Part shown: in pieces, positions 1-64,000 of the stretch | How positions within the stretch are numbered: position 1 is the stretch's first letter | Layout of the letters: every line of letters starts with the position of its first letter | From: a bacterium | Lineage (GTDB): Bacteria > Hydrothermota > Tepidihabitantia > Tepidihabitantales > Tepidihabitantaceae | Reading direction: 5' to 3' | DNA length: 64,000 bases | NCBI GenBank assembly: GCA_039793395.1 | Contig: JBAMLV010000022.1 | Location: 2,897-66,896, forward strand | Position numbers and translations under genes: made by a program | The notes under the pieces: generated by a model | Told to the model about the DNA's origin: nothing | The model's input: only the letters and a program-made list of their open reading frames with translations | Databases searched by the model: none

Positions 1-288
1 CGAATGTGCGAACTGCTGAGCAGCCTGCGCACCCCGGCTTTTATCGAGCGGGTGGCGGTGCACAACCCGAAACAGGTGATAAATGCCCATCGGGTGCTGA
101 AGCAGGCGTTCAGCTATCAGCGGGATAATATCTGCTTTACCTTTGTGGAGTTTCTATCAACCTGTCCGACGAACTGGGGAATGTCGCCGATTCAGGCGAC
201 GAAGTGGCTGGAAGAGAATATGCTGCCCTATTATCCAGTAAAGAATTTCAAATTACCGGAAATCGGGGAGGCGTCGAATGCAGGTTGA
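1..288 (+). CDS. 2-oxoacid:ferredoxin oxidoreductase beta (TPP-binding) subunit, C-terminal fragment; the 5' end lies outside the window
   Basis: The frame is open from base 1. The tail FVEFLSTCPTNWGMSP...WLEENMLPYYP looks like KorB/OorB-type beta subunit C-termini. It overlaps the following gamma-subunit gene by 11 nt. Confidence 0.7.
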   Translation, partial: RMCELLSSLRTPAFIERVAVHNPKQVINAHRVLKQAFSYQRDNICFTFVEFLSTCPTNWGMSPIQATKWLEENMLPYYPVKNFKLPEIGEASNAG

Positions 289-832
289 GACGGTATTTGC
301 TGGTTTTGGCGGTCAGGGGGTGATGCTTGCGGGCAGATTGCTTGCTGAAGTGGGAATGAAGCTGGGGAAAGAGGTGGTGTGGCTCCCTTCCTACGGTCCA
401 GAGATGCGGGGTGGGACTGCTAACTGCGTGGTTATTATCGCCGACGAGCCGATTGCCTCGCCAATTGTCGCTCATCCCCGGGATGCGGTCGTAATGAACC
501 GCCCTTCGCTGGAAAAATTCTGTCCGGCACTGAAACCGGGTGGATTTGCTATTGTCAACAGTTCGCTGATCAAGATTCGGCCGGAACGGAATGATATCCG
601 GATTGTTGAGGTTCCGGCGAACGAAATTGCCATTGAAGCGGGTGGCGCCCGGGCAGCAAATATGGTAATGCTTGGCGCCTATGTGGGAGCCACTGCTATT
701 GTTCCGGTGGAGGCGGTGTTTGAACAGCTGAAGGAAGAGTTTGCCGCCAAGGCAAAGCTGATTCCGGTCAATTTGAAGTGTGTTGAGCTGGGGTATAAAG
801 TTGGAAAAGAGGCTTTAACCGCTTCCGGCTGA
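278..832 (+). CDS. 2-oxoacid:ferredoxin oxidoreductase gamma subunit
   Basis: 184 aa. FAGFGGQGVMLAGRLLA and SYGPEMRGG motifs are typical of POR/KOR gamma subunits. It is coupled to the upstream beta-subunit gene. Confidence 0.8.
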   Translation: MQVETVFAGFGGQGVMLAGRLLAEVGMKLGKEVVWLPSYGPEMRGGTANCVVIIADEPIASPIVAHPRDAVVMNRPSLEKFCPALKPGGFAIVNSSLIKIRPERNDIRIVEVPANEIAIEAGGARAANMVMLGAYVGATAIVPVEAVFEQLKEEFAAKAKLIPVNLKCVELGYKVGKEALTASG

Positions 833-967
833 TTAACTTTTTTTCGCAAGCCCTGCAATTTTATGTTTCCAAAACCATAGCCGAGAAACAGTGGGAAAAC
901 ACACCCTGCCAGCAACATGAGCCAACAAATCAGCAGGTAATCATTTATAAAATATAAACTGAATAGT

Positions 968-1010
968 TAAGTTATTATTTATTAATAGGTTGCTTAATAA
1001 GTTATTATTT
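968..1010. repeat. 13-bp direct repeat TAAGTTATTATTT, two copies (968-980 and 998-1010), inside an AT-rich island
   Basis: Read directly from the sequence. The copies are 30 bp apart and lie just upstream of the putative dcw -35 element, in a stretch much more AT-rich than the coding DNA. Confidence 0.8.
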
Positions 1011-1031
1011 TTTTATTTTATTATTTTTTCC

Positions 1032-1059
1032 TTGACAACAATAAAAGTGGGGATATAGT
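1032..1059 (+). promoter_or_regulatory. Putative sigma70-type promoter of the dcw cluster (TTGACA-N16-TATAGT)
   Basis: TTGACA at 1032-1037 and TATAGT at 1054-1059. A second -10-like TATAAT at 1081-1086 lacks a convincing -35. Confidence 0.5.
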
Positions 1060-1089
1060 AATTCATAGAATGATATTGTGTATAATTAT

Positions 1090-1120
1090 GTGGAAATGTG
1101 TGGAAAAATTGGGATGGTGG
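1090..1120 (+). promoter_or_regulatory. Putative MraZ operator: GTGG/GTGG/TGGG direct repeats with 10-bp periodicity
   Basis: GTGG at 1090, GTGG at 1100 and TGGG at 1110, plus GTGG at 1117, lie between the promoter and the mraZ ATG (1124). This matches the known MraZ operator logic of TGGGN/GTGG repeats at 10-bp spacing. Confidence 0.55.
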
Positions 1121-1123
1121 TAA

Positions 1124-1621
1124 ATGGCTGGGTTGGGGAGATTTATAGGTGAGTTTGAGTACACTATTGACGGAAAGGGCAGGCTCGCGGTCCCCGTGGA
1201 GTTCCGAAAGAAGCTCGGTCCGGATGAGAATCGTTTTATATTTCTACCCGGACGGTTTCAAACAATAGAAGTCCACCCCTACACAGAATGGAATGACTAC
1301 GAGGACCGCGTCCTGCGCCATCTGCCCGAGCATACTGAAGAGGCGCAGCGTTTTTTTATTCTGCTTTATTCTCAGGCAGGCGAAGCAAGCCTTGATGTTC
1401 AGGGCCGGGTGCTGCTGCCTAAACATCTGCGAGAATGGGCAGGAATAAAAAATAATGTGGTGATTAGCGGGGCCGGGAAATTTTTTCTGATCTGGGAGCC
1501 TGAGCGCTACCGGAAATTTGTTGCCGAGTCAATGCTGAACTATCAGCGTGACCGGAACGAAGCCGGACGGCAGGCATGGGAAATGATGCTGCGGTTTCGG
1601 GGTAATGGCCGGGAAGTTTGA
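1124..1621 (+). CDS. mraZ: Transcriptional regulator MraZ
   Basis: 165 aa. The N-terminus FIGEFEYTIDGKGRLAVPVEFRKKLG and a second DVQGRVLLPKHLRE repeat give two SpoVT/AbrB-like halves. It is the first gene of the dcw cluster. Confidence 0.9.
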   Translation: MAGLGRFIGEFEYTIDGKGRLAVPVEFRKKLGPDENRFIFLPGRFQTIEVHPYTEWNDYEDRVLRHLPEHTEEAQRFFILLYSQAGEASLDVQGRVLLPKHLREWAGIKNNVVISGAGKFFLIWEPERYRKFVAESMLNYQRDRNEAGRQAWEMMLRFRGNGREV

Positions 1622-2564
1622 ACATGTGCCGGTACTCGTTAATGAGGTGGTAGAGGTTTTAAAGCCATGCCTGAGTGTCGGGACAATTATAGATGCGACG
1701 GTTGGCGGCGGTGGTCATCTGGCAGCACTGGCGCAGGAGCTGATAAAGTTTGTTCCTGAAGGAAAGCGGTGTTGCCGACTGCTTGGAATTGATGTTGACG
1801 CCGAAGCCATCGCGGCCGCGGGATCAAGATTAAGCAAATTCGGATGCCAGGTGCTACCGGCAACAGGTGCCGGGAGTTACCCGGGCAGCGGTTCTGAGTT
1901 ACCGATGATTGTGTTGATGAAAGCGAGTTATGTGAATATAAATGAAGTTGTAGAAAAACTGAGAATCAGTCAGGTGAGCGGAGTGCTGATGGACCTCGGG
2001 TTGTCATCATTTCAGTTGCAACCGGAACGGGGATTTTCGTTTGAACAGGAAGGACCATTAGATATGCGCTTTGACCGGCAGAGTTCCCGGCTAACCGCCC
2101 GGGAGTTGTTGCACCGGGCAAAAGAGGGGGAAATTTATACCTGGTTAAGGACTTACGGTGAGGAACCGTTGGCAAAAAGAATAAGCCGGCAGATTTATAA
2201 GTTGAGAGGTAAGATTGAGAGCACAAGGGAGCTGGTTCAGGCGATTGCGCAGGTGGTACCAAAACGGCGTTTAAAGAAGACGCTGGCACGGGTGTTTCAG
2301 GCGCTGCGGATTGTGGTTAATGACGAACTGACAAGTCTTAAAGTGGGGCTGAAGGCGGCAATTGAACTTTTAAGACCAAAGGGGCGACTGGTAGTTATCT
2401 GTTATCAGTCGGGTGAGGACCGGTGTTTTAAGGCGGTGGTGCGGGAGCATCGGGATTGTTTACGGACATTGACCAAAAAGCCGGTCTTTCCAGAAGTTGA
2501 GGAGGTCAGAAGAAATCCCCGGGCAAGGAGTGCCCGGCTGAGGGCAGTGGAGAAAGTTCTGTAG
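1605..2564 (+). CDS. rsmH: 16S rRNA (cytosine1402-N4)-methyltransferase RsmH
   Basis: Contains FEHVPVLVNEV, DATVGGGGH and the C-terminal NPRARSARLRAVEK motif. Synteny after mraZ; overlaps mraZ by 17 nt. Confidence 0.9.
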   Translation: MAGKFEHVPVLVNEVVEVLKPCLSVGTIIDATVGGGGHLAALAQELIKFVPEGKRCCRLLGIDVDAEAIAAAGSRLSKFGCQVLPATGAGSYPGSGSELPMIVLMKASYVNINEVVEKLRISQVSGVLMDLGLSSFQLQPERGFSFEQEGPLDMRFDRQSSRLTARELLHRAKEGEIYTWLRTYGEEPLAKRISRQIYKLRGKIESTRELVQAIAQVVPKRRLKKTLARVFQALRIVVNDELTSLKVGLKAAIELLRPKGRLVVICYQSGEDRCFKAVVREHRDCLRTLTKKPVFPEVEEVRRNPRARSARLRAVEKVL

Positions 2565-2576
2565 AGAGGAGGTCGG

Positions 2577-2921
2577 ATGAAGCCAAATGGTACTTTGAAG
2601 GCGGCACTGCTGCTCGTTATTTTTTCCGGTGGGGCGCTGGGGTATCTTTATCTGCACGCTGTTAGTATTCGGGTAACCAGGGAACTGGCAAAAGTTGATA
2701 CGGAACGGAAGCTGGCTGCGGAACGGGTAGATGTGCTGGGGGTGGAGTTGGAGAGGATGAAGGGGTTCTGCCGGCTGGAGTCGCTGTGGGTGGCGAGCCA
2801 GGAAAGGTTCGTTGCAGACCGACGCGGGGAACCGCCGGCGGAGACGGTTAGAACTCAGGCGGTGGTTTTAGGTAAACCGACCCAGGAGGCGGTCGCAATT
2901 AATTGCCGGTCCGGAAGATGA
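2577..2921 (+). CDS. ftsL: Cell division protein FtsL-like (bitopic, coiled-coil)
   Basis: 114 aa with one N-terminal TM helix (AALLLVIFSGGALGYLYL) followed by a charged coiled-coil-like segment. A GGAGG SD lies upstream. The position between rsmH and ftsI supports the call. Confidence 0.6.
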   Translation: MKPNGTLKAALLLVIFSGGALGYLYLHAVSIRVTRELAKVDTERKLAAERVDVLGVELERMKGFCRLESLWVASQERFVADRRGEPPAETVRTQAVVLGKPTQEAVAINCRSGR

Positions 2922-4666
2922 GATACCGGGGGAAAAGAGAACGAGGGCTACTCGCCGGAATATTTTTGGTCTGGACGGTTTTGTTTGGTAAACTCACCGC
3001 GGTGCAGATTGTCAAGTGGCGGTATTATCAAAATGAGGCGAAGCGGCTGCATTTTAAACGGGTGGAACTGCTGGGCGAACGGGGCCGGATTTATGACCGG
3101 AAGGGACGGGCACTGGCGCTGAATCGGCTGTGCTGTTCAATTCAGATTCTGCCGAATTATGTGCGGGATAAGGATACACTGGCTGAGATTCTGGCAGGTT
3201 TTGGACTCGGTTCGGTGGCAGAAAACCGGGCACTGCTAAGCCAGGAAAAGCGATTCTTCTGGTTTCGGCGGTTTGTTGATTTTGAAGTTGGCGATTCCCT
3301 GCGAAAGGTGTTGACCCGGCGTCGGTTTATCAATGCTGTGCTCGTTCAAGATGCATACCAGCGGATTTATCCTTTCGGGGAGGTGTGTGCCGATGTGGTC
3401 GGATTTGTTGGCACCGAGCGAGGGCTGGCCGGAATTGAGTGGGAGTTTGATTCGGTGCTGCGTGGTGCGCCGGGCTGGATTATGTTGCAGAAAGATGCGC
3501 TGGGCTGGACCCATCCATCCCCTAATTTGCCAATGAAGAAACCAGTCCCCGGTGCCGATATCTATCTGACGATTGATGCCGAGGTGCAACAGATATGTTT
3601 CGAGGCTTTGAGACGGGGGGTAGAGGAATCGGGTGCGAAGCGGGGCTCGGTTATTGTGCTGGATGCTCAGAGCGGGGCAATTCTTGCGGGCGTGGATTTT
3701 CCGGGGTATGAGCCGGCGCGGTTCGCCAATTTTCCACCGGAGCGCTATAAGTGGGATGCCGTGGCGGATCAGTTTGAGCCCGGGTCAAGTTTTAAGATTG
3801 TTATCTGTGCGGCAGCACTGGAAGATTCAGCACCGGCGCGGTTTACTGAACGGGTTTACGATGTTTCCGCCGGGTTTATCCAGATCGGGAGCAAGAAGAT
3901 AAAGGATGTGCACCCGAATGGTGTGCTTTCCTTTGATAGTGTGTTTATTCAGTCTTCCAACCCGGCCTGTGCGTTGATGTCGTTTGAGGTTAATCCCGAG
4001 GTTTATTATGCGGTTGCCCGAAAGTTAGGATTTGCTGAGAAGGTGGGTATTGATTTTCCTAATGAGGGTAGCGGTCGGCTGGACCGCCCGCCACAGTTGA
4101 GAAACAGACTACGGTTTGCCACCATTTCGTTCGGTCAAGGGGTGATGGTAACATTGCTGCAAATGGCGGCGGCTTATCTGTGTGTGGCGAATGGCGGTAA
4201 GTATCTCAAGCCTTATCTGCTGGCAGGAATCGTGGAGCGGGGTCAGAGTGGGATGATTAATGAGGTGAGTTTGAACCGGAGAACTGAGGTTCGGCAGGCA
4301 TTGAGCGCCAAGACCGCGGCAAGGATGAGGGATATCCTGGAGCGGGTGGTGTGTAACGGAACCGGTAAGCTGGCAGCGATTGATGGGGTGAGCGTATGTG
4401 GTAAGACGGGAACTGCACAGAAGGTGGACCCGGACGGCGGATATTCAAGCACGCGTTCGCTGATGAGTTTTGTCGGATTTTTCCCGAAGGAACGACCTCG
4501 TTATCTTATTGCCGTTATGCTGGATGAGCCTACGCGGTACCGGTTTGCAGGCAGCACAGCGTGTCCGGTTTTTCGCGAGATTGGAGAACGGTTGCTAAGC
4601 CTGGATGAGGTGAGAGCACAGGAGCAGGAGTTAGCCACAGTTAAGTGCCGGGTGATGGGGAAGTAA
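2918..4666 (+). CDS. ftsI: Peptidoglycan D,D-transpeptidase FtsI (class B PBP)
   Basis: SxxK (GSSFK), SxN (SSN) and KTG (KTGT) motifs plus an N-terminal TM helix. I prefer ATG 2918 (ATGA overlap with the ftsL stop) to the ORF-track TTG at 2903. Confidence 0.85.
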   Translation: MRYRGKRERGLLAGIFLVWTVLFGKLTAVQIVKWRYYQNEAKRLHFKRVELLGERGRIYDRKGRALALNRLCCSIQILPNYVRDKDTLAEILAGFGLGSVAENRALLSQEKRFFWFRRFVDFEVGDSLRKVLTRRRFINAVLVQDAYQRIYPFGEVCADVVGFVGTERGLAGIEWEFDSVLRGAPGWIMLQKDALGWTHPSPNLPMKKPVPGADIYLTIDAEVQQICFEALRRGVEESGAKRGSVIVLDAQSGAILAGVDFPGYEPARFANFPPERYKWDAVADQFEPGSSFKIVICAAALEDSAPARFTERVYDVSAGFIQIGSKKIKDVHPNGVLSFDSVFIQSSNPACALMSFEVNPEVYYAVARKLGFAEKVGIDFPNEGSGRLDRPPQLRNRLRFATISFGQGVMVTLLQMAAAYLCVANGGKYLKPYLLAGIVERGQSGMINEVSLNRRTEVRQALSAKTAARMRDILERVVCNGTGKLAAIDGVSVCGKTGTAQKVDPDGGYSSTRSLMSFVGFFPKERPRYLIAVMLDEPTRYRFAGSTACPVFREIGERLLSLDEVRAQEQELATVKCRVMGK

Positions 4667-4673
4667 TTATGTT

Positions 4674-6242
4674 ATGTTTGAAGGTGAACGGGTAAAGTCG
4701 CTGGCCGAACTGATTACTGGCATTCCCTGTGAAGTTATGGCTGCCGGGATTGGTGGCCGGAGAGCGGGCCCAGGCGATATTAAAATCAAAGGGCTTGCCT
4801 ACCATTCAGCAAAGGTGAATCCCGGTTTTCTTTTTGTGGCAATTGAAGGAACAAAATTTTCTGGTAACGACTTTATAGATGAGGCAATAAATCGGGGAGC
4901 AGTGGTGGTTGCCACGAGCGACCCGCGGCGAGTGACCAAGAGCTGGGTAACGGTGGTTCAGACCCGGTTTCCCCGCCGGTTTCTTGCTCAGGTTGCCAAC
5001 AGGTTTTACGATTTTCCGGCGAGGAAATTGCAGTTAATCGGTGTAACCGGGACGAACGGGAAGACGACTACCTGTTATCTTACTCGCGCCGTTCTCCAGG
5101 AGCTGGGGCAGGAACCGGGTTTTATTGGCACAATTGAGTACTGGGATGGGGTGGAGCGAAGGGTTGCCGGTAATACCACGCCCGAAAGTCTGGATATGGT
5201 TCAGATGCTTTTCCGAATGGTGAATAACGGCGTCCGTGTGTGTGTGAGTGAAGTTTCTTCGCATGCGCTGGAACTGGACCGGGTTTTTGACCTTGATTTC
5301 CGGGTGGGAGTATTTACCAATCTTACTCAGGACCATCTTGATTTTCACCGGACGATGGAAAACTACCGTCGGGCAAAGATGAAACTGTTTCAGTCACTGA
5401 CGCCGGGTGCTTTCGCGGTAGCAAATTTTGACGACGCGGCCGGTGCGGGGATACCGGCGTTGACCAAGGCGAAGGTTATCGGTTTTGGTACGAAGCCAGA
5501 ACCGGAGCTAATTTTAGAACGGGAGCACAATGTGATTGACTACATCTGGGGCGAAGTAAAGCGGGTGAGCGAGGATGGGCTTGAATGTAATGTTTACATT
5601 AAAAGTGCCGGGGTTAAGCCGTTGCCGGTGCGGCTGAAACTGGCGGGCAGGCATAATCTGTTTAATCTGCTTGCGGTGTTCGGTATTGGCAGAGCATTGG
5701 GGTGGGATGAGGAATTAATACGCCGGGGGGTGGAAAGGCTGGATTCGGTTCCAGGACGGATGGAGCGGATTTGGAATGATAAAGGGCTGGGGGTTTATAT
5801 TGATTACGCTCATACGCCGGATGCGCTGAAGCGGGTGCTGGTAACGGTGCGCGAGTGGACGAAAGGAAGGGTGCTGGTTGTGTTTGGATGCGGCGGGGAT
5901 CGGGATCGTGGGAAACGGCCGCTGATGGGGAGTGTAGCGGCACAACTGGCCGATGTTGTTATCGTTACCTCTGATAATCCGAGAAGTGAGGAGCCGGTGA
6001 AAATTATAGAGGAAATTCTTTCGGGGATCGAACCGGCGGTGCGGCAGAATAAGAATCGCTGTATGGTGGAGATTGATCGGAGGGAGGCAATCAGGCAAGC
6101 GCTGATTCAAGCCCGACCCGGGGATACGGTTGTAATTGCGGGTAAGGGCCATGAGGACTACCAGATTGTTGGCAGCGAACGGTATCATTTTGACGACCGG
6201 GAAGTGGCGTGGGAGTTACTGCGTGCTACTCAGGAGTTGTGA
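4674..6242 (+). CDS. murE: UDP-MurNAc-L-Ala-D-Glu:meso-diaminopimelate ligase MurE
   Basis: P-loop GVTGTNGKTTT and a DNPR motif (TSDNPRSEEP), which is associated with meso-DAP specificity. Mur ligase length and synteny fit. Confidence 0.9.
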   Translation: MFEGERVKSLAELITGIPCEVMAAGIGGRRAGPGDIKIKGLAYHSAKVNPGFLFVAIEGTKFSGNDFIDEAINRGAVVVATSDPRRVTKSWVTVVQTRFPRRFLAQVANRFYDFPARKLQLIGVTGTNGKTTTCYLTRAVLQELGQEPGFIGTIEYWDGVERRVAGNTTPESLDMVQMLFRMVNNGVRVCVSEVSSHALELDRVFDLDFRVGVFTNLTQDHLDFHRTMENYRRAKMKLFQSLTPGAFAVANFDDAAGAGIPALTKAKVIGFGTKPEPELILEREHNVIDYIWGEVKRVSEDGLECNVYIKSAGVKPLPVRLKLAGRHNLFNLLAVFGIGRALGWDEELIRRGVERLDSVPGRMERIWNDKGLGVYIDYAHTPDALKRVLVTVREWTKGRVLVVFGCGGDRDRGKRPLMGSVAAQLADVVIVTSDNPRSEEPVKIIEEILSGIEPAVRQNKNRCMVEIDRREAIRQALIQARPGDTVVIAGKGHEDYQIVGSERYHFDDREVAWELLRATQEL

Positions 6243-7330
6243 TGCTGAACTATTTTTTAACTCCACTTGCCCGGTATTTCTGGCCGTTTAACCTTTTCCG
6301 GTACATCACCTTCCGTGCGGCGATGGCTGGCGTAGTGGCAATTGTGCTCACGCTTTTGGTGGGTGGGCCGCTGATCCGGCTGTTGAAAAGACTGCAAATT
6401 GGTCAGCACATCCGGGATGAGGTTCCAGAAAGACACCGTCAGAAAGCAGGGACACCGACTATGGGTGGGGCGTTAATTTTGATTTCGGCGATAATCGGGA
6501 TAGTGCTTTTTGGTGACTTAACGAATCAGGCGGTGCTTTTAGGACTGGCGGTGCTGGTGCTGCTGGGAATATTGGGATTCTGGGACGATTATGTAAAGGT
6601 ACGCGGCGGCAGGCCCCGGGGGATTAATAAGCGGACGAAACTGGCTTTTCAGTTGTTGGTTGCCGGTGGGGTGGGGGCGGTACTATACTTTCTGCCGACG
6701 GACCCCGCTCTTAAGAGCAAAACCAATTTTCTGCTTTTTAAAAATATTATTGTCGACTTTGGTGTTCTTTATATTCCAATGGTGATGTTTGTGCTGGTCG
6801 GTTCGTCCAATGCGGTGAACCTAAGCGACGGTCTTGACGGTCTGGCACCTGGACTGCTGGCAGTGGCGTTGGCAAGTTACACCGCACTTTGTTATGTGGC
6901 TGGCAATTTCAAAATTGCCCGTTATCTTAATATTCAGTATGTTCCAGTAGCCGGGGAAATGGCAGTTTTATGTTTAGCGTTGACTGGTGCCTGTCTCGGT
7001 TTTTTGTGGTTTAACTCCTACCCAGCAGAAATTTTTATGGGCGATACCGGTTCGCTGCCGCTGGGAGGAGCGCTGGGGCTGGCAGCAATTGTTTCCAAGC
7101 ATGAGCTGCTCCTGCCCATCATCGGCGGCGTTTTTATCCTTGAGGCGGGCTCAGTGCTGTTGCAGGTCTTATATTTTCATTCGACTGGTGGCAGGCGAAT
7201 CTTCAGGATGGCTCCATTACACCATCATTACGAACTGAAAGGGTGGGCCGAACCGAAGATTGTTACTCGGTTTATGATTATTGCGGTGCTGTGTGGGATG
7301 GTGGCTTTGGCAACGCTTAAGGTGCGATAA
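6242..7330 (+). CDS. mraY: Phospho-MurNAc-pentapeptide translocase MraY
   Basis: NAVNLSDGLDGLA and GTPTMGG motifs; polytopic membrane protein. ATG 6242 overlaps the murE TGA (TGATG); the ORF-track start at 6209 is probably an upstream extension. Confidence 0.9.
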   Translation: MLNYFLTPLARYFWPFNLFRYITFRAAMAGVVAIVLTLLVGGPLIRLLKRLQIGQHIRDEVPERHRQKAGTPTMGGALILISAIIGIVLFGDLTNQAVLLGLAVLVLLGILGFWDDYVKVRGGRPRGINKRTKLAFQLLVAGGVGAVLYFLPTDPALKSKTNFLLFKNIIVDFGVLYIPMVMFVLVGSSNAVNLSDGLDGLAPGLLAVALASYTALCYVAGNFKIARYLNIQYVPVAGEMAVLCLALTGACLGFLWFNSYPAEIFMGDTGSLPLGGALGLAAIVSKHELLLPIIGGVFILEAGSVLLQVLYFHSTGGRRIFRMAPLHHHYELKGWAEPKIVTRFMIIAVLCGMVALATLKVR

Positions 7331-8728
7331 ATGCTAACTTCATTCAAGGAGCAGGTTCAGAGCCGATGGTTTGTGATTTTAGGTCTTGGGCGTGCTGGCC
7401 AGACACTCAGCCGGGCACTTTTGAAAGCGGGGGCAAAGGTGGCGGCATACGAAGAGGATGAGCGGGTGTGGAATTTGCTGGCGGTCCGGATGCTGGTTAA
7501 AAGCGGTTTGATACGGCTGCGAAAATTGGGCAGTCGGGTGGTGAGTGTGAAGCCGGCGGTAATTGCCAGTCCCGGGTTCAGTGCTGAGCATCCGGCGGTG
7601 CGTTTTTTTATGGGAAAAGGCATTTCGGTCCAGGATGAACTTGATTTTGCCACTCAGTTTCTAAAAGGAGAAGTGATTGCAGTTACCGGAACAAATGGAA
7701 AGTCAACAACGGTAACAATGATTGGCGAGATTCTGCGGCAGGCGGGTAAGAAGGTCTTCGTGGGAGGGAATCTGGCTCCAGGGAAACCGCTTTCAAGTGC
7801 TCTTAATGCCGGGGGAAAAGATTTTTATGTGGTTGAGGTTTCCAGTTTTCAGCTGAGCCGTTCGGATTGGCTGGCACCCAAGGTGGCGGTGCTTCTGAAT
7901 GTCACTGCAGATCATCTGGACCGCCACCGGTCTTTTGCCGATTATGCGCGGTGTAAGGCGAGGATTTTTGAGCGTCAAAAACCAGATGACTGGGCGGTGT
8001 TGAATTATGACGATCCGGTGGTCAGGGAGTTGGCAGGAGCGGTGCGAGCAAGAAGGCTGTTCTTTTCGCTGCAGCGGCGGGCAGACAGTTATCTTTTTCG
8101 TAAATGGGTTTATTTTCAGGGTAAACGGATGGTACCGGTGGACATGATAATCGAGCGGATGACCGGCAGGGGCCTTCCGGCAGCCAGACTTTTTAGACTT
8201 GAGCATCTGCCGGTGGTGGAGAATGCGGTTGCAGCTGTGAGCGTAGCCGGGGCGCTGGGTGTGGAATCTCAAGCCGTGCACGCAGGGTTAAGATGCTGGC
8301 AGCCACTGAAACACCGGCTGGAGTTTGTCCGGGCCATAAACGGTATTTACTTTTTTAATAACTCAATGTGCACAAATCCCCAGGCGGGGATCAGGTCATT
8401 GCGGGCGTGGCGGAACAAGGTGGTGCTGATTGCCGGGGGAAAGGAGAAGGATGCCGATCCGGCGGAATTCGTCAAGGCGATGAGTGAAAGGGCAAAATGG
8501 GTGGTGCTTTTAGGGGAAAACAGTGAGCGGCTTGCTGCCGGATTGAGCCGGCTAAGCTTCCATCAGTATGAGATTGCCTACACAATGAAGGACGCGGTGT
8601 TCAAGGCATTCCGACAGGCAACACCCGGTGATGTAGTGCTGCTCTCACCCGGTTTTGCTTCATTTGATCTTTTTCGTAACTTTCAGGCACGCGGGAGGGC
8701 ATTTAAGAATGCGGTCTGGAGTTTATAA
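7331..8728 (+). CDS. murD: UDP-MurNAc-L-Ala:D-Glu ligase MurD
   Basis: The P-loop VTGTNGKSTT and Mur ligase architecture. The ATG directly follows the mraY stop codon. Confidence 0.9.
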   Translation: MLTSFKEQVQSRWFVILGLGRAGQTLSRALLKAGAKVAAYEEDERVWNLLAVRMLVKSGLIRLRKLGSRVVSVKPAVIASPGFSAEHPAVRFFMGKGISVQDELDFATQFLKGEVIAVTGTNGKSTTVTMIGEILRQAGKKVFVGGNLAPGKPLSSALNAGGKDFYVVEVSSFQLSRSDWLAPKVAVLLNVTADHLDRHRSFADYARCKARIFERQKPDDWAVLNYDDPVVRELAGAVRARRLFFSLQRRADSYLFRKWVYFQGKRMVPVDMIIERMTGRGLPAARLFRLEHLPVVENAVAAVSVAGALGVESQAVHAGLRCWQPLKHRLEFVRAINGIYFFNNSMCTNPQAGIRSLRAWRNKVVLIAGGKEKDADPAEFVKAMSERAKWVVLLGENSERLAAGLSRLSFHQYEIAYTMKDAVFKAFRQATPGDVVLLSPGFASFDLFRNFQARGRAFKNAVWSL

Positions 8729-9959
8729 CCGGAACGGGAGCTGGACGGTGCCGGGTGGTGGTCTTGGCCTTTATGGTTTGAGTTACAAGCCGAGCGCGGT
8801 TCTGCGAAATGTGCCCAATTCACCACTGGATTATCAGCTGTTTCTGCTGGTAGTGATACTGAGTTCTATCGGTTTGATCGCAGTTTACACCTCAACCTAT
8901 CATCTGGGACTTGAGTATCTGCGAAGGCATATCATTCGGCTGGGTATCGGAGCGCTATTACTGTGGTTGGGAATGAAACTAAATCTGCAACGACTGGGGA
9001 CCCGGAAAATTCAGTGGCTGTTGCTGATACTGAGTATTGGGTTGATGGTCGGGGCAATTATTTACGGAAATATCGGTGGCGAAGTTGCCCGGCGTCGGCT
9101 GGGCGTATTCCAGCCACAGGAGTTTGTGAAGTATGCACTCGTTATCTGGCTCGCCGGTTATTTTGAGCAGCTGCATGAGACCGGCGCAAGACAGACTTTT
9201 TTAAATACGATAGTGAAACCAGGACTGGTGGTGGCAATTATCGTCGGGACGGTGCTGGCACAGCCGGCGGTGGGTACGAGTGTGATTCTCGGGACGGCAA
9301 GTTTTATGGTTTTTGTGCTCGCTGGTGTACGGTGGCGGTATCTTTTAACTGTGCTGGCATTGGCAGGGGTTTTGGTTGGGACTGGATTCGGAATAATGCC
9401 GGTATTGAAAAATACGAAGTTCCGGTATATTCCGGAGCGGTGGGAAAGGTTTATCAGTGGCGACCGGTACCACCAGCATCAGGCGCTGATTGCCTTAGGT
9501 TCGGGCGGTCCGGTGGGTAAAGGGCTGGGGGAAGGCAGGCAGAAGTATTATTTTTTACCGAAACTGCACAAGGATTTTATCTTCTGTGCAATCGGTGAGG
9601 AGTCCGGGTTTTTAGGATGCGGGCTGATTATGCTGTTCTACTTCCTCCTGGCGTTGAGGATGTTCAGAATCGGTGAGCGGTCGGCAAGCGAGTTTGGCCG
9701 GCTGTTGAGCGGCGGGGTTGGGGTACTAATAACGGTTTATGCATTGGTGCACATTGCAGTGTCGTTGGACATAGTGCCCTGCACCGGTCAGCCACTGCCG
9801 TTTATTTCCTACGGTGGTTCGGCGCTGACAGCCAATATGTTTGCGATTGGACTGGTATTGAATGTGTCCAGACATAGGAGGAGCGGTCTTGATGAAGAGG
9901 ATATTAATGGTCGCGGGTGGAACCGGTGGTCACATTTTCCCCGGTCTGGCATTGGCTGA
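8709..9959 (+). CDS. ftsW: SEDS-family peptidoglycan glycosyltransferase FtsW
   Basis: Polytopic. FQPQEFVKYALVIWLAGY and LPFISYGGSAL SEDS motifs. The start is uncertain: ATG 8709 (GGGAGGG 9 nt upstream) or GTG 8748 (GGGAG 7 nt upstream). The ORF-track start at 8655 is unlikely. Confidence 0.8.
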   Translation: MRSGVYNRNGSWTVPGGGLGLYGLSYKPSAVLRNVPNSPLDYQLFLLVVILSSIGLIAVYTSTYHLGLEYLRRHIIRLGIGALLLWLGMKLNLQRLGTRKIQWLLLILSIGLMVGAIIYGNIGGEVARRRLGVFQPQEFVKYALVIWLAGYFEQLHETGARQTFLNTIVKPGLVVAIIVGTVLAQPAVGTSVILGTASFMVFVLAGVRWRYLLTVLALAGVLVGTGFGIMPVLKNTKFRYIPERWERFISGDRYHQHQALIALGSGGPVGKGLGEGRQKYYFLPKLHKDFIFCAIGEESGFLGCGLIMLFYFLLALRMFRIGERSASEFGRLLSGGVGVLITVYALVHIAVSLDIVPCTGQPLPFISYGGSALTANMFAIGLVLNVSRHRRSGLDEEDINGRGWNRWSHFPRSGIG

Positions 9960-10977
9960 GGAGCTGAAAGACCGCGGGGTGGAGGTGGTCTGGGTCGGTA
10001 GAGGCAACAGTCCGGAGGAGACGATTGCCAAGAGTGCAGGTTTCGAGTTTGAAAGGATAAGCGCGGGGCAGATTACAGGTAAGAGTGGGTTTGCCCGATT
10101 GCAGGGGATGGCAATGATTACGGCCGGGGTATTTCAGGCCTTGCGGGTGATTGAAAGCACGGCTCCGGATGCGGTGATTGGAGCAGGTGGATTTGTCAGC
10201 GTACCGGTGCTGACCGCCAGTCTGATGAAGGGGCTCAAGTTTTTTATGTTAGAGCAGAACTGTGTTCCCGGTCGAGTAACCAGGTTTTTTGCCCGCTGGG
10301 CAGCAGAGATTTTTTTGACCTTTCCGATTGAAGGGATTTTGAGGGGTAGGTGGACGGTGACCGGCACGCCGCTGCGCCGGGGTATTATTGAACGGTGTGC
10401 CCGGATTGATTTTACTCAACCGCCAGCAGGGGGACGGACTTTGCTGGTGCTGGGTGGGAGTCAGGGTGCTCGGGTGTTGAATATGGCGGCGCTGGATTTG
10501 GCGGCGACATTGCCCAATCTCCGGGTGATTATCGTTACCGGCCGGCGGGATTACCAGTTAGTGAGGTCACTTTTGCGGTCCAAAAATTGTGAAATTGTGG
10601 ACTGGACCGACCATCCGGAGGAGCTGTATGCACAGGCAACACTGGCAGTTACCCGGGCGGGGGCGCTGGTCCTTTCGGAGTTGCTGGCATTCGGTGTGCC
10701 GATGATTGTCGTGCCCTTCCCCTATGCCGCTGACCGGCATCAGGATGCCAATGCCCGGTATGTTGCCAAGGCCGGTGCCGCAGTTGTGCTTGAGCAACCT
10801 CAGCTCTCCGGTCTGCCCAGTCTGGTTCAGAGGTTGATGGCTGAGCCCGAAAAGCTTGAACTGATGAGGCAGCGGGCAAAAACGGCAGCACGGGTTGACG
10901 CCGGGATGTTAATTGCCGGGAGAATTATGGCGGCAGTCAGCGGGGAAAAGGAAGGGGCAAGATGTTTGGCAGATTGA
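9892..10977 (+). CDS. murG: UDP-GlcNAc:lipid I GlcNAc transferase MurG
   Basis: The N-terminus MKRILMVAGGTGGHIFPGLALAEEL. AGGAGGAG SD sits 8 nt upstream of ATG 9892. It overlaps the 3' end of ftsW. Confidence 0.85.
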   Translation: MKRILMVAGGTGGHIFPGLALAEELKDRGVEVVWVGRGNSPEETIAKSAGFEFERISAGQITGKSGFARLQGMAMITAGVFQALRVIESTAPDAVIGAGGFVSVPVLTASLMKGLKFFMLEQNCVPGRVTRFFARWAAEIFLTFPIEGILRGRWTVTGTPLRRGIIERCARIDFTQPPAGGRTLLVLGGSQGARVLNMAALDLAATLPNLRVIIVTGRRDYQLVRSLLRSKNCEIVDWTDHPEELYAQATLAVTRAGALVLSELLAFGVPMIVVPFPYAADRHQDANARYVAKAGAAVVLEQPQLSGLPSLVQRLMAEPEKLELMRQRAKTAARVDAGMLIAGRIMAAVSGEKEGARCLAD

Positions 10978-12347
10978 AGCGGGTGCACTTTGTTGGGATT
11001 GGCGGTGCGGGAATGTCCGGCATCGCGCTGGTGCTGAAGAATTTGGGTTTTGAAGTAACCGGTTCTGACATTCAGGCAAGTGATGTGACCGAGCGTTTGC
11101 ACCGGGAAGGGATTAAGGTATATATCGGACACCGGACTGAGAACTGTGCCGATGCCGAGGTGGTGGTTTTTTCTACCGCGGTTACCGAGGATAATCCGGA
11201 ACTGGTGTGTGCCCGAAGCCGGGGGGTCCCGGTAATCAGACGGGCGGAGATGCTCGCTGAGTTGATGCGGTTGAAATTCAGTATCGCAATCTCCGGCAGT
11301 CACGGCAAAACAACTACTACCTCGCTGGTTACACATATTCTAACCCGGGCCGGGCTTGACCCAACTGCGGTAATTGGCGGTCGAATTGTAGGAGCGGAAA
11401 CCGGTGCCCGACTTGGACGGTCGGAGTATTTAGTTGTCGAGGCGGACGAAAGCGACCGATCGTTTGTGCTGCTTTATCCCGCGATTGCGGTGGTAACCAA
11501 TATTGAACCCGAGCATCTTGATTACTATAAAAACCTTCAGGACCTAAAGAAGGAGTTTATCCGGTTTGTCAACCGAGTGCCTTTTTACGGGAGTGTGATT
11601 CTGTGTCTTGATTCACCGGCGGTGCGGTCGATCCGGAACCGGATTGACCGACGGGTTGTTACCTACGGCGTAGACAGCGAGGCCGACTTTAAGGTGGAGG
11701 AGGTTCAGCTTTACCGTTTCAGTTCGGCATTCACCGTAGTTTACCAGGGAAAGCCGGTGGGCCGGTTCAGTCTCGCGATGGCGGGCAGACATAATGTTCA
11801 GAATGCGCTTGCCGGGATTGCGGTCGGGACCGAACTGGGAATAGATTTTGCGACCATTGAACAGGCACTGGCAACATTTACCGGCGTGCACCGGCGTCTG
11901 GAGCGAAAAGGGGAAGAAAAAGGGATTGTTGTTTTTGACGATTACGGTCATCATCCGACCGAAATCCGGGTGACGATTGAGGCATTGCGGCACGCCTATC
12001 CTGACAATCGGATTTTTGTGATATTTCAGCCCCATCGCTATACCCGGACGATGTTGCTCGCCGAAGAGTTCGGCAGTGCATTTGACCGGGCGGATGAGGT
12101 GGTGATTACCGGAATTTATGCTGCAGCGGAGCCGCCGATTCCCGGAGTTGATGAGCAAATGATTGTGGCGGCGGTCAGGAGCCGGGGGCGGCCGGGATTG
12201 ACCGTGCATCACCAGCCGGAGCTGAGCGCAGCGGCAGAATTTGTTGTGCCCCGACTGAAAAGGGGTGATGTAGTTCTGACGCTGGGCGCAGGCAGTATCA
12301 CCAGGCTGGCTGATGAGTTATTGAAACTTATCCGGGAGCAGCTGTAA
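10962..12347 (+). CDS. murC: UDP-MurNAc:L-alanine ligase MurC
   Basis: VHFVGIGGAGMSGIA N-terminal dinucleotide fold and the P-loop SGSHGKTTTT. Confidence 0.9.
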   Translation: MFGRLKRVHFVGIGGAGMSGIALVLKNLGFEVTGSDIQASDVTERLHREGIKVYIGHRTENCADAEVVVFSTAVTEDNPELVCARSRGVPVIRRAEMLAELMRLKFSIAISGSHGKTTTTSLVTHILTRAGLDPTAVIGGRIVGAETGARLGRSEYLVVEADESDRSFVLLYPAIAVVTNIEPEHLDYYKNLQDLKKEFIRFVNRVPFYGSVILCLDSPAVRSIRNRIDRRVVTYGVDSEADFKVEEVQLYRFSSAFTVVYQGKPVGRFSLAMAGRHNVQNALAGIAVGTELGIDFATIEQALATFTGVHRRLERKGEEKGIVVFDDYGHHPTEIRVTIEALRHAYPDNRIFVIFQPHRYTRTMLLAEEFGSAFDRADEVVITGIYAAAEPPIPGVDEQMIVAAVRSRGRPGLTVHHQPELSAAAEFVVPRLKRGDVVLTLGAGSITRLADELLKLIREQL

Positions 12348-13267
12348 TGGCAGGGGAGTGGCAGGAGAGGCTGAAACGGATAATTACTGAGACGGGTGGT
12401 GTGGTGATGTTCAACGAGCCACTTGCGCGGCACACCAGTTTTCGCATCGGTGGTCCGGCCGATGCCGTCGTGATTATTCAGGACTTAAACGGGCTTATCC
12501 GGCTACGGGCAGGCTGCCGGGAACTGGGATTGGGGTTGGTGGTGCTCGGCCGGGGTACCAATGTGCTGATTTCGGATCAGGGGCTGCGGGGGGTGGTGGT
12601 AAAGCTGGAGGGTGAGTTCAGCCGGATTGAGGTCAGCGGAAACCGGATTAGGGCTGGTGCCGGCGCACTGCTGGACCGGATAGCCGAAGCTGGGGCGGCG
12701 AATGGACTGACCGGCGCGGAGTTTCTTGCTGGAATACCCGGAACTGTGGGGGGTGGTCTGATGAGCAATGCCGGTGCGTTCGGTCAGAGCATTGCCGATA
12801 TCGTGCAGGAGATTGAACTGCTGGAGCCGGATGACAGGGTGCGGGTGTTGAAACGAACCGAGGTGCGCGCCGGTTATCGCCAGTCGCTGCTGCCGCCGGG
12901 CACCTGGGCGTTATCAGTGGTGCTTGAGTTAAAAGAGGGGAGCGGACGCAACGGTAAGGCGATCCGTGCCGAACGTCGGGCAAAACATCCGACTGAGCCT
13001 TCGGCCGGTTCCTTTTTCAAAAATCCAGAAACGATGCCCGCCGGGAAACTGATAGAACAATGCGGGCTCAAGGGGATGAGGGTGGGGCAGGCAGCGGTTT
13101 CGGAGCGGCATGCCAATTTTATTGTCAATTTAGGTAGTGCCAGATTTGTTGAAGTTTATGAACTGATTCAGATTATCAAGGCAACGGTTGAAGAAAAGAC
13201 CGGCGTTGAGCTTGAGGAGGAGGTCCAGGTGCTTCCGCTGTCGGGCTCAGCCGGGGTCAGGAGGTGA
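12347..13267 (+). CDS. murB: UDP-N-acetylenolpyruvoylglucosamine reductase MurB
   Basis: FRIGGPADAVV and SAGSFFKNP motifs. The ATG overlaps the murC TAA (TAATG). Confidence 0.9.
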   Translation: MAGEWQERLKRIITETGGVVMFNEPLARHTSFRIGGPADAVVIIQDLNGLIRLRAGCRELGLGLVVLGRGTNVLISDQGLRGVVVKLEGEFSRIEVSGNRIRAGAGALLDRIAEAGAANGLTGAEFLAGIPGTVGGGLMSNAGAFGQSIADIVQEIELLEPDDRVRVLKRTEVRAGYRQSLLPPGTWALSVVLELKEGSGRNGKAIRAERRAKHPTEPSAGSFFKNPETMPAGKLIEQCGLKGMRVGQAAVSERHANFIVNLGSARFVEVYELIQIIKATVEEKTGVELEEEVQVLPLSGSAGVRR

Positions 13268-13271
13268 AAAA

Positions 13272-14498
13272 ATGGCAAAGGTTAGAAGGATTACTGCGAT
13301 TGACATTGGGACGACCAAGATTGTCTGTATGATTGCCGAGGTGGACAGTACCGGCAAGACCGAAATCAAGGGTTATGGTGTGTCGCCACCGGACGGATTC
13401 CGGCTGGGCGTGGTCGTCAGTCTGGACAAGGCAACTGAGTCTTTTACCGGGGCAATTGAGCAGGCGGAAAAAATGGCACAGTGCCGGATTGGCACCGGTC
13501 CAGTATTTACCAGTATTACTGGCGATCACATCAAGCATCTGCCCGGTTTGGGAGCGGTACCGGTTAGTCGGCCCACGCGGGGGATTCAGCTCCGGGATAT
13601 TGAGGATGTAATCCGGCAGGCACAGACGATTCGGCTCCCGAATGATGAGCAGATACTGCATGTGATACCAACTCAGTTTATTGTTGACGGCCAGAAGGGG
13701 GTGCGTAACCCACTGGGGCTATTCGGAGTCCGGCTGGAGGTGGAAGCGCTGCTGATCATCGGTGCGGTGACCGCGATTGCAAATATCTATCGGGTGTTGG
13801 AGCGGCTGGAGATAAAGAATCGGGCGCTGGTGCTGCAGTCGCTGGCAACCTCTTACGGGGTGTGCGATGAGCAGGATAAGGAACTGGGGGTGGTGATAAT
13901 TGACATCGGCGGCGTGATTGATGTGTCCATTTACCGGGAGGGAGAAATACGCTGGACCAAGATGTTGCCGGCGGGGGCGGCGAATATTACCAAGGATGTG
14001 GCAATCGGTCTGCGCACCTCCTATCAGCAGGCGGAGATAGTTAAGCGCGAGTTCGGAGTGGCAATGGCAGGAATGATTGAGCGGGATGAGGCGCTGACGA
14101 TTGAGGATGCTTCGGGACGGGGACCGAAACAGGTTTCCCGGCGGCTACTGGCATCAATTATTGAACTCCGGGTTGAGGAGTTGCTGAATCTTGCCGACGC
14201 CGAAATCAGGAAGTCGCAGCTTGCCGACGGACTGTCCGGCGGCGTTATCCTGACCGGCGGCGGTGCGCAATTGCCCGGGATTGATATTCTGGCAGAGCAG
14301 ATCTGCGGTATGCCGGTTAAGATTGGCCGACCGGAGCGGATAAACGGACCGCGGGAGGTGGTTAGCAATCCCGCATTTGCTACCGCGGTCGGTTTGATTC
14401 GCTGTGCTGTTGAAGGTAAGAGCAGTCAGTTGCACCGGTTGCCTGCGCCCAGTCTGGGACGGAGGCTCTGGGAGGATTTAAAAGCCTGGTTTACTTAA
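13272..14498 (+). CDS. ftsA: Cell division protein FtsA
   Basis: Actin-fold motifs AIDIGTTKIVCMIAEV and GGGAQLPGI. AGGAGG SD precedes ATG 13272. The ORF-track start at 13188 lies inside murB. Confidence 0.9.
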   Translation: MAKVRRITAIDIGTTKIVCMIAEVDSTGKTEIKGYGVSPPDGFRLGVVVSLDKATESFTGAIEQAEKMAQCRIGTGPVFTSITGDHIKHLPGLGAVPVSRPTRGIQLRDIEDVIRQAQTIRLPNDEQILHVIPTQFIVDGQKGVRNPLGLFGVRLEVEALLIIGAVTAIANIYRVLERLEIKNRALVLQSLATSYGVCDEQDKELGVVIIDIGGVIDVSIYREGEIRWTKMLPAGAANITKDVAIGLRTSYQQAEIVKREFGVAMAGMIERDEALTIEDASGRGPKQVSRRLLASIIELRVEELLNLADAEIRKSQLADGLSGGVILTGGGAQLPGIDILAEQICGMPVKIGRPERINGPREVVSNPAFATAVGLIRCAVEGKSSQLHRLPAPSLGRRLWEDLKAWFT

Positions 14499-14521
14499 AA
14501 CAACAATGAAAGGAGGTAGGA

Positions 14522-15616
14522 GTGATTGAACCGGTAGAGGAAAGAAGTCTGACGCGCATCGGAGTTTTTGGGGTCGGTGGTGCCGGCGGTAATGCGGTCA
14601 ATCATATGGTAGATGCCCGGCTGAGCGGAGTGGAGTTGTTTGCCGTGAATACCGACCTGCAGGCGTTATCAATGTCGCTGGCACCGAACAAAATTCAGAT
14701 CGGTGCCCAGCTGACCGGCGGGCTCGGTTCTGGCGGAGATCCGAAAATTGGCCGGCAGGCGGCAGAGGAATCAATTGAAATCCTGCGAGAAAATCTTGCT
14801 GGTTTTGATATGGTGTTTATCGCCGCCGGCGAGGGAGGTGGAACCGGAACCGGTGCCGCGCCGGTGATTGCTCAGGAGGCAAAGCAGCAGGGTGCACTGG
14901 TAGTGGCGGTGGTCACCCGGCCGTTTGATTTTGAAGGCCGACAGCGCCGGGAGAAGGCGCAGGCGGGAATTGAAGCCCTGAAGCCGCATGTTGATACCCT
15001 GATTGTCATTCCCAATCAGCGGATTCTGGAGGTTTACGGCGCGCAGCCCTGTTTTGAAGCCTTCCGGCTGGCAGATGAGGTGCTACTTAATGCGGTCCGG
15101 GGAATATCGGAAATCGTTACCACCAGGCAGTTGATTAACATTGATTTTGCCGATGTCCGGACGGTGATGAGCGAACGGGGTGGAGCGGTGATGTCGGTCG
15201 GCATTGCTGAAGGCGAAGGCCGGGCAAGCGAGGCGGCGCACCGGGCTTTACGTTCACCGCTGATTGAGGATATTTCAATTGAAAGCGCCAGGCGAGTGCT
15301 GTTGAACATCTCGGGTGATGAGTCAATGACCCTGAAGGAGGTGGAGGAGGCAGTGCAGATTATCTACCATGCGACCAATGGCCAGGCGGACATCAGAATG
15401 GGAGCGGCACGGCTGACCGATCTGAAGTCAGCAATGAAGGTGACACTGATTGCCACCGGGCTGAATGAACCGTTGCCGCGGCTGGAGGATGTGACCGATT
15501 TCATTAGCAGTTCAGAAATGGTCCCGCTGAAGCGCCGGGTTACCGGTCGGGGTGAACTACCGGTTGACAAATCGGATCTGGAGGTGCCTACTTTTATCCG
15601 ACGCCAGCTTGATTAA
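14522..15616 (+). CDS. ftsZ: Cell division GTPase FtsZ
   Basis: GVGGAGGNAVNHM and the tubulin signature GGGTGTGAAPVIA. GTG start preceded by AAAGGAGG. Confidence 0.95.
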   Translation: MIEPVEERSLTRIGVFGVGGAGGNAVNHMVDARLSGVELFAVNTDLQALSMSLAPNKIQIGAQLTGGLGSGGDPKIGRQAAEESIEILRENLAGFDMVFIAAGEGGGTGTGAAPVIAQEAKQQGALVVAVVTRPFDFEGRQRREKAQAGIEALKPHVDTLIVIPNQRILEVYGAQPCFEAFRLADEVLLNAVRGISEIVTTRQLINIDFADVRTVMSERGGAVMSVGIAEGEGRASEAAHRALRSPLIEDISIESARRVLLNISGDESMTLKEVEEAVQIIYHATNGQADIRMGAARLTDLKSAMKVTLIATGLNEPLPRLEDVTDFISSSEMVPLKRRVTGRGELPVDKSDLEVPTFIRRQLD

Positions 15617-15618
15617 TG

Positions 15619-15645
15619 AACGGCCTTAATCTTCAGCCGTTTTTT
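15619..15645 (+). terminator. Weak hairpin plus T-run after ftsZ (possible intrinsic terminator)
   Basis: AACGGC (15619-15624) pairs with GCCGTT (15636-15641) around an 11-nt loop, followed by a T-run to 15645. The stem is short, the loop is large, and it overlaps the convergent purF stop codon. Confidence 0.3.
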
Positions 15646-17147
15646 CTTGCCGCCTGCTCAATCCAGCGTCGCCGTTCGGCTTCCAGTGCCCGCAGGTCCC
15701 GTTCGGTAATGCCGGTGGGATAAACGCCGTTGAAACAGGCGGTGCAGAATTGACGGTCTGGGTGGTTTCCCCGAACCGCCTCAATCAGCCCGTCGTAGGT
15801 CTGATAAATCAGTTCATCCGCACCGATGAGCCGGGCAATTTGCTTCTCAGTTTTGCCCTTGGCAATAAACTCGCCCCGGGTCATCATATCAATCCCATAT
15901 ACGCAGGGGTGTCGGAGCGGCGGTGCGGTTACCGCCAGATACACCCGCCGGGCACCCGCATCCCGGACCATCTGCACCAGTTCCTTGGATGTGGTGCCGC
16001 GGACAATTGAGTCGTCAACCAGGAGGATGTTTTTGCCCTGAATCTGGGAACGGACCGGGTTGAGTTTCTGGCGCACCGAAAATGCCCGGTTGATTGTTGC
16101 CGGCGTGATAAAGGTCCGGGCGATGTAGCGGTTTTTAATCAGGCCTTCGCGCATTTCGAGGTTCATTACCCGGGCGAGGGCGCTACCAGCCGGTCGGGCG
16201 GTGTCCGGCACCGGAATGACAATGTCGGGTCTGATATTGCGTCTGAGGACCTCGCGGGCAAGGGTTTCACCGAGCCGGAGCCGGGCTTCATAAACTTCAA
16301 TACCGTCAATCACCGAGTCTGGCCGGGCAAAGTACACATACTCAAAGATACAGGTGTGGAGGTTGCCGGGTTCAATCTGGTGGTAATGCAGCCGGTGATG
16401 GCGGTCGATAAAGACCGCCTCGCCGGGTTTCACATCCCGGAACTCCTGGAAACCAATCAGATCGAGGGCAACACTTTCCGAGGCAAGGGCGTATTCATGT
16501 ACCGGTCTTTTTTTAAGCACGCTCTGGCGCAGGCTTTTTGTGCCGGTTTCAGCAGTAACCGGTCTGCTGCCGATTACCAGCGGCCGGATGCCACTGGGGT
16601 CGCGAAAGGCAACCAGTCCCTGTTGATGAATGAGCGCAACTACCGAATAGGCACCCTTTGCCCGGTTGAACACCCCCCGGACCGCCTGATAAATGTGTTC
16701 TGGTTTCAGCTGTCCGGAACGGCACTTTTCCAGTTCGTACGCAAAAACATTCAGAATCGGCTCCACATCGCAGAAACTGGTTAGCTGACGCAGGTCTCGG
16801 GTTTCCAATTCGTGGCGCAGGGTAAAGTAGTTTGTCAGATTGCCGTTATGCACCATACCGATACCATAGGGATGATTGACAAAAAATGGCTGGGCATCCT
16901 CGCTTGTGCCCGGTCCAATTGTCGGATAACGGGTATGGCCAATGCCGAGTGAGCCGGTTAGCCGGGCAAGGTTTTTTTCGTTAAATACCCGGTTGACCAA
17001 TCCGTTCCCCTTTTTCAGATGTAAGGTGACATCAGAGGTAAGGATTCCGGCTGAATCCTGACCCCGGTGCTGTAGTGCCAGCAGGCCGGTTACCAGGTCA
17101 GGTGCTACCGGCTGATTAAAATAGAAAAGCCCCAGAACACCACACAC
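15633..17147 (-). CDS. purF: Amidophosphoribosyltransferase PurF
   Basis: The initiator codon (GTG) is followed by the Ntn catalytic Cys (MCGVLG). PRPP-binding DDSIVRGTT and the C-terminal Cys cluster CTACFNGVYP are present. Confidence 0.9.
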   Translation of the reverse strand: MCGVLGLFYFNQPVAPDLVTGLLALQHRGQDSAGILTSDVTLHLKKGNGLVNRVFNEKNLARLTGSLGIGHTRYPTIGPGTSEDAQPFFVNHPYGIGMVHNGNLTNYFTLRHELETRDLRQLTSFCDVEPILNVFAYELEKCRSGQLKPEHIYQAVRGVFNRAKGAYSVVALIHQQGLVAFRDPSGIRPLVIGSRPVTAETGTKSLRQSVLKKRPVHEYALASESVALDLIGFQEFRDVKPGEAVFIDRHHRLHYHQIEPGNLHTCIFEYVYFARPDSVIDGIEVYEARLRLGETLAREVLRRNIRPDIVIPVPDTARPAGSALARVMNLEMREGLIKNRYIARTFITPATINRAFSVRQKLNPVRSQIQGKNILLVDDSIVRGTTSKELVQMVRDAGARRVYLAVTAPPLRHPCVYGIDMMTRGEFIAKGKTEKQIARLIGADELIYQTYDGLIEAVRGNHPDRQFCTACFNGVYPTGITERDLRALEAERRRWIEQAARKNG

Positions 17148-17153
17148 CCGCTT

Positions 17154-17182
17154 ATTTTAATAAAACTGCACCGAAAATGCAA
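17154..17182 (-). promoter_or_regulatory. Putative purF promoter TTGCAT-N17-TAAAAT, with the -10 ending 6 nt before the GTG start
   Basis: Minus-strand read: TTGCAT (17182-17177), a 17-nt spacer, TAAAAT (17159-17154), AAGCGG, then GTG at 17147. No SD is possible in 6 nt. Confidence 0.5.
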
Positions 17183-17263
17183 ATTGAATATTTCTTGGCG
17201 TGGCGCCACAGAAGCAGTGGGTATCTATAAACTGCAACCAGCCCTTGGGGTGTTTGTTTAGGA

Positions 17264-18505
17264 TCACGAAAGCCGGATGTTGAGCAGAGGGATTTTCAGG
17301 CGGTTCCGGGGCGGTGGAGAGATTGCCAGACCAGAGCCGATGACCTCATTACCCATTTTCCCCTTCAGGAGGTCAATCGCCTGATACAGTCGTTCCATTT
17401 TCTCCAGCCGGAGAGGGTCATCAAAAATGGTGAGCTGAATGTTTTGGGCTGAAGTCAGGTGCGTGAGGATGATGCCGGTCTGACGGTAGACCACCCCGGG
17501 TTGATAAATTGCTTCAAACCCCTGCTGCACCAGCGGGCTGAGTAAAAGCGGATATGCCGAGGGCGCTGACAGTCGTAGCGCCACCGCCCGTTCCTGAAAA
17601 TCCCTGCTGCGCAGAAAAACAATCAGGCGCCGGGGTGCCAGTTTATAGCGGCGGGCTTTGAAACAGGCAGCTTCGAGATTGGAGCTCAGATGGGCATAGA
17701 TTGTCAGCCGGTCCGCGGTCGGAGTAAAGGTCTGCGTCTTGCTGATTGACTGGTAGTCGGTTTTCGGCTCCGGAATCACCGGATAAACCAGTCGGCCGTT
17801 TAGTTCCTGCCAGATTTCAAAGTAAGGTTTGGTAAAATGCCTGCGGATGAACTCTTCAGACCGACGGGCAAAGTCCAGGGCGGTGTTGATGCCCAGTTTC
17901 CGGCACCAAGAAGCGGTGTTGTGGCCAATGCCCCAGACCTCATCAACCGGCAATTTCTGAAGGAAATAGTGAATCTGTCGGCCCGGGATTACGGTCAAGC
18001 CTCCGGGTTTTTGATAACGGGAGGCGATTTTGGCCAGCACCTTGGTCAGGCTGATACCGATTGAGACCGAGATACCAAGTTCGGTACTGATGGTTTGCTG
18101 AATCCGGAAGCCCAGCTCGGGATAGGAGCAGTGGTAAACCCGGCGCAGACCGGTGATGTCAACAAAGGCTTCATCAATTGAATACTGTTCCACCACCGGC
18201 GAGAACCTTTTGAGAACTTCCATCATCCGGACCGAGAACAGGCTGTATTTTTCATAATCGGAGTTGATAATAATTACCTGCGGGTAAAGTTTCACCACTT
18301 CCCGAATGCGCATTCCTCGTTTTATGCCCAGCCGCTTTGCCTCATAACTTGCCGCGGTCACAATTCCTCTTTCCCGGCCGACCACCACCGGTTTGCCCGC
18401 GAGGGCAGGGTTAGTTGCCTGCTCACAGGCAACAAAGAAGGCATCAGCATCAAGGTGGAGAATCGCATTATGCCAGTCAAATACGGTCAGCGGCTGATTA
18501 TTCAT
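17264..18505 (-). CDS. Y-family translesion DNA polymerase (UmuC/PolY2-like)
   Basis: LDADAFFVACEQ and SIDEAFVDITG catalytic motifs; 413 aa. The start overlaps the lexA stop (ATGA). Confidence 0.85.
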   Translation of the reverse strand: MNNQPLTVFDWHNAILHLDADAFFVACEQATNPALAGKPVVVGRERGIVTAASYEAKRLGIKRGMRIREVVKLYPQVIIINSDYEKYSLFSVRMMEVLKRFSPVVEQYSIDEAFVDITGLRRVYHCSYPELGFRIQQTISTELGISVSIGISLTKVLAKIASRYQKPGGLTVIPGRQIHYFLQKLPVDEVWGIGHNTASWCRKLGINTALDFARRSEEFIRRHFTKPYFEIWQELNGRLVYPVIPEPKTDYQSISKTQTFTPTADRLTIYAHLSSNLEAACFKARRYKLAPRRLIVFLRSRDFQERAVALRLSAPSAYPLLLSPLVQQGFEAIYQPGVVYRQTGIILTHLTSAQNIQLTIFDDPLRLEKMERLYQAIDLLKGKMGNEVIGSGLAISPPPRNRLKIPLLNIRLS

Positions 18506-19086
18506 CGGTATTTCCGGATAACCGCAATGACCACCCCGCCGATTTTCAACTCCTGTTTCGGTTTGACCGGTTGGTAGCGGTTATTGGCGGGAATCAGGGA
18601 TATTTCGGTTCCCTGACGGTGGAAGTATTTTATGGTCCATTCGCCGTCCACCTCGGCAATTACAATATCGCCGTTTTTGGGCGACAGCGACCGATCGATC
18701 AGCACCAGGTCACCGGGCAGAATCCCGGCATCCAGCATTGAGTCCCCGGTTACCTTCAGCAGAAATGTGGAGCTGGAGTTTTTCACCAGCCATTGGTCAA
18801 GCGAGATTTTGTCCAGCAGTTCTTCTTCCGCCGGAGAAGGAAAACCGGCTTCAACCGTACCCAGCAGTTTCAGCGGTGTAATAAGCGTTCCGGGGATGAG
18901 TCGGCCCGTGACATCCTGGTCTACAATCTGCAACTCCTTCAGCCGGGCAACCAGCCGAAAGACCGCATTCTTGGAACGCCAGCCAAAGAGTCGAGCGATT
19001 TCGGAATAGGAGGGCATCCGGCGGTGCTCAAGGTAAAACCGCCTCAGGCGTTCAACTTTTTCCTTCAGGTCCGGTGTCTTGCGCAC
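18502..19086 (-). CDS. lexA: LexA-type SOS repressor (wHTH plus S24 peptidase)
   Basis: N-terminal wHTH (PSYSEIARLFGWRSKNAVFRLVARLKE), an Ala-Gly cleavage site (VEAGFPSP), the Ser nucleophile GDSM and the Lys in EWTIKYF; 194 aa. GTG start. Confidence 0.85.
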   Translation of the reverse strand: MRKTPDLKEKVERLRRFYLEHRRMPSYSEIARLFGWRSKNAVFRLVARLKELQIVDQDVTGRLIPGTLITPLKLLGTVEAGFPSPAEEELLDKISLDQWLVKNSSSTFLLKVTGDSMLDAGILPGDLVLIDRSLSPKNGDIVIAEVDGEWTIKYFHRQGTEISLIPANNRYQPVKPKQELKIGGVVIAVIRKYR

Positions 19087-19092
19087 AGAATA

Positions 19093-19121
19093 ATTATAGT
19101 GAACGATTGTTCACCTGTCAA
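19093..19121 (-). promoter_or_regulatory. Consensus sigma70 promoter of the lexA operon (TTGACA-N17-TATAAT)
   Basis: Minus-strand read: TTGACA (19121-19116), a 17-nt spacer, TATAAT (19098-19093), 6 nt, then GTG at 19086. Confidence 0.65.
19099..19114. promoter_or_regulatory. SOS box (Cheo-type GAAC-N4-GTTC) inside the lexA promoter spacer
   Basis: A perfect 16-bp palindrome GTGAACGATTGTTCAC. The core GAACGATTGTTC matches the GAAC-N4-GTTC LexA operator class known from Firmicutes and several other phyla. Confidence 0.65.
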
Positions 19122-19134
19122 GAAAAATTTATGG

Positions 19135-20019
19135 CTAATTTTCAATTCCCCGGCCATTAAAATCCGGGGTGTAATCCGGCGTGGCTGAGGAGAGTTCCTG
19201 GAAAAACCCCTGCTCAAAGCCGAGGGAAAGAAAGTATTCTTTTATTTCCTGGTATTCGGCAGCGCTCAGGCGCCGGTTCATTCCCGGCAGCCGGTCTGCC
19301 TGATAGGCAGGATAATACTGTGCCATCAGACTGATGTGGGTCCGGGGTCCGAGATTGTCGCTCAGCCAGGCGAGGATTTTTTTGGAGTCCTCAATCTGGC
19401 CCGGGAGGACCAGGTGCCGGATGATGAGCCCGCGCTGGATGATGCCTGCCTCATCGTAGATGTTTTCACCTACCTGCCGCTGCATCTCCAAAATTGCAGC
19501 CGAGGCGTATTTGAAATAATCCGGGGCTGAGGAGTAGCGGCGTGCCAGTTCGTCTGAATGGTATTTTAAATCGGGTAGATAGATTGCGACCAGACCTTCC
19601 AGCCGGCGTAGCGTTTCCACCTTCTCATAGGCGTTGGAGTTCCAGAGGATGGGAATTTTCAATCTTTCCTTGGCCACCTTCAGCACCGGCAGTAACTGGA
19701 GCGTATAATGGGTCGGGGTTACCAGATTGATATTGTGCGCACCCTGTTTTTCAAGATTGAGCATAATCTGCAGGAGCTGGTCCGGGCTGACCTTACTCCC
19801 GAATCCCAGCTGGGAGATACGGTAGTTCTGGCAGAAGCGGCAGCGTAGGTTGCAATGGGAGAAGAAGATGGTGCCGGAGCCACGGGTGCCAGATACCGGT
19901 GGCTCTTCCCAGAAGTGGAGCTGCGCTTGAGCGATTTCAATCTCATCGGTTGACCGGCAGCGGCCCGGCTTGACCGCACGGTCAATGTTACATTCAAACG
20001 GACAGGCGGTGCAGCGCAT
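19135..20019 (-). CDS. Radical SAM protein, PflX/pyruvate formate-lyase-activase-like
   Basis: CNLRCRFCQN (CxxxCxxC) cluster motif and an N-terminal extra Cys motif (CTACPFEC); 294 aa. An ATGACA-N17-TATAAT element sits 10 nt upstream of the ATG. Confidence 0.7.
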   Translation of the reverse strand: MRCTACPFECNIDRAVKPGRCRSTDEIEIAQAQLHFWEEPPVSGTRGSGTIFFSHCNLRCRFCQNYRISQLGFGSKVSPDQLLQIMLNLEKQGAHNINLVTPTHYTLQLLPVLKVAKERLKIPILWNSNAYEKVETLRRLEGLVAIYLPDLKYHSDELARRYSSAPDYFKYASAAILEMQRQVGENIYDEAGIIQRGLIIRHLVLPGQIEDSKKILAWLSDNLGPRTHISLMAQYYPAYQADRLPGMNRRLSAAEYQEIKEYFLSLGFEQGFFQELSSATPDYTPDFNGRGIEN

Positions 20020-20189
20020 AGTTCATTTAATTATAAATTATCGGCAGACAGATGTCATCTTTAGTGCCCTGCCCACCGGGCAATCCCCGGGGTGATGCAG
20101 GAGGTTTGGTCGTAAATCAGGGGCGATATTGGCGCTGGTGGCGGAGTGCGTCTGAGTGGATTTATCAGAGTTGTAGGGTACAATTGGAT

Positions 20190-22355
20190 ATGCGCCGGGT
20201 TTTATCCTTGCTTTTTTTTGCCGGTCTGGTGCTGGCAGAGCCGTTGCGTATCGGTCTGTGTCTTTCCGGTGGTGCAGCACTGGGGCTTGCGCATATCGGG
20301 GTGCTCAAGGTTTTGGAAAGGGAAGGGCTGGATTTTGTCGGGATTTCCGGGAACAGTATGGGTGCACTGATTGGCGGAGTCTATGCAGCCGGTTACAGTG
20401 CGGCGCAGATTGAGAGTATCGCCCTGAGCGTGGACTGGAACCGGCTTTTCTCTTCCCGGCCCGGCTATGGTGCCCAGTATCTGCCGGAGAAGCGTCAGGC
20501 TCAGCGTTATGTGCTGCAGCTGCGGCACAAACGGTTTGTTCCCTATCTGCCAAGCGGCTTGGTTCCACTGCAGAATGTGGAGCTGCTGCTGAACCGGCTG
20601 CTTGCTGAGGCCGAATTCAATTCCGGTTACAGTTTTGACCGGCTGGCAATTCCCTATCGGGCAGTGGCGGTTGATATTAATGCCGGGGAGAAGATAGTGT
20701 TGAAAGCTGGAAGGCTGGAGCAGGCAATCCGGGCAAGTATTGCCATTCCAGGGGTGTTTTCGCCCGAGGTTATTGATGGTCGGGAGCTGGTAGATGGTGG
20801 GGTGCTTGATTATCTGCCGGTGGATGCGCTGCAGGATTTTCAGCCCGATTTTATAATCGCGGTTCTGACCATGCGCCGGGCAGAATCAGCCGGGCAGAAT
20901 CTGGTGGATATCGTATCCCGGAGTATTGACCTGATGAGCATTGGCAACCTGGAGAGGGCAAGGCGGGAGGCAGATGTGGTGATTGAGCCGGATGTTTCCC
21001 GGTTTCTGCATTCGGATTTTGTCCGGGTAAAGGAGCTGATTGCGGTCGGTGAGTCAGCGGCAATGCAGGCACTGCCGTTAATTCGGGGGAAACTAAAGGG
21101 TCGGGTGCCGGTTCGGGTCCGGAACCGGTACCCGACCAGGCCGCTGCCGGTGGTGCAGGAGATAAGATTTGAAGGCTTGAAACAGACCCGGCGTTCGCTG
21201 ATTCTGCCTTATGTCCGGACCCGGACCGGGGCAAGGTTGAATTTTGAACTGGTGTTTTCTGATCTGGAAAGGCTGTTTAACACCGGTCTGTTTGAGGAGG
21301 TCAATTTCCGGGTGGAATCTGCCAGTGTGGAGAGCGTGAATGTAATTTATGAGCTGACCGAGCGCCCGTTCGGATTTTATTCGCTCGGGATCAGGTATGA
21401 CTCTTATGATAATGTTGTGCTCGGGGCTGAAGCGGGTGAGGAGAATATTCTCGGTTCGGGAGCAGCGGTGCGGGCGGCGGCAGTGGTCGGTAATCCGAAT
21501 GAGTTCCGGCTGGGAATTACCGGCACAAGGATTTTTAATCTGCTGTTTGGTTACCGGCTGGACGGTTATGTGAGTTCGCTCGTCCGCAGTTTCTATGAGC
21601 AGGGGCAGTTCAGCTCCAGTTATTTTGTGCGGTTTTCAGGCGGGGTTGCGGAAGCGGGCTACATTACGGGCCGGAACGGGTTCTTCAATTTCGGGGTTCG
21701 GGCTGAGCGGGTCGATTATGAAGGGGCGGCGGTGGATACGCTTGACACGCAGTGGCTTGCCGGGGCGCTGTTTAATCTGGAGTTCAACAGTCAGGACCGG
21801 CTTGATTTGCCGGTAAGGGGGGCTGCCTACCGGTTGAGCGGTTTTTATTCCAGTCCGAAGATGATGAGTCAACAGGAGTTTCTTAAACTGGAGTTCAATG
21901 GCGAGCAGTTGGTACCGCTCAGTGCCCGGCTGACACTGCGGTTCTGGTCGATGCTCGGTTTTTCAGCTGGCAGTTTGCCCCTGTCAGAGCGGTTTCTTTC
22001 CGGTGGCGAGCAGTTTGTCGGTTTTGCGGAACAGGAGTTTACCAGTGAACAGCGGTTCCTCGTCGGGGCGGGCGTGCGTCTTCGAGTGTTCAATCTCCTG
22101 AATCGTCCTGATTATCCGTTGTTCCTTGAGGCGCTGAGCAATCTCGGTGCCTTTAACCGGCCAGATTTAATTTTCGGCAGTAATGGGGTTGGGGACCGTC
22201 TGCACTGGGGCATCGGTGCCGGGCTTTTGACCGGCTCACCGATTGGCCCGCTGCGGATGATGGTGTCACTCGGGGATTTTCTTAAGCGGACGCCGCATCC
22301 GGGCGGGGTCCGGTTTTATCTTGCAGTCGGAAAAGAGTTTCGTTACCGGCGATAA
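20190..22355 (+). CDS. Patatin-like phospholipase fused to POTRA plus an Omp85-type beta-barrel (PlpD-like, type Vd autotransporter architecture)
   Basis: Signal peptide MRRVLSLLFFAGLVLA. Patatin motifs SGGAALG, GNSMG (GxSxG) and VDGGV, followed by a long beta-rich C-terminal half. The ORF-track start at 20052 lies in the divergent promoter region. Confidence 0.8.
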   Translation: MRRVLSLLFFAGLVLAEPLRIGLCLSGGAALGLAHIGVLKVLEREGLDFVGISGNSMGALIGGVYAAGYSAAQIESIALSVDWNRLFSSRPGYGAQYLPEKRQAQRYVLQLRHKRFVPYLPSGLVPLQNVELLLNRLLAEAEFNSGYSFDRLAIPYRAVAVDINAGEKIVLKAGRLEQAIRASIAIPGVFSPEVIDGRELVDGGVLDYLPVDALQDFQPDFIIAVLTMRRAESAGQNLVDIVSRSIDLMSIGNLERARREADVVIEPDVSRFLHSDFVRVKELIAVGESAAMQALPLIRGKLKGRVPVRVRNRYPTRPLPVVQEIRFEGLKQTRRSLILPYVRTRTGARLNFELVFSDLERLFNTGLFEEVNFRVESASVESVNVIYELTERPFGFYSLGIRYDSYDNVVLGAEAGEENILGSGAAVRAAAVVGNPNEFRLGITGTRIFNLLFGYRLDGYVSSLVRSFYEQGQFSSSYFVRFSGGVAEAGYITGRNGFFNFGVRAERVDYEGAAVDTLDTQWLAGALFNLEFNSQDRLDLPVRGAAYRLSGFYSSPKMMSQQEFLKLEFNGEQLVPLSARLTLRFWSMLGFSAGSLPLSERFLSGGEQFVGFAEQEFTSEQRFLVGAGVRLRVFNLLNRPDYPLFLEALSNLGAFNRPDLIFGSNGVGDRLHWGIGAGLLTGSPIGPLRMMVSLGDFLKRTPHPGGVRFYLAVGKEFRYRR

Positions 22356-22356
22356 A

Positions 22357-23034
22357 TCATGGTCTGGTGCCGGGACAGGCACGGACGCACAGTCCGCAGA
22401 TGAACTGGTGGACATAGTGCTGGCGCTGAAACTCCTTCAGTTTTTCAAAACAGGCATAATGGTCAAACTGCTCGGGCTTTTCCCGGATGGCATTTGCCGG
22501 GCAGGCGGTGATGCAGCGCCGACACTCGTCACAGTCCTGATTGAGCGGAATTCCGGGTTCAAGTTCCAAGTCGGTCAGGATGGTTACCAGGCGGACCTGT
22601 GCCCCATATTCCGGGGTTACCAGGAGGTTATTTCTGCCGAGCCAGCCCAGTCCGGCAGCAATGGCGACCCGTTTGTGGGAAAGGTGGGCACGCTGGTTCT
22701 GCCAGTCAATAACCTGAGATGCGGGGATGGGCAGGGCGTGGTAGTCGTTGTGCTGTAAATAGAGCGTGAGGTCAAGGGCAATCCGGTCCAGGGCAAAGTT
22801 AACCTGGCGGTAGTGGTGTTCGTAAAGCAGGTCCGGATGGCCGGGCAGAAGGTCAAGCACCGGTCGGGAGAGCGGGATGGCGAGCGATAGGGCGCAGGGC
22901 AGGCGGCGAAAGGTATCTTCGGGCAGGAGAAAGTCGTCGGTTTTAATTTTTCTCATGTCAGCAATGCCGAACAAGGCAACGCCCCGGGTCCGGCAGAGTG
23001 ATTCCAGTTCGGTCCGCAACCTGAGCAGGCTCAT
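22357..23034 (-). CDS. QueG-related 4Fe-4S protein (epoxyqueuosine reductase/reductive dehalogenase superfamily, short form)
   Basis: [31 protein letters not shown] resembles the QueG core. It has two Cys cluster motifs ([21 protein letters not shown]). At 225 aa it is shorter than canonical QueG. ATGA overlap with mnmG. Confidence 0.5.
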
Positions 23035-24923
23035 TTTCTGCTTTCCCTTATTTTAACCGGCCGGCTTTTTTTATCAAGATAAACGCTCAGGGCAAAGATG
23101 GCGGCCGGCGTTACGCCGGGAATCCGGTGTGCCTGACCGATTGATGACGGCCGGAGCCGGGTGAGTTTCTCCCGGATTTCTGTGGACAGCCCGGGAATCC
23201 GATAGTAGTCAATATCTTCCGGAATGCGCAGTTCCTCCAGTTCGTTGAAACGGAGTTGCTGGCGCTTCGTCCTTTCAATGTAACCTTCATATTTCACCTC
23301 CACCTCCACCAGTTCCTGGACCGTCAGCGGGATATCAGGTGCAGATTCGGTCAGCCGGATAAGCGACTGCCAGTCAACTTCCGGACGGCGCAGTAGTTCC
23401 AGCGCTGTTACTGGTTCTTTCAATGGGGCGGTTCCCAGGGTGCGTAGCAGCCGGTTTAACCGCTCTGAGGGGTAGATTCGGCGGGATTTGAGCCAGTTGA
23501 GCGTGTTTTGAAACTGCAGCTGTTTTTTCACAATCTGCTGATAGCGCGTCTGGTCCAGAAGACCGAGTTCATAACCCTTGGGGCTCAGGCGCAGGTCGGC
23601 ATTGTCTTCGCGCAGCAGGAGTCGGAACTCAACCCGGGCGGTAAACATCCGGTAAGGTTCGTCGGTTCCTTTAGTTACCAGGTCGTCAATGAGCACGCCA
23701 ATATACGATTCGGAACGGGAAAGGATAAAGGGCGGTTTTTCCTGTGCCCGCAGTGCGGCATTAATTCCGGCAATCAAGCCCTGGGCGGCGGCTTCTTCAT
23801 AGCCGGTTGTGCCGTTGATCTGGCCCGCGAAGTAAAGATTTTTTATCAGCCTTGTTTCGAGGGTCGGAAACAACTGGGTCGGGTCTGCGTAGTCGTGTTC
23901 AATCGCATAACCCGGCCTGAGCATCCGGCAATTTTCCAGACCGGGAATGGAGTGGAGCATTTTTTCCTGAATCGCCACCGGCAGTGAGGTGGATATTCCA
24001 TTCGGATAGCATTCAATCGTGTCCGTGCCTTCCGGTTCAATGAAGATGTGATGTCGCTCCCGGTCGGCAAATTTAACCACCTTGTCTTCAATTGAAGGGC
24101 AGTAGCGCACCCCGCGTCCTTTGATGATACCGGTGTAAAGCGGGGATTGCTTTAATCCCTTCCGGACGAGCGCGTGGGTTTTTGCGGTGGTCCAGGTGAG
24201 ATAGCAGACTGCCCGGTTTACCGGTTGCCATTCAGTCCAGAAGGAAAAGGGCCGGGGCGGTTCATCACCCTCCTGGCGCTGGAGCCGCTTGAGTTCAACC
24301 GTGCGGATGTCAATCCGCGGTGGCGTACCGGTCTTGAATCGTCCGAGTCGGAATCCCAGTTCTGTTAGATTCCGGCTCAGCAGGTTTGCCGGTGCCTCAC
24401 CCAATCTGCCGGCAGGAAAGTGGACCAGGCCGATGTGAACCAGACCGGACAGGAATGTGCCTGGAGCAATAATCACCGTTTTGCTGTAAAACCGTTCGCC
24501 GGTTTCGGTCTCCACCCCGATCGCAGTTCTGCCCCGGGTTAGAATGCGGGCGCAGGTTCCCTGGCGCAGGACCAGGTTTGAGGTTTGCTCCAAGGTTGAA
24601 CGCATAATCTGCCGGTAAAGTTGCCGGTCAACCTGGACCCGGGAGGAGCGGACCGCTCTGCCGGCGCTGGTATTCAGTAGACGGAAGTGAATGCCGGCTT
24701 TATCAGTTATGAGCGCCATCTGACCCCCAAGGGCATCAATCTCTTTGACCAGTTGACCTTTACCGATGCCCCCAACCGCGGGATTACAGGACATCAGGGC
24801 AATGGTGTCCAGATTCTGGGTTAAAAGCAGGGTTTTCTGTCCGAGCCGGGCGCTTGCCAGTGCGGCTTCACAACCGGCATGGCCCGCACCGACCACCAGG
24901 ACATCAAACCGTTCGCGGTTCAT
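23031..24923 (-). CDS. mnmG: tRNA uridine 5-carboxymethylaminomethyl modification enzyme MnmG (GidA)
   Basis: [26 protein letters not shown] motif and full-length MnmG similarity. ATG 24923 is chosen because the ORF-track TTG (24959) is the TTG of a TTGACA -35 hexamer. Confidence 0.9.
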
Positions 24924-24930
24924 CAGCAGA

Positions 24931-24959
24931 ATTTTATTCAGCCGGGTTATAAATGTCAA
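24931..24959 (-). promoter_or_regulatory. Putative mnmG promoter TTGACA-N17-TAAAAT, 7 nt upstream of the ATG
   Basis: Minus-strand read: TTGACA (24959-24954), 17 nt, TAAAAT (24936-24931), TCTGCTG, then ATG at 24923. Confidence 0.55.
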
Positions 24960-25024
24960 AACGGCACGCCCCGGCGCTTATATATATTTGACAATAAAAT
25001 CGGTGGCGGTAAACTTGTTTTGTT

Positions 25025-25843
25025 ATGCAGACATCGGGTCGCGGGTTGCTACTCCTGCTCCTGCTGATTATCCCCGGTTATGCCATTTTTGAAGACAGCG
25101 AGTCCGGGCCACGGGCAGAAGGGATGGGAGGCAGTTTCACGGCGGTGGCAGACGATATTGGCGCCGTGGACTTTAATCCGGCGGGTCTGGCGCTGATAAG
25201 TGAGAAGCAGTTTCTGGGCTTTTATAAACTGCTTTATGGTGGTGTCGGCGTTAATCTCCACACCATCCAGGCCGGTGCTGGTGTGCCGGTCAGAAATCTG
25301 GGCGCGATTGCGCTCCGGTTTCAGGAGACCGGTTTTAAACTTCAGTCCCAGCGTTCGCTCAAACTGGCACACGGGTTCCAGATAGCAGAAGGGCTGATGT
25401 TCGGTTATGGTATTAACGGTTATAGTCTTTATCAGCAGAATTTCGGAGCCGGGTTTGCACTGGGTGTGGATTTGAGCCTGCTTGCCCGGTTTGCCCGTTT
25501 CTGGAGCGCGGGTTTTTATGCCCGTAATGTTAATATGCCGAGAATTGGCAGTTCGGAGTTGCCGCAACGGTTGGTTTTTGGGATAGGATTTTCACCCCGG
25601 CCCGGGATTCAGTCGGCGGTGCAGGTGGCAAAGGAGCCGGGAATCCGGACGCAGTTTGCGTTTGGTCAGGAGTTTGAGGTGGTGGCGGATTATCTGTCCC
25701 TGCGTGCCGGCGTTGAGACTGAGCCAGTGCGGTTTTCTTTCGGTGTGGGAACCGGTTTCCGGAAGGTCGGGGTTGACTATGCGCTGATCACCCATCCGGT
25801 TCTGCCCTTCAGCCACAATTTCGGGGTGCGGGTCAGGTTTTGA
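25025..25843 (+). CDS. Putative outer-membrane beta-barrel protein
   Basis: Signal peptide (LLLLLLLIIPGYA). N-terminal GMGGSFTAVADDIGAVDFNPAGLA motif, as in several OM channel and PorV/FadL-like families. C-terminal VRVRF ends in an aromatic residue. Confidence 0.5.
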   Translation: MQTSGRGLLLLLLLIIPGYAIFEDSESGPRAEGMGGSFTAVADDIGAVDFNPAGLALISEKQFLGFYKLLYGGVGVNLHTIQAGAGVPVRNLGAIALRFQETGFKLQSQRSLKLAHGFQIAEGLMFGYGINGYSLYQQNFGAGFALGVDLSLLARFARFWSAGFYARNVNMPRIGSSELPQRLVFGIGFSPRPGIQSAVQVAKEPGIRTQFAFGQEFEVVADYLSLRAGVETEPVRFSFGVGTGFRKVGVDYALITHPVLPFSHNFGVRVRF

Positions 25844-25847
25844 TCTG

Positions 25848-28259
25848 ATGCTGCGGTCGCTTATTCTGTTTTTGAGCATCTGGACCCCGCAGCGTCAATT
25901 GGATATCAATCAGGCAACCCGCGAGGAAATTATGCAATTGCCGCTGGATTCAATAACCGCGGAAAGGGTCTTTGAATATCTCCAGCTCTACGGGCGGTTT
26001 AATAGTATTTATGAGTTTCTGAAAGTTCCCGGGATAACACCAGGAAAGATGAATGCGCTCAAGCCGCTTATTTACATCAGCCCCCGTCCCTGGGAAGAAC
26101 GGCTGACTGACAATATTCAGCGTCTTCAGCGCCGGCTGGCGGTTGAGGATGGACCGGGCAGGGCGGTGGTGGAGGAGTGGCAGGATTTGCTTCTGGACCC
26201 GATAAATATTAACCGAGCAACCGTTGATGACCTGCTAGGGCTGGAGGATGTTTCGCTGGTGGATGCGGTGGCGGTGGTGAAGTTTATAAGTGGTGGTGGC
26301 AGGCTCACCAGTCGTCGGGACCTGGCAAGCAAGGTGGATGGGTTATCCGGATACGGTTACCGGGGAATGAGGAATTATGTCCGGTTTGAGGAGGGGATGG
26401 CGGGCGGGGCGCAAAAGCGGAACTGGAGTGGTAATTACCGGTTGAAGTTTGTGTCCGCTGAGGACTGGCAGGTCTGGACTGACGCTAGTGAGTTTGCGGC
26501 GGCACTTCGTCAGTTAGTTGAGGACAGTGCCGGTTTTCGCGCTGCGGGCTGGTCTGATGAGGAGATTGAGTTTTTCCGGAACCGGTTGATGGCGGAGGAG
26601 CGGTTCCGGCAGAATATGGGTAGTAATGCCGTGGTCCGGCAGCGGTTGAGGTTTAAGTTGGGCGAGCGGTTCCGTGCCGGGCTCTATCTCCAGCAAAATC
26701 TGGATGCATTTGCTTCGTCGCCATTGCTCCGCGCAGTGACAGGAGGAGACATTAAGGGTTATGTAATGGTTGATAATATGGGGCCGGTGCGGAGGATAAT
26801 CTTAGGTGATTACCGGTTGACGGTGGCTCAGGGGCTTTTGCTGGATAATAACTTTCAACTCTTACCCCGGGTTCACAAACGGACCGAAGGGCTGTTTGGT
26901 GGCCTGAGTGAAAATCCCGGATTCGGGTTGCGGGGTGGCGCAGGGGAACTGAAACTGGGGCGGATGGGATTGCTGGTTTTTTTTTCCCGCGCAGCCCGCG
27001 ATGGAATTGTTAATCCAGATAGTTCGGTCAACTGGTACATTATTTCCACGCCCCGCTATCCCGGACTGAAAAATGTCTTTAATCAGACCGACGGCGGTGC
27101 CAGGCTGTCCTATGACCTTTCGCAGTTGGGGTTTATACCGATAGGAAGCAGGCTCGGTTTCAATGGTCTGTTAAGCTGGACCGACCGGCGTCTGCGACCT
27201 GATGCCCGCTGGCTTGATTTGCCCGGTGATGCCGAAGTGCTGGATGACCCGAACTGGACTAGGCTGGACAGTGGGAAAACCCGGCAGGTTTATTCAGCAG
27301 ATTTTCGGACGGTGCTCAATAATCTGGCGCTGGAAGGTGAAGTTGCTCAACAGTATCGGGGCGGGAGGGCATATCTTTTAAAAGCATATACCCAGTATGA
27401 TTATCTTAATTTTACCGCGCTATATCGACATTTCGATATAAATTATAATAATCCTTATAATCGGGGCTTCTGTGAGGAACTGCGGTTTGAGGATACACCG
27501 CTGGAAAAGCCCTATCGTCTGGTTGACCCGTGCTTTGCTGCCCTGCAGGATTTTCCGATGCCGAAGGCAGAGCAGGGGTTTTTTGCTGAGTTCAGATACC
27601 AGATTTCCCGGCAGATTACCTTTACCCGGGTGTATGTTGATGTCTGGCGGAATCTGGCACACGCGGCTGACAACTACCGGTTTCAGGGCGAGTTAGAATA
27701 CCGGCCGGTATATCCCTTAAGGCTGAGATTCCGGCAGAAGGTTCAGATGAAGGAAAAACCGAAACTGGCGCTGGGTACAAACTCGGTTTCGCTCGAGTCG
27801 GCGGTCCGGGCGCTCGTTTCGCTGTCCAACCGGGACTATTTGACCGCTGAGGTGCGTTATGGTAAGACAATTTTGACCCCGATGATGGAATACAACGATG
27901 AGGCAAGCATCAATGGTGATTTTTTACTGGTGCAGTGGGAGCATAACTTTTCTGATGATTTCCAGGGGGAAATCGGGATTGCCAACTGGCGCAGTCAGGG
28001 TATGTCCAGCTGGATGTTTGAGGATAATGGCATTGACTTTGTTGACGGGGACGGATTCAAGTGGTATCTGGCGCTCAGTGACCGGCTGGGTGACAATCTC
28101 CTGGTCTACCTGAAATTCCGGCAGAAATTGAGCCAGTTTCCCCATACCGGACTGGGCGGCGCTGATGGTGTGCATTACCAGGACGGAACTCCGGCACGGG
28201 ATTTTGTCAGCGTGAGTAACCGGTTTGACATCAGCCTGCAGATTGATTTCCTGTGGTAG
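25848..28259 (+). CDS. Large outer-membrane protein with two N-terminal ComEA-like helix-hairpin-helix modules and a C-terminal beta-barrel-like region
   Basis: Two HhH modules: DINQATREEIMQLPLDSITAERVFEYL...VPGITPGKMNALKPLI and ININRATVDDLLGLEDVSLVDAVAVV. The Y/W/F-rich alternating C-terminal ~600 aa ends ISLQIDFLW. Confidence 0.55.
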   Translation: MLRSLILFLSIWTPQRQLDINQATREEIMQLPLDSITAERVFEYLQLYGRFNSIYEFLKVPGITPGKMNALKPLIYISPRPWEERLTDNIQRLQRRLAVEDGPGRAVVEEWQDLLLDPININRATVDDLLGLEDVSLVDAVAVVKFISGGGRLTSRRDLASKVDGLSGYGYRGMRNYVRFEEGMAGGAQKRNWSGNYRLKFVSAEDWQVWTDASEFAAALRQLVEDSAGFRAAGWSDEEIEFFRNRLMAEERFRQNMGSNAVVRQRLRFKLGERFRAGLYLQQNLDAFASSPLLRAVTGGDIKGYVMVDNMGPVRRIILGDYRLTVAQGLLLDNNFQLLPRVHKRTEGLFGGLSENPGFGLRGGAGELKLGRMGLLVFFSRAARDGIVNPDSSVNWYIISTPRYPGLKNVFNQTDGGARLSYDLSQLGFIPIGSRLGFNGLLSWTDRRLRPDARWLDLPGDAEVLDDPNWTRLDSGKTRQVYSADFRTVLNNLALEGEVAQQYRGGRAYLLKAYTQYDYLNFTALYRHFDINYNNPYNRGFCEELRFEDTPLEKPYRLVDPCFAALQDFPMPKAEQGFFAEFRYQISRQITFTRVYVDVWRNLAHAADNYRFQGELEYRPVYPLRLRFRQKVQMKEKPKLALGTNSVSLESAVRALVSLSNRDYLTAEVRYGKTILTPMMEYNDEASINGDFLLVQWEHNFSDDFQGEIGIANWRSQGMSSWMFEDNGIDFVDGDGFKWYLALSDRLGDNLLVYLKFRQKLSQFPHTGLGGADGVHYQDGTPARDFVSVSNRFDISLQIDFLW

Positions 28260-28271
28260 CAAGGAGGCGAG

Positions 28272-29375
28272 ATGAAAACAAAGTCAAAACTGACTGCGGT
28301 TTGGGTGGCGCTGTTGAGCGCAAGTTTTCTGGTGGCAAATGTGCCGGTCCGTAACTGGTGGGGTATTGAGATTTACCCGGAACCGGCAGCGGTTTTCTTT
28401 AATCCCGCATGCCTGGGATTTTATAACCGGCCGATGTTAACGCTCGGTATGGGCGGTCTGATTTTGAATGAGGAGCGGACCCGACTGGTTTACGACCGGT
28501 TTGAAAATACCATTGGTGAGGCGGTTTATGCGGACAACACCAGCCTTTGCTGGCGGTTCGGCACCGCGGCGGGGATTTACCGATTCCGGAATTTCGGATT
28601 TGGTGCCGGGGTGGCACCGGTGCGGGACTTCAATTACCGGTATCTGAAGGAGCAACTGGACGATTACTATGTGAAAATCGGTGAGCACCGGGTTGAACAG
28701 TCCGGACAGTTGAATAACGCCAGTGCGGGTATCAGTTTCAACCCCTTTAACCAGCTCTGCCTTGGTATCGGTGGCAGGTATCTTTTCGGCTCCAGACAAC
28801 TTACGCAACTGATAATCCAGCTGCCGGATACGACGCGGTTGAGTAGCAGTGGCAGCCCGAGCGGTGCGGGCTGGTTTGCGGGAATCGGGGCGGCGCTAAT
28901 GCCGGAACTAAAATTGGATTTTGGGTATCAGTCTGCAGTTCAGCTGAAAAACTGGGATTCAGCCGGTGTCCGGATTGAGCCCTGGCGACTGCTTGCCGGC
29001 GCCGAGTTCCGGGCAACTGGTGTGTTGCCTTCAAAGTTCCGGGCTCGCGTCTGCCTGAACGGTTGGTCAGTTACTGATTCCGCTTACCACAATGTGCTTT
29101 CGGTCCGGCTCGGGGTTGAACATCTGCTGCTGAATTCGGTGCGTTTGCGCTACGGTTTCGGGCTGGAGCCGTTGTTTTCCGACCCCGGGGTGCAGATGCC
29201 GATTGCCGATTTCGGTCTGGGTTTCAATGTTAATCACCTGCGCCTGAACCTGGGGCTGAGTGTAAGCCGCGAGGAGCTTGTTGCCCGCCATTTTATCCTG
29301 CCGGTTGAACCTGAAGACAGCCGGATTTATCAGTCGGGGCTGGAAATGAATTTGAGTATGGAATATGAGTTTTAG
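28272..29375 (+). CDS. Putative outer-membrane beta-barrel protein
   Basis: Signal peptide (KLTAVWVALLSASFLVANV), FFNPACLGF motif, alternating beta pattern, and the C-terminus NLSMEYEF with a terminal Phe. Confidence 0.5.
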   Translation: MKTKSKLTAVWVALLSASFLVANVPVRNWWGIEIYPEPAAVFFNPACLGFYNRPMLTLGMGGLILNEERTRLVYDRFENTIGEAVYADNTSLCWRFGTAAGIYRFRNFGFGAGVAPVRDFNYRYLKEQLDDYYVKIGEHRVEQSGQLNNASAGISFNPFNQLCLGIGGRYLFGSRQLTQLIIQLPDTTRLSSSGSPSGAGWFAGIGAALMPELKLDFGYQSAVQLKNWDSAGVRIEPWRLLAGAEFRATGVLPSKFRARVCLNGWSVTDSAYHNVLSVRLGVEHLLLNSVRLRYGFGLEPLFSDPGVQMPIADFGLGFNVNHLRLNLGLSVSREELVARHFILPVEPEDSRIYQSGLEMNLSMEYEF

Positions 29376-29412
29376 TTGCGAGCCGGTACCCGGGTCCGGG
29401 CGGAGAAAGGTG

Positions 29413-29581
29413 CATTGCGAGGCTCCATTTTCATCTCGTGATTGCGAGGAGCGAAGCGACGAAGCAATCCCTGCCCGCAAAGAGATTCCTTCGCCCTGCG
29501 GGCTCGGAATGACTGAAAGGAAAAGGTCATTGCGAGGAGCGAAGCGACGAAGCAATCGCCCCTTGCGAGCGACTGAAAGGA
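29413..29581. repeat. Cluster of short interspersed palindromic (REP/MITE-like) repeats
   Basis: The 30-nt unit [G/C]ATTGCGAGGAGCGAAGCGACGAAGCAATC occurs at 29440-29469 and 29528-29557, with a partial copy CATTGCGAGG at 29413-29422. GACTGAAAGGA occurs at 29511 and 29571. Translations give the DCFVASLLAMT, SLRGAKRRSN and LRSSQ artefact peptides typical of this repeat class. Confidence 0.7.
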
Positions 29582-29608
29582 GCGTGGCAACCTTTGCCGC
29601 TTCGGGTT

Positions 29609-29674
29609 TGCTTCGCACCGTTTGCAACATGGCTTCGCACCGTTTGCAACATGGCTTCGCACCGTTTGCAACAT
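29609..29674. repeat. Tandem repeat, 3 x 22 bp (GGCTTCGCACCGTTTGCAACAT)
   Basis: Copies at 29609-29630 (first base T instead of G), 29631-29652 and 29653-29674. Each copy junction creates an ATG (29629, 29651, 29673), and each ATG falls in a different frame. Confidence 0.9.
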
Positions 29675-31176
29675 GGATTTTGCTGTGGGGGCTGTTCTGC
29701 GGTCCGGCAATGGCAGGAATTCAGCATCTGTTTTTAGTTCACACGAATGACATTCACGGTGCCCTGCTGCCGGGAGAGGCTTACTGGCTGGACAACAACT
29801 TTCCGCCGCCGCTCGCCAATGCTGCCGGTGCCCTGTTCATAATTCGGGAGTTGCGGGATTCGGCAGAACGGCACGGTTACGGGTTTCTGCTGCTGGATGG
29901 CGGCGATATCTTCAAGGGCACGCCGATTGGTGATTTTACCCGGGGTCAGGCGGTGGTGGATTTTTTCCGCACTGCCAACTATGATGCGGTGGCACCGGGA
30001 AATCATGACTTTGACCTGGGCTGGCAGGTGCTCAAGGAGCTGGTGGACTCCTCCCGAATTCCCTGGATTGCGAGCAATGTTCGGGTCCGGGGGAGTGACA
30101 CACCGCCCGGGTTTCTGAGCGAGAGTTACATCTTTGAGCGGGGCGGAATCAAAATCGGGGTGTTCGGAATGCTTACCAGATATCTTTACGGAATGGTGAA
30201 TGAGTCGCTGGTCGGCAATCTTGAAATCCTGCCCTATTACGAAATCGGCCGGCAGATGGTCAAGCGGTTGCGGGACCAGGGGGCAGAGATTGTAATTGCA
30301 CTCAATCATATCGGCTATACCCATGACCAGCGGTTTGCCGATTCGGTTCCCGGAGTGGACATCATCATCGGTGCGCACAGCCATACCGGGGTTGAGCCGC
30401 CGTTTGAAAGCCCGATGAATCACACGATAATTCAGCAGGCTTATTCCAAACTGAGTTCGGTTGGCGTGCTGGATATTAAATTTGATACCGAGAGCCGCAG
30501 TATTGTCGGCTATTCGGGCCGGCTGATTGACCTCCTGGCGGATGAGGTGCCGAAAGACCGGCTTTACCAGCGGCAGCTGGATTCAATCCGGGAGATTGCG
30601 GAAAAGGGGTTTGATGAGGTGCTGGGCTATTCGCGGCGGGAGCTTACCCGGGGCGGCTTTACCGAAACGCCGCTTGGCAATCTGATTACCGATGCGCTGC
30701 GCGAGCGGTTCGGCACCGACATAGCGGTCCACAACTCGGCAGGAATCCGGGCAAACATTCCCGCTGGACCGGTTACCTACCGGGATGTGTATCAGGTTGA
30801 TGTTTTTGGCAATACGGTGGTCACCGGCAGTTACACCGGGAAACAGGTCAAGGAGATACTGGAGGTGTCGGTTAACGGGCGCCATGCGCTCTTTCAGGTG
30901 TCGGGGCTAAAGATGCGTTACACTCTAAAGCGGCCGATCGGTCAGCGGGTGCTGGCGGTGGAGATTAACGGTCAGCCGCTGGACTCAAACCGGGTTTACA
31001 CACTGGCGACCAACTCCTATCTCGCAGCCGGCAGCGGTGATTATCAGGTTTTTACCCGGGGTGAGAATATTGAGGACAGTTATCTGCCGCTCCGGGATGT
31101 ACTCGCCGATTACATCCGGAAGCATTCGCCGGTGGATGCCCGGATTGAAGGTAGAATTGTGCTGGTTGACCAATGA
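29629..31176 (+). CDS. Secreted bifunctional metallophosphatase/5'-nucleotidase (UshA-like)
   Basis: HTNDIHG, DGGDIFKGTP and GNHDFD metallophosphoesterase motifs plus a C-terminal 5'-nucleotidase domain. From ATG 29629 the N-terminus resembles a signal peptide (...WILLWGLFCGPAMA). The ORF-track start at 29365 runs through the repeat cluster. Confidence 0.8.
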   Translation: MASHRLQHGFAPFATWILLWGLFCGPAMAGIQHLFLVHTNDIHGALLPGEAYWLDNNFPPPLANAAGALFIIRELRDSAERHGYGFLLLDGGDIFKGTPIGDFTRGQAVVDFFRTANYDAVAPGNHDFDLGWQVLKELVDSSRIPWIASNVRVRGSDTPPGFLSESYIFERGGIKIGVFGMLTRYLYGMVNESLVGNLEILPYYEIGRQMVKRLRDQGAEIVIALNHIGYTHDQRFADSVPGVDIIIGAHSHTGVEPPFESPMNHTIIQQAYSKLSSVGVLDIKFDTESRSIVGYSGRLIDLLADEVPKDRLYQRQLDSIREIAEKGFDEVLGYSRRELTRGGFTETPLGNLITDALRERFGTDIAVHNSAGIRANIPAGPVTYRDVYQVDVFGNTVVTGSYTGKQVKEILEVSVNGRHALFQVSGLKMRYTLKRPIGQRVLAVEINGQPLDSNRVYTLATNSYLAAGSGDYQVFTRGENIEDSYLPLRDVLADYIRKHSPVDARIEGRIVLVDQ

Positions 31177-32810
31177 GTGCACTGCCCTGGCCCTGTAAAC
31201 CGGTGGATGAAAAACTGGTGGAAAGGCTCGCTGCCGCCGGGATTCCAGCGGTGATTGCCCGACTGCTGGTGCTGCGTGGGGTAAAGGAGCCAGCCGGCGC
31301 CGGGGTCTGGCTGAATCCGAACATCAGGCACCTGCATCCGCCCGAACTGCTGCCCGACTTTGAAACAGCTGCCCGGAGGATATTTCAGGCGATTGAGCGC
31401 CGGGAGCGGGTTTTAATCTGGGGGCACGACGACCTTGACGGCATCACCGCTGTGCTGATTATGCTCAGGGTGCTTTCCGGGATGCAGGCGCAGGTCAATT
31501 ATCACATTCCGACCAAGGGCAAAGACAAGCACGGCCTGGATGCCCGATTTATTTCCGCACTCCCGGCGACCGAACGGCCAGGACTGGTCATTACGGTGGA
31601 CTGCGGTATTTCCAATCACGGGGACATAGAGCAACTGCAGGCGCTGGGAATTGAGGTAATAGTTACCGACCATCACGAAGTGGTTCTACCACTGCCGCCA
31701 GCGGTCGCGGTTGTGAATCCGAAACGGCAGGATAGTCAGTATCCCGAGCCGATGCTCACCGGTGCGGGTGTGGCGCTAAAACTGGTGATGGGGCTGGCAA
31801 ACCAGCGGCTCGGGCTCGTACCGGCGCAGTTTTTTTCTGCCCAGCCCGACCTGCTCGGACTGGTGGCGCTGGGCACAATTGCTGACCGGGCGCCACTCAC
31901 CGGTGAAAACCGCATTCTGGTGAAATTTGGCTTTGAGCAGTTGCTGAACACCCGTCTGCCCGCGGTGCGGGCGGTGCTTGAGACCCTGAAAACGGACAAC
32001 GGACCGCTCACGGTCAGCAGTTTCCTCACCGAACTTCTACCCCTCTTTGCCTCGGCAAACGGCCGGGAAGGGGTAAGCAAATTCCTGAGCAATGATGCGG
32101 CTGAGGTTCAGGAATGGGTCCGGCAATTGGCGGTGCGAAGCCAGGAGTGGCGCCAGGAGGCTGAACGGACACTCACTCTGGCACAGGAAAATGTTCAACT
32201 CGGAGACGGGATTCTTTTTGTCCAGCACCCGGCGCTGTCCCTGCGCGCCCTGGGCTACAGTGCAGCCCGGCTCAAGGACCGGTATCAGGTGCCGGCGATT
32301 GTGCTCGGCAAACGGGGCGATGTCTGGGTCGGTGAATGCCGGGGTATTGATGGGGTGGACCTGATGGAATTGCTTCAGGCACTGCGCAACTTCTTCATTG
32401 ACTTCGGTGGCCACAAAAAGGCGGCAGGATTTACCATCCAGGCCGAGCGCGTGCCGGAGTTCATCCGGGCAGCCGAGCGCTATGCCCATGAAAACTTTGC
32501 CCCGAGAATCATCCCCGAAAATGTGCTCCGGGCAGACAGTGTTCTGCCGTTTACCGAATTTACCCACCAGATCTGCCGGCTGGCGCCATTTGGCGAAGGC
32601 AATCCCGAGCCGGTCTTCATCTCCGAGCCAGTCCGGCTGCTGATTGGCGAACAGGGCATTATTCCGGAAAGCCGGCAGGAGCTGGTGCTGGTGCCGCGGC
32701 GCAGTGGTCTGGAGATCGAGCTGGATGTGCCCTATTATGTGCTTTATGCGGTGGATGATTTGTGCCGGCTCTCCATTCTGGAACTGAAACCTGCTGAACC
32801 CGGTGCCTGA
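31173..32810 (+). CDS. recJ: Single-stranded-DNA-specific exonuclease RecJ
   Basis: DHH-family motifs GHDDLDGITA, VDCGISN and VTDHH, plus the DHHA1 region (GGHKKAAG). ATGA overlap with the upstream gene. Confidence 0.9.
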   Translation: MSALPWPCKPVDEKLVERLAAAGIPAVIARLLVLRGVKEPAGAGVWLNPNIRHLHPPELLPDFETAARRIFQAIERRERVLIWGHDDLDGITAVLIMLRVLSGMQAQVNYHIPTKGKDKHGLDARFISALPATERPGLVITVDCGISNHGDIEQLQALGIEVIVTDHHEVVLPLPPAVAVVNPKRQDSQYPEPMLTGAGVALKLVMGLANQRLGLVPAQFFSAQPDLLGLVALGTIADRAPLTGENRILVKFGFEQLLNTRLPAVRAVLETLKTDNGPLTVSSFLTELLPLFASANGREGVSKFLSNDAAEVQEWVRQLAVRSQEWRQEAERTLTLAQENVQLGDGILFVQHPALSLRALGYSAARLKDRYQVPAIVLGKRGDVWVGECRGIDGVDLMELLQALRNFFIDFGGHKKAAGFTIQAERVPEFIRAAERYAHENFAPRIIPENVLRADSVLPFTEFTHQICRLAPFGEGNPEPVFISEPVRLLIGEQGIIPESRQELVLVPRRSGLEIELDVPYYVLYAVDDLCRLSILELKPAEPGA

Positions 32811-33969
32811 TAAATCGGTCCACATCGCCCGGCAGAAAAACCGGGCCGACCGCCTCTGGATTTACAACCGTGAAATCAAACGGGTTGAAGGTGCACCCCG
32901 GACCGGTGACCTGGTGCGGGTTTATGAGCAGGGCAGGCTGATTGGCTCGGGGATGTTCAATTCCGAGTCCCTGATTGCGGTCCGGCTCTACTCCAGAAAA
33001 GATGAGGAGTTAAACGAAGAGCTCATCCTCCGGCGACTGGAAAGGGCGCTGCGTCTACGGGAGCGGTTGCTGCCCGGAGAAAAGGACTTCCGGCTGGTCT
33101 TCGGGGAGAGTGATTACCTGCCCGGACTGGTGATTGACAAATACGGCGACCATTTTGCGGTTCAGGTTTACGCTGCCGGTTTTGACTGCCGGCTGGAAAT
33201 GGTGGTCAATGCGCTCTGCCGGCTGTTACCGGTGAAATCAATCTATGAAAAGGATGACATCAAACTCCGGGAACCGGAAGGGCTAACGCGACGGGAACGG
33301 CTGCTTTACGGCACGCCCGAGCCCGACCTGGTCATTTCGGAAAACGGGGTGCAGTTCTATGTGGACATTGCCCGGGGTCAGAAGACCGGCTACTTCTTTG
33401 ACCACCGTCTCACCCGGAAAAAGGTGCGGCAGTTAGCCAAAAACCGCCGGGTGCTGGACCTTTTCTGCTACACCGGCTCATTTGCCATCAATGCGGCGCT
33501 GGGTGGTGCCCGGGAGGTGATCGGGGTGGACATATCCGAGGAAGCCTGCCACCTGGCGGTGCGCAATGCGATGCTCAATCGGGTGGAGACGGTCTGCCGG
33601 TTTGTTGTTGCCGATGCCTTTGACCACCTCCGGGAGCTAATAAAAAAGGGGGAGCAGTTTGAACTGGTGAACCTTGACCCACCCGCATTCATCAAGGCGG
33701 CAAAACAGAAGGCGGCCGGGCTCAAGGGCTATCTCAAAATCAACCGTCTGGCGATGCAACTCGTTGTTCGCGGCGGAATTCTGGTCTCCTCCTCCTGCTC
33801 CCATTATCTATTCTGGCAGGACCTGCTGGATGTGGTCAGCACCGCTGCCCAGGAACTCAACCGGCAGTTTGTGATTCTTGACCGCTCAACTCAGGGGCCA
33901 GACCATCCGGTTCTGCCCCAGATGCCCGAGTCCGAATACCTGCGCGCCCTGATTGTCCAGGTATTTTAA
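32803..33969 (+). CDS. rlmI: Class I SAM-dependent rRNA (cytosine-C5) methyltransferase, RlmI-like
   Basis: PUA-like N-terminus, SAM motif VLDLFCYTGSFAINAA and motif IV NLDPPAF. GTG start overlaps the recJ end by 8 nt. Confidence 0.75.
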   Translation: MPDKSVHIARQKNRADRLWIYNREIKRVEGAPRTGDLVRVYEQGRLIGSGMFNSESLIAVRLYSRKDEELNEELILRRLERALRLRERLLPGEKDFRLVFGESDYLPGLVIDKYGDHFAVQVYAAGFDCRLEMVVNALCRLLPVKSIYEKDDIKLREPEGLTRRERLLYGTPEPDLVISENGVQFYVDIARGQKTGYFFDHRLTRKKVRQLAKNRRVLDLFCYTGSFAINAALGGAREVIGVDISEEACHLAVRNAMLNRVETVCRFVVADAFDHLRELIKKGEQFELVNLDPPAFIKAAKQKAAGLKGYLKINRLAMQLVVRGGILVSSSCSHYLFWQDLLDVVSTAAQELNRQFVILDRSTQGPDHPVLPQMPESEYLRALIVQVF

Positions 33970-34292
33970 CCCGGGGGAAGATTTGCCCGTTGGTCCCGGG
34001 TTTGACCCGGACCGCGGAGCGGACACCGGTTAGCACGAGCAAGGGGGATTTTAACTACTGGCTGAGAGCTGGGTTAATCGGCTGGCTCAGTCCGGTGATA
34101 AAACACCGGTAGAGTTCCGGAACTAACTTTACCCTCACCGTTACCACCGGCACAAATCCCGGTTCCGGGACAGGACCGACAACAGTACGGGGGCTAGCCC
34201 CGGGCTTGCCCCCTGATTTGGCGTCCATATTGATAACCACTTGATTTTCAGAATGATAACCACCGGACCACCAAGGAACAATCCGTGCACAG

Positions 34293-34310
34293 TTGTGCAA
34301 CAATGCACAA
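34293..34310. promoter_or_regulatory. 18-bp perfect palindrome TTGTGCAACAATGCACAA (candidate operator upstream of the hdr cluster)
   Basis: Read directly from the sequence. An extra TGCACA half-site lies at 34286-34291. The shape TTGTGxA-N4-TxCACAA resembles Rex/CRP-FNR-type operators. Confidence 0.35.
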
Positions 34311-34381
34311 ATTGTAATTATGCGTTTGCCACTGGCGACCGCCGCTTGTGGATTGCGAGACGCGCTTCTTGGCAAATTTTC

Positions 34382-34409
34382 TTGACTTTGAATTTATCTG
34401 AGTTATCAT
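34382..34409 (+). promoter_or_regulatory. Putative promoter of the hdr cluster (TTGACT-N16-TATCAT)
   Basis: TTGACT at 34382-34387 and TATCAT at 34404-34409. The ATG at 34421 is 11 nt downstream, with no SD. Confidence 0.45.
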
Positions 34410-34420
34410 TTTTTCTTGCG

Positions 34421-34813
34421 ATGAATTCAGCGGCGAACTCCTCCCTGGTTTCCCGAATTGAGGAATTGAGCGGGCAGCGGGTGCTGGACTGTTATCAGTG
34501 CGGGTGCTGTACTGCTGGCTGTCCGATTGGCGAGTTGATGGACCCCGCGCCGAGTAAGGCAATCCGGCTGTTGCAGCTGGGACGGGCAGAAGAGTTGCTG
34601 GCAAGTGAAGGTATCTGGTTGTGTGCCAGTTGTCTGGTGTGCGGGACGAGGTGTCCGCGGAATGTTGATTATGCAAAGATTGCCGAGGCATGCCGGGCAA
34701 TTGTCCTGCGGGCAAAGCGGAGTGTGGTTGACCCGGACCGGGTCAGCCCTGAGCAGTTGCAGGATATACCCCAGCAGGCATTCATTGCCAGTTTCCGGAA
34801 GTTTTCGGTATGA
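34421..34813 (+). CDS. hdrC: Heterodisulfide reductase subunit C (HdrC-like, 2x[4Fe-4S])
   Basis: CYQCGCCTAGCP and CASCLVCGTRCP motifs; 130 aa from ATG 34421. The ORF-track start at 34241 precedes the predicted promoter. Confidence 0.85.
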   Translation: MNSAANSSLVSRIEELSGQRVLDCYQCGCCTAGCPIGELMDPAPSKAIRLLQLGRAEELLASEGIWLCASCLVCGTRCPRNVDYAKIAEACRAIVLRAKRSVVDPDRVSPEQLQDIPQQAFIASFRKFSV

Positions 34814-35673
34814 AGTATCCTTATTATCCTGGCTGTACGCTCTATTCCAAGGCGAGAAATCTTGACCAGTGTGCCCGGAAAGCCGCGCTCCGTGCCGGTT
34901 TTGAACTGGAGGAGATGCCATCCTGGAACTGTTGCGGTGCCATTTACAATACCAATACCGATGACCTGGCGGCGCAGGTTGGACCGGTGCGCAATCTGGC
35001 AAAGGCAAGTCAACTGGGCGAGCGGCTGGTGACGCTGTGTGCCGCCTGTTATAATGTGCTGAAGCGGGCAAGTGAGCACCTGCAGGCAACCGGTTTTGAA
35101 GCGGACCGGCAGCGACTTTTGGATTTTGTTGATGAGCCGTTGATCCGGGATGTGGAGGTGGTGCATTATCTACAGGTGTTGAAGGAGCTGGGCTGGGAAG
35201 GGCTGCGGGCAAAGGTGGCCAAGCCGCTGAACGGGTTGAAGATTGCCTCCTATTACGGCTGTCTGATGGTGCGGCCAAAGGAGGTGTTGAAGTTTGATGA
35301 CCCGGAAAATCCAATGGTGATGGATGAGCTGGTGGCGGCGCTGGGCGGAACACCGGTGCGGTTTGATTTCAAGAGCGAGTGCTGCGGCGGCTATCTCGTG
35401 GTCAATCATCAGGCGGTGGCTGATGCCTGTTCGCTGCGGGTGGTGGAGAATGCCCGGACCTGGGGCGCAGAACTGGTGGTGACCACCTGTCCACTGTGTC
35501 AGTATAATCTGGAGATGGCTCAGCGGCGCCGGTCTTCCGGGAATCAGTTAGTGCCGGTGCTTTATTTTACTCAGGTGCTGGGACTGGCACTGGGTCTGGC
35601 AGAAGCGGAGTTGGGGTTTGATGATAACCGGCTGGACCCGCGCCCGTTTCTTTTGACCAGGGGGTTGCTGTAA
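34810..35673 (+). CDS. hdrB: Heterodisulfide reductase subunit B (two CCG domains)
   Basis: Two CCG-domain signatures: SWNCCGA...LCAACYN and SECCGGY...TCPLCQYN. ATGA overlap with hdrC. Confidence 0.9.
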   Translation: MKYPYYPGCTLYSKARNLDQCARKAALRAGFELEEMPSWNCCGAIYNTNTDDLAAQVGPVRNLAKASQLGERLVTLCAACYNVLKRASEHLQATGFEADRQRLLDFVDEPLIRDVEVVHYLQVLKELGWEGLRAKVAKPLNGLKIASYYGCLMVRPKEVLKFDDPENPMVMDELVAALGGTPVRFDFKSECCGGYLVVNHQAVADACSLRVVENARTWGAELVVTTCPLCQYNLEMAQRRRSSGNQLVPVLYFTQVLGLALGLAEAELGFDDNRLDPRPFLLTRGLL

Positions 35674-35675
35674 AG

Positions 35676-37619
35676 ATGGCACGGTCGCGGGTCGGGGTTT
35701 TTGTCTGTCACTGCGGGATTAACATTGCGGGTGTGGTCCGGGTGCCGGAGCTGGTGGAGCGGGTAAAGACAATTCCCGGGGTGGTGAGTGCGCTGGATTA
35801 TGTTTACTGCTGTTCCGACCCGGGGCAGCAACTGATTAAGCAGACGATTAAGGACAAGGGGCTGGACGGAGTGGTGGTGGCGTGCTGTTCGCCGAATCTG
35901 CACGAGGCGACCTTCCGGAAGGCAGCGGCTGAAGCGGGGTTGAATCCGTATCGGTGTGAGATTGCCAACATCCGGGAGCAGTGTTCCTGGGTAACTGCGG
36001 ACCGGGATGCGGCAACCGAGAAGGCGGAAGGGATTGTCCGGACGATGGTGGCAAAGGTGCGGGAGGATGTACCGCTTTTCCGGTTGCAAGTGCCGCTGGT
36101 CAAGCGGGCGCTGGTGGTGGGTGCGGGTATTGCCGGGATTCAGGCGGCACTGGACATTGCCAATGCGGGTTATGAGGTGGTTTTGGTGGAGAAGGAGCCG
36201 TCAATCGGTGGGCATATGGCGCAGCTTTCCGAGACCTTTCCGACGCTTGACTGTTCCCAGTGCATTCTGACTCCAAAGACGGTTGAAGCGGGCAATCACC
36301 CGCGGATTAAACTCCTGACCTATTCCGAGGTGCTGGAGGTTTCGGGGTTCATCGGCAATTTCCGGGTGAAAATCCGGCAGAAGCCACGTTATGTTGATCT
36401 TGATGCCTGCACCGGCTGCGGTATCTGTCTGGAAAAGTGTCCGGTCAGGGTGGAGTCCGGGTTTGACCGCAATCTGACCCGGCGCCGGGCAATCTACCGG
36501 CTGTTTCCCCAGGCGGTACCGAATAAGGTGGTGATTGATGCCGAGCACTGCCGGCAGTTGCAGGGCAAGAGGTGCGGGGTTTGTGAGCGGGTTTGTCCGG
36601 CGCAGGCGATTCGGTATGAAGATACCGGGCGGATTATTGAGGAGGAGGTGGGGGCGATTGTGCTGGCGACCGGCTATGAGCTGTTTGACATTTCCCGGGT
36701 TGGTTCCTATGGGGCAGGGGTGGTGCCGGATGTGATTGACAGTCTGGCGTTTGAAAGGATTCTTTCGGCATCGGGTCCGTTTGCGGGTGAGGTGCGCCGG
36801 CCTTCGGACGGCAGAGTTCCGAAGCGGGTGGTTTTTGTGCAGTGCGCCGGCTCCCGGGACGCAAATCAGGGGGTGCCCTACTGCTCAAAAATCTGCTGTA
36901 TGTATACCGCGAAGCATGCCCTGCTTTACAAGCACCGGGTGCATGATGGTGAGGCAATTGTCTGTTATATTGATGTCCGGACTCCGGGCAAGGGTTTTGA
37001 GGAGTTCTATCGCCGGGCAACCGATGAAGGGGTTAAATACCTGCGGGGTAAGGTTGCCAAGATTTTCCGGCGCGCCGACCGGGTGGTGGTCTGGGCAGCG
37101 GATACGCTGGCGGGTAAAAAGATTGAGATTGAGGCTGATATGGTGGTCCTGGCAAGTGCGGTAATTCCCAATCCGAAGGGGGTGGAGCTGGCACGGCGGT
37201 TGAAGATTGCTCTTGATGCCCATGGCTTTCAGTCGGAGGCACATCCGAAGCTGCGGCCGGTTGAGACTTTGACCGCGGGCTTCTTTCTTGCCGGCTGTGG
37301 TCAGGGACCGAAGGACATTCCGGAGACGGTGGCACAGGCTTCAGGTGCGGCGGCAAAGGTGCTGGCGATGTTCGGTACGAGTGAGCTGTATCATGAACCG
37401 GTGATTGCCGAGGTGGATGAGGAGGTTTGCGTTGGCTGTGGTAATTGCGAGCGGAGCTGCGCCTATGAGGCGGTGAAGGTTGATGTCCGGCGCGGTAAGG
37501 CGGTGGTGCAGGCGGTGATGTGTGAAGGGTGTGGTGCATGTTCGGTTGCCTGTCCGGCCGGGGCAATTAACCTCAAGAATTTTACCAAGCGGGCGCTGAT
37601 TGAGATGGTGGATGTGTGA
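35676..37619 (+). CDS. hdrA: Heterodisulfide reductase subunit A (canonical-length HdrA flavoprotein)
   Basis: N-terminal VFVCHCGINIAG domain, FAD fold VVGAGIAGIQAALDIA, TFPTLDCSQCILTPK, an inserted ferredoxin (CTGCGICLEKCP) and a C-terminal 2x[4Fe-4S] domain (CVGCGNCERSC, CEGCGACSVACP). Confidence 0.9.
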   Translation: MARSRVGVFVCHCGINIAGVVRVPELVERVKTIPGVVSALDYVYCCSDPGQQLIKQTIKDKGLDGVVVACCSPNLHEATFRKAAAEAGLNPYRCEIANIREQCSWVTADRDAATEKAEGIVRTMVAKVREDVPLFRLQVPLVKRALVVGAGIAGIQAALDIANAGYEVVLVEKEPSIGGHMAQLSETFPTLDCSQCILTPKTVEAGNHPRIKLLTYSEVLEVSGFIGNFRVKIRQKPRYVDLDACTGCGICLEKCPVRVESGFDRNLTRRRAIYRLFPQAVPNKVVIDAEHCRQLQGKRCGVCERVCPAQAIRYEDTGRIIEEEVGAIVLATGYELFDISRVGSYGAGVVPDVIDSLAFERILSASGPFAGEVRRPSDGRVPKRVVFVQCAGSRDANQGVPYCSKICCMYTAKHALLYKHRVHDGEAIVCYIDVRTPGKGFEEFYRRATDEGVKYLRGKVAKIFRRADRVVVWAADTLAGKKIEIEADMVVLASAVIPNPKGVELARRLKIALDAHGFQSEAHPKLRPVETLTAGFFLAGCGQGPKDIPETVAQASGAAAKVLAMFGTSELYHEPVIAEVDEEVCVGCGNCERSCAYEAVKVDVRRGKAVVQAVMCEGCGACSVACPAGAINLKNFTKRALIEMVDV

Positions 37620-37632
37620 GGGGAAGCGGGAG

Positions 37633-40600
37633 ATGGGCGATAATGGCAATCTGAATTCGGCGGTTCCGGTGACGGAAGCCAGGGTCGGGGCGGTGCTGGT
37701 GGTCGGTGCCGGCATTGCCGGGATACAGTCGGCACTGGAACTGGCAGAGTCCGGGTTCAAGGTTTATCTTATGGATTCGGCACCCGCGATTGGCGGGGTG
37801 ATGGCGATGCTGGACAAGACCTTTCCGACGAATGACTGCTCAATGTGTATTTTGAGCCCGAAACTGGTCGGCACGGGCCGGCATCCGAATATTGAACTGC
37901 TCAACGGCGCGGAGCTGCTCGGTCTGGAAGGGGAGCCGGGCAACTTCACCGCCCGGGTCCGGCAGCGGCCCAGGTATGTGTTGCTGGAGAAGTGCACCGG
38001 TTGTATGGACTGCACCAAGGTGTGTCCGGTCCGGGTGCCGGATAGTTACAATCAGGGGCTTGCTATGCGGGGTGCGGTTTACAAGCTTTTTGCCCAGGCA
38101 ATTCCGAATGCAGTGGCAATTGACAAGAATGAACGCCGGGCACCGTGCCGGCTTGCCTGTCCGGCAGAGGTGAATGCCCAGGGTTATATTGCCCTGACCC
38201 GCGCCGGTAAGTTCAAGGAGGCTTATCAACTGGTGCGCGAGCGCCTGCCGTTTGTGGGTGTGTGCGGCCGGGTGTGCCATCATCCCTGCGAGGAGAATTG
38301 CAACCGCCGGAAGTTTGATGCCGAGAGTCCGGTTGCCATCAGGACAATCAAGCGGTTTCTTGCCGATTATGTGGCAAAACAGGGCGGACTGCCGTATTCG
38401 GTGCCGGAAAGGCAGGGGGAGAGTGCGGCGCGGGTGGCAGTTATCGGTGCCGGACCAGCAGGCTTGACCTGTGCGCTGGATTTGCGGCTGAAGGGTTATG
38501 AGGTGACGGTTTTTGAGGCGGCAGAGCAGCCGGGCGGAATGATGCGCTGGGGTATCCCAGCTTACCGGCTGCCCCGGGCGGTGCTGGACCAGGAGATTAA
38601 GGATATTCTTGATACCGGTATTGAACTGAAGTTGAACTCGCCCATTAATGACCCGGCCGAACTCAAGCGTCTGCTGGCGCAGGGGTATCGGGCAGTTTTT
38701 ATTGCCATCGGTGCCAGCCGGAGCCGGACCTTGAACATTCCGGGGATGGAGTTGAAGGGGGTGCTGCACGGCATTGAGTTTCTCCGGGAGGTAAATCGCG
38801 GGGCAGTGCCGGCAATCGGCAGGCGGGTGGTGGTTATTGGCGGTGGTAATGTGGCGGTGGATGTAGCGATGTGTGCGCGGCGGTGCGGTGCCGAAGCGGT
38901 GACGATGGTCTGTCTGGAAAAACGGGATGAGATGCCTGCCCATCCGTGGGAGATTGAGGAGGCGCTCGCCGAGGGAATAAAAATAATGCCCGGCTGGGGT
39001 CCGGCCGCAATCCGGGGTGAGGATGGTGCGGTTGCCGGACTTGAGACCATAGAGTGCACGAGCGTTTTTGATGAGCAGCACCGGTTCAATCCCCAATTCA
39101 ATCCGGATAACCGGGGCTTTGTCCCGGCAGAGACGGTAATTCTGGCAATCGGTCAGCAGGTGGCTTTACCCTTTGCTTCGTTCCAGGTTGACCCGGTGAC
39201 CCTGGAGGTAAAGGGAATGCCCGGGGTGTTTGCCGGCGGTGATATGGTGTCCGGTCCCGCTTCGGTGATTGAGGCGGTTCAGGCTGGCCATGAAGCGGCA
39301 ATTTCCATTGACCGGTTCATCCGGAAAGAGGATTTGAGCGCCGGCAGGCAAAAGCCAAAACCGGAACCGGCACGGCTTGAGGATTCTGCTGGTTATCGCA
39401 TCGGTATCAAACCCCAGGCGCGGACAAAGGAGCCGGTGCTGAACCCGGAGCAACGGCAGAACTGGGATGAGCTGAATTTAGGTTTTGATGAAGAGCAGGC
39501 ACAGGCTGAAGCCCAGCGGTGTCTGGATTGCGGTATCTGCTCGGAATGTTTTCAGTGTGTGAGTGCGTGTGAAGCCCGGGCAATTGACCACCAGCAGCAG
39601 GAAAGGCAGCTGGAACTGAAGGTGGGGGCGGTTATTCTTGCTGGCGGGTTTAGCGAGCACAAGCCGGTTGCCGATGTCAGTCTCGGTTATGCTCAACACC
39701 CGAACATCGTTACCAGTCTGGAGTTTGAGCGGATTCTTTCGGCAACCGGTCCTTATGAAGGCCAGGTGCGCCGGCCGTCAGATTTAACTCCGCCGAAGAA
39801 GGTCGCCTGGGTGCAGTGTGTCGGTTCCCGGAATCAGGAGCATTATTACTGCTCATCGGTCTGCTGTATGTTTGCGGTCAAGGAGGCGGTCATCGCCAAG
39901 GAGCACTGCGGTGGGGAGCTGGATTGTCACATCTACTATCTGGATATGCGCTGTTTTGGCAAGGGTTTTGAACGGTATTATGAACGGGCAAAAAATGAGT
40001 ATGGGGTGGTGTTCCGGCGTTCGCGGGTGAGTGCAATCCGGGCAGTGCCGGAAACCGGCGACCTCTTGATTGCGTATGAGGATGAGCAGGGCGTGCTACA
40101 TGATGAGGTTTACAATCTGGTGGTGCTGTCCAGTGCCCTGGTGGCAAATCCGGAGATGGTGGCGCTGTGTGAGCGGCTGGGAGTCAAAGTTGACCCTCAG
40201 GGGTTTGTCCAGACCTCAGCTCTTTATCCGGTGGCGACCTCCCGGGCTGGAGTTTTTGCCTGTGGTGTGCTGACCGAGCCCAAGGATATTCCGGAAACGG
40301 TCACCGAAGCAACCGGCTGCGCCGGTGCGGTTGCCGGACTTTTGAGCACCGTCCGAAATACGCTGGTGAGCAGGAAGAGTTATCCGCGGGAGCGGGATGT
40401 TACGGAAGAAGAGCCGCGGGTCGGAGTTTTTGTGTGCAACTGCGGTATCAACATCGGCGGGGTGGTGCGCGTGCCCGAAGTGGTGGAGTATGCCCGAACC
40501 CTGCCCGGGGTGGTTTATGCCGAAGAAAATCTGTTCACCTGCTCGCAGGATACCCAGGAGAAAATCAAGCGGATTATTCAGGAGCAGCGGTTGAACCGGG

Positions 40601-42117
40601 TGGTGGTTGCCTCCTGCACTCCGCGGACCCATGAGCCGCTATTTCAGGAGACGCTGGCGGAAGCGGGTTTGAACCGGCACCTGTTTACGATGGCAAATAT
40701 CCGGGACCAGTGTTCCTGGGTTCATATGCATCTGCCCCAGGAGGCGACCGCGAAAGCCAAGGAGCTGGTGCGGATGGCGGTTGCCAATGCCCGGCACCTG
40801 AAACCGCTTACCGCTGCTCAATCGCCGGTGGTGCAGAAGGCGCTGGTGGTCGGGGGTGGCATTGCCGGAATGACCGCCGCACTGGCAATTGCGGAGCAGG
40901 GGTTTGAGGTGTTTTTGGTGGAAAGGGAAAAGGAACTGGGTGGTAATCTGCGCCGGGTGCGATATGATGAGGCGGGAAATCGGACCGCGGATATTGTTGC
41001 GCGGCTGGAAAACCGGCTGCGTTCCCATCCGAAAGTCAGGATTCTGACCGGTGCGGAAATCAGTGCGGTCAGCGGTTATGTGGGCAATTATCGGACCACG
41101 GTCCGGTTTACAGGCGCTGAGCGGTCACCGGAAGAGACTTTAGAGCACGGTGTTTTTGTGGTGGCGGTTGGGGCAAGGGAGTATGTGCCTAAAGAATATT
41201 TCTATGGTGAAGACAGCCGGGTTTTGACCCAGCTGGAGCTGGAAAATCTGATTGAAACCCAGCCCGATTTTCTTGCCCGGACTGCCGGGACCGCGGGTGC
41301 AAATAAACCGTCCAGCCCGACAGTGGTGATGATTCAGTGCGTCGGGTCAAGGAATGAGGAGCATCCCTGGTGCTCCCGGGTTTGTTGCACTGAGGCGGTT
41401 AAGAATGCACTCCGGCTGAAGAAGGAGTATCCGAATGTTCAGGTGTATATTTTTTACCGGGATATGCGCACCTACGGGTTCCGGGAAGGACTTTATCGCG
41501 AAGCCCGGCGTGCCGGGGTGCTATTTATTCATTATGAGCCCGGGGAATTGAAGGTTGAACGCCGGGACGGGAAAATTTTGGTTTCCGGTTATGACCCGGT
41601 GCTGGCAGGCCGGGTGGGGGTGGTAGCCGATTATCTGGTGCTTTCAACCGGCATCGTGCCCGCGGAGTCCAATCCGCAACTGGCGAAACTGCTCAAGGTG
41701 CCGTTGAATGAGGACGGTTTCTTTCTGGAAGCACATATGAAATTGAGGCCGGTGGATTTTAACACCGCCGGGATTTTTATGGCTGGCACCGCTCACAGCC
41801 CCCGTTTTATTTCCGAGACCATTGCGCAGGCACTGGCAGCCGCGGCACGCGCGGGTTCACTTATCAGTTCAACCCGGATTATGACTTCCGCGGTGGTGGC
41901 ACGGGTGAATACCCGCTGGTGTGCAGGTTGCGGTGTGTGTGAGCGGGTGTGTCAGTATGAGGCGGTTCGGCTCAACCCGGAAACCGGTAAATCAGAAGTT
42001 ACCGCGGTTTTGTGCCAGGGGTGCGGTGCCTGTGCTGCCGCCTGTCCCGCCGGTGCAATTGAGCTGGCGGGGTTTGAATCCCGGCAACTGCTTTCAATCG
42101 TGGAGGAGGCGTTGTAA
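37633..42117 (+). CDS. Giant HdrA-type fusion: HdrA core with a nested GltD/NfnB-like NAD(P)H module, followed by a second HdrA-like module (large-HdrA, HdrL-like architecture)
   Basis: Module 1 has VGAGIAGIQSALELA, TFPTNDCSMCILSPK and CTGCMDCTKVCP. The nested GltD-like block has CGRVCHHPCEENC, VAVIGAGPAGLTCALDL and VVVIGGGNVAVDVA. The HdrA core then resumes (LEFERILSATGPYEGQVRRPSD, CSSVCCMFAVKEAV). Module 2 has VFVCNCGINIGG and VVGGGIAGMTAALAIA, with C-terminal CAGCGVCERVC and CQGCGACAAACP. ATG 37633 is preferred. Confidence 0.8.
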   Translation: MGDNGNLNSAVPVTEARVGAVLVVGAGIAGIQSALELAESGFKVYLMDSAPAIGGVMAMLDKTFPTNDCSMCILSPKLVGTGRHPNIELLNGAELLGLEGEPGNFTARVRQRPRYVLLEKCTGCMDCTKVCPVRVPDSYNQGLAMRGAVYKLFAQAIPNAVAIDKNERRAPCRLACPAEVNAQGYIALTRAGKFKEAYQLVRERLPFVGVCGRVCHHPCEENCNRRKFDAESPVAIRTIKRFLADYVAKQGGLPYSVPERQGESAARVAVIGAGPAGLTCALDLRLKGYEVTVFEAAEQPGGMMRWGIPAYRLPRAVLDQEIKDILDTGIELKLNSPINDPAELKRLLAQGYRAVFIAIGASRSRTLNIPGMELKGVLHGIEFLREVNRGAVPAIGRRVVVIGGGNVAVDVAMCARRCGAEAVTMVCLEKRDEMPAHPWEIEEALAEGIKIMPGWGPAAIRGEDGAVAGLETIECTSVFDEQHRFNPQFNPDNRGFVPAETVILAIGQQVALPFASFQVDPVTLEVKGMPGVFAGGDMVSGPASVIEAVQAGHEAAISIDRFIRKEDLSAGRQKPKPEPARLEDSAGYRIGIKPQARTKEPVLNPEQRQNWDELNLGFDEEQAQAEAQRCLDCGICSECFQCVSACEARAIDHQQQERQLELKVGAVILAGGFSEHKPVADVSLGYAQHPNIVTSLEFERILSATGPYEGQVRRPSDLTPPKKVAWVQCVGSRNQEHYYCSSVCCMFAVKEAVIAKEHCGGELDCHIYYLDMRCFGKGFERYYERAKNEYGVVFRRSRVSAIRAVPETGDLLIAYEDEQGVLHDEVYNLVVLSSALVANPEMVALCERLGVKVDPQGFVQTSALYPVATSRAGVFACGVLTEPKDIPETVTEATGCAGAVAGLLSTVRNTLVSRKSYPRERDVTEEEPRVGVFVCNCGINIGGVVRVPEVVEYARTLPGVVYAEENLFTCSQDTQEKIKRIIQEQRLNRVVVASCTPRTHEPLFQETLAEAGLNRHLFTMANIRDQCSWVHMHLPQEATAKAKELVRMAVANARHLKPLTAAQSPVVQKALVVGGGIAGMTAALAIAEQGFEVFLVEREKELGGNLRRVRYDEAGNRTADIVARLENRLRSHPKVRILTGAEISAVSGYVGNYRTTVRFTGAERSPEETLEHGVFVVAVGAREYVPKEYFYGEDSRVLTQLELENLIETQPDFLARTAGTAGANKPSSPTVVMIQCVGSRNEEHPWCSRVCCTEAVKNALRLKKEYPNVQVYIFYRDMRTYGFREGLYREARRAGVLFIHYEPGELKVERRDGKILVSGYDPVLAGRVGVVADYLVLSTGIVPAESNPQLAKLLKVPLNEDGFFLEAHMKLRPVDFNTAGIFMAGTAHSPRFISETIAQALAAAARAGSLISSTRIMTSAVVARVNTRWCAGCGVCERVCQYEAVRLNPETGKSEVTAVLCQGCGACAAACPAGAIELAGFESRQLLSIVEEAL
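38128..39516 (+). other. GltD/NfnB-like (glutamate synthase small-subunit-type) domain inserted within the inserted-ferredoxin domain of HdrA module 1
   Basis: Boundaries come from aligning the 1494-aa protein by eye with its 1007-aa paralogue. Similarity stops after ...AIPNAVAIDK and resumes at RCLDCGICSECFQCVSACEARAIDH. Confidence 0.65.
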
Positions 42118-42536
42118 TGAGTTTTGAACCGAAAATAGTCGGATTTCTCTGCAACTGGTGTACCTATGCGGGTGCAGACCTGGCAGGGACATCAAGAATT
42201 CAATATCCACCAAATATGAGGCCCATCCGGGTGATGTGCTCTGGAGCGGTCGATTCGGTTTATATCCTGCGGGCACTGCTTGAGGGCGCGGATGGAGTGT
42301 TCATCGGTGGCTGTCATCCCGGTGACTGCCATTATGTATCCGGCAATTACAAAACCCGGCGCCGGATGGTGCTGTTCAACTCCATTATGCGGTCGCTGGG
42401 CCTGGATGAAGGCCGGGTGCTAGTGCGCTGGATTTCAGCGGCTGAAGGCAAGAAGTTTGCCGATACGGTAACCGAGCTGACCGAGCGGCTCAGACAGCTG
42501 GGACCGAGTCCATTCCGCCATCTCTGGGAGGTGTGA
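42117..42536 (+). CDS. mvhD: MvhD/FlpD-type [2Fe-2S] electron-transfer subunit
   Basis: FLCNWCTYAGADLAG, CSGAVD and GCHPGDCHY motifs; 139 aa. TAATG overlap with the upstream gene. Confidence 0.85.
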   Translation: MSFEPKIVGFLCNWCTYAGADLAGTSRIQYPPNMRPIRVMCSGAVDSVYILRALLEGADGVFIGGCHPGDCHYVSGNYKTRRRMVLFNSIMRSLGLDEGRVLVRWISAAEGKKFADTVTELTERLRQLGPSPFRHLWEV

Positions 42537-42537
42537 T

Positions 42538-43677
42538 TTGGCAGCGAGCGTATTCATTAAAGTTCTAACAGATAATCCGCAGCAGACATTGCGCGGGATT
42601 TATGCCCGGTGGCTGAAAACCGGCGAACTATCGGCACTGCTGGTGCCGGCAGTTTCGGCGACCGGGGTTGCGGCACCGGTGCTTTTTTCCGACCCGGAAA
42701 AGGTGGCAATGGTCAGTCCACTGCTGCCGGTAATGGCGGTCAACAGTGCATCAATTGTTGCGGAGATTGCGGCCGAGCGGGCAACCGAAACCCGGGTGGG
42801 GGTGGTGTTGCGTCCCTGTGAAATGCGGGCGGTGGTGGAGTTGATTAAACTGCAGCAGATCGTCCGGGAAAATCTGGTGCTGATCGGGATTGACTGTCCG
42901 GGGACATACCTGCCGGCGGTGCTCGGTCCGGAGCTGGTTGAGGACCGTGGTAAACTGGATGAATGGGTGATTGAGTTCGTTAGCGGTCAGGACCGCTATT
43001 TTGAGGATGAACGGTTGCGCAGTGCCTGCCAGATGTGTGAATTTCCAACATCGCTGGTTGCCGACCTGAAAATCGGGTTTTTAGGGTTGAATGTAAGGGA
43101 AAGGCTGCTTTTGAGTCCGGTTTCTGAAGCCGGGAGCCGGCTGGTTGCGGGACTGGAAACTGAACCGGCAGCGGAGAATATTCCGGAGCGGAGTGGCTAT
43201 CTGGACCGGTTTGTGCAGTCCCGGAAAAGCCGGGCGGAACAGCGGATTGCCGATTTTGACCGGGTCGGTCTGGGACCGGAGAATCTGGTCCGTTATTTTG
43301 CCCGCTGTCTTAACTGTCATAACTGTATGAAGGTTTGTCCGGTCTGTTATTGCCGGGAGTGTTTCTTTGAATCGGATGTGTTCCAGCGAGAGCAGGATGA
43401 ATATGTCCGGCGGTCAAAAAGGAAAGGGCTTAACCGGATGCCGGCCGGAACGCTTTTGTTTCATCTGACGCGAATGAATCATATGATGACCTCCTGCGTC
43501 CAGTGCGGGATTTGTGAGGATTCCTGTCCAGCAGGAATCGGTTTGAGTGTGCTGTTCAAGAAGGTTGCCCGCAATGCCCAGGCGGCATTTGATTATCTTT
43601 CCGGTCGGTCGCTTGATGAGCCGTTGCCACTCACTACCTTCCGGGAGGATGAGTTCCGGGAAATTGGCGAGGAGTAG
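42538..43677 (+). CDS. Fe-S protein with a 2x[4Fe-4S]-like C-terminal region; the N-terminal domain is possibly FrhB/FdhB-like
   Basis: C-terminal CLNCHNCMKVCPVCYCRECFFE and CVQCGICEDSCPAG. The N-terminal VLRPCEMRAVVELIKLQ ... LIGIDCPGTY pattern is reminiscent of FrhB/FdhB-family proteins, but that assignment is not secure. TTG start with GGAGG 6 nt upstream. Confidence 0.45.
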   Translation: MAASVFIKVLTDNPQQTLRGIYARWLKTGELSALLVPAVSATGVAAPVLFSDPEKVAMVSPLLPVMAVNSASIVAEIAAERATETRVGVVLRPCEMRAVVELIKLQQIVRENLVLIGIDCPGTYLPAVLGPELVEDRGKLDEWVIEFVSGQDRYFEDERLRSACQMCEFPTSLVADLKIGFLGLNVRERLLLSPVSEAGSRLVAGLETEPAAENIPERSGYLDRFVQSRKSRAEQRIADFDRVGLGPENLVRYFARCLNCHNCMKVCPVCYCRECFFESDVFQREQDEYVRRSKRKGLNRMPAGTLLFHLTRMNHMMTSCVQCGICEDSCPAGIGLSVLFKKVARNAQAAFDYLSGRSLDEPLPLTTFREDEFREIGEE

Positions 43678-43683
43678 CGCCCA

Positions 43684-44343
43684 ATGGCAGAACTGCTGTT
43701 AAATGAACTGGACACGAGTTTTAAGTACCGGATTGCGGAACGGATGGGCGATGACAGTTTTCTCAACTGCTTTGCCTGCGGTTCCTGCACCGCCTCCTGT
43801 CCGGTGCGCCGGCTGGAGGGAAAATATAATCCGCGCCGGCTGATCCGGATGGCAATCTTGGGGATGAAGGATGAGGTGTATAAATCGGAATTTCTCTGGC
43901 TCTGTTCCTACCATTCTACCTGTCTTTACCGCTGTCCGCAGAAGGTGAACATCGGCGCGGTCAGCGATGCGGTGAGCCGGCTCAAGCAGCAGGCGGGCAA
44001 AAGTGGCTGGCCCGATGGTATCAGCACCGAGTTCCGCCGGGCGGTGGTGCGTGAGGTTCCCGGAGTAAGCGCCTGTTTTGTCTGTGGTTCCTGCACCGCG
44101 GTTTGTCCGGAAAGTTTTCTTGACCCGGCAAATGACCCGCGGAAATTTATCCGTAAGGTCAATCTCGGGCTGGCAAGGGCGGCGCTCAGCGATGAGTTCA
44201 AGGATATCTGTGCCACTCATTTCCGGTGTGAAAGCCGGTGCCCCCAGGGGGTTAAAATCAGCCGGGTGATGCAGGTCCTGCGCGAGCTGGCACTGGAAGA
44301 TGGTTATTCATTGCCGGAATCAATCCGGTTTCTCCGGGAATAG
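43684..44343 (+). CDS. Tandem (duplicated) HdrC-like Fe-S protein with a Cys-to-His variant second motif
   Basis: Two HdrC-like halves: CFACGSCTASCP + CSYHSTCLYRCP, and CFVCGSCTAVCP + CATHFRCESRCP. No adjacent CCG-domain partner. Confidence 0.7.
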   Translation: MAELLLNELDTSFKYRIAERMGDDSFLNCFACGSCTASCPVRRLEGKYNPRRLIRMAILGMKDEVYKSEFLWLCSYHSTCLYRCPQKVNIGAVSDAVSRLKQQAGKSGWPDGISTEFRRAVVREVPGVSACFVCGSCTAVCPESFLDPANDPRKFIRKVNLGLARAALSDEFKDICATHFRCESRCPQGVKISRVMQVLRELALEDGYSLPESIRFLRE

Positions 44344-44345
44344 TT

Positions 44346-47300
44346 ATGGTGAATGAACCGCAGTTAAACGGTGTCCTCGTTATCGGGGGCGGAATCGGCG
44401 GGGTGCAGGCAGCACTGGATCTGGCTGAGGCGGGCAGGAAGGTTTATCTGGTAGAACGGGCACCCGCGATTGGCGGCTATATGGCGATGCTGGACAAAAC
44501 CTTTCCTACCAATGACTGCTCAATGTGTATCCTCAGTCCGAAACTGGTCAGCTGTGCCCGTCATCCGAACATTGAACTGCTGACGCTCAGCGAAGTGGTT
44601 GCCACCGCCGGCGAACCGGGCAACTTTTTGGTGAAAGTCCGGCGCTATGCCCGTTCGGTTGACCTTTCCCGGTGCACCGGCTGTGGTGACTGCCTGGAAA
44701 AGTGTCCGGTGAAAGTGCCCAGCGAGTTTGAGGGTGGACTGGCGCAGCGCCGGGCAATCTATCGTCTGTATGCCCAGGCTGTGCCCAATGCCCCCGTAAT
44801 TGACCGTCAGCACTGCCTTAAATTTACCAAGGACCGTTGTGGCAACTGTGCCCGGGTGTGCAAAGCCGGGGCGATTGATTACCGGCAGGATGATGAGGAG
44901 ATTGAAATCCGGGTCGGAGCAATCATTATTGCCGCCGGGAGCAAGATTTTTAACCCGGCGGTGCGGCCGGAGTTTGGCTATAAAAGGCTCGCCAATGTGG
45001 TGACCGCGCTGGAGTTTGAACGCATCCTCTCGGCATCCGGACCATACGGGGGCAGGGTCAAGCGGCCAGGAGACGGTGCGGAGCCGAAGAAGATCGCCTG
45101 GGTTCAGTGCTTCGGTTCCCGTGACGAGACAATTGGAAGCAGTTACTGCTCTTCGGTTTGCTGTATGTATGCCGCCAAGGAGGCGGTTATCGCCCGGGAG
45201 CACAATCCCGATATTGAGCCGACCGTTTTTTATATGGATATGCGTGCCTATGGCAAGGAGTTTGACCGTTATATTGAAAGGGCAGAAAGGCAATATGGGG
45301 TCCGGTTTGTGCGGGCACGGGTTGCTGAAATTCTGGAAGACCGGTTGACCGGCAGGCTGATTGTCCGTTATGCCGGTGATAATGGTCAACAGGCAGAAGG
45401 GTTTGACCTGGTGGTGCTTTCCTGTGGTCTGGTGCCAGAACCGGCGACCGGTTTGACCGTTGAACACAACCGGTTTGGTTTTCCACTGACCGACCTGATT
45501 GAACCGGTGAACGCTTCCCGGCGCGGGATATTTATCGCCGGCAGTTGTGCCCAACCGGTTGCCATTCCGGAAACCGTGACCGCGGCATCAGCAGCTGCGG
45601 TCAAGGCGCTGCCACTTACCGTTCCCGCGTCCCGGCGGTTCCAGCCAGAAGCAAGCCAAAAGGAAATCAATGTCGCCGGCATTGCCCCGCGAATCGGAGT
45701 TTTTGTCTGTAACTGCGGCATCAATATCGGCGGGGTGGTGCGTGTGCCCGAGGTGGTGGAGTATGCCCGGACCCTGCCCGGGGTGGTCTTTGTTGAGGAA
45801 AACCTTTATTCCTGTTCAGCTGATACTCTTGAGAAAATCAAGTCCCGGATAAAGGAACAAAACCTCAACCGGGTGGTGGTGGCTTCCTGTTCGCCGCGGA
45901 CCCATGAGCCGCTGTTTCAGGCAACCCTGAGCGAGGCGGGCTTGAATCCCCATCTGTTGGCGATGGCAAACATCCGGGACCAGTGTTCCTGGGTTCATCC
46001 GGACCGGGACCAGGCAACCGTCAAGGCAAAGGACCTGGTGAAAATGGCAGTGGCACGGGTTCGGCGTCAGCAGCCGCTGGCACCGGTCCGACTGCCGGTA
46101 ACCAAAGCCGGGCTGGTCGTGGGCGGCGGGATTGCCGGATTGGCAGCGGCGCGGGCGCTGGCAGATTCCGGGGTGGATGTTTTGCTGATCGAACGGGAAG
46201 CGGTGCTGGGTGGTGTGGCACGCCAGATTTACCGGACAATTGAAGGCGAAGATGTCCAGCAACGGCTGAACTCGTTGATTGAACAGGTTACCAATCATCC
46301 CCGAATCAGAGTTTATACCGGTGCCGAAATCAGAAGGGTTGACGGATTTGTCGGCTCGTTTGAGACCACGATTGCGGTCGCCGGCCGCGAAGAGCGATTT
46401 CGTCACGGGGTGGTGATTGTGGCGGTCGGAGCACAGTATCGCCAGCCAACAGAATATCAGTTTGGCAGTGACCCGCGGGTGCGGACCCAGCAGGAACTGG
46501 AAGAGATAATTGCCCGGCGGCCGGATGAGCTGCACAATCTCCACTCGGTGGTTATGATTCAATGTGTCGGCTCGCGTGAAGGGGAGCGGAACTACTGTTC
46601 GCGAATCTGTTGTGCCGAGGCGATTAAAAACGCCCTCGCCATTAAAAATCTGAACCCGGACTGTGAGGTATTCATTCTGTATCGGGATATCCGGACCTAT
46701 GGTTTCCGGGAGGAGTATTACCGTCAGGCAAGAGAACTGGGGGTGATATTTATCCGTTATGAAGTGGAGCGCAAACCGCAGGTGCAGGTGGCTGACAACG
46801 GTTTAACTGTGCAGGTTCACGAACCGGTGCTCGGACTTCCCCTGACACTCAAGCCGGACCTGCTGGTGCTTTCCACCGGCGTTGAGCCGCAGCCGGATGC
46901 CGAGCGGCTGGCACAAATGCTGAAGGTGCCACGGCAGCAGGATGGGTTCTTCCTTGAGGCGCACGCCAAGCTGCGGCCGGTTGATTTTGCCACCGAAGGT
47001 GTTTTTCTTGCCGGGCTGTGTCACTATCCTGAATTTATTGACGAGACCATCGCCTCGGCTCAAGCCGCGGCCGGTCGGGCTGCCACGGTGCTGGCACGGG
47101 ATTTTATTGAAGCCGAGCCCTATCAGGCGGTGGTTTCGCCTGAGCGCTGTTCCGCCTGCGGAATGTGTGCTGGATTATGTGCCTATCGGGCAATTGAAGT
47201 CCGGGTTGTTGAAGAGCGGACCGGGAAACGGGCAGCGGTGGTTAATCAGGCGATGTGTAAAGGGTGCGGCGCCTGTGCGGCAAACTGCCGGTCCGAAGCC

Positions 47301-47369
47301 ATTGACATCCGCGGGTTTGCCGCCGAAAATATCTGTCGGGAAATTGCCACGCTGTTCAGTGAATCTTAA
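44346..47369 (+). CDS. HdrA-HdrA tandem fusion flavoprotein (paralogue of the 1494-aa gene without the GltD insertion)
   Basis: Module 1 has VIGGGIGGVQAALDLA, TFPTNDCSMCILSPK, CTGCGDCLEKCP and CSSVCCMYAAKEAV. Module 2 has VFVCNCGINIGG, VVGGGIAGLAAARALA and CSRICCAEAIKNAL, with C-terminal CSACGMCAGLC and CKGCGACAANC. Confidence 0.8.
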   Translation: MVNEPQLNGVLVIGGGIGGVQAALDLAEAGRKVYLVERAPAIGGYMAMLDKTFPTNDCSMCILSPKLVSCARHPNIELLTLSEVVATAGEPGNFLVKVRRYARSVDLSRCTGCGDCLEKCPVKVPSEFEGGLAQRRAIYRLYAQAVPNAPVIDRQHCLKFTKDRCGNCARVCKAGAIDYRQDDEEIEIRVGAIIIAAGSKIFNPAVRPEFGYKRLANVVTALEFERILSASGPYGGRVKRPGDGAEPKKIAWVQCFGSRDETIGSSYCSSVCCMYAAKEAVIAREHNPDIEPTVFYMDMRAYGKEFDRYIERAERQYGVRFVRARVAEILEDRLTGRLIVRYAGDNGQQAEGFDLVVLSCGLVPEPATGLTVEHNRFGFPLTDLIEPVNASRRGIFIAGSCAQPVAIPETVTAASAAAVKALPLTVPASRRFQPEASQKEINVAGIAPRIGVFVCNCGINIGGVVRVPEVVEYARTLPGVVFVEENLYSCSADTLEKIKSRIKEQNLNRVVVASCSPRTHEPLFQATLSEAGLNPHLLAMANIRDQCSWVHPDRDQATVKAKDLVKMAVARVRRQQPLAPVRLPVTKAGLVVGGGIAGLAAARALADSGVDVLLIEREAVLGGVARQIYRTIEGEDVQQRLNSLIEQVTNHPRIRVYTGAEIRRVDGFVGSFETTIAVAGREERFRHGVVIVAVGAQYRQPTEYQFGSDPRVRTQQELEEIIARRPDELHNLHSVVMIQCVGSREGERNYCSRICCAEAIKNALAIKNLNPDCEVFILYRDIRTYGFREEYYRQARELGVIFIRYEVERKPQVQVADNGLTVQVHEPVLGLPLTLKPDLLVLSTGVEPQPDAERLAQMLKVPRQQDGFFLEAHAKLRPVDFATEGVFLAGLCHYPEFIDETIASAQAAAGRAATVLARDFIEAEPYQAVVSPERCSACGMCAGLCAYRAIEVRVVEERTGKRAAVVNQAMCKGCGACAANCRSEAIDIRGFAAENICREIATLFSES

Positions 47370-47392
47370 ACTACCGCCGGATTTATCCGGAA

Positions 47393-47833
47393 ATGGCGGA
47401 TAGTACCCGGAATCACCGTTACCGGCTGCGGGAACACACCGCCGACCTGAAGGTAGAAATTTATGGGCGGGATTTACCAGAGCTTTTTGTCAATGCCGCC
47501 TTCATGATTTTTGATGTGATGCTGGAGCTGGATCAAGTTGTTGAACAACAGGTGGAGACGGTGGAAATTAAATCGGCCGATTTGCCGGAATTGTTATTGG
47601 ACTGGCTCCGGGAACTGCTGTTTCTTTTTTCGGTGCGCGGTTTTGTCTGCCGGCAGGTGCGGATTTCGAGGCTGAGTTCCAAACCGGCAGAGCTGGAGGC
47701 GCTGCTTGCCGGCGAAACTTACGACCCCAAACGCCACGGGTTGAAAATTGAAATCAAGACACCGACCTATCATCAGTATGCGGTTGAAAGATTGCCCGAG
47801 GGCTACCGGGCGACGGTAGTATTTGATGTATAA
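47393..47833 (+). CDS. Archease
   Basis: YRLREHTADLKVEIYGRDLPELFVNAAFMIFDVM matches the archease N-terminal signature (EHTAD...G); 146 aa. Confidence 0.8.
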   Translation: MADSTRNHRYRLREHTADLKVEIYGRDLPELFVNAAFMIFDVMLELDQVVEQQVETVEIKSADLPELLLDWLRELLFLFSVRGFVCRQVRISRLSSKPAELEALLAGETYDPKRHGLKIEIKTPTYHQYAVERLPEGYRATVVFDV

Positions 47834-49006
47834 TTATTTTCGGTTCCGGGACAGCGGTGAAATTTCCCGCAGTCGCTTTACCACCTGTTCCATAACCTCA
47901 ATGGTGTAATCAATTTCCGCCTCGGTGTTTTCTTCTCCCAGCGAGAAGCGCATCACCGAGTTGCGATAGATTTCGGGAACACCGATTGCTTTGACGGTGG
48001 GGGATGGTTCCGGTTCACCGGAAGCGCAGGCGGAGCCGGAAGCAACGGCAATGCCTTCGAGGTCAAGGTTCATTAGCAGCGCCTCGCCTTCCACATAGGC
48101 AACACTGAAATGGCTGGTGTTGGGGAGTCTTTTTTCCGGATGACCATTCAGGCGGACATCGGCAATCCGATTGAGAATGCCATTTTCCAGCCGGTCCCGG
48201 AGTCGGCGAACTTTTTCGGCCTGCTGGGGCCATTCATTTTTGAGCAGCTCACACGCCTTGCCGATACCGATGATGCCGATAACATTTTCGGTGCCGGCGC
48301 GGAGTCCGCGCTGGTGATGTCCGCCGTGGATAAGGGGCTGAATTGGCGTCCCGCTTCTGATATAAAGCACACCGATACCTTTGGGAGCGCGGATTTTATG
48401 GCCGGAGATGGTTAACAGGTCAACCCCCAGTTCATCAACATCCAGCTTGACCTTGCCGGCAGCCGAGACGGCATCGGTATGAAAGAGCACACCCTGCTCG
48501 TGGCAGATGGCAGCAATTTCTTGAACCGGTTCAATGGTGCCGATTTCGTTATTGGCAAGCATCACACTCACCAGGGCGGTTGAACTGGTGATGGCTTTGC
48601 GCACATCATCGGGGTCCACAAGACCATAACCATCGACCGGGAGGTAGGTAATCTGCCATCCCATTTCCTGAAGATACTGGGTACTGCCCAGGACCGAAGC
48701 ATGCTCAATCGGGGTGGTTATCAGCTGCCGGCCGCGGCTCATCATTAATGCCACCGCCACGCCTTTGATCGCCCAGTTGTTTGCTTCGGTGCCACCACTG
48801 GTAAAGAATATTTCCTCCGGTTTGGCGTTTAAAAAGGCGGCAACCTGTTCCCGGGCGCGGGCAATGCCTTCAGCACACTCCCGCCCGAAGTAGTGGAGAT
48901 TGGAAGGATTGCCGAATACCGTGGTCAGATAGGGTTCAATTGCCTCTTTTACCCGGGGGTCAATCGGGGTTGTGGAGTTGTTGTCCAGATATACACGCAT
49001 TTTCAT
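47834..49006 (-). CDS. nifS: Cysteine desulfurase (NifS/IscS family, class V aminotransferase)
   Basis: VYLDNNSTTP N-terminus, PLP-lysine motif SGHKIRAPKGIG and the catalytic loop SGSACASG. Confidence 0.9.
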   Translation of the reverse strand: MKMRVYLDNNSTTPIDPRVKEAIEPYLTTVFGNPSNLHYFGRECAEGIARAREQVAAFLNAKPEEIFFTSGGTEANNWAIKGVAVALMMSRGRQLITTPIEHASVLGSTQYLQEMGWQITYLPVDGYGLVDPDDVRKAITSSTALVSVMLANNEIGTIEPVQEIAAICHEQGVLFHTDAVSAAGKVKLDVDELGVDLLTISGHKIRAPKGIGVLYIRSGTPIQPLIHGGHHQRGLRAGTENVIGIIGIGKACELLKNEWPQQAEKVRRLRDRLENGILNRIADVRLNGHPEKRLPNTSHFSVAYVEGEALLMNLDLEGIAVASGSACASGEPEPSPTVKAIGVPEIYRNSVMRFSLGEENTEAEIDYTIEVMEQVVKRLREISPLSRNRK

Positions 49007-49505
49007 TGCCGGTCTCCTTTTTAGTTTTTTGTTTAATCCCGGTTATCAATTCATAGATTATAATTAAAATTACTCCGATAACAACGAAGGCATCGGCAAG
49101 ATTGAAGGTAAACCACCGGAAATTTAGTCTTTTGATTCCAACATCTATAAAATCAATAACATAACCAAGTCGGAGGCGGTCAATCAGATTGCCGAGCGCA
49201 CCACCGAGGATTATTCCATAAGCACACCCGAGATAGGTGTTCAGGGTTTTAAATCCCAGTGCCAGCACAAGGAGAATGCCCATCAACTGGAGGGCGAAAT
49301 GAAGCCAGCCGGCGCCGAATGATATTCCGAAGACACCATAAGGGTTAGTAGTGTATGAAATTTTCAGAAAGTCGCCAATCAGGCGAATGGAAAGTGGAGC
49401 GCCCGGCTGGTTGAAGAGGCCGTAAACAATGGTTTTGGTCAACTGGTCAAAAAATAGCGCCAGGATAGCAGTCCAGACAAAAGAACGGCGCAGTGCAGCG
49501 GTCAT
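48960..49505 (-). CDS. lspA: Lipoprotein signal peptidase (signal peptidase II)
   Basis: GGALGNLIDRL and FNLADAFVVIG motifs, with four predicted TM segments. The 3' tail overlaps the nifS start. Confidence 0.9.
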   Translation of the reverse strand: MTAALRRSFVWTAILALFFDQLTKTIVYGLFNQPGAPLSIRLIGDFLKISYTTNPYGVFGISFGAGWLHFALQLMGILLVLALGFKTLNTYLGCAYGIILGGALGNLIDRLRLGYVIDFIDVGIKRLNFRWFTFNLADAFVVIGVILIIIYELITGIKQKTKKETGNENACISGQQLHNPD

Positions 49506-50455
49506 CAGGTTTGTTTTTCAGTCGCCGCTGCCATTTGGTCAATCCGGTCCGGGGTGTAGACTCTAATATGGTAGTGCTGGGCAAATTGGCTGGCTTCTTC
49601 AGTTAATCTGGGGGAGACGACAAGAATTATGTCCTGAGCACCGACATCGTATGCCTTGGCATAAAGTTTTATCACCGCTTCCGAATCAACATGCTGGGCA
49701 CCGGTGGCAAACCCGACAATGACCCGATGTTCGAGCGGTCCGGTATTTTTGATTGCCAGGATGTCAATCAGATGGACGGCGCCGGAGCGTCCCTTGACAT
49801 TAACCGATTCCTGAACTTCATAACCTTCACGGGTCAGCAGTTCCCGAATCCGGGCGCGCGGTATCCGCTCCTGCCGCAGACGGGTGACCTGGTCGGGATT
49901 CAGGGAGTATTTATAGAGTATCAGCTCCCGGATTTCATCCTTTTCGTAAGTGCGGTCACAGGAACGGCAGTGCCAGCGTTCAATCGGGGTGCGGGTAATT
50001 TCCTTACAGTCCGGGCAGCGATAGCGGTTCCCGAGGTCGTCATAGTCGCTTCCCAGTAACAGCAGTTCATTCCGGCACTTCGGGCAAACACGCCGGTCAT
50101 TCTGGATAAAATTTTCCACCGGTGCCGTATAGTTACAGGTGCGATGCCGGAACAGACGGGTGCGCCCAATTTCCAGGGAATTACATTTCGGGCAGTAAAG
50201 AGTAAGACCCAGGTCAGTGGAATTGCAGGCGGGACAGAAAAATACTCGCTCAGCAAACTGACGGTTCAAATATCCAAGATGGTACAGGTCTTCAAGTAAC
50301 TGAACCGCATATTCAGCGTCAACACCAAGTTGTGATTCAACCGCCTGGTAACTTACACCCTTCACCGTATGTGGTGCGAATACCGGTTCAAGACAATTGA
50401 GTTCCTGGTCAACCAGCAGTTCAAATAGTTTCAGCAACTTTGCGTCATTCAACAT
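49505..50455 (-). CDS. Zinc-ribbon-rich protein of unknown function (possibly a TackOD1-like Zn-ribbon module plus a C-terminal alpha/beta domain)
   Basis: CPACN...CPKC, CPKCRN...CPDC and CRSC motifs. The helical N-terminal region resembles a wHTH. The C-terminal VKGRSGAVHLIDILA...EHRVIVGF segment is vaguely nuclease-fold-like. ATG 50455 has GGAGG 5 nt upstream. Confidence 0.5.
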   Translation of the reverse strand: MLNDAKLLKLFELLVDQELNCLEPVFAPHTVKGVSYQAVESQLGVDAEYAVQLLEDLYHLGYLNRQFAERVFFCPACNSTDLGLTLYCPKCNSLEIGRTRLFRHRTCNYTAPVENFIQNDRRVCPKCRNELLLLGSDYDDLGNRYRCPDCKEITRTPIERWHCRSCDRTYEKDEIRELILYKYSLNPDQVTRLRQERIPRARIRELLTREGYEVQESVNVKGRSGAVHLIDILAIKNTGPLEHRVIVGFATGAQHVDSEAVIKLYAKAYDVGAQDIILVVSPRLTEEASQFAQHYHIRVYTPDRIDQMAAATEKQT

Positions 50456-50477
50456 AGCTTCCTCCAGCAGCGGATTC

Positions 50478-50505
50478 ATTATAATGCAAATCAGAGCGGA
50501 GTCAA
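50478..50505 (-). promoter_or_regulatory. Putative promoter (TTGACT-N16-TATAAT) of the Zn-ribbon/lspA/nifS operon
   Basis: Minus-strand read: TTGACT (50505-50500), 16 nt, TATAAT (50483-50478), followed by a ~22-nt leader containing GGAGG. Confidence 0.55.
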
Positions 50506-50548
50506 TCAAAATTTGTTAACCAAAATTCCGGGGAAAATGGCATTAAGA

Positions 50549-50577
50549 TTGACATTTGAAAGATAGTTTCTAATTAT
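50549..50577 (+). promoter_or_regulatory. Putative promoter TTGACA-N17-AATTAT, 6 nt upstream of the Na/Pi transporter ATG
   Basis: TTGACA at 50549-50554, AATTAT at 50572-50577, ATG at 50584, no SD. Confidence 0.4.
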
Positions 50578-50583
50578 TTAGTA

Positions 50584-52584
50584 ATGCGACCGATGGTGAT
50601 GACGGTGCTGTTCACAGCGGTGGTGCTGGTGGCGAAGCCGCTGGAATTGAGGTTTGCGGTCGTTGGCGATGTGAATATTTCGGGCAATAAACAGGTGGGA
50701 GAAACGGGTGCCGAGCTGGCACGGCCGCTGACCGTTCAGGTTCTTCACCAGGGCCAGCCTGCGGCTGATGTGCCGGTTCGGTTCTCAATTCTCCACCAAC
50801 CGCAAGAAAACAGCTACGCCGGCACTCCCTGCCGGTTATCGGATACGCTGGTTCTAACCGACCGACTCGGATTTGCCAGGACCAAACTGGTGCTGGGCAG
50901 TTATCCGGGCGATTATCTGATCCGGGCAGAAACGGGCGAACTGGGGCTGATTTTCACCATTAAGGGGCTAAGAAGGGGTTGGTATTTTTTAACAATACTG
51001 GAAGTGATTGGCGGCATGGCGATATTTCTGTTCGGTCTATATTACGGTTCAAAGGGATTACGCCGGCTTGCCGGCGACCGGTTAAGGCAGGTGCTGTTTT
51101 CGCTCACCCGGAATCGACTGCTGGGACTGGTCGTCGGGGTTATGATTACGGCGATATTCCAATCTTCAAATGCCACGGTCAGCCTGCTGATATCGCTGGC
51201 ATCAACCGGACTGCTGACGCTGGGACAGTCGCTGGGGGTGATTCTTGGCGCTGATATCGGAACTACCCTTACGGTTCAGTTATTATCCTTCCGGATATAT
51301 GATTACGCACTGCTGGCAATTGCGATTGGTTTAGTGCTGATGAATATCAGTTGGCGGTTGCGTGATATTGGTCAGGCGGTGTTTGGATTCGGTTTGGTTT
51401 TCTTCTCGCTGAAGGTGGTTTTGACCGCGGTTGAGCCGGTAAAGTCGGTTCCGCAGGTCCAGGAGCTCCTCCGGGCTGGCAGTCTGCATCCGCTTTACTC
51501 ATTCATAATTGCACTTGTTTTTACCGCCCTGTTAAGGTCCTCGGCGGCAACGATTGGCATCATGGTTGGGCTTTCATATTCCGGACTGGTAGAGTTAAGA
51601 AATGCGATTCCATTTCTGCTTGGTGCTAATGTTGGCAGCGGATTAAGTGCGCTCTTGGTGTCCTGGCAGGGCACGGTTGAAGGTAAAAGGGTGGCTGCTG
51701 CTCAGGTTATTTTTAAGGTGCTTACCGTGCTGCTGGTGCTGCCATTTGTGCCATTAATAGTAAATGTGTTTGCCCGAACTTCGTCTTTGGTTGCCCGACA
51801 GATTGCGAACGCTCATACATTTATTAACATTTTCGTGGCGTTGTTGGTGCTGCCTTTTCTGGGTCTATTCACCCGTTTGCTGGAACGGCTGATACCGGAC
51901 CGGACCCAAGAAAGGATGGCGCCACGCTATCTTAATCCGGCAGCATTAACCACTCCGGAACTGGCGCTGGCGCAGGCAACCCGGGAAATTTTAAGAATGG
52001 GGGAAATTGTCCAGCAAATGCTCGACACCGCCCTGACCGTTTTCTTGGAAAATGATAAGGATGGATGCCGGCGACTGGCGAATGAAGATGACCGGGTGGA
52101 CAATCTGGAAGTGGAAATTACCGGCTTTTTATCCAAAATTTCCACGGAATCATTAAGTGCGGAAAGTTTCCGTCGCATCCGGGCGCTGTTTTATATAACC
52201 GATGAACTGGAGCATATTGCCGATATTGTATCAAAGAACATCGTAGTATATACCAGAAAGAAAATTAATAACAATCTGGCATTTTCCGCTGCCGGACTAA
52301 AAGAAATAAAGGATTTTCATCAGGAGGTGGTTAGAAATCTGTCCCTGGCGTTAAACTGTCTGGCAACCTGGGACACCGATATGGCAAAACAACTGGCTGA
52401 TAAAAGGGAGTGGGGAGTGGAGAAGAAGCGGGAATTACACAATCGCCACCTGGAGAGGTTAAACCAGGGCTTGAAGGAAACAATTGATACTTCAACAATT
52501 CACCTTGATTTAATCTCGGACCTGGAAAGGATAAATTTTCACTGCTCGCAAATCGGTGTAGCAATCATCGGAATAAGAACCTGA
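50584..52584 (+). CDS. Na+/phosphate symporter family protein (NptA/YjbB-like) with PhoU-like C-terminal domains and an N-terminal extracytoplasmic extension
   Basis: Na/Pi cotransporter repeats (QSSNATVSLLISL, RSSAATIGIMVGL) and a C-terminal helical PhoU-like region. The first ~130 aa are a beta-rich extra domain behind a signal/anchor helix. Confidence 0.85.
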   Translation: MRPMVMTVLFTAVVLVAKPLELRFAVVGDVNISGNKQVGETGAELARPLTVQVLHQGQPAADVPVRFSILHQPQENSYAGTPCRLSDTLVLTDRLGFARTKLVLGSYPGDYLIRAETGELGLIFTIKGLRRGWYFLTILEVIGGMAIFLFGLYYGSKGLRRLAGDRLRQVLFSLTRNRLLGLVVGVMITAIFQSSNATVSLLISLASTGLLTLGQSLGVILGADIGTTLTVQLLSFRIYDYALLAIAIGLVLMNISWRLRDIGQAVFGFGLVFFSLKVVLTAVEPVKSVPQVQELLRAGSLHPLYSFIIALVFTALLRSSAATIGIMVGLSYSGLVELRNAIPFLLGANVGSGLSALLVSWQGTVEGKRVAAAQVIFKVLTVLLVLPFVPLIVNVFARTSSLVARQIANAHTFINIFVALLVLPFLGLFTRLLERLIPDRTQERMAPRYLNPAALTTPELALAQATREILRMGEIVQQMLDTALTVFLENDKDGCRRLANEDDRVDNLEVEITGFLSKISTESLSAESFRRIRALFYITDELEHIADIVSKNIVVYTRKKINNNLAFSAAGLKEIKDFHQEVVRNLSLALNCLATWDTDMAKQLADKREWGVEKKRELHNRHLERLNQGLKETIDTSTIHLDLISDLERINFHCSQIGVAIIGIRT

Positions 52585-52614
52585 AAATAAAAAGAGCCCG
52601 GAAAACCCGGGCTC
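52584..52614 (-). terminator. Intrinsic terminator oriented for the minus strand
   Basis: Minus-strand read: GAGCCCGG-GTTTT-CCGGGCTC followed by TTTTTATTTT. On the plus strand the stem is followed by AAGTGC with no T-run. Confidence 0.6.
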
Positions 52615-52793
52615 AAGTGCAGAGCTGCGACGCATCTCACCCCTTTATAGCCGCTCCCTCAATTCTACGCAAGTTGCTTTTGTCATAATTACACTCCGCG
52701 CCCTCGCCTCACATTAGCCCCAACCTCATCCAGCCCCATTTACTGGAATAACCCATATTAACCCGAGCAATATCTATGCCAATCTATGTCACA
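52585..52793 (-). ncRNA. Candidate small RNA (unassigned family), ending at the minus-strand terminator
   Basis: A possible promoter TTACTT-N17-TATAAA (52828-52800, minus) and the terminator at 52614-52584 bracket ~200 nt. No ORF of 60 aa or more occurs in any frame, and the minus-strand sequence is G-rich and C-poor. I could not match it to tmRNA, RNase P, SRP or 6S by eye. Confidence 0.3.
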
Positions 52794-52994
52794 CTTGCCT
52801 TTATATTTAAGTCACTTAAAATAAGTAAGTTATAGAATTTACCGGAAAACCACAAAGAAAAGAAGAATAATTATTGCCTAAATTATCAGCGGTGATGTCG
52901 TAGTTTTCTGCTATCGTTTATGGTTTCGGGGTGGTGATGGCAGGTTTGTGGTTGCGACTTTTTATTTTATTTAATCATGTCGAGGGTCAAATGC

Positions 52995-53021
52995 TTGACT
53001 TGAGAGCTGGGCGGGTATAAT
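52995..53021 (+). promoter_or_regulatory. Putative promoter TTGACT-N15-TATAAT
   Basis: TTGACT at 52995-53000 and TATAAT at 53016-53021. The leader contains AAAGGAG before ATG 53049. Confidence 0.45.
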
Positions 53022-53048
53022 TATTTACCAAAATGAAAGGAGTAAAAG

Positions 53049-53696
53049 ATGAAAAAAGGGATAGCAGTTCTGTTTGCACTGGCACTGGGAGTTCAGATTT
53101 ATGCTCAACAGAAAATAGATACCCTAATGGTTCCTTATGACTCGCTGATGGATTACCGGGTTAGTGTGGATGGTTATATTGATGTTGAGGATAATGAGTA
53201 TCCGGCAGCTTTCCGGGATCCGGCGACCGGCATTACTGTGCACTGGGGACATGATGACAGTCTGATTTATATTGGGATGGAAGCAAGGGGCAAGGGATGG
53301 CTGGCAATCGGGTTTGGTTCGCCAGTGATGAGCGGTTCAAATATGATTATTGGCTTCTATGCTGACGATTCGGCTGGGGTGGTCAACCATGTGGGTGCCG
53401 GCAGGCTGCATCGTCCGCCGAAGGGTAACGAGAATCTGATTGAGGATTGGGAGATTGATTATGATGATGAGAGCAATACCGTGGTAATGGAGTTCGTGTA
53501 CCCGCTCCAATGGCAGGGATTAACGGGAACAGCAGTGTCCGGTTTATTGCCGGAGCACCTTTATGACCTGATACTGGCACGCAATCCGAGAACAATTTCA
53601 CTGGCGGCAAAACATGCCCAGAAGTCACACCGGGTTTTCGCTCTCGCACCCAATCCAGCTGCTGAACCGAACAAGTCCCAACCAGAAAATAAGTAA
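53049..53696 (+). CDS. Secreted protein, possibly DOMON-like fold
   Basis: Signal peptide MKKGIAVLFALALGVQIYA. GWLAIGFG...MSGSNMIIGF is reminiscent of DOMON/heme-binding beta-sandwich domains. The family assignment is weak. Confidence 0.4.
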   Translation: MKKGIAVLFALALGVQIYAQQKIDTLMVPYDSLMDYRVSVDGYIDVEDNEYPAAFRDPATGITVHWGHDDSLIYIGMEARGKGWLAIGFGSPVMSGSNMIIGFYADDSAGVVNHVGAGRLHRPPKGNENLIEDWEIDYDDESNTVVMEFVYPLQWQGLTGTAVSGLLPEHLYDLILARNPRTISLAAKHAQKSHRVFALAPNPAAEPNKSQPENK

Positions 53697-53726
53697 GTTA
53701 CGCGGCTCTTACTCATCATTTTACCA

Positions 53727-54443
53727 TTGGTTCACAGTGAGGTTGATTTTACCACTTTAGGGTGCAGCCCGATTGATGCTGATATTGTGATTGTGCCCAA
53801 TTTCGGCGGCTGGGGCAATGTTCCTTTAAGTCAGGCCCGGGATTTGGAACCGATAATTACCGGGGTTCAACAGTACCTTGACAGTTGCGGATGGCGGACA
53901 ATAGTTGCTCCCTATCGCCGGGCGCCGGCGGTTTTTCCGCAGGTGCCGGAATGCCGGGTTCAGTTGGGGGTAATTACCGAGATGCTGGGGTTGCATCACA
54001 CCCGGGCACGGCGCTTTGTCAATGTACTTGAGGCAGTTGCCCGGCAAAATCCAAAAGTGAAATTTCTACTCATCGGGCTTTCAAACGGCGCCACTTTTGT
54101 TGATAAGACCGTGGAGCTGATGTCTTCCCGGTTTGACCGTCAGGTGGCGGCGGTAGCAATCGGAATTCCGTTCTGGAGCAGTATCTGTATGAGTGATAAT
54201 ATAATACACCTGGATAATGGTGGTGGCGACCCTTTAACGCAGGGGCAGGTGGAGGAGTTGGTGGGAGCAACCGTAGCCGGTCTATTTCTGCAGTTTACCG
54301 ATCTGATTAGCGGCCGAAAGACAAGGTTTGAAGATGTCTGGCAGATACCGGACCATTTTTACCGCTGGGAAGAAATGAGGCCGGCGGTGGTTAATTTTAT
54401 CAACCACTGGCTGGTTCATGACGAACCGGCATTCCACCATTGA
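53727..54443 (+). CDS. Putative alpha/beta-hydrolase-fold protein
   Basis: IVIVPNFGGWG followed by the nucleophile-elbow-like FLLIGLSNGATF (GxSxG). The start (TTG 53727) is uncertain and has no clear SD. Confidence 0.4.
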   Translation: MVHSEVDFTTLGCSPIDADIVIVPNFGGWGNVPLSQARDLEPIITGVQQYLDSCGWRTIVAPYRRAPAVFPQVPECRVQLGVITEMLGLHHTRARRFVNVLEAVARQNPKVKFLLIGLSNGATFVDKTVELMSSRFDRQVAAVAIGIPFWSSICMSDNIIHLDNGGGDPLTQGQVEELVGATVAGLFLQFTDLISGRKTRFEDVWQIPDHFYRWEEMRPAVVNFINHWLVHDEPAFHH

Positions 54444-54504
54444 CAATTATTATTACTTTGGTAATGTATATAAATGGAGTGCTGGCGATTAAAAAGGAGG
54501 AATT

Positions 54505-55980
54505 ATGCGCCGTAGTTTTAGATTTGCCGGGAGCCTGACGCTTTCCGGATTGGCAGGTTTAGTGATATTTGCCGGTTGTCCGAAGCCGCCGCTTACTCCT
54601 GATAAGCCTCGTGGTGCGGAAATAACTTTTGCCAATACTGTTTACTCCTGCACCACCAGCACCACCGACCCGCAGGGTCAGCAGGTGGCGTTCCAGTTTG
54701 ACTGGGGGGATGGCGTGAGGTCGGAATGGTCGGGCTGGCTGGCGGGCGGCACACCGTTTGCCGATACTCATACCTATGTCCAGAGTGGCGAGGTGAAGAT
54801 TACCGTTCGGGCAAAAAACAGCCGGGGAAAGGTTTCAGGCTGGTCTGAACCGCTGATTGTCAATGTCAGCCCGGGTGAGGGTAATGTGCTTTGGAGGTTC
54901 GGTTATTATGACCCGGAATCGCCTGAGGATTCGGCCGATTTTACCGGTCACACCTTTGCCATCGGTCCGGAGGGGCAGATTTACATCGGTTCGGGAGACA
55001 TCTGTGCCTTACTCTGCCGTAAGAGCAATGGGAGTAGACGCTGGGAGTTTATCGACCCGGATGAAGAGGAGTTTTCGGTGGCACCGGTTGTTGGTGAGGA
55101 CGGAACGGTTTATGTCGGGACCGAAGGTGGAAAGTTTTATGCCCTGACCGCTTCCGGGACCAGGAAATGGGAGGTTACATTCCGGTCCGGGATTATCGTT
55201 CCGCCCGCGCTTGGCGCCGATGGCACCATTTTTGTCCAGCCCGAAGATGACACCGTTTTTGCCCTTGACCCGAACAATGGTGCCCGCAAATGGGGCTTTT
55301 ACGCCGGGGGTGGGGTTCAGCCGCCAGTAGTCGGGGCGGACGGAACAGTCTATGTTTCCCATGATGACACGCTATTTGCACTTGACCCGACAAATGGCGG
55401 TATCAAATGGCGTTATGGAATGAGGCAGGCAATTGCCACGGCGCCGGCAGTTGATGTCAGCCGGAATGTGGTCTACACGGTGGATGATGATGGCTGGCTG
55501 GCTTCAGTCAATCTTGCCGATGGCAGTGAGAACTGGCAGGTCTGGGTTGCTGGTGATGCCTCGTCCCCGGTCATTGATGAGAACGGCAGAATTTACATCA
55601 CCGGTGGTGGACGGCTGCTGGCATTGAATCCGGTGAATGGCGGTGTTGAATGGGAATGGGTGTCACCGGTTCCGGAGGAGATGACGATGCCGGCGGTTTC
55701 CAGTGAGGGGATTGTTTACCTGCTGGTTTTCTCGTCAACGGTGGCGGGTGCGGTTGATACTTTGTATGCAGTCAACCACGACGGCAGCCGGCGCTGGGCG
55801 GTCGGGCTCGGGGTCGGAACCCCGCTGGATTTTGTCTCGGCACCGAAGATTGACGACCGGGGATTTGTCTATATCGGTGATGGCACCCGGGGCTGGTGTG
55901 TTGTCGGTAAGGGTGGCCCGGCGGCATCATCCTGGCCGATGTTTCAGGCCGATATCAGGAATTCCGGAAGGGCAAGATAA
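54505..55980 (+). CDS. Lipoprotein with a PKD-like domain and a PQQ-type beta-propeller
   Basis: Lipobox VIFAGC. FQFDWGDGVRSEWSGW (PKD-like). Repeated GTVYVG...FYAL...G..KW propeller blades. AAGGAGG SD. Confidence 0.7.
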   Translation: MRRSFRFAGSLTLSGLAGLVIFAGCPKPPLTPDKPRGAEITFANTVYSCTTSTTDPQGQQVAFQFDWGDGVRSEWSGWLAGGTPFADTHTYVQSGEVKITVRAKNSRGKVSGWSEPLIVNVSPGEGNVLWRFGYYDPESPEDSADFTGHTFAIGPEGQIYIGSGDICALLCRKSNGSRRWEFIDPDEEEFSVAPVVGEDGTVYVGTEGGKFYALTASGTRKWEVTFRSGIIVPPALGADGTIFVQPEDDTVFALDPNNGARKWGFYAGGGVQPPVVGADGTVYVSHDDTLFALDPTNGGIKWRYGMRQAIATAPAVDVSRNVVYTVDDDGWLASVNLADGSENWQVWVAGDASSPVIDENGRIYITGGGRLLALNPVNGGVEWEWVSPVPEEMTMPAVSSEGIVYLLVFSSTVAGAVDTLYAVNHDGSRRWAVGLGVGTPLDFVSAPKIDDRGFVYIGDGTRGWCVVGKGGPAASSWPMFQADIRNSGRAR

Positions 55981-55997
55981 CCGGAGGTGGCATCCGG

Positions 55998-58973
55998 ATG
56001 GACAGCACTCCGTCAGCACCGCAACCGATGATTTTTCAGCCGGTTGCGACCCAGCCTGATTATCAGGAAATACAGCGCCGGATACTGAAATTCTGGGAAG
56101 AAGGGCGTTATTTTTACCGGTTGATGGCGCGGAACCGGGGTGGACCGAAGTTCAGGTTTCTTGACGGTCCGATTACTGCCAACGGTCCGATGGGAGTTCA
56201 TCATGCCTGGGGCCGGACTTACAAGGATGTGTTCCAGCGCTATAAGGCGATGATCGGATTTGACCAGCGGTTTCAGAACGGGTTTGACTGTCAGGGGCTC
56301 TGGGTGGAGGTTGAAGTTGAAAAGGAGCTCGGCTTTAAATCCAAGCGCGACATTGAAAAGTTCGGCATTGACCGGTTTGTTGAGAAATGCAAGGAACGGG
56401 TGCTCAGGTTTTCCCGGATTCAGACCCAGCAGTCAATATTGATTGGACAGTGGATGGACTGGGACAACTCCTATTACACGATGTCGGAGGAAAACAACTA
56501 TTCCATCTGGTATTTTCTCCGGGAATGTCATCGCCGGGGACTGATTTACGAGGGAACCGATGTGATGCCCTGGTGTGCCCGGTGCGGAACCGCGATTTCG
56601 GATATGGAGATTGCGACTGAGGGGTATCGGCAGCTGACCCATCCGGCGGTTTTCGTTAAGTTTCCGGTTCAGGGGAAGGAGAAGGAAAGTCTGCTCGTCT
56701 GGACGACCACGCCCTGGACTTTAAGTTCCAATACCGGTGCAGCGGTGCATCCGGAGCTGAGCTATGTCCGGGCAAAACTGGGGGATGAGGTTTTTATCCT
56801 GGCAAAGGAGCGGCTGGGTGTGCTCGGTCCGGAGGCAAAAGTTGTTGAGGAGTTTTCAGGTTCGGAGCTTGCTGGTCTCAGGTATCGTGGACCGTTTGAT
56901 GAACTGCCGGCACAGCAGGGGGTAGAGCATCGGGTGGTGGTCTGGGATGAGGTGAGCGCCAGTGAAGGGACCGGTATTGTCCACATCGCGCCGGGGTGCG
57001 GTAAGGAGGATTTTCGGCTGGGTAAGGAACAGGGGCTGGCGGTGATCGCGCCGTTACTGGAGGACGGGACCTTTCGGGATGGGTTTGACTGGTTGAGCGG
57101 TCGACCAGCGGGGGAGGTGGCGGCAGACATTTTTACCAACCTTCGGGCAAAGGGAGTCCTTTTCCGGGTTGAGGATTATACCCACCGTTATCCGGTGTGC
57201 TGGCGCTGCGGGGAGGAACTGGTTTTCCGGCTGGTGGATGAATGGTTTATCAGGATGGATCCGCTCCGGGCTGAGATTATGGATTCGGCACGGCAGGTGC
57301 GGTGGATTCCGGAGTTCGGGCTGGAACGGGAACTGGACTGGCTCCGCAATATGGGCGACTGGTGTATTTCCAAGAAGCGGTACTGGGGGCTGGCGTTGCC
57401 GATTTTCAAATGTGAGTGCGGCTGGTTTGATGTGATTGGTTCCCGGGAGGAGTTACGCGCGCGGGCGGTTGCCGGCTGGGAGAAGTTTGAAGGTCATACA
57501 CCGCACCGCCCCTGGGTGGATGAGGTGAAAATTGCCTGCGCTCAATGTGGCCAAGCGGTTGCCCGGATTAAGGATGTTGGTAACCCCTGGCTGGATGCCG
57601 GAATTGTTCCCTTTTCCACCACCCATTACCTTACCAACCGCAGTTACTGGCAGGAGTGGTTTCCGTTTGACTTTATCACCGAATCATTTCCCGGGCAGTT
57701 CCGTAACTGGTTCTATGCCATTCTGGCGATGAGCACGGTGCTGGAAAGGTGTGCGCCTTTTAAAACGGTGCTCGGTTACGCCACAATGAAGGCGGAAGAC
57801 GGTCGGGAGATGCATAAATCCTGGGGTAATGCAATTGAGGTGGAAGAGGCGGTGGAGAAGATGGGCGCGGATGTGATGCGCTGGGTTTTTGCCCGGCACA
57901 ACCCGGTTCAGAATCTGCTGTTCGGCTTCAAAGCCGGGCAGGAGGTTAAGCGGAAGTTGTTGACCTTCTGGAATGTCTACGGATTTTTTGTGACCTATGC
58001 GAATATTGATCGCATCAACCCGGCGGAACTGTCGGTGAAGCAAGAAGACCTGACGCTCTTGGACCGCTGGATTCTGTCCCGGCTCAATTCGCTGGTGGCG
58101 CTCGCCCGGGACCGGCTTGACGATTACGACTGTATGAGCGTGGCGCTGGCGGTGGAGGAGTTTATTGACGACCTGTCAACCTGGTATGTGCGCCGCAACC
58201 GGCGCCGGTTCTGGAAGTCGGCTGAGGATAAAGACAAAGCCGCGGCTTATTATACGCTTTATAACTGTCTTGTCAGCCTGGTGAAACTGCTGGCGCCAAT
58301 TATGCCCTTTATCACCGAAGACATCTATCAGAATCTGGTCCGGCGCTGCGACCCAGCGGCACCGGAAAGTGTTCATCTCTGTTATTATCCGGAAGTGGCG
58401 GTGGAAATGATTGACCAAAAACTGGAAAAAGAGATGAAGGCAGTGCGCACGCTTGTATCCCTGGGCCATGCTGCCCGGGAGAAGGCACAGGTCCGGGTTC
58501 GGCAGCCACTGGCGCGGATGGCAGTGGTAATCAGGAACGGGCAACCGGCGGAGCGGTTCCAGCCCTATCTGGAGATTATCAAGGATGAACTGAATATCCG
58601 GGAGGTGCTGTTTTTGAAAACCGGGGAGACGATGCCGGCCGGGCTGGTGATTCAGACCGATGATGATTATACGGTTGGCATTGACACCCGGCTAACTCCG
58701 GAACTGGAATATGAGGGGGTCGCCCGGGAACTGGTGCGCAAGATTCAGAGTATGCGTAAGAATGCCGGATTGCAGGTGGTTGACCGGATTGTGATTGGCA
58801 TCCAGTGTCCGGCAAAAGTGATTGAGGCAATCCAGATGTTCGGTGATTACATCCGGCAGGAAACCCTGGCGCAGGATCTCCGCTTTGCGCCGCTGGCGCA
58901 GTGCGCAGCCCGGGGTGATTTTGACATCAACGGCAACCCGGTGCGGGTTGAGATAAATAAGGAAGGGGATTAA
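55998..58973 (+). CDS. ileS: Isoleucyl-tRNA synthetase (type 2-like)
   Basis: 991 aa. HIGH-region variant PMGVHHAWGR, KMSKS-region EMHKSWGN, CP1 editing insertion and C-terminal Zn-type Cys pairs (CWRCGEE, CECG, CAQCG). GGAGGTG SD. Confidence 0.95.
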   Translation: MDSTPSAPQPMIFQPVATQPDYQEIQRRILKFWEEGRYFYRLMARNRGGPKFRFLDGPITANGPMGVHHAWGRTYKDVFQRYKAMIGFDQRFQNGFDCQGLWVEVEVEKELGFKSKRDIEKFGIDRFVEKCKERVLRFSRIQTQQSILIGQWMDWDNSYYTMSEENNYSIWYFLRECHRRGLIYEGTDVMPWCARCGTAISDMEIATEGYRQLTHPAVFVKFPVQGKEKESLLVWTTTPWTLSSNTGAAVHPELSYVRAKLGDEVFILAKERLGVLGPEAKVVEEFSGSELAGLRYRGPFDELPAQQGVEHRVVVWDEVSASEGTGIVHIAPGCGKEDFRLGKEQGLAVIAPLLEDGTFRDGFDWLSGRPAGEVAADIFTNLRAKGVLFRVEDYTHRYPVCWRCGEELVFRLVDEWFIRMDPLRAEIMDSARQVRWIPEFGLERELDWLRNMGDWCISKKRYWGLALPIFKCECGWFDVIGSREELRARAVAGWEKFEGHTPHRPWVDEVKIACAQCGQAVARIKDVGNPWLDAGIVPFSTTHYLTNRSYWQEWFPFDFITESFPGQFRNWFYAILAMSTVLERCAPFKTVLGYATMKAEDGREMHKSWGNAIEVEEAVEKMGADVMRWVFARHNPVQNLLFGFKAGQEVKRKLLTFWNVYGFFVTYANIDRINPAELSVKQEDLTLLDRWILSRLNSLVALARDRLDDYDCMSVALAVEEFIDDLSTWYVRRNRRRFWKSAEDKDKAAAYYTLYNCLVSLVKLLAPIMPFITEDIYQNLVRRCDPAAPESVHLCYYPEVAVEMIDQKLEKEMKAVRTLVSLGHAAREKAQVRVRQPLARMAVVIRNGQPAERFQPYLEIIKDELNIREVLFLKTGETMPAGLVIQTDDDYTVGIDTRLTPELEYEGVARELVRKIQSMRKNAGLQVVDRIVIGIQCPAKVIEAIQMFGDYIRQETLAQDLRFAPLAQCAARGDFDINGNPVRVEINKEGD

Positions 58974-59365
58974 TGAAGCCGAAAAAGAGTTGCCGCACTT
59001 CACCGCTGAGTAAAAACGACCTGCTGCGGCTGGAGAAGGCGCTCCTGGAAGAAAAGCAGCGCATCCTCAGGCAGAGCAGTTTTACCCAGAAGGTAATGGA
59101 CTCACCCGCGGCTGCCGGTGACCTGTCCAGTCATCGGACCCATGTGGCGGACCAGGGGACGGAAAACTATCAGCGGGAGTTTGCCTCCCAGCTCAAGTCA
59201 ATTGAATCATCGGCGCTGCGTGAGATTGATGATGCGCTTGCCCGGATTGCCAGCGGTACTTACGGCATGTGCGAGCGGTGCGGCGAGCCGATACCGCGGG
59301 CACGGCTGGAGGTTGTTCCCTATGCCCGGTTGTGCATGAAGTGTCTGAAAGCCAGCAGGTGCTAA
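58973..59365 (+). CDS. DksA/TraR-family C4 zinc-finger protein
   Basis: CERCGEPIPRARLEVVPYARLCMKC C4 finger with an upstream coiled-coil region. TAATG overlap with ileS. Confidence 0.8.
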   Translation: MKPKKSCRTSPLSKNDLLRLEKALLEEKQRILRQSSFTQKVMDSPAAAGDLSSHRTHVADQGTENYQREFASQLKSIESSALREIDDALARIASGTYGMCERCGEPIPRARLEVVPYARLCMKCLKASRC

Positions 59366-59401
59366 CCGCGCGGGCAGCAGGGTTGAAACCGGCAGTCGGC
59401 A

Positions 59402-60172
59402 ATGGGGGGTATCAGCAGTAGCGGGCGGGAGTTAAATCGTCAGGGGGAATTGATAAAAAACATCAAATTGACAATTGAGTTTGACGGCACCGATTATGCC
59501 GGGTGGCAGATTCAATCCGGGCAGCCGACAGTTCAGGGGTTGATTGAAAATGCGGTCGCACGGGTGTTCGGTCAGGCAATAACCGTTTATGGCTGCAGTC
59601 GCACTGACGCCGGGGTTTCGGCGCGCAACTACACCGCCAATTTTTTCATGCCGCTAAAACTGCCGGTTGACCGGATACCAGCCGCCCTCAATCACTATCT
59701 GCCCCCAGCGATTTATGTCCATCAGGCAGAAGTGGTGCCGGACGATTTTCATGCCCGCTATTCAGCCCGGGTGAAAACCTATGTCTATCACCTCATCTGC
59801 GGCCGGTCACCACTGCGCCGGCGATTTGCCTGGGAGTATCCGGGCAGGCTTGACCTCAGCCGGCTGAAAAAGGGGGCGCGGCTTTTTGTCGGGACCAGGG
59901 ATTTCAGCCGCTTCTGTTTTGTCCGGTCGGGGAACGGGGTCTGCACGGTAAAATCAATCACCGTCCGGTCGCGGCAGGATGAACTGCTGATTACGGTCCG
60001 GGGAGACCGGTTTCTTTACAAACTGGTCCGGCGGATGGTCGGCGCGCTGGTTGCCTATGCGGCGGGACGCATCACCAGCCGGGACATCCGGGCAGCACTT
60101 GCGGGCAGAAAACACAAGCCGTTTATTACCGCACCGGCACACGGGCTGATTCTGGAACGGGTTGGCTATTAA
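59402..60172 (+). CDS. truA: tRNA pseudouridine(38-40) synthase TruA
   Basis: IKLTIEFDGTDYAGWQIQ and the catalytic CSRTDAGVSA. The exact start is uncertain because the N-terminal ~17 aa are not conserved-looking. Confidence 0.9.
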   Translation: MGGISSSGRELNRQGELIKNIKLTIEFDGTDYAGWQIQSGQPTVQGLIENAVARVFGQAITVYGCSRTDAGVSARNYTANFFMPLKLPVDRIPAALNHYLPPAIYVHQAEVVPDDFHARYSARVKTYVYHLICGRSPLRRRFAWEYPGRLDLSRLKKGARLFVGTRDFSRFCFVRSGNGVCTVKSITVRSRQDELLITVRGDRFLYKLVRRMVGALVAYAAGRITSRDIRAALAGRKHKPFITAPAHGLILERVGY

Positions 60173-60175
60173 AAT

Positions 60176-61426
60176 TTACTGCTGCCGGTAGCGCCGGGCT
60201 GCGTCGTTCAATGCCTGGGCCGGGCTTTTTTCGCCGAGGGTTGCCGCTTCCAGTTCCTCGACCAGCGCCTTTCTGCCAGCAAGCCATTTTAAGCCCCGGG
60301 GTTCAAACACACCGTATTCCATCTGCCGGTAGGCGGCAAGCAGACCCGGGGTGGTGGCAAACCGCTCCTTCAGCCTGGGGTCGCTGAGACAGGAGCGGTG
60401 GACAGGCACATACCAGGTTCCGAGTGACCAGCGGACCTGCTGTTCAGGGGCGATGAACCATTTGATAAACCGCCAGGCCGCATCCTTTTCCGCCTTTGAG
60501 GCTTTTTTGAACATCCCGATATTGGTGCCGTAGATAATTGCCGCTGGTCTGCCTTCAACCGGAATTGGCGCCATACCGACCGGAAACTTTTCCTGACCGA
60601 CCACCGGTGCGCGCCAGGTGGAACTGCCGGTGAGGGTGGCAATCCTGCCCGTCAGAAAGTCCTCCATCGGGTTCCGGCCTGAGGCGGTGGTCTGGACGCT
60701 GTCTTTGACAATCAGGTCAACCTGAAATGAGAGTACCTGAACTCCGATCGGATTGTTGAACTCCGGTTCACCATCCTCCTGACTGAGAAATCTGCCCCCG
60801 CGCTGAAAGAGCATTGAGCCAAAAATCCAGATGTCGGTGCCGTTGGCGGTTGCCCAGGTGTGGACAGTGCCGTCCGGATTGCGGCGCACCAGTTTCCGGC
60901 ACATCTGCCGGAATTCGGACCAGGTCCGGGGAAAGGAGTCATAGCCGGCAGTCCGGAGCAGGTCCACATTGTAATAGTAAACCGGTACACTTTTGTTAAA
61001 GGGCAGGGTCAGTATTTTTCCGTCCCAGCGGTTGTTTTCCAGTAGCGCTGGATAGATGTCGGCAAGCTCGGCGCCAGGGATGCTGTCGGGTCCCCGGATA
61101 TAATCTTCCAGGAACTCCAGTTGACCCGCAGTGTATAACTGAGTGGTCCAGTTTTCATACATCTGGGCGATAGTCGGCGGACGCTGGACCGCAACCGCAC
61201 CCAAAAGTTTCTGTGCCAGTGCGTCGTAATTTCCCATCCCCACCAGTTCAATGCTGATGTCCGGGTGCTGCCGTTCAAAATCGGCGACCATTTCCTTAAG
61301 TGTCTTCTGCGCCTCGCCACCCATTGCATGCCAGAACCGGACTTTGACTTTTCGGGCGGAGCGGGAACTGCATGCCGGGGAAAGGACCGAAATTACGAGT
61401 GTAAATATCACCAGCCCGCGGGGCAT
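60176..61426 (-). CDS. ABC transporter extracellular solute-binding lipoprotein (family 1, sugar-type); no permease or ATPase genes adjacent
   Basis: Lipobox VLSPACSS and SBP family-1-like sequence throughout. ATG 61426 is chosen because the ORF-track TTG (61462) is part of a TTGACA -35 hexamer. Confidence 0.8.
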   Translation of the reverse strand: MPRGLVIFTLVISVLSPACSSRSARKVKVRFWHAMGGEAQKTLKEMVADFERQHPDISIELVGMGNYDALAQKLLGAVAVQRPPTIAQMYENWTTQLYTAGQLEFLEDYIRGPDSIPGAELADIYPALLENNRWDGKILTLPFNKSVPVYYYNVDLLRTAGYDSFPRTWSEFRQMCRKLVRRNPDGTVHTWATANGTDIWIFGSMLFQRGGRFLSQEDGEPEFNNPIGVQVLSFQVDLIVKDSVQTTASGRNPMEDFLTGRIATLTGSSTWRAPVVGQEKFPVGMAPIPVEGRPAAIIYGTNIGMFKKASKAEKDAAWRFIKWFIAPEQQVRWSLGTWYVPVHRSCLSDPRLKERFATTPGLLAAYRQMEYGVFEPRGLKWLAGRKALVEELEAATLGEKSPAQALNDAARRYRQQ

Positions 61427-61433
61427 AAAAATT

Positions 61434-61462
61434 ATTTTAATGGTCAAATTCGGTAGTGTCAA
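61434..61462 (-). promoter_or_regulatory. Putative promoter TTGACA-N17-TAAAAT, 7 nt upstream of the SBP ATG
   Basis: Minus-strand read: TTGACA (61462-61457), 17 nt, TAAAAT (61439-61434), AATTTTT, then ATG at 61426. Confidence 0.55.
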
Positions 61463-61481
61463 TTGGCGTTACCGGATTAAT

Positions 61482-61509
61482 TTGACAGTGCGCTGTCGGT
61501 TTTTACAAT
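61482..61509 (+). promoter_or_regulatory. Putative promoter TTGACA-N16-TACAAT upstream of tRNA-Leu
   Basis: TTGACA at 61482-61487 and TACAAT at 61504-61509. The tRNA 5' end is 15 nt downstream of the -10. Confidence 0.55.
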
Positions 61510-61523
61510 TAAATTGATTTTCC

Positions 61524-61605
61524 GCCGGGGTGGTGGAATTGGCAGACACGCATGGTTGAGGGCCATGTGCCTTTTGGCATGCAGGTTCAAATCCTGTCCC
61601 CGGCA
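61524..61605 (+). tRNA. tRNA-Leu (anticodon GAG), class II with a long variable arm; no encoded CCA
   Basis: Hand-folded. Acceptor GCCGGGG/CCCCGGC plus discriminator A. Anticodon stem CATGG/CCATG with loop TTGAGGG. Variable arm TGCC-TTTT-GGCA. T-arm GCAGG-TTCAAAT-CCTGT. Confidence 0.9.
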
Positions 61606-61614
61606 TCTAAGCCG

Positions 61615-62799
61615 ATGCAAAAACCGCGGGCAATAATTGTGGTGCTGGACGGCGTCGGCGCTGGTGAACTGCCCGATGCCGACCGGTTCAATGACCACGG
61701 TTCCAATACATTAGGCAATCTGGCAAAGGCGGTTGGCGGGTTGCACCTGCCGAATCTGGAGCGGCTCGGGCTGGGTAACATCATTGAAATTTCGGGTGTG
61801 CGGGCACAGGGAAAGCCCCGGGCCGCATTCGGCAGGATGGCAGAAAGGTCGGCGGGCAAGGATTCCACCACCGGTCACTGGGAGATTGCTGGTGTCATCA
61901 CCGATGAGCCATTTCCGGTTTTTCCGGACGGATTTCCGCCCGAGATAATCAGCCGGTTTGAGCAACTGATTGGCAGGAAGGTGCTGGGGAATGTTGCCGC
62001 CTCCGGAACCGAAATTATCAACCGGCTCGGTGCCGAGCACTTAAAGACTGGATTCCCAATCGTATATACCTCGGCGGACAGCGTATTTCAGATTGCGGCG
62101 CATATTGATGTCATTCCGGTGGCTGAACTTTACCGGTGGTGTGAAATTGCCCGGCAGTTGTTGACCGGACCACACCGGGTGGCAAGGGTGATTGCCCGGC
62201 CGTTTGCCGGTGTGCCCGGTTCGTTTTATCGGACCGCCCAGCGCCGGGATTTTTCCTGTCCCCCGCCGCAGCCGACCCTGCTTGATAATGTCCGGGCAGC
62301 GCAGCTGGCGGTCATTGCGGTTGGCAAGATTGACGAACTTTTTGCCGGGCAGGGGATTACCCGCAGTTTCCATTCGGTGAAAAATGGAGAGTGTCTGGAG
62401 TTTACCCTTCAGGCACTGAACCAGCCGGAACCGGGACTGCTCTTTGTCAATCTGGTGCAGTTTGATATGGACTGGGGTCATCGCAACGACCCATCGGGGT
62501 TTGCCCGGGGCCTGGAGGAGTTTGACCGGTGGTTGAGCAAAATCATTCCGGCGCTGCAGTCGGATGACATAATGTTCATCACCGCGGACCACGGTTGCGA
62601 CCCGACCACACCGTCAACCGACCATTCCCGCGAATATGTGCCGCTTTTGGTTTACGGTGCCACTGTCAAGCCCGGGGTGAATTTAGGAACCCGGGACAGT
62701 TTCGCTGACCTCGGTCAGACCGTGGCGGAATACCTCGGGGTCAGACCGACGCCGGCGGGCAGCAGTTTTCTGAACTTAATCCGGAAGGAGGGTGATTAA
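61615..62799 (+). CDS. deoB: Phosphopentomutase DeoB
   Basis: IIVVLDGVGAGELPDA and TADHGCDPT motifs. ATG 61615 is chosen because the ORF-track start (61552) lies inside the tRNA. Confidence 0.9.
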   Translation: MQKPRAIIVVLDGVGAGELPDADRFNDHGSNTLGNLAKAVGGLHLPNLERLGLGNIIEISGVRAQGKPRAAFGRMAERSAGKDSTTGHWEIAGVITDEPFPVFPDGFPPEIISRFEQLIGRKVLGNVAASGTEIINRLGAEHLKTGFPIVYTSADSVFQIAAHIDVIPVAELYRWCEIARQLLTGPHRVARVIARPFAGVPGSFYRTAQRRDFSCPPPQPTLLDNVRAAQLAVIAVGKIDELFAGQGITRSFHSVKNGECLEFTLQALNQPEPGLLFVNLVQFDMDWGHRNDPSGFARGLEEFDRWLSKIIPALQSDDIMFITADHGCDPTTPSTDHSREYVPLLVYGATVKPGVNLGTRDSFADLGQTVAEYLGVRPTPAGSSFLNLIRKEGD

Positions 62800-63222
62800 A
62801 TGAACCGTCAGGAGCGGATGCGGCTGCTCAAGGCGGCAAAAAGGGCGCAAGCCCGGGCTTATGCCCCTTATTCCGGTTTCCAGGTCGGAGCGGCGGTCCT
62901 GACCGCCAGGGGCAGAATTTATGCCGGTGCCAATGTGGAAAACAGTTCTTACGGTTTGACCATCTGCGCCGAACGGGTGGCGATTTTTAAGGCGGTCAAT
63001 GCCGGTGAGCGGCAAATCGTTGCCCTGGTCGTTTACACCCAAACCAAAGGGTTCACCCCGGCTTGCGGTGCCTGTCTGCAGGTGCTCAGCGAGTTTGGGA
63101 AAAATCCGGTGGTGGTGCTTGCGGGTCAAAATGGGACCAGGGAGTTCCGGTTGCGGGAACTGCTGCGGTTCGGGTTCCGGCTGGCGCCGGTTCAGCCAAT
63201 CCGTTCCCGCCCGTGCAGATAG
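62800..63222 (+). CDS. cdd: Cytidine deaminase
   Basis: CAERVAI (zinc/catalytic Glu) and PACGACLQVL motifs; 140 aa. The ATG directly follows the deoB stop. Confidence 0.9.
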   Translation: MNRQERMRLLKAAKRAQARAYAPYSGFQVGAAVLTARGRIYAGANVENSSYGLTICAERVAIFKAVNAGERQIVALVVYTQTKGFTPACGACLQVLSEFGKNPVVVLAGQNGTREFRLRELLRFGFRLAPVQPIRSRPCR

Positions 63223-64000
63223 GGACGCAGGACCTCGGGCACAATTACCGAACCGTCCGGTTGCTGGTAGTTTTCAATCAGGGCGATAAAGGTGCGGGGC
63301 AGGGCAAGGGCTGAGCCGTTGAGCGCATGCGGGTAGAAACTGCCGCCTTTTTGGGTCCGGACCCGAATCTTGCCGCGCCGGGTCTGAAAATCCTCGCAGT
63401 TGGAGATTGAGGACACCTCCAGCCATCTGCCCACACCGGCAGCCCAGACCTCAAGGTCATAGGTCTTTGCCGATTGAAAGGCAATATCCCAGGCTGCCAG
63501 TCGTTTCACCCGGTAGGGCAGGCAGAGCAACTGGAGCAGGCTTTCGGCTTCAGCGCGCATCTCCTCCAGGTCCTGATAGGAGCGCTCGGGCCAGGTGAGC
63601 CGGACCAGTTCCACTTTGTCAAACTGGTGAATCCTGATCATCCCGCGCACATCCCGGCCATAGGAGCCGGCTTCCCGGCGGAAACAGGGTGTATAGGCAA
63701 CCAGTTTCACCGGCAGTTCGGTTTCGGCAAGGGTGCTTTCCCGGTAATAGGACACCAGTTGCGGTTCGGCGGTTGGAATTAAAAACAGTTGGTCCTCGGG
63801 AAGAAAATACATTTCCGATTTCAGGTTGGGCAGTTGACCGGCAGCGTGCAGGGTTTCGGCATTGGCAAGCACCGGGGGCGCAATCTCGGTGTAACCGTAT
63901 TTTTGGACCGCGGTATCAAGGAAGAAGTTGATGAGCGCCCGTTCCAGCGCCGCACCCTGTTCCCGGAAGAGCACAAACCTTGAGCCGGCAAGGCGGGCGG
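63192..64000 (-). CDS. serS: Seryl-tRNA synthetase, C-terminal catalytic part; the 5' end lies beyond the window
   Basis: Class II motif 2 FRREAGSYGRDVRGMIRIHQFDKVE. The frame stays open upstream of the ORF-track GTG to base 64000 (…ARLAGSRFVLFREQ). The 3' end overlaps cdd convergently. Confidence 0.9.
   Translation of the reverse strand, partial: ARLAGSRFVLFREQGAALERALINFFLDTAVQKYGYTEIAPPVLANAETLHAAGQLPNLKSEMYFLPEDQLFLIPTAEPQLVSYYRESTLAETELPVKLVAYTPCFRREAGSYGRDVRGMIRIHQFDKVELVRLTWPERSYQDLEEMRAEAESLLQLLCLPYRVKRLAAWDIAFQSAKTYDLEVWAAGVGRWLEVSSISNCEDFQTRRGKIRVRTQKGGSFYPHALNGSALALPRTFIALIENYQQPDGSVIVPEVLRPYLHGRERIG

Follow-up and report, generated by a model that had tools for sequence, protein, structure and literature searches.

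Promoter geometry in a WOR-3 genome points to frequent leaderless expression of operon-leading genes

In the genomes classified as group C by GeneMarkS-2, operon-first genes have a Pribnow box 6–8 nt upstream; this arrangement is found in 25–50% of operons, with Shine-Dalgarno (SD) sites used elsewhere (Lomsadze et al. 2018, PMC6028130). Typical members are Mycobacterium tuberculosis, Streptomyces and Corynebacterium (PMC6028130), and group C genomes using genetic code 11 are reported to be almost all of high GC content (bioRxiv 10.1101/2022.07.25.500264). A second described system is found in Deinococcus-Thermus, where an expression pattern has the ‘-10 region adjacent to ORF’ and where Zhong et al. 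(2025, PMC12340547) appear to report promoter tests; the phylum pattern, which includes D. deserti (de Groot et al. 2014, as cited in PMC6028130), is described as backed by dRNA-seq and proteogenomics. An earlier survey took a TANNNT box about 10 bp before the translation start as the mark of a leaderless gene, and described the trait as confined largely to a few groups, with relatives differing from one another (Zheng et al. 2011, PMC3160421).

The DNA considered here is a window of 64,000 nucleotides (the whole stretch that was analysed) from a metagenome-assembled genome (MAG) of the uncultivated phylum WOR-3. The genome comes from a hot spring, is approximately 79% complete, and comprises 1.28 Mb at 55% GC. 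It resembles group C, the architecture known from Actinobacteria and Deinococcus-Thermus, in the share of operons concerned (here ~23–34% of leading genes), in the use of SD sites on the remaining genes, in having both ATG and GTG at the predicted 5′ end, and in that its starts are mis-called by gene finders lacking a promoter model. It differs in its WOR-3 host, in a very strong -35 element (TTGACA) with a preferred 16-nt spacer, and in GC content, which is intermediate in this genome and only 31–39% in relatives bearing the signature.

As in Deinococcus-Thermus, the -10 box abuts the ORF in many genes of a phylum that contains thermophiles, and leaderless mRNAs would be a major mode of expression. 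There, the pattern has experimental support, whereas the WOR-3 case is computational throughout, and the share of all genes is ~14–16%, below the 36–46% that Zheng et al. (2011, PMC3160421) predicted for that phylum. That survey, which used the same inference, predates WOR-3 genomes; to its type of evidence the present case adds coupling to a -35 element and conservation at the level of orthologues. No report linking WOR-3 to leaderless expression or SD use was found in the literature searched. The layout is well known in other phyla and appears to be unreported for WOR-3; what is new is the host phylum, the patchy spread between families and the presence in low-GC members.

Promoters and starts of the focal genes

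A sequence-only reading of the window had described seven genes with a -35/-10 promoter ending directly, or almost directly, before the start codon. All seven geometries are present letter for letter (Table 1), and an independent consensus scan scored lexA at 12/12, mnmG and the radical SAM gene at 11/12 each, and purF at 9/12. The identities are backed by Pfam: purF, lexA (Peptidase_S24), mnmG, Na_Pi_cotrans plus PhoU, SBP_bac_1/8 (a solute-binding protein, SBP), Radical_SAM and a 4Fe-4S dicluster protein. An eighth gene of the leaderless type, divergent from mnmG, was absent from that reading.

Table 1. Promoter and start elements in the window (window positions; elements listed from -35 to start codon)
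Feature	Position	Strand	Elements
purF promoter and start	17145..17183	-	TTGCAT 17182-17177, N17, TAAAAT 17159-17154, N6, GTG 17147-17145, then Cys-Gly; alternative -35 reading TTTGCA 17183-17178, N18
lexA promoter and start	19084..19121	-	TTGACA 19121-19116, N17, TATAAT 19098-19093, N6, GTG 19086-19084
lexA inverted repeat	19101-19112	-	GAACAATCGTTC, in spacer between -35 and -10
radical SAM promoter and start	20017..20058	-	ATGACA 20058-20053, N17, TATAAT 20035-20030, N10, ATG 20019
mnmG promoter and start	24921..24959	-	TTGACA 24959-24954, N17, TAAAAT 24936-24931, N7, ATG 24923-24921
Additional leaderless-type gene	24988..25027	+	TTGACA-N16-TAAACT-N9-ATG, start 25025; 10/12 match
hdrC-like 4Fe-4S promoter and start	34382..34423	+	TTGACT 34382-34387, N16, TATCAT 34404-34409, N11, ATG 34421
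Na/Pi cotransporter-PhoU promoter and start	50549..50586	+	TTGACA 50549-50554, N17, AATTAT 50572-50577, N6, ATG 50584
SBP promoter and start	61424..61462	-	TTGACA 61462-61457, N17, TAAAAT 61439-61434, N7, ATG 61426-61424

In orthologues from related genomes the hexamers and their distances are kept while the spacers have diverged. For purF, the order -35/-10-N6-ATG/GTG-TGT-GGC recurs with diverged spacers in all six family-level orthologues. L001, G012 and six family members all retain the mnmG geometry, and in every relative MnmG begins 5–8 residues ahead of its FAD motif. The -10 box of the Na/Pi transporter, AATTAT, is weak; its five family orthologues (5/5) likewise combine a perfect TTGACA with a weak -10, followed after N6–8 by ATG or GTG. 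The SBP geometry is kept in orthologues and paralogues alike. Two genes stand at the edge of the distance peak seen genome-wide: a leader of 3–4 nt is probable for the radical SAM gene (N10) and one of 4–5 nt for the hdrC-like gene (N11), as judged from their promoters. In the six family relatives the radical SAM gene shows N6–8, a fully leaderless geometry. The N11–12 of hdrC is kept in G003, G046 and G041, and the gene is SD-led in G024 and G030.

It had been argued that the purF start is fixed independently, since the catalytic Cys must directly follow the initiator. This holds in so far as no alternative start exists and the N-terminus reads M-C-G in most relatives examined; it is weakened by a short propeptide in some relatives. 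At lexA, a GAAC-N4-GTTC repeat, the consensus of the Cheo-type SOS box, overlaps the promoter as in LexA autoregulation through such a box, and is a putative LexA site. Promoter and box are identical in G024 and G030, where N6 or N7 and an ATG follow. A second promoter-located GAAC-N4-GTTC of an SOS regulon was not found in the 79%-complete genome, the lexA box being the only one. Regulator sites such as this putative LexA box thus sit in promoters that would double as the translation-start region.

Genome-wide distribution and gene context

Genome-wide counts took in 1130 genes, from our own simple ORF and codon-usage calls, whose starts were picked using the same motifs as those under test. 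This circularity is addressed by the decoy, distance and context controls, and still affects the estimated fraction of leaderless-type genes: the geometry is present at 154 of the 1130 (about one in seven, ~14–16%), with the last base of the -10 box at a distance (d) of 6, 7 or 8 nt from the start in 47, 46 and 27 of them, respectively.

Within the window, matches to a promoter followed by a start numbered 14, compared to 3.5 ± 1.7 (maximum 8) in 200 dinucleotide shuffles. Across the whole genome, promoters with up to three mismatches were scanned for an ATG or GTG opening an ORF of 100 aa or longer, and gave 48, 47 and 30 cases at d=6, 7 and 8 against a background of 9 per bin at d=15–59. A sharp peak at 6–8 nt, the position of the group C -10 (TANNNT) box, is thus the answer to the genome-wide distance distribution that the sequence-only reading had proposed as a check. 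Irrespective of ORFs, ATG and GTG are enriched at d=6–10 after 353 strong promoters, by 3–4 fold exactly at d=6–8, and TTG, CTG and control triplets show no enrichment there. In a decoy test on 850 genes, again with up to three mismatches, the geometry occurred at 132 genes and at four of the decoys, which were matched in-frame internal ATG, GTG or TTG codons. Enrichment over controls, on which the reading had staked itself beforehand, is therefore clear in shuffles, decoys, distance and context.

The signal depends on the -35 element. With TANNNT alone the peak in this genome is 1.5–2-fold, because TANNNT is common at 55% GC, and the distance signal becomes sharp only once a -35 is required. 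Under the full geometry, the excess per 100 kb was 0.1 in 150 kb of E. coli and 9.1 in the WOR-3 genome, and 146 kb of non-WOR-3 loci showed no distance peak. As a positive control, Thermus pTT27, from a phylum known to be leaderless-rich, had a -10-only ratio of 4.3, on few counts, where E. coli had 0.98; when a -35 was required as well, nine promoters were left in 150 kb of Thermus, too few to inform.

The geometry is a property of leading genes. It is found at 80 of 278 divergently transcribed genes (29%, or 34% counting weaker matches), at 20 of 169 genes with an upstream gap of at least 100 nt, at 32 of 133 with a gap of 45–99 nt, at 14 of 61 with 25–44 nt, and at three of 458 with less than 25 nt. 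The contrast claimed between operon-leading and operon-internal genes is therefore borne out, strong SDs being common internally. Among candidate leading genes, 132–158 of 580 carry the geometry. Overall, roughly 23–34% of leading genes are of this type, a fraction that depends on our own gene calls and is comparable to the ~25–50% of operon-first genes that characterises group C. TANNNT lies at d=5–9 in 192 of the 580, compared to ~97 in any other 5-nt bin, and is not enriched before tightly packed genes.

The anti-SD sequence CCUCC is intact at the 16S rRNA 3′ end (...GGATCACCTCCTTTCT), and SD 6-mers precede 140 genes compared to 18 decoys, so that the remaining genes have SD-type ribosome-binding sites as in group C. 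Not every leading gene is of the leaderless type, a strong SD being present at ~27% of divergent leading genes; an SD 5-mer precedes only three of 154 leaderless-type starts. The genes for FtsA, FtsZ, MurG and IleS have AGGAGG or GGAGG 4–10 nt upstream of the start. SDs had been described at these and at two further internal genes, and are present at all six; the names given to the last two, ‘ftsL’ and ‘PQQ lipoprotein’, lack Pfam support.

Nature of the element and competing explanations

Among 156 start-proximal TANNNT motifs, TTGACA (at most one mismatch) lies at a spacer of 16 in 62 and of 17 in 24, with 0–3 cases at each of the other spacers between 8 and 28; the sequence logo reads TTGACa/TATAAT. 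Its coupling to TTGACA at 16–17-nt spacing marks the -10 box as part of a promoter, as opposed to an AT-rich ribosome site.

A large minority of transcription units, roughly between a quarter and a third of operons, are very probably expressed as leaderless or near-leaderless mRNAs. Promoters of the housekeeping sigma factor (TTGACa-N16/17-TAtaaT) would place the last T of the -10 box 6–8 nt upstream of the first letter, A or G, of an ATG or GTG start codon. Transcription by RNA polymerase usually begins some 7 nt downstream of the -10 box, preferably at a purine. The transcript would thus start at the start codon or within 1–2 nt of it, and its 5′ region would leave no room for an SD site. 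The ribosome would recognise the 5′-terminal AUG or GUG directly, via a 70S/IF2-dependent route such as has been described for leaderless mRNAs of other bacteria; operon-internal genes, together with roughly one leading gene in four, would use GGAGG-type SDs pairing with the intact anti-SD. Both the transcript 5′ ends and the mode of ribosome recruitment are inferred, the former from the promoter geometry. Further promoters upstream may yield leadered isoforms in addition.

Four other explanations were weighed. The least credible, to the point of carrying practically no weight, is that promoter-like hexamers pair with start codons by chance: even shuffled windows contain a few matches and about half of the 14 in the window lie away from gene starts, but the excess over shuffles and decoys, the sharp distance peak and the conservation in orthologues led to its rejection. 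It is highly improbable that TANNNT acts instead in translation, as an AT-rich enhancer or non-SD ribosome-binding motif like that of group B. The motif is AT-rich and its position 6–8 nt before starts is also that of a ribosome-binding site (PMC6028130), and motifs of this kind are present in Bacteroidota and further bacteria of the FCB group, near which WOR-3 is often placed. Group B motifs, however, precede all genes (PMC6028130), whereas this one is nearly absent from operon-internal genes, is coupled to TTGACA 16–17 nt upstream in 86 of 156 cases, and occurs in a genome with an intact anti-SD and GGAGG in use.

The two remaining alternatives accept the promoters as real. In one, translation would begin at a downstream in-frame codon, the promoter-proximal ATG or GTG being incidental and the first codons a 5′ UTR. 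Several leaderless-type genes do have other in-frame starts close by, and the public calls on the source contig place the SBP and Na/Pi starts downstream, yet we regard this as very unlikely: it is ATG and GTG, not TTG, CTG or control triplets, that are enriched at d=6–8, long ORFs continue in frame from the promoter-proximal codons, PurF requires its Cys right after the start, the SBP would lose its signal peptide, and the MnmG N-terminus agrees with relatives. In the other, start-proximal promoters exist and most expression comes from promoters further upstream or from read-through, leaderless isoforms being minor or conditional. This is unlikely, though less so than the others. Read-through is conceivable at purF and lexA, which lie 45–116 nt from upstream genes on the same strand, and a promoter is found inside the 3′ end of mnmG, ahead of the next gene; against this, 80 cases fall in divergent intergenic regions with no upstream gene on the same strand, and the retention of near-consensus hexamers at an unchanged distance in different genera argues for working promoters. 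Leaderless or near-leaderless expression of leading genes therefore remains the preferred reading.

Spread within WOR-3 and gene-start annotation

Sampling of WOR-3 took in 60 genomes. The signature is strong in six of 16 sampled family-level groups (f1, f2, f8, f9, f12 and f17), including the genomes of 31–39% GC, and was undetectable in five of the 16 (f5, f6, f10, f11 and f13). It is more probable than otherwise that WOR-3 represents a further major lineage, besides Actinobacteria and Deinococcus-Thermus, with regular leaderless expression, patchily distributed and contradicting the reported link to high GC. If so, the range of frequent leaderless expression would extend to an uncultivated phylum of mid and low GC, and the phylum would offer a series of gains and losses in which to study the turnover of translation-initiation modes.

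The main value of the layout is practical, as it shifts gene-start annotation: among the seven focal genes, there are four for which public calls on the same DNA conflict. The starts proposed earlier for mnmG and the SBP prove to be right, the TTGs that open the longest ORFs (24959 and 61462) being the first three bases of -35 hexamers. In all four disputed cases a second public gene call agrees with the proposed starts (mnmG, 630 aa; SBP, 416; Na/Pi, 666; hdrC, 130). Competing public calls extend mnmG to 642 aa (+12 residues) and the hdrC-like gene to 186 aa (+56 residues), and those on the source contig shorten the SBP to 382 aa and the Na/Pi transporter to 663 aa. The proposed SBP start restores a predicted signal peptide that the 382-aa call removes. 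Genome-wide, the longest ORF reaches upstream of the proposed start in 54 of 154 leaderless-type genes, and in ten of these it opens on the TTG of the -35. For proteins taken from WOR-3 MAGs for modelling, expression or comparison, a start model that is aware of promoters is advisable.

Depletion of TTG is not a signature of the leaderless-type starts, 9% of which are TTG compared to 8.5% in SD-led genes. Several of the TTG starts are directly followed by an ATG (TTGATG), which is then the more probable start.

Promoters that abut start codons in the window

Re-read on its own coding strand, each of the seven -35/-10/start arrangements described in the sequence-only reading proved exact (see table), and Pfam backs the identities of the genes concerned. 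In an independent consensus scan, the promoters of lexA, mnmG and the radical SAM gene matched at 12, 11 and 11 of 12 positions, and purF at 9 of 12 in a TTTGCA-N18 version; the scan also returned an extra case. Allowing at most three mismatches and a distance (d) of 6–8 nt between the end of the -10 hexamer and the start codon, the window holds 14 promoter–ATG/GTG matches, including the five main sites (N6–N7 in the table's first five rows), against 3.5 ± 1.7 (maximum 8) in 200 dinucleotide-preserving shuffles.

Promoters and associated features in window coordinates; Nx before a start codon is the number of nt separating it from the -10 hexamer
Feature	Arrangement	Position	Strand
purF	TTGCAT-N17-TAAAAT-N6-GTG	start 17147	-
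lexA	TTGACA-N17-TATAAT-N6-GTG	start 19086	-
mnmG	TTGACA-N17-TAAAAT-N7-ATG	start 24923	-
Na/Pi-PhoU transporter	TTGACA-N17-AATTAT-N6-ATG	start 50584	+
solute-binding protein (SBP)	TTGACA-N17-TAAAAT-N7-ATG	start 61426	-
radical SAM	ATGACA-N17-TATAAT-N10-ATG	start 20019	-
HdrC-like	TTGACT-N16-TATCAT-N11-ATG	start 34421	+
extra case, consensus scan	TTGACA-N16-TAAACT-N9-ATG	25025	+
lexA promoter		19084-19121	-
inverted repeat in lexA promoter	GAACAATCGTTC	19101-19112	
example of 16-nt spacer		24988-25015	
MDLKFIRENP-starting gene	TTGACC-N16-TACAAT-N7-ATG	63192-64000, to ~64442 (C22:66088-67338)	-
candidate promoter in mnmG 3' end	TTGATA-N16-TAAAAT	23050-23077	-
gene after candidate promoter		22357-23034 (ATG 23034)	
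tRNA-Leu(GAG)	TTGACA-N16-TACAAT (region 61482-61617)	61524-61605	+

The leaderless geometry is also present at the MDLKFIRENP-starting gene, whose N-terminus we take to be seryl-tRNA-synthetase-like and whose start lies just beyond the window. Within the 3' end of mnmG, a promoter-like element ends 15 nt ahead of the next gene's ATG, which points to a promoter within mnmG's coding sequence that would give a short leader.

Genome-wide enrichment, gene context and the nature of the -10 element

The genome comprises 1.275 Mb in 25 contigs, at 55% GC, and is rated 79% complete; the window spans C22:2897-66896 of it. The genome-wide distribution of -10-to-start distances, proposed earlier as a check, has a sharp peak over background: measured to an ATG or GTG that begins an ORF of 100 aa or more, there are 48, 47 and 30 cases at d = 6, 7 and 8 versus 9 per bin at d = 15–59. 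When ORFs are disregarded, ATG is found past 353 strong promoters 23, 25 and 17 times at d = 6–8 versus ~6, and GTG 14 and 11 times versus ~5; TTG, CTG, ATA and GTA are not enriched past these promoters.

Genes (1130) were called by our own simple codon-usage model. In a matched decoy test of 850 genes, requiring an in-frame start 5–9 nt past TANNNT and at most three total mismatches to TTGACA/TATAAT, the geometry was found at 132 real starts versus 4 of an equal number of internal in-frame ATG/GTG/TTG codons. Over all genes this leaderless-type class numbers 154, with 30 more at four mismatches. It is context-dependent, occurring at 80/278 genes with a divergent upstream neighbour and, for same-strand gaps of at least 100, 45–99 and 25–44 nt, at 20/169, 32/133 and 14/61, but at only 3/458 where the gap is below 25 nt. 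TANNNT alone lies at d = 5–9 in 192 of 580 candidate leading genes versus ~97 per other 5-nt bin; tightly packed genes have no such enrichment.

AT-rich non-SD ribosome sites have been described for FCB-group bacteria (PMC6028130), and TANNNT close to a start could be read as one. Upstream of 156 start-proximal TANNNT elements, however, TTGACA (at most one mismatch) occurs 62 times at a 16-nt spacer, 24 times at 17 and 3 times at 18, with 0–3 at each remaining spacer from 8 to 28 nt, and the aligned logo reads TTGACa-N16/17-TATAAT with no extended -10. This coupling and the logo together exclude the ribosome-site reading and identify the element as part of a promoter. Among leaderless-type promoters genome-wide (own gene calls), spacers of 16, 17 and 18 nt number 103, 43 and 8, so that 16 nt outnumbers 17 nt, the textbook optimum in E. 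coli, by more than two to one.

Conservation and spread among WOR-3 bacteria

Orthologues were compared among 60 genomes of the phylum. The nearest MnmG (80% identity), from a 'candidate division WOR-3 bacterium' MAG in a species-representative genome collection, is preceded by TTGACA-N16-TAAAAT-N8-ATG; the mnmG geometry is kept in 6/6 same-family members and in genome G012, with differing spacer sequences, and is weaker in family f8. For purF, -35/-10-N6-ATG/GTG followed by Cys-Gly is found in 6/6 family members (the G041 promoter was read by eye). The Na/Pi transporter has a perfect TTGACA, a weak -10 and N6–8 in 5/5 orthologues, and the SBP geometry is kept in 5/6 orthologues plus two paralogues. 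The radical SAM gene has N6–8 in relatives, making the window's N10 an outlier. For hdrC, N11–12 is kept in three genera (G003, G046, G041; loci L246-L248), probably reflecting, from the sequences, a conserved 4-5-nt leader. One genus (G024, G030; L249/L250) instead has an SD-led hdrC (GGGTGAGGT-ATG), an example of how initiation mode can turn over among near relatives.

The lexA promoter is identical in G024 and G030, including the GAACAATCGTTC repeat (arms GTGAAC/GTTCAC) between -35 and -10, presumably a Cheo-type SOS-box-like element. No other promoter-located GAAC-N4-GTTC occurs in the 79%-complete genome, so a wider SOS regulon is not visible.

The distance peak was also sought in 16 family-level groups, each sampled over 32-339 kb. 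It reaches significance (Poisson P < 1e-3) in f1, f2, f8, f9, f12 and f17, a set that includes genomes of 31-39% GC; f3 and f20 have a weak peak, and the sampled DNA of f5, f6, f10, f11 and f13 has none. The excess is 0.1 per 100 kb in 150 kb of E. coli K-12 versus 9.1 in the window's genome, and 146 kb of non-WOR-3 loci has no clear peak. In Thermus thermophilus pTT27, whose phylum is rich in leaderless genes, -35/-10 matches are too few; the -10-only ratio there is 4.3 versus 0.98 in E. coli.

Start codons and modes of initiation

RNA polymerase initiates ~7 nt past the -10, preferring a purine. With N6–N7, the first transcribed nucleotide would be the start codon's own A or G, and by analogy the 5'-terminal AUG or GUG may then be decoded without an SD, as experiments in Mycobacterium and Deinococcus have shown (work cited in PMC6028130). 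Geometry, enrichment, context dependence, -35 coupling, orthologue conservation and agreement with protein N-termini are all seen in the sequences; the leaderless interpretation is supported at the computational level, and the observation behind it stands confirmed. The arrangement matches that of GeneMarkS-2 'group C' genomes, in which a Pribnow box lies 6–8 nt ahead of operon-first genes, 25–50% of operons are leaderless and SDs are used elsewhere; such genomes abound in Actinobacteria (90%) and Deinococcus-Thermus (97%) and are seldom met among Proteobacteria and Firmicutes (PMC6028130). TA-like signals led Zheng et al. 2011 to the same inference (PMC3160421), and Zhong et al. 2025 describe -10 elements adjoining ORFs in Deinococcus-Thermus (PMC12340547). 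According to the MetaGeneMark-2 preprint (bioRxiv 10.1101/2022.07.25.500264), nearly all code-11 group C genomes have high GC, a link that WOR-3 families at 31–55% GC do not fit. Nothing on WOR-3 together with leaderless or Shine-Dalgarno turned up in the searched literature; this is a new phylum for a well-known architecture, not a new mechanism.

The 16S rRNA 3' end (...GGATCACCTCCTTTCT) indicates an intact anti-SD. SD 6-mers precede 140 genes versus 18 decoys, and strong SDs ~27% of divergent leading genes, while a 5-mer SD is found at only 3/154 leaderless-type starts; both initiation modes therefore probably operate in this organism. The SDs claimed for six operon-internal genes are all present: FtsA, FtsZ, MurG and IleS are Pfam-confirmed, with AGGAGG/GGAGG 4–10 nt ahead of their starts, but the names 'ftsL' and 'PQQ lipoprotein' find no Pfam match.

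As the sequence-only reading had held, the ORF-track TTG starts at 24959 (mnmG) and 61462 (SBP) are the first three bases of -35 hexamers. Exact-sequence look-ups revealed conflicting public gene calls over the window. A second assembly, whose longest contig is 559 kb, has the proposed starts, giving MnmG, SBP, Na/Pi and HdrC-like proteins of 630, 416, 666 and 130 aa, versus 642, 382, 663 and 186 aa on the window's own 74,789-nt contig. The 642-aa MnmG begins on the -35 TTG; the 382-aa SBP loses both its hydrophobic N-terminal stretch and the Cys of MPRGLVIFTLVISVLSPAC..., which favours the promoter-proximal start. The public record of LexA (194 aa) begins where proposed, and the 294-aa radical SAM protein has records from several sources. 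Genome-wide, 54/154 leaderless-type genes could also start at an in-frame codon further upstream, and in 10 of these 54 the longest ORF opens on the -35 TTG.

Behind the confirmed tRNA-Leu(GAG), the following gene has candidate starts inside the tRNA in our ORF calls. If it instead starts ~9 nt past the tRNA, 3' processing would produce a near-leaderless mRNA by cleavage rather than by transcription initiation.

Follow-up and report, generated by a model that had tools for sequence, protein, structure and literature searches.

The window analysed here, a 64-kb stretch from the MAG of an uncultured bacterium of candidate division WOR-3, carries amid housekeeping genes a cluster of eight co-directional ORFs (34421-47369, + strand) with intergenic gaps of at most 13 nt. 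The order is hdrC, hdrB, hdrA, hdrL, mvhD, an fdhB/elpB-like gene, a tandem hdrC-like gene and hdrAA, and the successive junctions are a 4-nt overlap, a 2-nt gap, a 13-nt gap (an 8-nt overlap with the NCBI start of hdrL), a 1-nt overlap, and gaps of 1, 6 and 2 nt. The initial annotation spoke of nine genes, eight of them following hdrC; there are eight, with seven behind hdrC, and its own list names eight. ORF calls bear out their coordinates, common strand and tight packing, and Pfam and NCBIfam scans back each of its subunit assignments. None of the Hdr subunits reaches its NCBIfam equivalog cut-off, which counts against the explanation favoured below.

A sigma-70-like promoter match (TTGACT-16-TATCAT; 34382..34409, + strand), called purely by consensus, sits 12 nt before the ATG of hdrC and agrees at 10 of 12 consensus positions; no second promoter-like site was found between it and the hdrC start. 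The flanking genes are rlmI-like, archease and nifS-like, and annotation of the whole 64-kb window agrees with the earlier statement that no partner genes adjoin the cluster. Specifically, genes for a hydrogenase, FdhA, MetFV, Flx, Qmo, DsrC or LbpA are absent from the window, its remaining genes being housekeeping only, and it encodes no thiol/disulfide carrier; a partner may be encoded outside it. WOR-3 relatives (L084 and L085) and one archaeal MAG (L079) have all eight modules in the same order, with protein identities to the WOR-3 relatives of 57-88%. This retention shows that the gene order is not chance, and the eight genes make up a probable operon that would encode a large machine of iron-sulfur flavoproteins.

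The HdrABC core and its terminal acceptor

The first three genes encode a complete canonical HdrABC core. The hdrC gene (34421..34813, + strand) encodes a short HdrC of 130 aa (129-131 aa in NCBI and in relatives) with two CxxCxxCxxxC [4Fe-4S] motifs and Fer4_17/Fer4_8 matches, scoring 60.5 bits against TIGR03290 HdrC, under the cut-off of 160. The canonical four-domain HdrA (35676..37619, + strand; 647 aa) aligns over residues 2-642 with 5odc_A (E 1.7e-204) and comprises an N-terminal cluster domain, a thioredoxin-reductase FAD domain with Cys194/197, an inserted ferredoxin domain and a C-terminal ferredoxin domain. All its motifs align to 5ODC HdrA, including DCSQC, CSKICC and the Lys409 equivalent.

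HdrB (34810..35673, + strand; 287 aa) contains two CCG motifs, ten conserved cysteines and PF02754 in two stretches, and Pfam restricts CCG domains within the cluster to this protein, as first reported. A terminal acceptor other than a disulfide, either because this CCG protein takes another substrate (e.g. quinone or fumarate-type, as in SdhE/TfrB-type CCG proteins) or because an acceptor module such as MetVF lies elsewhere, is very improbable. The best NCBIfam match of HdrB is indeed the SdhE-type methylmenaquinol:fumarate reductase subunit, at 175 bits against 139 for HdrB, both under their cut-offs (500 and 345); across genomes, no neighbours accompany HdrL-MvhD more often than MetF and MetV, and the role of Moorella HdrBC is still unknown (PMC8760232). 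However, the two non-cubane cluster motifs have their full set of ten cysteines, methanogen HdrB matches full length, end to end (9sfi_C, 3e-36; 5odc_B, 3.5e-31), no membrane subunit is encoded, and the Wood-Ljungdahl pathway is not mentioned in the WOR-3 survey.

Two HdrA fusions with complementary domain losses

The hdrL gene (37633..42117, + strand) encodes a 1494-aa fusion (1501 aa from the NCBI start at 37612), to which P0001 of a WOR-3 MAG is 100% identical. Its N-module lacks the N-terminal and C-terminal ferredoxin domains and carries an NfnB-like insert, and its C-module retains precisely those two domains and lacks the Cys197 motif and the inserted ferredoxin domain. HdrL is an asymmetric pseudo-dimer of HdrA modules whose inserted ferredoxin domain houses an NfnB/GltD-like module, an architecture found in 68 of 82 related loci. 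The last gene, hdrAA (44346..47369, + strand), encodes a 1007-aa HdrA-HdrA pseudo-dimer built from the same two complementary modules without the insert; this architecture occurs in 17 of the 82 loci, and the protein is 52-71% identical to its orthologues in L079, L084 and L085.

Domain-by-domain alignment to 5ODC HdrA reveals the complementary loss in both fusions, and the Pfam and NCBIfam HdrA models match the 647-aa protein once and each fusion in two separate parts. The five HdrA-type FAD modules counted earlier differ in kind: the full set of four domains is confined to the 647-aa HdrA, and each fusion consists of two partial, complementary modules. Because these losses complement each other, each fusion probably contains one working bifurcation circuit, not two, and the imbalance drawn between five FAD modules and one HdrB was overstated. 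Both features have precedents, HdrA fusions with complementary losses and HdrA carrying an NfnB/GltD insert having been described previously (PMC9012536, PMC12054007), with the loss pattern read as heterodimer or pseudo-dimer formation (PMC9012536); fused or GltD-inserted HdrA is described in ANME archaea and Moorella.

The insert is an NfnB/GltD-like NAD(P)H:FAD:2x[4Fe-4S] module (38128..39552, + strand; HdrL residues 166 to about 640) set into the inserted ferredoxin domain so that the domain's two cluster motifs flank it, the same site as in type III HdrA (PMC12054007). Fer4_20 and Pyr_redox_2 of the GltD/NfnB type span residues 166-670 in Pfam, and the module matches 9n5u_A (327 bits), StnA (8oh5_C, 281 bits) and Thermotoga maritima NfnB (4ylf_B, 231 bits). 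A 'CLE' in the module aligns with the 'YRR' of NADPH-dependent enzymes, and Glu429 is invariant across 10 HdrL sequences; this residue, standing where an Arg pair would bind NADPH, points to NADH, not NADPH, as the nucleotide. Moreover, NuoE/NuoF/NuoG-N-like NADH-dehydrogenase parts replace NfnB at its position in the archaeal locus L079, and such parts also lie among the downstream genes of L084. That this site has taken up two unrelated pyridine-nucleotide modules argues for NAD(P)H coupling as the selected function. NADH oxidation by the purified MetFV-HdrABC-MvhD complex of Moorella is carried out by HdrA (PMC8760232, PMC5861303).

Against the reading favoured below, NADH would enter where methanogen HdrA has its low-potential exit, a thermodynamically awkward route if the NfnB-type FAD does not itself bifurcate. 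The 64-kb window lacks an NfnA-type partner for the module; an NfnA/AsrB-like gene adjoins the cluster in L084 and L085, and additional NAD(P)H-type modules adjoin the cluster in its relatives.

Connector subunits and the proposed assembly

The sole mvhD of the cluster (42117..42536, + strand) encodes a 139-aa [2Fe-2S] connector subunit (FlpD, E 2e-53, 180 bits) that shares 72-88% identity with its counterparts in L079, L084 and L085; mvhD follows HdrL in 68 of the 82 loci. The next protein (42538..43677, + strand; 379 aa), earlier called simply an Fe-S protein, has a more definite identity: by sequence and fold it is a true FdhB/ElpB homologue, with an FrhB-fold N-terminal part and cysteines for about four [4Fe-4S] clusters. 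Its family profile matches 9t1s_M (1e-48), 8rvu_E (8e-40) and 7bkb_E (7e-37) over residues 12-353, and Foldseek places its AF2 model (pLDDT 78, pTM 0.80) on 8rvu_E and 7bkb_E at TM 0.67-0.68. The absence of a formate dehydrogenase partner consequently holds for catalytic FdhA within the 64 kb, but the cluster does contain the beta-type arm of such an FDH/F420 module. The tandem HdrC-like protein (43684..44343, + strand; 219 aa) has one CxxCxxCxxxC and one CxxHxxCxxxC motif per half, the His aligning in both halves with the second Cys of methanogen HdrC. It is rare, with four representatives at E <= 1e-30 in 1.84 billion clusters, and the His is kept in all four.

If the FdhB-like flavin site were the main hydride site, supplied by F420H2, by some other carrier of the deazaflavin or flavin type, or by formate via an FdhA encoded elsewhere, NAD+ would replace ferredoxin as the HdrL acceptor, giving a disulfide-coupled transhydrogenase-like enzyme and not an NADH-driven ferredoxin reducer. 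This is improbable: Pfam FrhB_FdhB_N is not detected in the 379-aa protein, no fdhA lies in the 64 kb, and DNPQQTLR stands in the alignment where archaeal FdhB/ElpB has its glycine-rich N-terminal motif, GECGGAVT, so that the flavin site may be lost. F420 biosynthesis is not known for WOR-3, which also counts against it. In its favour, the FdhB/ElpB homology runs the full length of the protein, ElpB drives Hdr by F420H2 oxidation without catalytic FdhA (PMC12350162), and the GltD insert is predicted to shield the inserted ferredoxin domain from ferredoxin (PMC12054007). An 'F420-dependent FDH' annotated in 33 WOR-3 subgroup-4 genomes may be this very gene (PMC12542636).

The reading in which we place about half our confidence is that the eight genes encode one cytoplasmic, hydrogenase-independent HdrABC/HdrL-class assembly for flavin-based electron bifurcation and, reversibly, confurcation. 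The soluble NAD(P)H-linked, ferredoxin- and disulfide-coupled complex proposed at the outset stands as the most reasonable reading, given the NfnB/GltD module in HdrA, the full HdrABC with ten HdrB cysteines, MvhD without MvhAG, and the NADH-oxidising HdrA of Moorella; its mechanism, which we infer by mapping onto methanogen structures, is plausible. [quoted passage not shown] The high-potential electron would pass from this FAD through its thioredoxin-reductase cluster and the HdrC or tandem HdrC wire to HdrB, there reducing a putative disulfide, and the low-potential electron would run through the cluster of the C-module N-terminal domain and the N-module Cys197 to the inserted ferredoxin domain. 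This last domain would be free for ferredoxin reduction in HdrA and HdrAA; in HdrL it would be taken up by the NfnB-like FAD module exchanging hydride with NADH. The FdhB-like subunit with MvhD could form a second input or output arm, as in ElpBC or FdhB-MvhD; in methanogens the FdhB/ElpB subunit with MvhD is a working electron-input arm, and ElpB-ElpC a proven Hdr input arm (PMC12350162). The net reaction would be 2 NADH + oxidised ferredoxin + R-S-S-R' -> 2 NAD+ + reduced ferredoxin + 2 thiols, or the reverse.

For its three HdrA-type units the cluster offers a single mvhD and a single hdrB, which weighs against one complex and makes its stoichiometry uncertain. The lack of a nearby gene for a disulfide substrate or carrier, the frequent presence of mvhADG elsewhere in WOR-3 MAGs (PMC12542636) and the possible loss of the FdhB-like flavin site count against it too. 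The eight genes could instead encode two or three separate enzymes lying side by side, which is rather unlikely: HdrABC docked to an MvhAGD encoded elsewhere for H2-dependent bifurcation, as already assumed for WOR-3; HdrL-MvhD as an NADH module for another acceptor; and the FdhB-like protein, tandem HdrC and HdrAA as a third unit. The modules do occur independently and recombine freely in other genomes, in many combinations equally compatible with separate enzymes. HdrL-MvhD, spread across dozens of phyla with metVF as its commonest neighbours, stands alone or with MetVF in 34 of the 82 loci; HdrAA is paired with its own MvhD in several, and in L006 MvhD, the FdhB-like protein and tandem HdrC sit upstream of HdrL. 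Additionally, the 647-aa HdrA lacks none of the domains that a symmetric Mvh-type complex requires, and mvhADG is common in WOR-3 MAGs, 34 of which have both mvhADG and hdrABC (PMC12542636). Against separate enzymes, the tight spacing or overlap runs through all eight genes behind one promoter-like site, the whole order is kept in the archaeon and, with protein identities of about 60-70%, from one WOR-3 lineage to another, the single mvhD would have to serve more than one HdrA unit, and the fusions come without a second HdrB.

It counts against the single assembly that no purified complex of the HdrL/multi-HdrA kind is found in the literature, Moorella MetFV-HdrABC-MvhD being the one purified bacterial relative. 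The building blocks of the assembly are known in other anaerobes, and the composition is not unprecedented, contrary to the initial annotation, which had matched it to no characterised Hdr complex: HdrABC/HdrL-MvhD-'FdhB-like' is already named in Desulfobacterium autotrophicum (PMC2702500) and Syntrophobacter fumaroxidans (Sfum_0819-0824), and the Syntrophobacter proteins are co-detected and abundant in sulfate-grown proteomes (PMC5947623).

Layout of the Hdr cluster and its HdrABC core

The Hdr cluster spans 34421-47369 on the + strand and comprises eight ORFs, with junctions ranging from a 4-nt overlap to a 13-nt gap; the initial annotation, whose title spoke of nine genes, itself names eight. 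The 1494-aa HdrL sequence is 100% identical to a protein of the WOR-3 MAG GCA_049972635.1 (contig JBMFKG010000001.1, 559 kb). A sigma-70-like match (34382-34409) lies just 5' of hdrC, and no convincing terminator is found from hdrC until past the archease gene. A longer hdrC, a 190-aa ORF beginning at TTG 34241, is rejected, since the NCBI protein and all relatives measure 129-131 aa and the extension shows no homology. Between two promoter-like matches 5' of hdrC lies a perfect 18-nt palindrome, TTGTGCAACAATGCACAA (34293-34310), of the form TTGTG-N8-CACAA, which we take to resemble Rex- or CRP-type operators. The exact pattern occurs as a single copy in the window, and the clusters of two WOR-3 relatives (L084 and L085) and of the archaeal MAG LFW-68_2 (L079) do not preserve it upstream. 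A Rex-type operator is not invoked here, as one such site can be expected by chance and conservation among orthologous clusters is missing.

Pfam and NCBIfam scans, which the initial annotation had proposed for all proteins, confirm every subunit assignment, including an FlpD domain in MvhD and the division of the 219-aa protein into two HdrC-like halves. HdrA of 647 aa can be aligned over its full length with the HdrA crystal structure 5odc_A (E 1.7e-204, residues 2-642), all four domains and all motifs being kept, and it is the only HdrA protein of the cluster that combines the four domains with the FAD and six cluster sites of MvhAGD-HdrABC. The short HdrC (130 aa) carries two dicluster motifs, corresponding to the two [4Fe-4S] clusters of HdrC in that complex, while CCG domains are confined to HdrB, which has two CCG motifs (Pfam). 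With the NCBIfam HdrA model, the 647-aa protein scores 785 bits, and the two large proteins reach totals of 950 and 964 bits over several stretches. Set against the NCBIfam equivalog cut-offs, the scores are 785/1100 bits for HdrA, 139/345 for HdrB and 60/160 for HdrC; since all Hdr subunits fall below these cut-offs, they are relatives rather than members of the methanogen CoB-CoM enzyme. Moreover, the MvhA and MvhG [NiFe]-hydrogenase subunits of MvhAGD-HdrABC are absent from the 64-kb window.

The functions surrounding the cluster across the 64-kb window are housekeeping ones (precomputed Pfam, ~55 genes). The mur/fts division cluster, purF, dinB, a bamA-like gene, mnmG, recJ and rlmI lie upstream, and archease, a NifS-like aminotransferase, lspA, a Na/Pi transporter and ileS lie downstream. 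Genes for hydrogenase, FdhA, MetFV, Flx, Qmo, DsrC and LbpA or another lipoate carrier are missing from this gene set, which extends to the whole 64 kb the earlier claim that no hydrogenase, MetFV, Flx, Qmo or DsrC/LbpA partner is adjacent. GC skew is positive in all 2-kb bins of the window (1-64000), the cumulative skew climbs steadily and the genes lie mostly on the + strand, consistent with a segment of one leading-strand replichore. A gene at 49505-50509 (- strand) combines TackOD1 and Mrr_cat (restriction-endonuclease-like) domains, and its synteny with lspA and nifS is kept in L085.

Complementary HdrA fusions and the predicted dinucleotide site

The halves of both fusions, HdrL and the 1007-aa HdrAA, were aligned to 5odc_A-type HdrA. 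In each fusion, the inserted ferredoxin domain and the Cys194/Cys197 motif FPTNDCSMC are kept by the N-module and missing from the C-module; the FAD Rossmann motif, the CSxxCC cluster motif and the Lys409 equivalent are present in all HdrA modules. Chadwick et al. read such complementary domain loss as the mark of an obligate heterodimer or, if fused, of a self-contained pseudo-dimer (PMC9012536). [quoted passage not shown] If the fusions follow this scheme, each would hold exactly one complete circuit, so that the five FAD modules of the initial annotation would amount to a single symmetric HdrA plus two pseudo-dimers of one circuit each. Its count stands insofar as every module has the FAD motif, but not as five equivalent units, given the complementary partial modules in the alignment.

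The same complementarity of Cys197 motif and N-terminal domain is described for the type II (fused) and type III (GltD/NfnB-inserted) HdrA of ANME and other methane-/alkane-metabolising archaea, and type III HdrA carries its NfnB-like insertion inside the inserted ferredoxin domain, as does the window HdrL (PMC9012536, PMC12054007). Unlike either archaeal type, the window HdrL unites fusion and insert in one polypeptide. The module order of the window fusions is opposite to that of ANME HdrA3/4, the module without the N-terminal domain coming first, and the bacterial HdrL form is far commoner than the nine reported archaeal type III sequences.

Within HdrL, Fer4_20 and Pyr_redox_2 domains of the GltD/NfnB type span residues 166-670, and the NfnB-like module (~475 residues) sits between both cluster motifs of the inserted ferredoxin domain. 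Among solved structures it comes closest to NfnB-like domains (9n5u_A, 9bov_A, StnA 8oh5_C and T. maritima NfnB 4ylf_B), and the match to 4ylf_B, an NfnB-type subunit with FAD and two [4Fe-4S] clusters, reaches 231 bits over residues 46-459; no HdrA-NfnB fusion occurs among solved structures. NfnB and the NfnB-like portion of StnA are homologues of the insert (FAD, two [4Fe-4S], dinucleotide site), but, unlike in NfnAB and Stn, the module is embedded in HdrA and the NADPH-binding Arg-Arg has become Leu-Glu. Specifically, the Tyr-Arg-Arg that follows the second Rossmann strand in NADPH enzymes is Cys-Leu-Glu in HdrL, which thus lacks the NADPH-specific site of NfnAB, and the Glu at position 429 (Glu429) does not vary among ten diverse HdrL sequences. 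Under the usual Rossmann rule, Cys-Leu-Glu with an invariant Glu429 favours NADH rather than NADPH as the predicted dinucleotide, in agreement with the NADH partner proposed for archaeal type III HdrA (PMC12054007) and with the oxidation of NADH by HdrA in the Moorella complex (PMC8760232). [quoted passage not shown]

No NfnA-like gene is found in the 64-kb window, and an AsrB/NfnA-like gene adjoins the cluster in L084 and L085 only. In these two WOR-3 relatives (L085:3528-6701, L084:4127-7385) it belongs to a four-gene module beside the cluster that consists of mvhD, Fer4, Fer4_22 (AsrA-like) and NAD_binding_1/DHODB_Fe-S_bind (AsrB/NfnA-like) genes; the window has instead a 450-nt non-coding gap after rlmI.

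The eight-module cluster of L079 is otherwise identical, with a NuoEF-type NADH dehydrogenase in place of the NfnB-like insert. There (L079:6591-12712), the HdrL position is held by three genes, encoding a fusion of the HdrA N-part with a NuoE-like [2Fe-2S] domain, a NuoF-like FMN/NADH subunit, and a NuoG-N-like domain joined to the rest of HdrA and the C-module; the same NuoE/NuoF/NuoG-N-like trio is located downstream in L084 (L084:21187-24449). The placement of two unrelated pyridine-nucleotide dehydrogenase modules at one topological site suggests that the insertion serves NAD(P)H coupling, and this swap is the strongest comparative argument for such a function.

Bifurcating flavin systems have evolved independently four times. 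HdrL could conceivably join two of them head to head, the low-potential branch of the HdrA FAD leading to that of the NfnB FAD (in archaea, of the NuoF FMN), although we consider this improbable. Together with HdrA and HdrAA, serial or coupled bifurcations would then run among NADH, ferredoxin, a carrier at the FdhB site and a disulfide, with no ferredoxin intermediate released and with the His-ligated tandem HdrC wiring the modules.

The soluble NAD(P)H-linked bifurcating or confurcating assembly of the initial annotation is kept as the leading explanation, refined by a preference for NADH over NADPH, one circuit per fusion and an ElpBC-like arm.

The FdhB/ElpB-like arm and the tandem HdrC

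The 379-aa protein, previously left as an unrecognised Fe-S protein, is a homologue of FdhB/ElpB by profile comparison and Foldseek. Its family profile matches, near full length, the FdhB/ElpB chains of methanogen Hdr supercomplexes (9t1s_M, 1e-48; 8rvu_E, 8e-40; 7bkb_E, 7e-37), and its AlphaFold model (pLDDT 78, pTM 0.80) retrieves FdhB/ElpB chains best (TM 0.67-0.68), followed by FrhB, Fsr and HCAR. The fold is retained; FrhB_FdhB_N (PF04422) is undetected by Pfam, and the GECGGAVT of archaeal proteins aligns to DNPQQTLR. Since PF04422 is undetected and the glycine-rich motif is not conserved, the flavin site of this subunit is uncertain.

In M. marburgensis, F420H2 is oxidised by ElpB (FAD and four [4Fe-4S]), from which electrons reach HdrA by way of ElpC, a homologue of MvhD; ElpA is non-catalytic (PMC12350162). 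Because of the ElpB/ElpC match, the mvhD and fdhB-like pair of the window is homologous to a proven Hdr input arm. The window thereby resembles Elp-Hdr and Fdh-Hdr, in which an FdhB/ElpB-type subunit and an MvhD/ElpC-type connector feed HdrABC without a hydrogenase, and the methanogen structure entries matched by the FdhB-like subunit are also those matched by HdrA, HdrB and HdrC of the window. It differs from these complexes in that the 64-kb window holds no FdhA/ElpA (molybdopterin-oxidoreductase-like) gene, the N-terminal flavin-region motif is not conserved, and HdrL and HdrAA are additional subunits. To our knowledge, neither F420 nor CoM-S-S-CoB is expected in this bacterium. The JGI name for the product of 42538-43677 is 'formate dehydrogenase (coenzyme F420) beta subunit'. 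A WOR-3 survey lists 'F420-dependent FDH' in 33 subgroup-4 genomes (PMC12542636); this annotation may derive from the FdhA-less FdhB-like gene and hence be a mis-annotation.

Each half of the tandem HdrC (43684-44343, 219 aa) contains one CxxCxxCxxxC and one CxxHxxCxxxC motif, the His motifs occupying residues 74-85 and 176-187, and in the alignment this His takes the place of the second Cys in methanogen HdrC. Among 85 loci, the His variant is confined to the window's own record, one Clostridia locus (L006), the archaeal L079 and the WOR-3 relatives L084 and L085, and it invariably comes immediately downstream of the MvhD and FdhB-like genes. Of the 1.84 billion 50%-identity representatives in a protein library, only four match the tandem HdrC at E <= 1e-30, and every one of them has the His. 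The His-type tandem HdrC is, judged from these sequences, a rare signature of this cluster type; its use as an inter-module wire is speculation.

Relation to described systems and distribution of HdrL

The cluster is a variant of a known, biochemically uncharacterised kind of Hdr system. The initial annotation, essentially right apart from its gene count and the identity of the 379-aa protein, went too far in matching the composition to no described system, since HdrABC/HdrL is present in Syntrophobacter and Desulfobacterium. The name HdrL was introduced for D. autotrophicum, in which mvhD always comes next and often 'fdhB' after it (PMC2702500), and the S. fumaroxidans HdrABC/HdrL (hdrABC, FdhB-like Fe-S protein, MvhD, HdrL; Sfum_0819-0824) is abundant with sulfate but unpurified, with confurcation proposed to use DsrC as substrate (PMC5947623). 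These loci share with the window an HdrA/GltD fusion followed by MvhD, an 'FdhB-like' protein, adjacent hdrABC and the absence of a hydrogenase catalytic subunit, and NADH-linked bifurcation or confurcation is proposed for both (PMC5947623, PMC2702500). The window accordingly holds the large GltD-type HdrA fusion, mvhD after hdrL without mvhA, and FdhB-like and hdrABC genes in the same cluster. Beyond this class, it adds the tandem His-type HdrC and the 1007-aa HdrA-HdrA fusion and places hdrCBA upstream. Syntrophales loci (L021-L023, L029, L060) show the order HdrL-MvhD-FdhB-like-HdrC-HdrB, and the window FdhB-like protein shares only 24-27% identity with theirs. No dsr genes occur in the 64-kb window; within WOR-3, dsr genes are reported in subgroup 3 only, and mvhADG with hdrABC in 34 MAGs (PMC12542636).

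The Moorella thermoacetica MetFV-HdrCBA-MvhD (type IV MTHFR) is the one bacterial HdrABC-MvhD complex of this type known in purified form. It contains a double HdrA, fused and with complementary loss of domains (PMC9012536), the architecture of the window 1007-aa protein. This HdrA holds 2 FAD (PMC5861303) and oxidises NADH (PMC8760232), and the complex requires a second acceptor (PMC8760232, PMC5861303). The metF and metV genes of the type IV MTHFR are absent from the 64-kb window. FlxABCD-HdrABC of Desulfovibrio resembles the window as an NADH-dependent, hydrogenase-free Hdr with an MvhD-type FlxD, its proposed acceptors being ferredoxin and DsrC (as cited in PMC5947623). The window has no flxA, flxB or flxC, just the MvhD/FlxD-type gene, and unlike in FlxABCD-HdrABC its predicted NADH site is an NfnB-type insert within HdrA. 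Membership in sHdr, Qmo and Flx is rejected, as their defining subunits are absent from the window. Specifically, sHdr (HdrC1B1A-Hyp-C2B2 with LbpA) has two HdrB against one CCG protein here and HdrA of ~350 aa against long forms, and no GcvH/LbpA-like gene lies in the window; for QmoABC, the HdrC-like proteins match the soluble N-terminal part of the QmoC model only (positions 6-94 of 360, 61-75 bits against a cut-off of 300).

Non-methanogen Hdr-type complexes are among the most widespread predicted electron-bifurcating enzymes, and HdrL-MvhD is met in dozens of bacterial and archaeal phyla. The WOR-3 operon is a compact, Sec-free version, its proteins being all-Cys, with all modules in one transcription-sized unit: the predicted NADH site, the FdhB-type arm, HdrBC, a symmetric HdrA and two asymmetric HdrA pseudo-dimers. 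With this compactness it is a practical choice for heterologous expression and cryo-EM, and the exchange of NfnB-like for NuoEF-like modules, together with the rare His-ligated tandem HdrC, provides testable hypotheses on the wiring of such machines.

A scan of species-representative genomes identifies at least 80 HdrL loci; none of the matches listed is from WOR-3, and WOR-3 relatives were added separately. The listed loci belong to Desulfobacterota, Bacillota, Chloroflexota, Acidobacteriota, Planctomycetota, Nitrospinota, Armatimonadota, Spirochaetota, Gemmatimonadota, Thermotogota, Atribacterota, Asgard archaea, Bathyarchaeia and Thermoplasmatota. ORFs at the loci were classed by domain probes, and neighbour families were obtained by unbiased clustering of flanking ORFs followed by Pfam; the neighbour counts are lower bounds, as many contigs are short. 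The HdrL architecture (N-module, NfnB insert, remainder of the N-module, C-module with N-terminal and C-terminal ferredoxin domains) is found in at least 68 of 82 loci, and MvhD likewise in at least 68, mvhD lying directly 3' of hdrL without mvhA, as in the window. MetF is present in at least 34 of the 82 loci, HdrB-type proteins in at least 33, MetV in at least 26, FdhB/AsrA-like proteins in at least 23, HdrAA in at least 17, and GcvH-like and NuoF-like proteins in at least six each. Judged by these neighbour counts, HdrL-MvhD behaves as a portable, predicted NADH module that is most often joined to MetVF, whereas few loci share the arrangement of WOR-3. On the same strand, HdrL-MvhD (L004-L083) most commonly has MetF and then MetV as neighbours, and GlcD-CCG fusions recur too (at least 5 loci). 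The GcvH-like neighbours could be LbpA-type thiol carriers.

The comparison of neighbourhoods across genomes, advocated in the initial annotation, reveals that the full eight-module order recurs in L085 (60-88% identity per protein, with shared archease and nifS synteny), in L084 (57-83%, with hdrB moved downstream) and in the archaeal L079 (29-72%). One Bacillota locus (L039) and one Gemmatimonadota locus (L057) carry hdrCBA followed by hdrCB, hdrL, mvhD and an fdhB-like gene. Many Desulfobacterota HdrL, unlike that of the window, appear to carry Sec at the Cys197 position. An in-frame TGA stands at the Cys197 equivalent (FPTNDCAM[TGA]I against FPTNDCSMCI in the window) in 13 Desulfobacterota-type HdrL genes (L012, L013, L014, L027, L033, L038, L040, L046, L058, L065, L070, L072, L074), where it probably encodes selenocysteine as a ligand of the inter-module cluster.

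Follow-up and report, generated by a model that had tools for sequence, protein, structure and literature searches.

A GltD-like NAD(P)H module nested within the inserted ferredoxin domain of a bacterial HdrL protein

Among the flavin-based electron-bifurcating systems of anaerobes, complexes built on HdrA rank with the main ones, and the donor wired to such a complex decides how NAD(P)H, ferredoxin and thiol/disulfide pools are balanced. The window analysed here (the whole stretch of 64 000 nucleotides from a candidate division WOR-3 bacterium) contains an hdr operon with the gene of a large HdrA-family protein, HdrL, for which the original prediction had proposed a GltD/NfnB-like NAD(P)H module placed as a domain within a domain. 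This raises the question of where exactly the module sits, which known modules it resembles most and whether its FAD may act as a second bifurcation site or merely admits electrons to the HdrA core.

Gene order and domain architecture

The order of the genes up to the fdhB-like one (hdrC, hdrB, hdrA, hdrL, mvhD, fdhB-like; Table 1) is that expected for a neighbourhood of HdrL, or type III HdrA, with mvhD and hdrBC. The three PDB chains matched by the 379-aa flavoprotein are FdhB chains of Hdr complexes; no FdhA-type gene turned up when 47 window ORFs with a length of 130 aa or more were scanned with Pfam, a scan that left aside some ten other long ORFs, most of them in the cell-wall gene cluster at 2.9–13.3 kb. 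We place the start of hdrL at the ATG at 37633 (1494 aa), while the NCBI model starts at 37612 (1501 aa); the database protein P0001 (candidate division WOR-3 bacterium) is 100% identical to HdrL. An assembly or fusion artefact as the origin of HdrL was ruled out, as 55 of the 120 listed homologues (all 63–100% identical) have the same length within ~60 residues. Recent gene conversion between hdrL and its 1007-aa paralogue was ruled out as well, the identity of the DNA reaching a maximum of 81%, and this in short stretches only.

Table 1. Genes of the hdr locus and domains encoded by hdrL (positions within the window)
Feature	Coordinates	Strand	Evidence
hdrC-like gene, 190 aa, two [4Fe-4S] motifs	34241..34813	+	Pfam Fer4_17/Fer4_8; NCBIfam CoB_CoM_SS_C/HdrC matches, below cutoff
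hdrB-like gene, 287 aa, two CCG domains	34810..35673	+	Pfam CCG, two stretches; NCBIfam HdrB/SdhE-type matches, below cutoff
Canonical four-domain hdrA, 647 aa	35676..37619	+	Full-length match to 5odc_A (2-642 to 2-643, E = 1.7e-204)
hdrL, fused double HdrA with nested GltD cassette, 1494 aa	37633..42117	+	Translation, Pfam, NCBIfam
HdrA#1 FAD (thioredoxin-reductase-like) domain, first part	37681..37968	+	GAGIAG, TFPTNDC69SMC72; alignment to paralogue and 5odc numbering
Inserted ferredoxin domain, first half	37969..38127	+	Motif 1: C121, C124, C127, C131-P; 119/120 homologues
Nested GltD-like cassette, residues 166-635	38128..39537	+	Pfam, NCBIfam, PDB alignments, conservation, model, Foldseek
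Inserted ferredoxin domain, second half	39538..39597	+	Motif 2: C636, C639, C642, C646; 120/120 homologues
HdrA#1 FAD domain, second part	39598..40347	+	QCVGSR...YCSSVCC cluster motif; alignments
HdrA N-terminal-type [4Fe-4S] domain, between the two HdrA cores	40408..40812	+	Best HdrA stretch, 926-1098 to 5odc_A 2-174
HdrA#2 FAD domain, without Cys197 motif and without inserted ferredoxin domain	40822..41877	+	No Cys in corresponding stretches
C-terminal 2x[4Fe-4S] ferredoxin domain	41890..42114	+	Pfam Fer4_9/Fer4_7 at 1430-1476
mvhD ([2Fe-2S] adaptor)	42117..42536	+	Pfam FlpD E = 2e-53; NCBIfam VhuD-type match, below cutoff
FdhB/FrhB-like Fe-S flavoprotein, 379 aa	42538..43677	+	Pfam FrhB_FdhB_C; PDB matches 7bkb_E, 8rvu_E, 9t1s_M, E ~1e-24
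Double HdrC-like Fe-S protein, 219 aa	43684..44343	+	Pfam Fer4_8/Fer4_17, twice; NCBIfam HdrC-type match, two stretches
Paralogue, fused double HdrA without GltD cassette, 1007 aa	44346..47369	+	Alignment; 53% identity to hdrL

HdrL carries the hallmarks of the HdrA FAD domain twice (GAGIAG with C729/C740/C744/C745, and GGGIAG with QCVGSRNEEHPWCSRVCC) and matches 5odc_A with E = 4e-183, but it misses the cutoffs of the NCBIfam HdrA equivalogs (NF040770 HdrA2, 950 vs 1100 bits; NF041778, 701 vs 1400 bits); it is a derivative of the HdrA family and no equivalog. The set of a four-domain HdrA (N-terminal cluster, Cys197, inserted ferredoxin, C-terminal ferredoxin) is divided complementarily between the two cores: C72, the counterpart of Cys197 in structurally characterised HdrA (5odc numbering), is found in core 1 only and is kept, together with C69, in 119 of the 120 homologues listed; the FAD domain of core 1 is not followed by a C-terminal ferredoxin domain, and the N-terminal domain precedes core 2. 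Such a complementary pattern has been read as a built-in heterodimer by Chadwick et al. 2022 (PMC9012536).

In a pairwise alignment HdrL and the paralogue are collinear over residues 1–165 and again from the second ferredoxin motif at about residue 636, with ~470 additional residues of HdrL in between, which confirms the collinearity and the large insert (~460 aa) that had been claimed. The GltD motifs quoted earlier are all present in the translation, among them CGRVCHHPCEENC, VAVIGAGPAGL, GGMMRWGIPAYRLP and VVVIGGGNVAVD. Pfam places Fer4_20 at residues 169–250 and Pyr_redox_2 at 267–552; NCBIfam PRK12771 matches HdrL 166–670 over profile positions 44–548 of 566 with 547 bits (cutoff 516 bits). 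Searching the PDB with phmmer, we obtained E-values of 1.7e-96 to 5e-83 for GltD-like modules, a likeness that, judged from sequence, is far beyond chance. The HdrA matches of the profile and PDB searches flank the insert on both sides, and the insert lies between motif 1 (C121–C131) and motif 2 (C636–C646). An AlphaFold2 model of residues 1–925 (pLDDT 88.9, pTM 0.85) is confident across both junctions; in Foldseek its alignments with HdrA chains cover 894 columns and run across the insert (TM 0.94 when normalised to an HdrA chain of 428 residues), and those with GltD-like modules cover 488–533 columns. Alignments, HMM parse, model and Foldseek thus agree with the original prediction that the GltD-like block is nested in a ferredoxin domain which in turn interrupts the FAD domain of HdrA; by the domain parse and the motif check, both set in advance, the block is nested and not terminal, and its motifs for FAD and NAD(P)H are complete and kept in 120/120 homologues listed. 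As to its extent (predicted as 38128–39516, residues 166–628), the start proved right and the end has to be moved to 39537 (residue 635), since NWDELNLGFDEEQAQAEAQ-RC630LDC633 is part of the GltD module, of which it forms the 'N-terminal' piece in permuted position. The second ferredoxin motif of HdrA is therefore only C636-SE-C639-FQ-C642-VSA-C646, which aligns with CxxCxxCxxxC of 5odc_A and with C-x8-CxxCxxxC of the paralogue.

Within these borders, the cassette consists of an Fe-S part (residues 169–250, with C172, C176, C215, C219, C223 and K240), an FAD/NAD(P)H part (residues 267–552, with GAGPAG, R312, GGGNVA, C427-L-E429 and GGD) and, behind a linker, the permuted segment 601–635 that ends in RC630LDC633. 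Fifteen invariant Cys and K240 are found in 119–120 of the 120 homologues listed; by this count the ligands should be enough for four [4Fe-4S] clusters, two of ferredoxin type and two of GltD type. On either side, only 2–6 residues separate the junction from cluster ligands, and the junctions do not vary among proteins that are 42–52% identical (n = 8); FAD, nicotinamide and cluster ligands are likewise invariant or nearly so in the 120 homologues and in these eight proteins.

Affinity of the cassette and the question of a second bifurcation site

We judged the affinity of the cassette by score ranking over the same residues, by Foldseek ranking and by two discrete characters, i.e. topology and the Lys/Glu ligand. 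The cassette scores 307 bits to a Bfu-type NfnA and 221 to NfnB of T. maritima when both are compared over one stretch of ~395 residues; in the PDB search it reaches 327/318/283 bits for Bfu-NfnA and StnC, 231/213/203 for the NfnB/NfnL/Xfn group (NfnB/NfnL: 231/203) and ~170 for GltD. Foldseek gives the same order of relatives, with NfnB/NfnL at ranks 12–13, so that StnC (Sporomusa ovata StnABC, 8oh5_C) and NfnA of the Bfu-type NfnABC (9bov_A, 9n5u_A) are the best matches in both sequence and fold. The topology points the same way: NfnB 11–42 (..EEAxxEAxRCLxC) align to HdrL 603–633, behind the body, and NfnB 46–459 to HdrL 171–563, whereas the order in HdrL is collinear with StnC and Bfu-NfnA (aligned at 65–545 to 96–575 of 9bov_A and 8oh5_C). 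The NfnB motif RCx2Cx4Cx3CPV is contiguous and N-terminal (PMC6405883); in HdrL it is absent in this form, RC630xxC633 standing ~460 residues behind PC172xxxC176P. The ligand of the FAD-proximal cluster is K240 (IKRF) in HdrL, a Lys in 119 of 120 homologues, compared with Glu (LERF) in 4ylf_B, and in the alignments its counterparts are K170 of Sov and Csac and Lys-165 of Tsi. Topology and this ligand are correlated in an independent sample from GTDB, K being found in 43 of 49 permuted forms and E in 15 of 20 canonical ones.

Taken together, this part of the original label has to be divided: GltD-like stands and NfnB-type does not, and from its sequence the cassette is best described, possibly as a new detail, as a GltD cassette with circular permutation and Lys ligand, like that of StnC/Bfu-NfnA and PRK12771. 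With StnC and Bfu-NfnA it shares the EA.RCxxC segment behind the body, the Lys ligand and the splicing of the module into a larger Fe-S protein; it differs from them in its scaffold (the ferredoxin domain of HdrA, where theirs is NuoG/Fdh-like and docks to a HydBC-like FMN module), in its bifurcating partner, which would be the HdrA FAD in place of an FMN 'flavobicluster', and in residues (YRR changed to C-L-E, C114 of Sov to Ala). No NuoG-, NuoF- or NuoE-like genes were found among the Pfam-scanned window ORFs. With NfnB/NfnL of NfnAB (NfnSL; 4ylf_B, 5jca_L) the cassette has in common the GltD fold, two [4Fe-4S] clusters, FAD, a nicotinamide site and, in sequence, the conserved Arg near N5, but the cluster motif is split and permuted, Lys replaces Glu and the two Arg for the 2'-phosphate are missing.

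These characters bear directly on the claim that the cassette holds a second bifurcation-competent flavin. If its FAD bifurcated like that of NfnB/NfnL, there would be two sites, with their low-potential branches meeting head to head through four [4Fe-4S] clusters. This idea is in print for ANME-1 (PMC9012536), and the fold common to NfnB/NfnL, the conserved FAD motifs and cassette clusters that lead into the branch of low potential in classical HdrA are in line with it. So is R312, whose counterpart by sequence in bifurcating NfnL (R201, numbered as in P. furiosus) touches N5 of the flavin, and the conservation of R312 in 120/120 homologues also counts against the mechanism that we propose below; the papers on StnC and Bfu-NfnA report the same Arg in these non-bifurcating proteins, where it is too distant from N5. 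Against a bifurcating cassette FAD stand the Lys in place of Glu at the proximal cluster and the nearness of the permuted cassette to StnC and Bfu-NfnA, the FAD of which has been shown to be non-bifurcating (PMC10482914, PMC11829005, PMC12018979), its position on the wire being terminal; bifurcation is impossible for a flavin that terminates a single wire. Moreover, a partner of NfnA/NfnS type ([2Fe-2S] plus a-FAD, FNR-like) or another second outlet was found neither in the 47 Pfam-scanned window ORFs, such a partner being possible elsewhere in the genome, nor in the gene neighbourhoods of two HdrL homologues. We therefore consider bifurcation at the cassette FAD very unlikely and do not uphold this claim, and we give slightly less credit again to HdrL as a two-stage ('double') machine in which cassette FAD and HdrA FAD both bifurcate and Nfn-like and Hdr-like low-potential branches share the four clusters. 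A reading that is much likelier, if less exciting, and which we hold to be fairly probable, is that the permuted Lys-ligated GltD unit is a general plug-in cassette with its ends 4 residues apart in the ancestral cluster motif; adjacent ends would explain its repeated nesting in Fe-S domains, i.e. in HdrA's ferredoxin domain, in the NuoG-like part of StnC/Bfu-NfnA and in free ferredoxins.

A proposed hard-wired port for NAD(P)H

By its affinities, the cassette looks like a plain entry port for NAD(P)H and no second bifurcation site. As for the nucleotide, the YRR position, where the two Arg for the 2'-phosphate of NADPH probably sit, reads C427-L-E429 in HdrL and C-L-E in 111 of the 120 homologues listed, with E429 just behind the predicted beta-2 strand (residues 422–427 of the AlphaFold2 model). 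C-L-E in place of YRR suggests, possibly as a new detail, that the cassette may prefer NADH; the Rossmann motif for NAD(P)H, GGGNVA, has the NADP-like form GxGxxA and, as a sequence hint, conflicts with this. The published argument for NAD+ from GxGxxG vs GxGxxA (PMC12054007) does not transfer to HdrL, as GGGNVA is its nicotinamide motif and GxGxxG (GAGPAG) its FAD site.

Could the cassette work without the HdrA core? The free-standing NAD(P)-binding proteins P0250 and P0217 (PRK12771 type, ~530–600 aa) consist of ferredoxin motif 1, a permuted GltD, RCxxC and ferredoxin motif 2, the same layout of a GltD inside a 2x[4Fe-4S] ferredoxin; the unit is the whole protein there, whereas in HdrL the ferredoxin halves coincide with the inserted ferredoxin domain of HdrA. 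Such a unit is thus functional outside HdrA, and the cassette might be a largely independent NAD(P)H:ferredoxin (or polyferredoxin) oxidoreductase that balances pools without an obligatory HdrA leg, with the inserted ferredoxin domain, the ferredoxin site of classical HdrA, as docking or exchange point. We regard this as unlikely: the tight, invariant junctions described above and the confident model over both of them favour one continuous wire into the HdrA core, and structure predictions of 2025 (PMC12054007) suggest that access of ferredoxin is blocked by the module. Less still speaks for a structural or regulatory remnant, e.g. one that senses the redox state of the NAD(P)H pool without catalytic electron flux. 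The altered 2'-phosphate motif and the dead-end cluster branches known in the related Bfu-NfnA would fit such a remnant, but its ligands would hardly be near-invariant, nor would the architecture be kept in many phyla and the C-L-E variant itself be conserved, and we give this reading hardly any credence.

We favour, with moderate confidence, a reading of HdrL as a pseudo-heterodimer of HdrA in a single chain, to which a port for NAD(P)H is hard-wired, with bifurcation or confurcation only at an HdrA FAD. From the observed anatomy, ligand conservation, affinities and gene context we infer an electron path in which direction of flow, nucleotide, partners and the substrate of HdrB are all presumptive. 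Core 1 would contribute the Cys197 ligand and the inserted ferredoxin domain, having neither an N-terminal nor a C-terminal domain of its own. Classical HdrA delivers electrons to free ferredoxin through the inserted domain (PMC9012536, PMC12054007); in HdrL this domain is interrupted by the permuted Lys-ligated cassette. A hydride from NAD(P)H, probably NADH, would pass to the cassette FAD, which, placed where the wire ends, would be a normal 2e-/1e- converter; single electrons would then run through the two [4Fe-4S] clusters of the cassette (7 Cys plus K240) directly into the two clusters of the ferredoxin domain and on to the flavin/cluster core of HdrA, where an HdrA FAD alone would bifurcate or confurcate. 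HdrBC would serve as the thiol/disulfide branch, and MvhD, the FdhB-like protein and Fe-S proteins as the remaining one, so that HdrBC, MvhD and the FdhB-like protein would be the partners of HdrL. Should the former ferredoxin outlet serve as the entry of NAD(P)H, an outlet for ferredoxin or another low-potential acceptor must lie elsewhere, and it counts against the proposed mechanism that no candidate for it was found. A matching functional proposal has been made for archaeal type III HdrA (PMC12054007).

Distribution and meaning of the HdrL design

The same insertion point recurs in other genomes: by phmmer segment mapping of representatives, the same junctions are found in at least 49 of the best 150 clusters at 50% identity, and in several phyla (the taxa are a sample among the matches listed and no census). 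In a Syntrophobacteraceae genome an uninterrupted reading frame of 1492 residues (stop to stop; 46% identity) matches both junctions. Two homologues, one from a Cloacimonas-like bacterium and one from a Thermoplasmata archaeon, likewise have hdrC-hdrB upstream and mvhD downstream, and S. fumaroxidans has the same gene set, the proteins of which are abundant during sulfate reduction according to proteomics. In the literature searched we found proteomics only and no enzymology of HdrL, in agreement with the original prediction.

The design itself is widespread and has been published before. The definition of HdrL dates from 2009 (Strittmatter 2009; Desulfobacterium autotrophicum HdrL1-3), and the older HdrL papers give the domain order at Pfam level only, without nesting or ligand map. 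The HdrL proteins of sulfate reducers and syntrophs (D. autotrophicum HdrL1-3, Syntrophobacter fumaroxidans Sfum_0824 of the HdrABC/HdrL cluster) are likewise large fusions of HdrA and the glutamate-synthase small subunit with an NAD(P)H site, their genes likewise having mvhD behind them and hdrABC and the gene of an FdhB-like Fe-S protein in the same cluster; in contrast to them, the present HdrL belongs to a candidate division WOR-3 bacterium, has no selenocysteine, and its operon adds the cassette-free double HdrA paralogue and the double HdrC-like protein. Chadwick et al. 2022 (PMC9012536) described an NfnB-like insertion in the inserted ferredoxin domain of ANME-1 HdrA9-11 and raised the idea of 'two bifurcation sites'; the architecture was named type III HdrA in PMC12054007 (Microbiol Spectr 2025), with NADH proposed as mid-potential donor. 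These type III HdrA of ANME-1 and Bathyarchaeota likewise have a ~500-aa GltD/NfnB-like domain within the inserted ferredoxin domain and NAD(P)H as proposed partner, and class A9-TRX-C has an extra thioredoxin-reductase domain; compared by description, the present HdrL differs in being bacterial and in its order of core 1 with cassette, N-domain, core 2 and C-terminal ferredoxin. No new category is therefore opened, since the architecture and the speculation on it are in the literature. Possibly new are the permuted cassette of Lys type, with relatives (StnC/Bfu-NfnA) whose FAD is non-bifurcating, the lack of an NfnA/NfnS-type partner in the window ORFs scanned, and C-L-E for YRR.

The locus thus provides a bacterial (WOR-3) example of HdrL, or type III HdrA, with a clean operon of hdrCBA, hdrL, mvhD, fdhB-like, hdrC-like and double hdrA. 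Its ligand map predicts four [4Fe-4S] clusters in a row, a proximal cluster of Lys type, a permuted cassette and C-L-E for YRR; by this map, the cassette should act like the non-bifurcating NAD(P)H port of StnC and may prefer NADH.

Nesting and boundaries of the GltD-like module

In a pairwise alignment HdrL and its 1007-aa paralogue, a fused double HdrA without the GltD-like cassette, are collinear over HdrL residues 1–165 and again past the insert, as had been read by eye in the original prediction, and every motif quoted there is found in the HdrL translation. Within the insert Pfam places Fer4_20 at residues 169–250 and Pyr_redox_2 at 267–552, NCBIfam PRK12771 matches residues 166–670 with 547 bits (cutoff 516), and HdrA models match on either side. 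We modelled residues 1–925 with AlphaFold2, using 60 homologues as input (pLDDT 88.9 overall and 91–96 at both junctions; pTM 0.85). Foldseek matched this model to GltD-like modules over 488–533 columns and to HdrA chains over 894 columns bridging the insert (TM 0.94, normalised to a 428-residue HdrA chain). As the HdrA alignments bridge the insert and the GltD alignments cover it, the block is nested and not terminal, in agreement between HMM hits, predicted structure and Foldseek; its motifs for FAD and nicotinamide binding show no degeneration, and the interpretation as a domain within a domain is right.

The segment order locates the edges. Thermotoga maritima NfnB residues 46–459 align to HdrL 171–563, and NfnB residues 11–42 (..FEEVALGYTLEEALEEAQRCLQC) align to HdrL 603–633, past the GltD body. 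Thus the motif RCx2Cx4Cx3CPV, contiguous in NfnB (PMC6405883), is split at its x4 spacer in HdrL, where the module begins with PC172xxxC176P and ends with RC630xxC633. The insert therefore comprises residues 166–635 (nt 38128–39537), so that the predicted 5' edge stands and the 3' edge is shifted slightly, from 39516. Two residues past the closing motif, C636-x2-C639-x2-C642-x3-C646 aligns with the second ferredoxin motif of both the structurally characterised HdrA chain 5odc_A and the paralogue. Together with ferredoxin motif 1 (C121/124/127/131) it would bind two ferredoxin-type clusters, and C172, C176, C215, C219, C223, C630 and C633 with K240 would bind two GltD-type clusters; judged from these ligands, HdrL should hold four [4Fe-4S] clusters in a row. 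All ligands are kept in 119–120 of 120 homologues, among which C211 is variable.

A permuted module with a lysine ligand

The cassette is not of the NfnB/NfnL type. Its phmmer score across the same ~395 residues is 307 bits against Thermococcus NfnA (Bfu type) and 221 against T. maritima NfnB. Whole hits reach 327/318/283 for Bfu-NfnA/StnC, 231/213/203 for NfnB/Xfn/NfnL and ~170 for GltD, and Foldseek ranks the module types in the same order. The segment order of StnC (8oh5_C) and Bfu-type NfnA (9bov_A, 9n5u_A) is collinear with that of HdrL, and K240 aligns with K170 of Sporomusa ovata StnC, Lys-170 of Caldicellulosiruptor NfnA and Lys-165 of Thermococcus NfnA. At this position, which is Glu in NfnL, lies the one ligand of the FAD-proximal cluster that is not a Cys; mutating it in StnC led to loss of activity. 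In StnC and Bfu-NfnA, cryo-EM and mutagenesis showed the FAD to be the end of the wire and not to bifurcate (PMC10482914, PMC11829005, PMC12018979). Topology and proximal-cluster ligand also go together in an independent sample of GTDB genomes, with K in 43 of 49 permuted modules and E in 15 of 20 canonical ones.

Free-standing proteins of ~530–600 aa (P0250, P0217) consist of ferredoxin motif 1, a permuted GltD body, RCxxC and ferredoxin motif 2. The PRK12771-type arrangement, a GltD within a 2x[4Fe-4S] ferredoxin, can thus stand alone as a unit; in HdrL this unit coincides with the inserted ferredoxin domain of HdrA. We infer that such a unit was easy to insert, because in the ancestral motif only four residues would separate its ends.

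Nucleotide site and electron route

The homologues show no variation in GAGPAG (FAD), GGGNVAVD (nicotinamide Rossmann), R312 and GGD. Two arginines bind the 2'-phosphate of NADPH (PMC6405883), and the YRR of the YRR(T/S) motif in NfnB, StnC and Bfu-NfnA is presumably this pair. HdrL has C427-L-E429 instead, and C-[LVP]-E is found in 111 of 120 homologues. E429 lies two residues past the predicted beta-2 strand (422–427) and 21 residues past A408, where an NAD-selecting acidic residue is classically found. C-L-E may hint at NADH; however, the GxGxxA form of the nicotinamide motif argues the opposite way.

The NADPH-type YRR is retained in 9 of the 120 closest homologues (P0100, P0101, P0106, P0109, P0111, P0112, P0114, P0116 and P0119), and a C/S-L-E variant is also seen in GltD-like proteins other than HdrL; the preferred nucleotide may have changed repeatedly. 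Archaeal HdrL homologues of ~1650 aa (P0071–P0091, P0104 and P0108; those with a named source are Thermoplasmatota), and likewise the gene L003:8001–12953 of a Thermoplasmata locus, carry ~166 extra aa within the cassette. Placed past the equivalent of residue 394, the extra segment repeats the NAD(P)H Rossmann subdomain in tandem, copy 1 with YRR and copy 2 with C-[VL]-E, which raises the question whether both nucleotides serve.

The two HdrA cores of HdrL are complementary. Core 1 has the Cys197 motif (TFPTNDCSxC, 5odc numbering; C72) and the inserted ferredoxin domain, without N-terminal or C-terminal domain; core 2 has no Cys197 motif and no inserted ferredoxin, and is preceded by an N-terminal cluster domain (926–1060) and followed by a C-terminal ferredoxin domain. 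Chadwick et al. read such complementarity as a built-in heterodimer (PMC9012536). In HdrA one branch leads to HdrBC; the other reaches ferredoxin by way of the N-domain cluster and the inserted ferredoxin domain (PMC9012536). The cassette of HdrL therefore sits on the classical ferredoxin outlet. The original prediction had also proposed two bifurcation-competent flavins in one polypeptide. This is disfavoured, because in other systems cassettes of this type were shown to act as simple NAD(P)H ports, and the Pfam-scanned ORFs of the window gave no second outlet.

The N-terminal-type cluster domains of HdrL and the paralogue (window 40417–40725 and 45687–45998) share a nearly identical 33-aa stretch, at 53% identity between the proteins overall. 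Recent gene conversion was considered and rejected: DNA identity in the stretch is just 81%, which argues for strong constraint.

Operon, distribution and implications

HdrL is encoded in a tight Hdr operon of eight genes (34241–47369, + strand). Besides the cassette FAD and an FdhB-like flavoprotein, the operon codes for five HdrA-type flavin cores (one in the canonical HdrA, two each in HdrL and the paralogue). The window ORFs covered by our Pfam scans include no gene for an FdhA/molybdopterin subunit. The remaining ORFs scanned are mostly housekeeping genes (MraZ, MraW, a Mur ligase, FtsA, FtsZ, MnmG, tRNA synthetases). One ORF pairs TackOD1 with an Mrr-type domain, which is unusual for a bacterial genome. 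GC skew is positive in all 2-kb bins of window 1–64000, reaching 0.29 within the first 14 kb, and the majority of long ORFs lie on the + strand, consistent with one replichore with strong strand bias.

Genes of the Hdr operon and two neighbouring genes (window coordinates)
Gene	Position	Strand	Remarks
hdrC-like	34241-34813	+	
hdrB-like	34810-35673	+	
canonical four-domain hdrA	35676-37619	+	end-to-end match to 5odc_A, E = 1.7e-204
hdrL	37633-42117	+	1494 aa from ATG 37633; NCBI start 37612
mvhD	42117-42536	+	
FdhB/FrhB-like Fe-S flavoprotein	42538-43677	+	E ~1e-24 to FdhB chains of Hdr complexes 7bkb_E, 8rvu_E, 9t1s_M
double HdrC-like protein	43684-44343	+	
double-HdrA paralogue	44346-47369	+	1007 aa
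archease (RtcB-ligase cofactor family)	47393-47833	+	24 nt past double hdrA stop codon, same strand
TackOD1/Mrr ORF	49505-50509	-	TackOD1 ('thaumarchaeal output domain 1') + Mrr-type restriction endonuclease domain

A candidate division WOR-3 bacterium encodes a protein identical to HdrL (P0001). Among the 120 homologues listed, the 55 closest, equal in length within ~60 residues, belong to WOR-3 and unclassified bacterial MAGs, and farther matches to Aerophobetes, a Cloacimonas-like MAG and Thermoplasmatota. Homologues are flanked by conserved hdrC-hdrB on the 5' side and mvhD on the 3' side. We searched HdrL 100–720 exhaustively with HMMER against 1.84 billion cluster representatives and classified the best 150. 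The same insertion point, a search for which the original prediction had suggested, was found in at least 49 of these, with HdrA sequence on either side and the same junctions; about 100 have an HdrA N-part ahead of the module. Several architectures occur among the 150 (including the HdrL-like one, a single-core form and an N-domain-first 'type III' form), and eight sequences 42–52% identical to HdrL keep every ligand. Among the matches listed from GTDB genomes, both junctions are present in Syntrophobacteraceae, Dehalococcoidia, Thermoleophilia, Bacteroidales, Thermotogae and an archaeon; a Zixiibacteriota locus ending at a contig edge has the downstream junction only.

The hdrL homologues of the Cloacimonas-like MAG (L001:4387–13103) and of Thermoplasmata (L003:5583–6635) have as neighbours two GcvH-like (lipoate-carrier-type) proteins with fused response-regulator domains; DsrE and TusA are found as well in L001, and an LplA-type lipoate-protein ligase in L003. 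These sets resemble sulfur-oxidising sHdr/LbpA systems, and the analogy hints that in some lineages HdrB may act on a protein-bound dithiol. The window contains none of these genes.

HdrL was defined in 2009 as a 'heterodisulfide reductase/glutamate synthase fusion' followed by mvhD (PMC2702500). The same set of genes makes up the HdrABC/HdrL cluster of S. fumaroxidans, whose products are abundant with sulfate (PMC5947623). Chadwick et al. described this insertion in HdrA9-11 of ANME-1 in 2022 and brought up the idea of two bifurcation sites (PMC9012536). In 2025 the architecture was named type III HdrA, its structure was predicted, and the GltD domain was proposed to block ferredoxin access, the clusters being repurposed for electrons from NADH (PMC12054007). 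Our literature search found no enzymology of any HdrL. The architecture is thus already described, and the WOR-3 HdrL is a further bacterial example; the permuted/Lys-type assignment, the four-cluster ligand map and the split between YRR and C-L-E are useful details and possibly new to the literature. Most likely, HdrL serves an NAD(P)H-linked Hdr complex with bifurcation or confurcation at an HdrA flavin only, and the donor is probably NADH.
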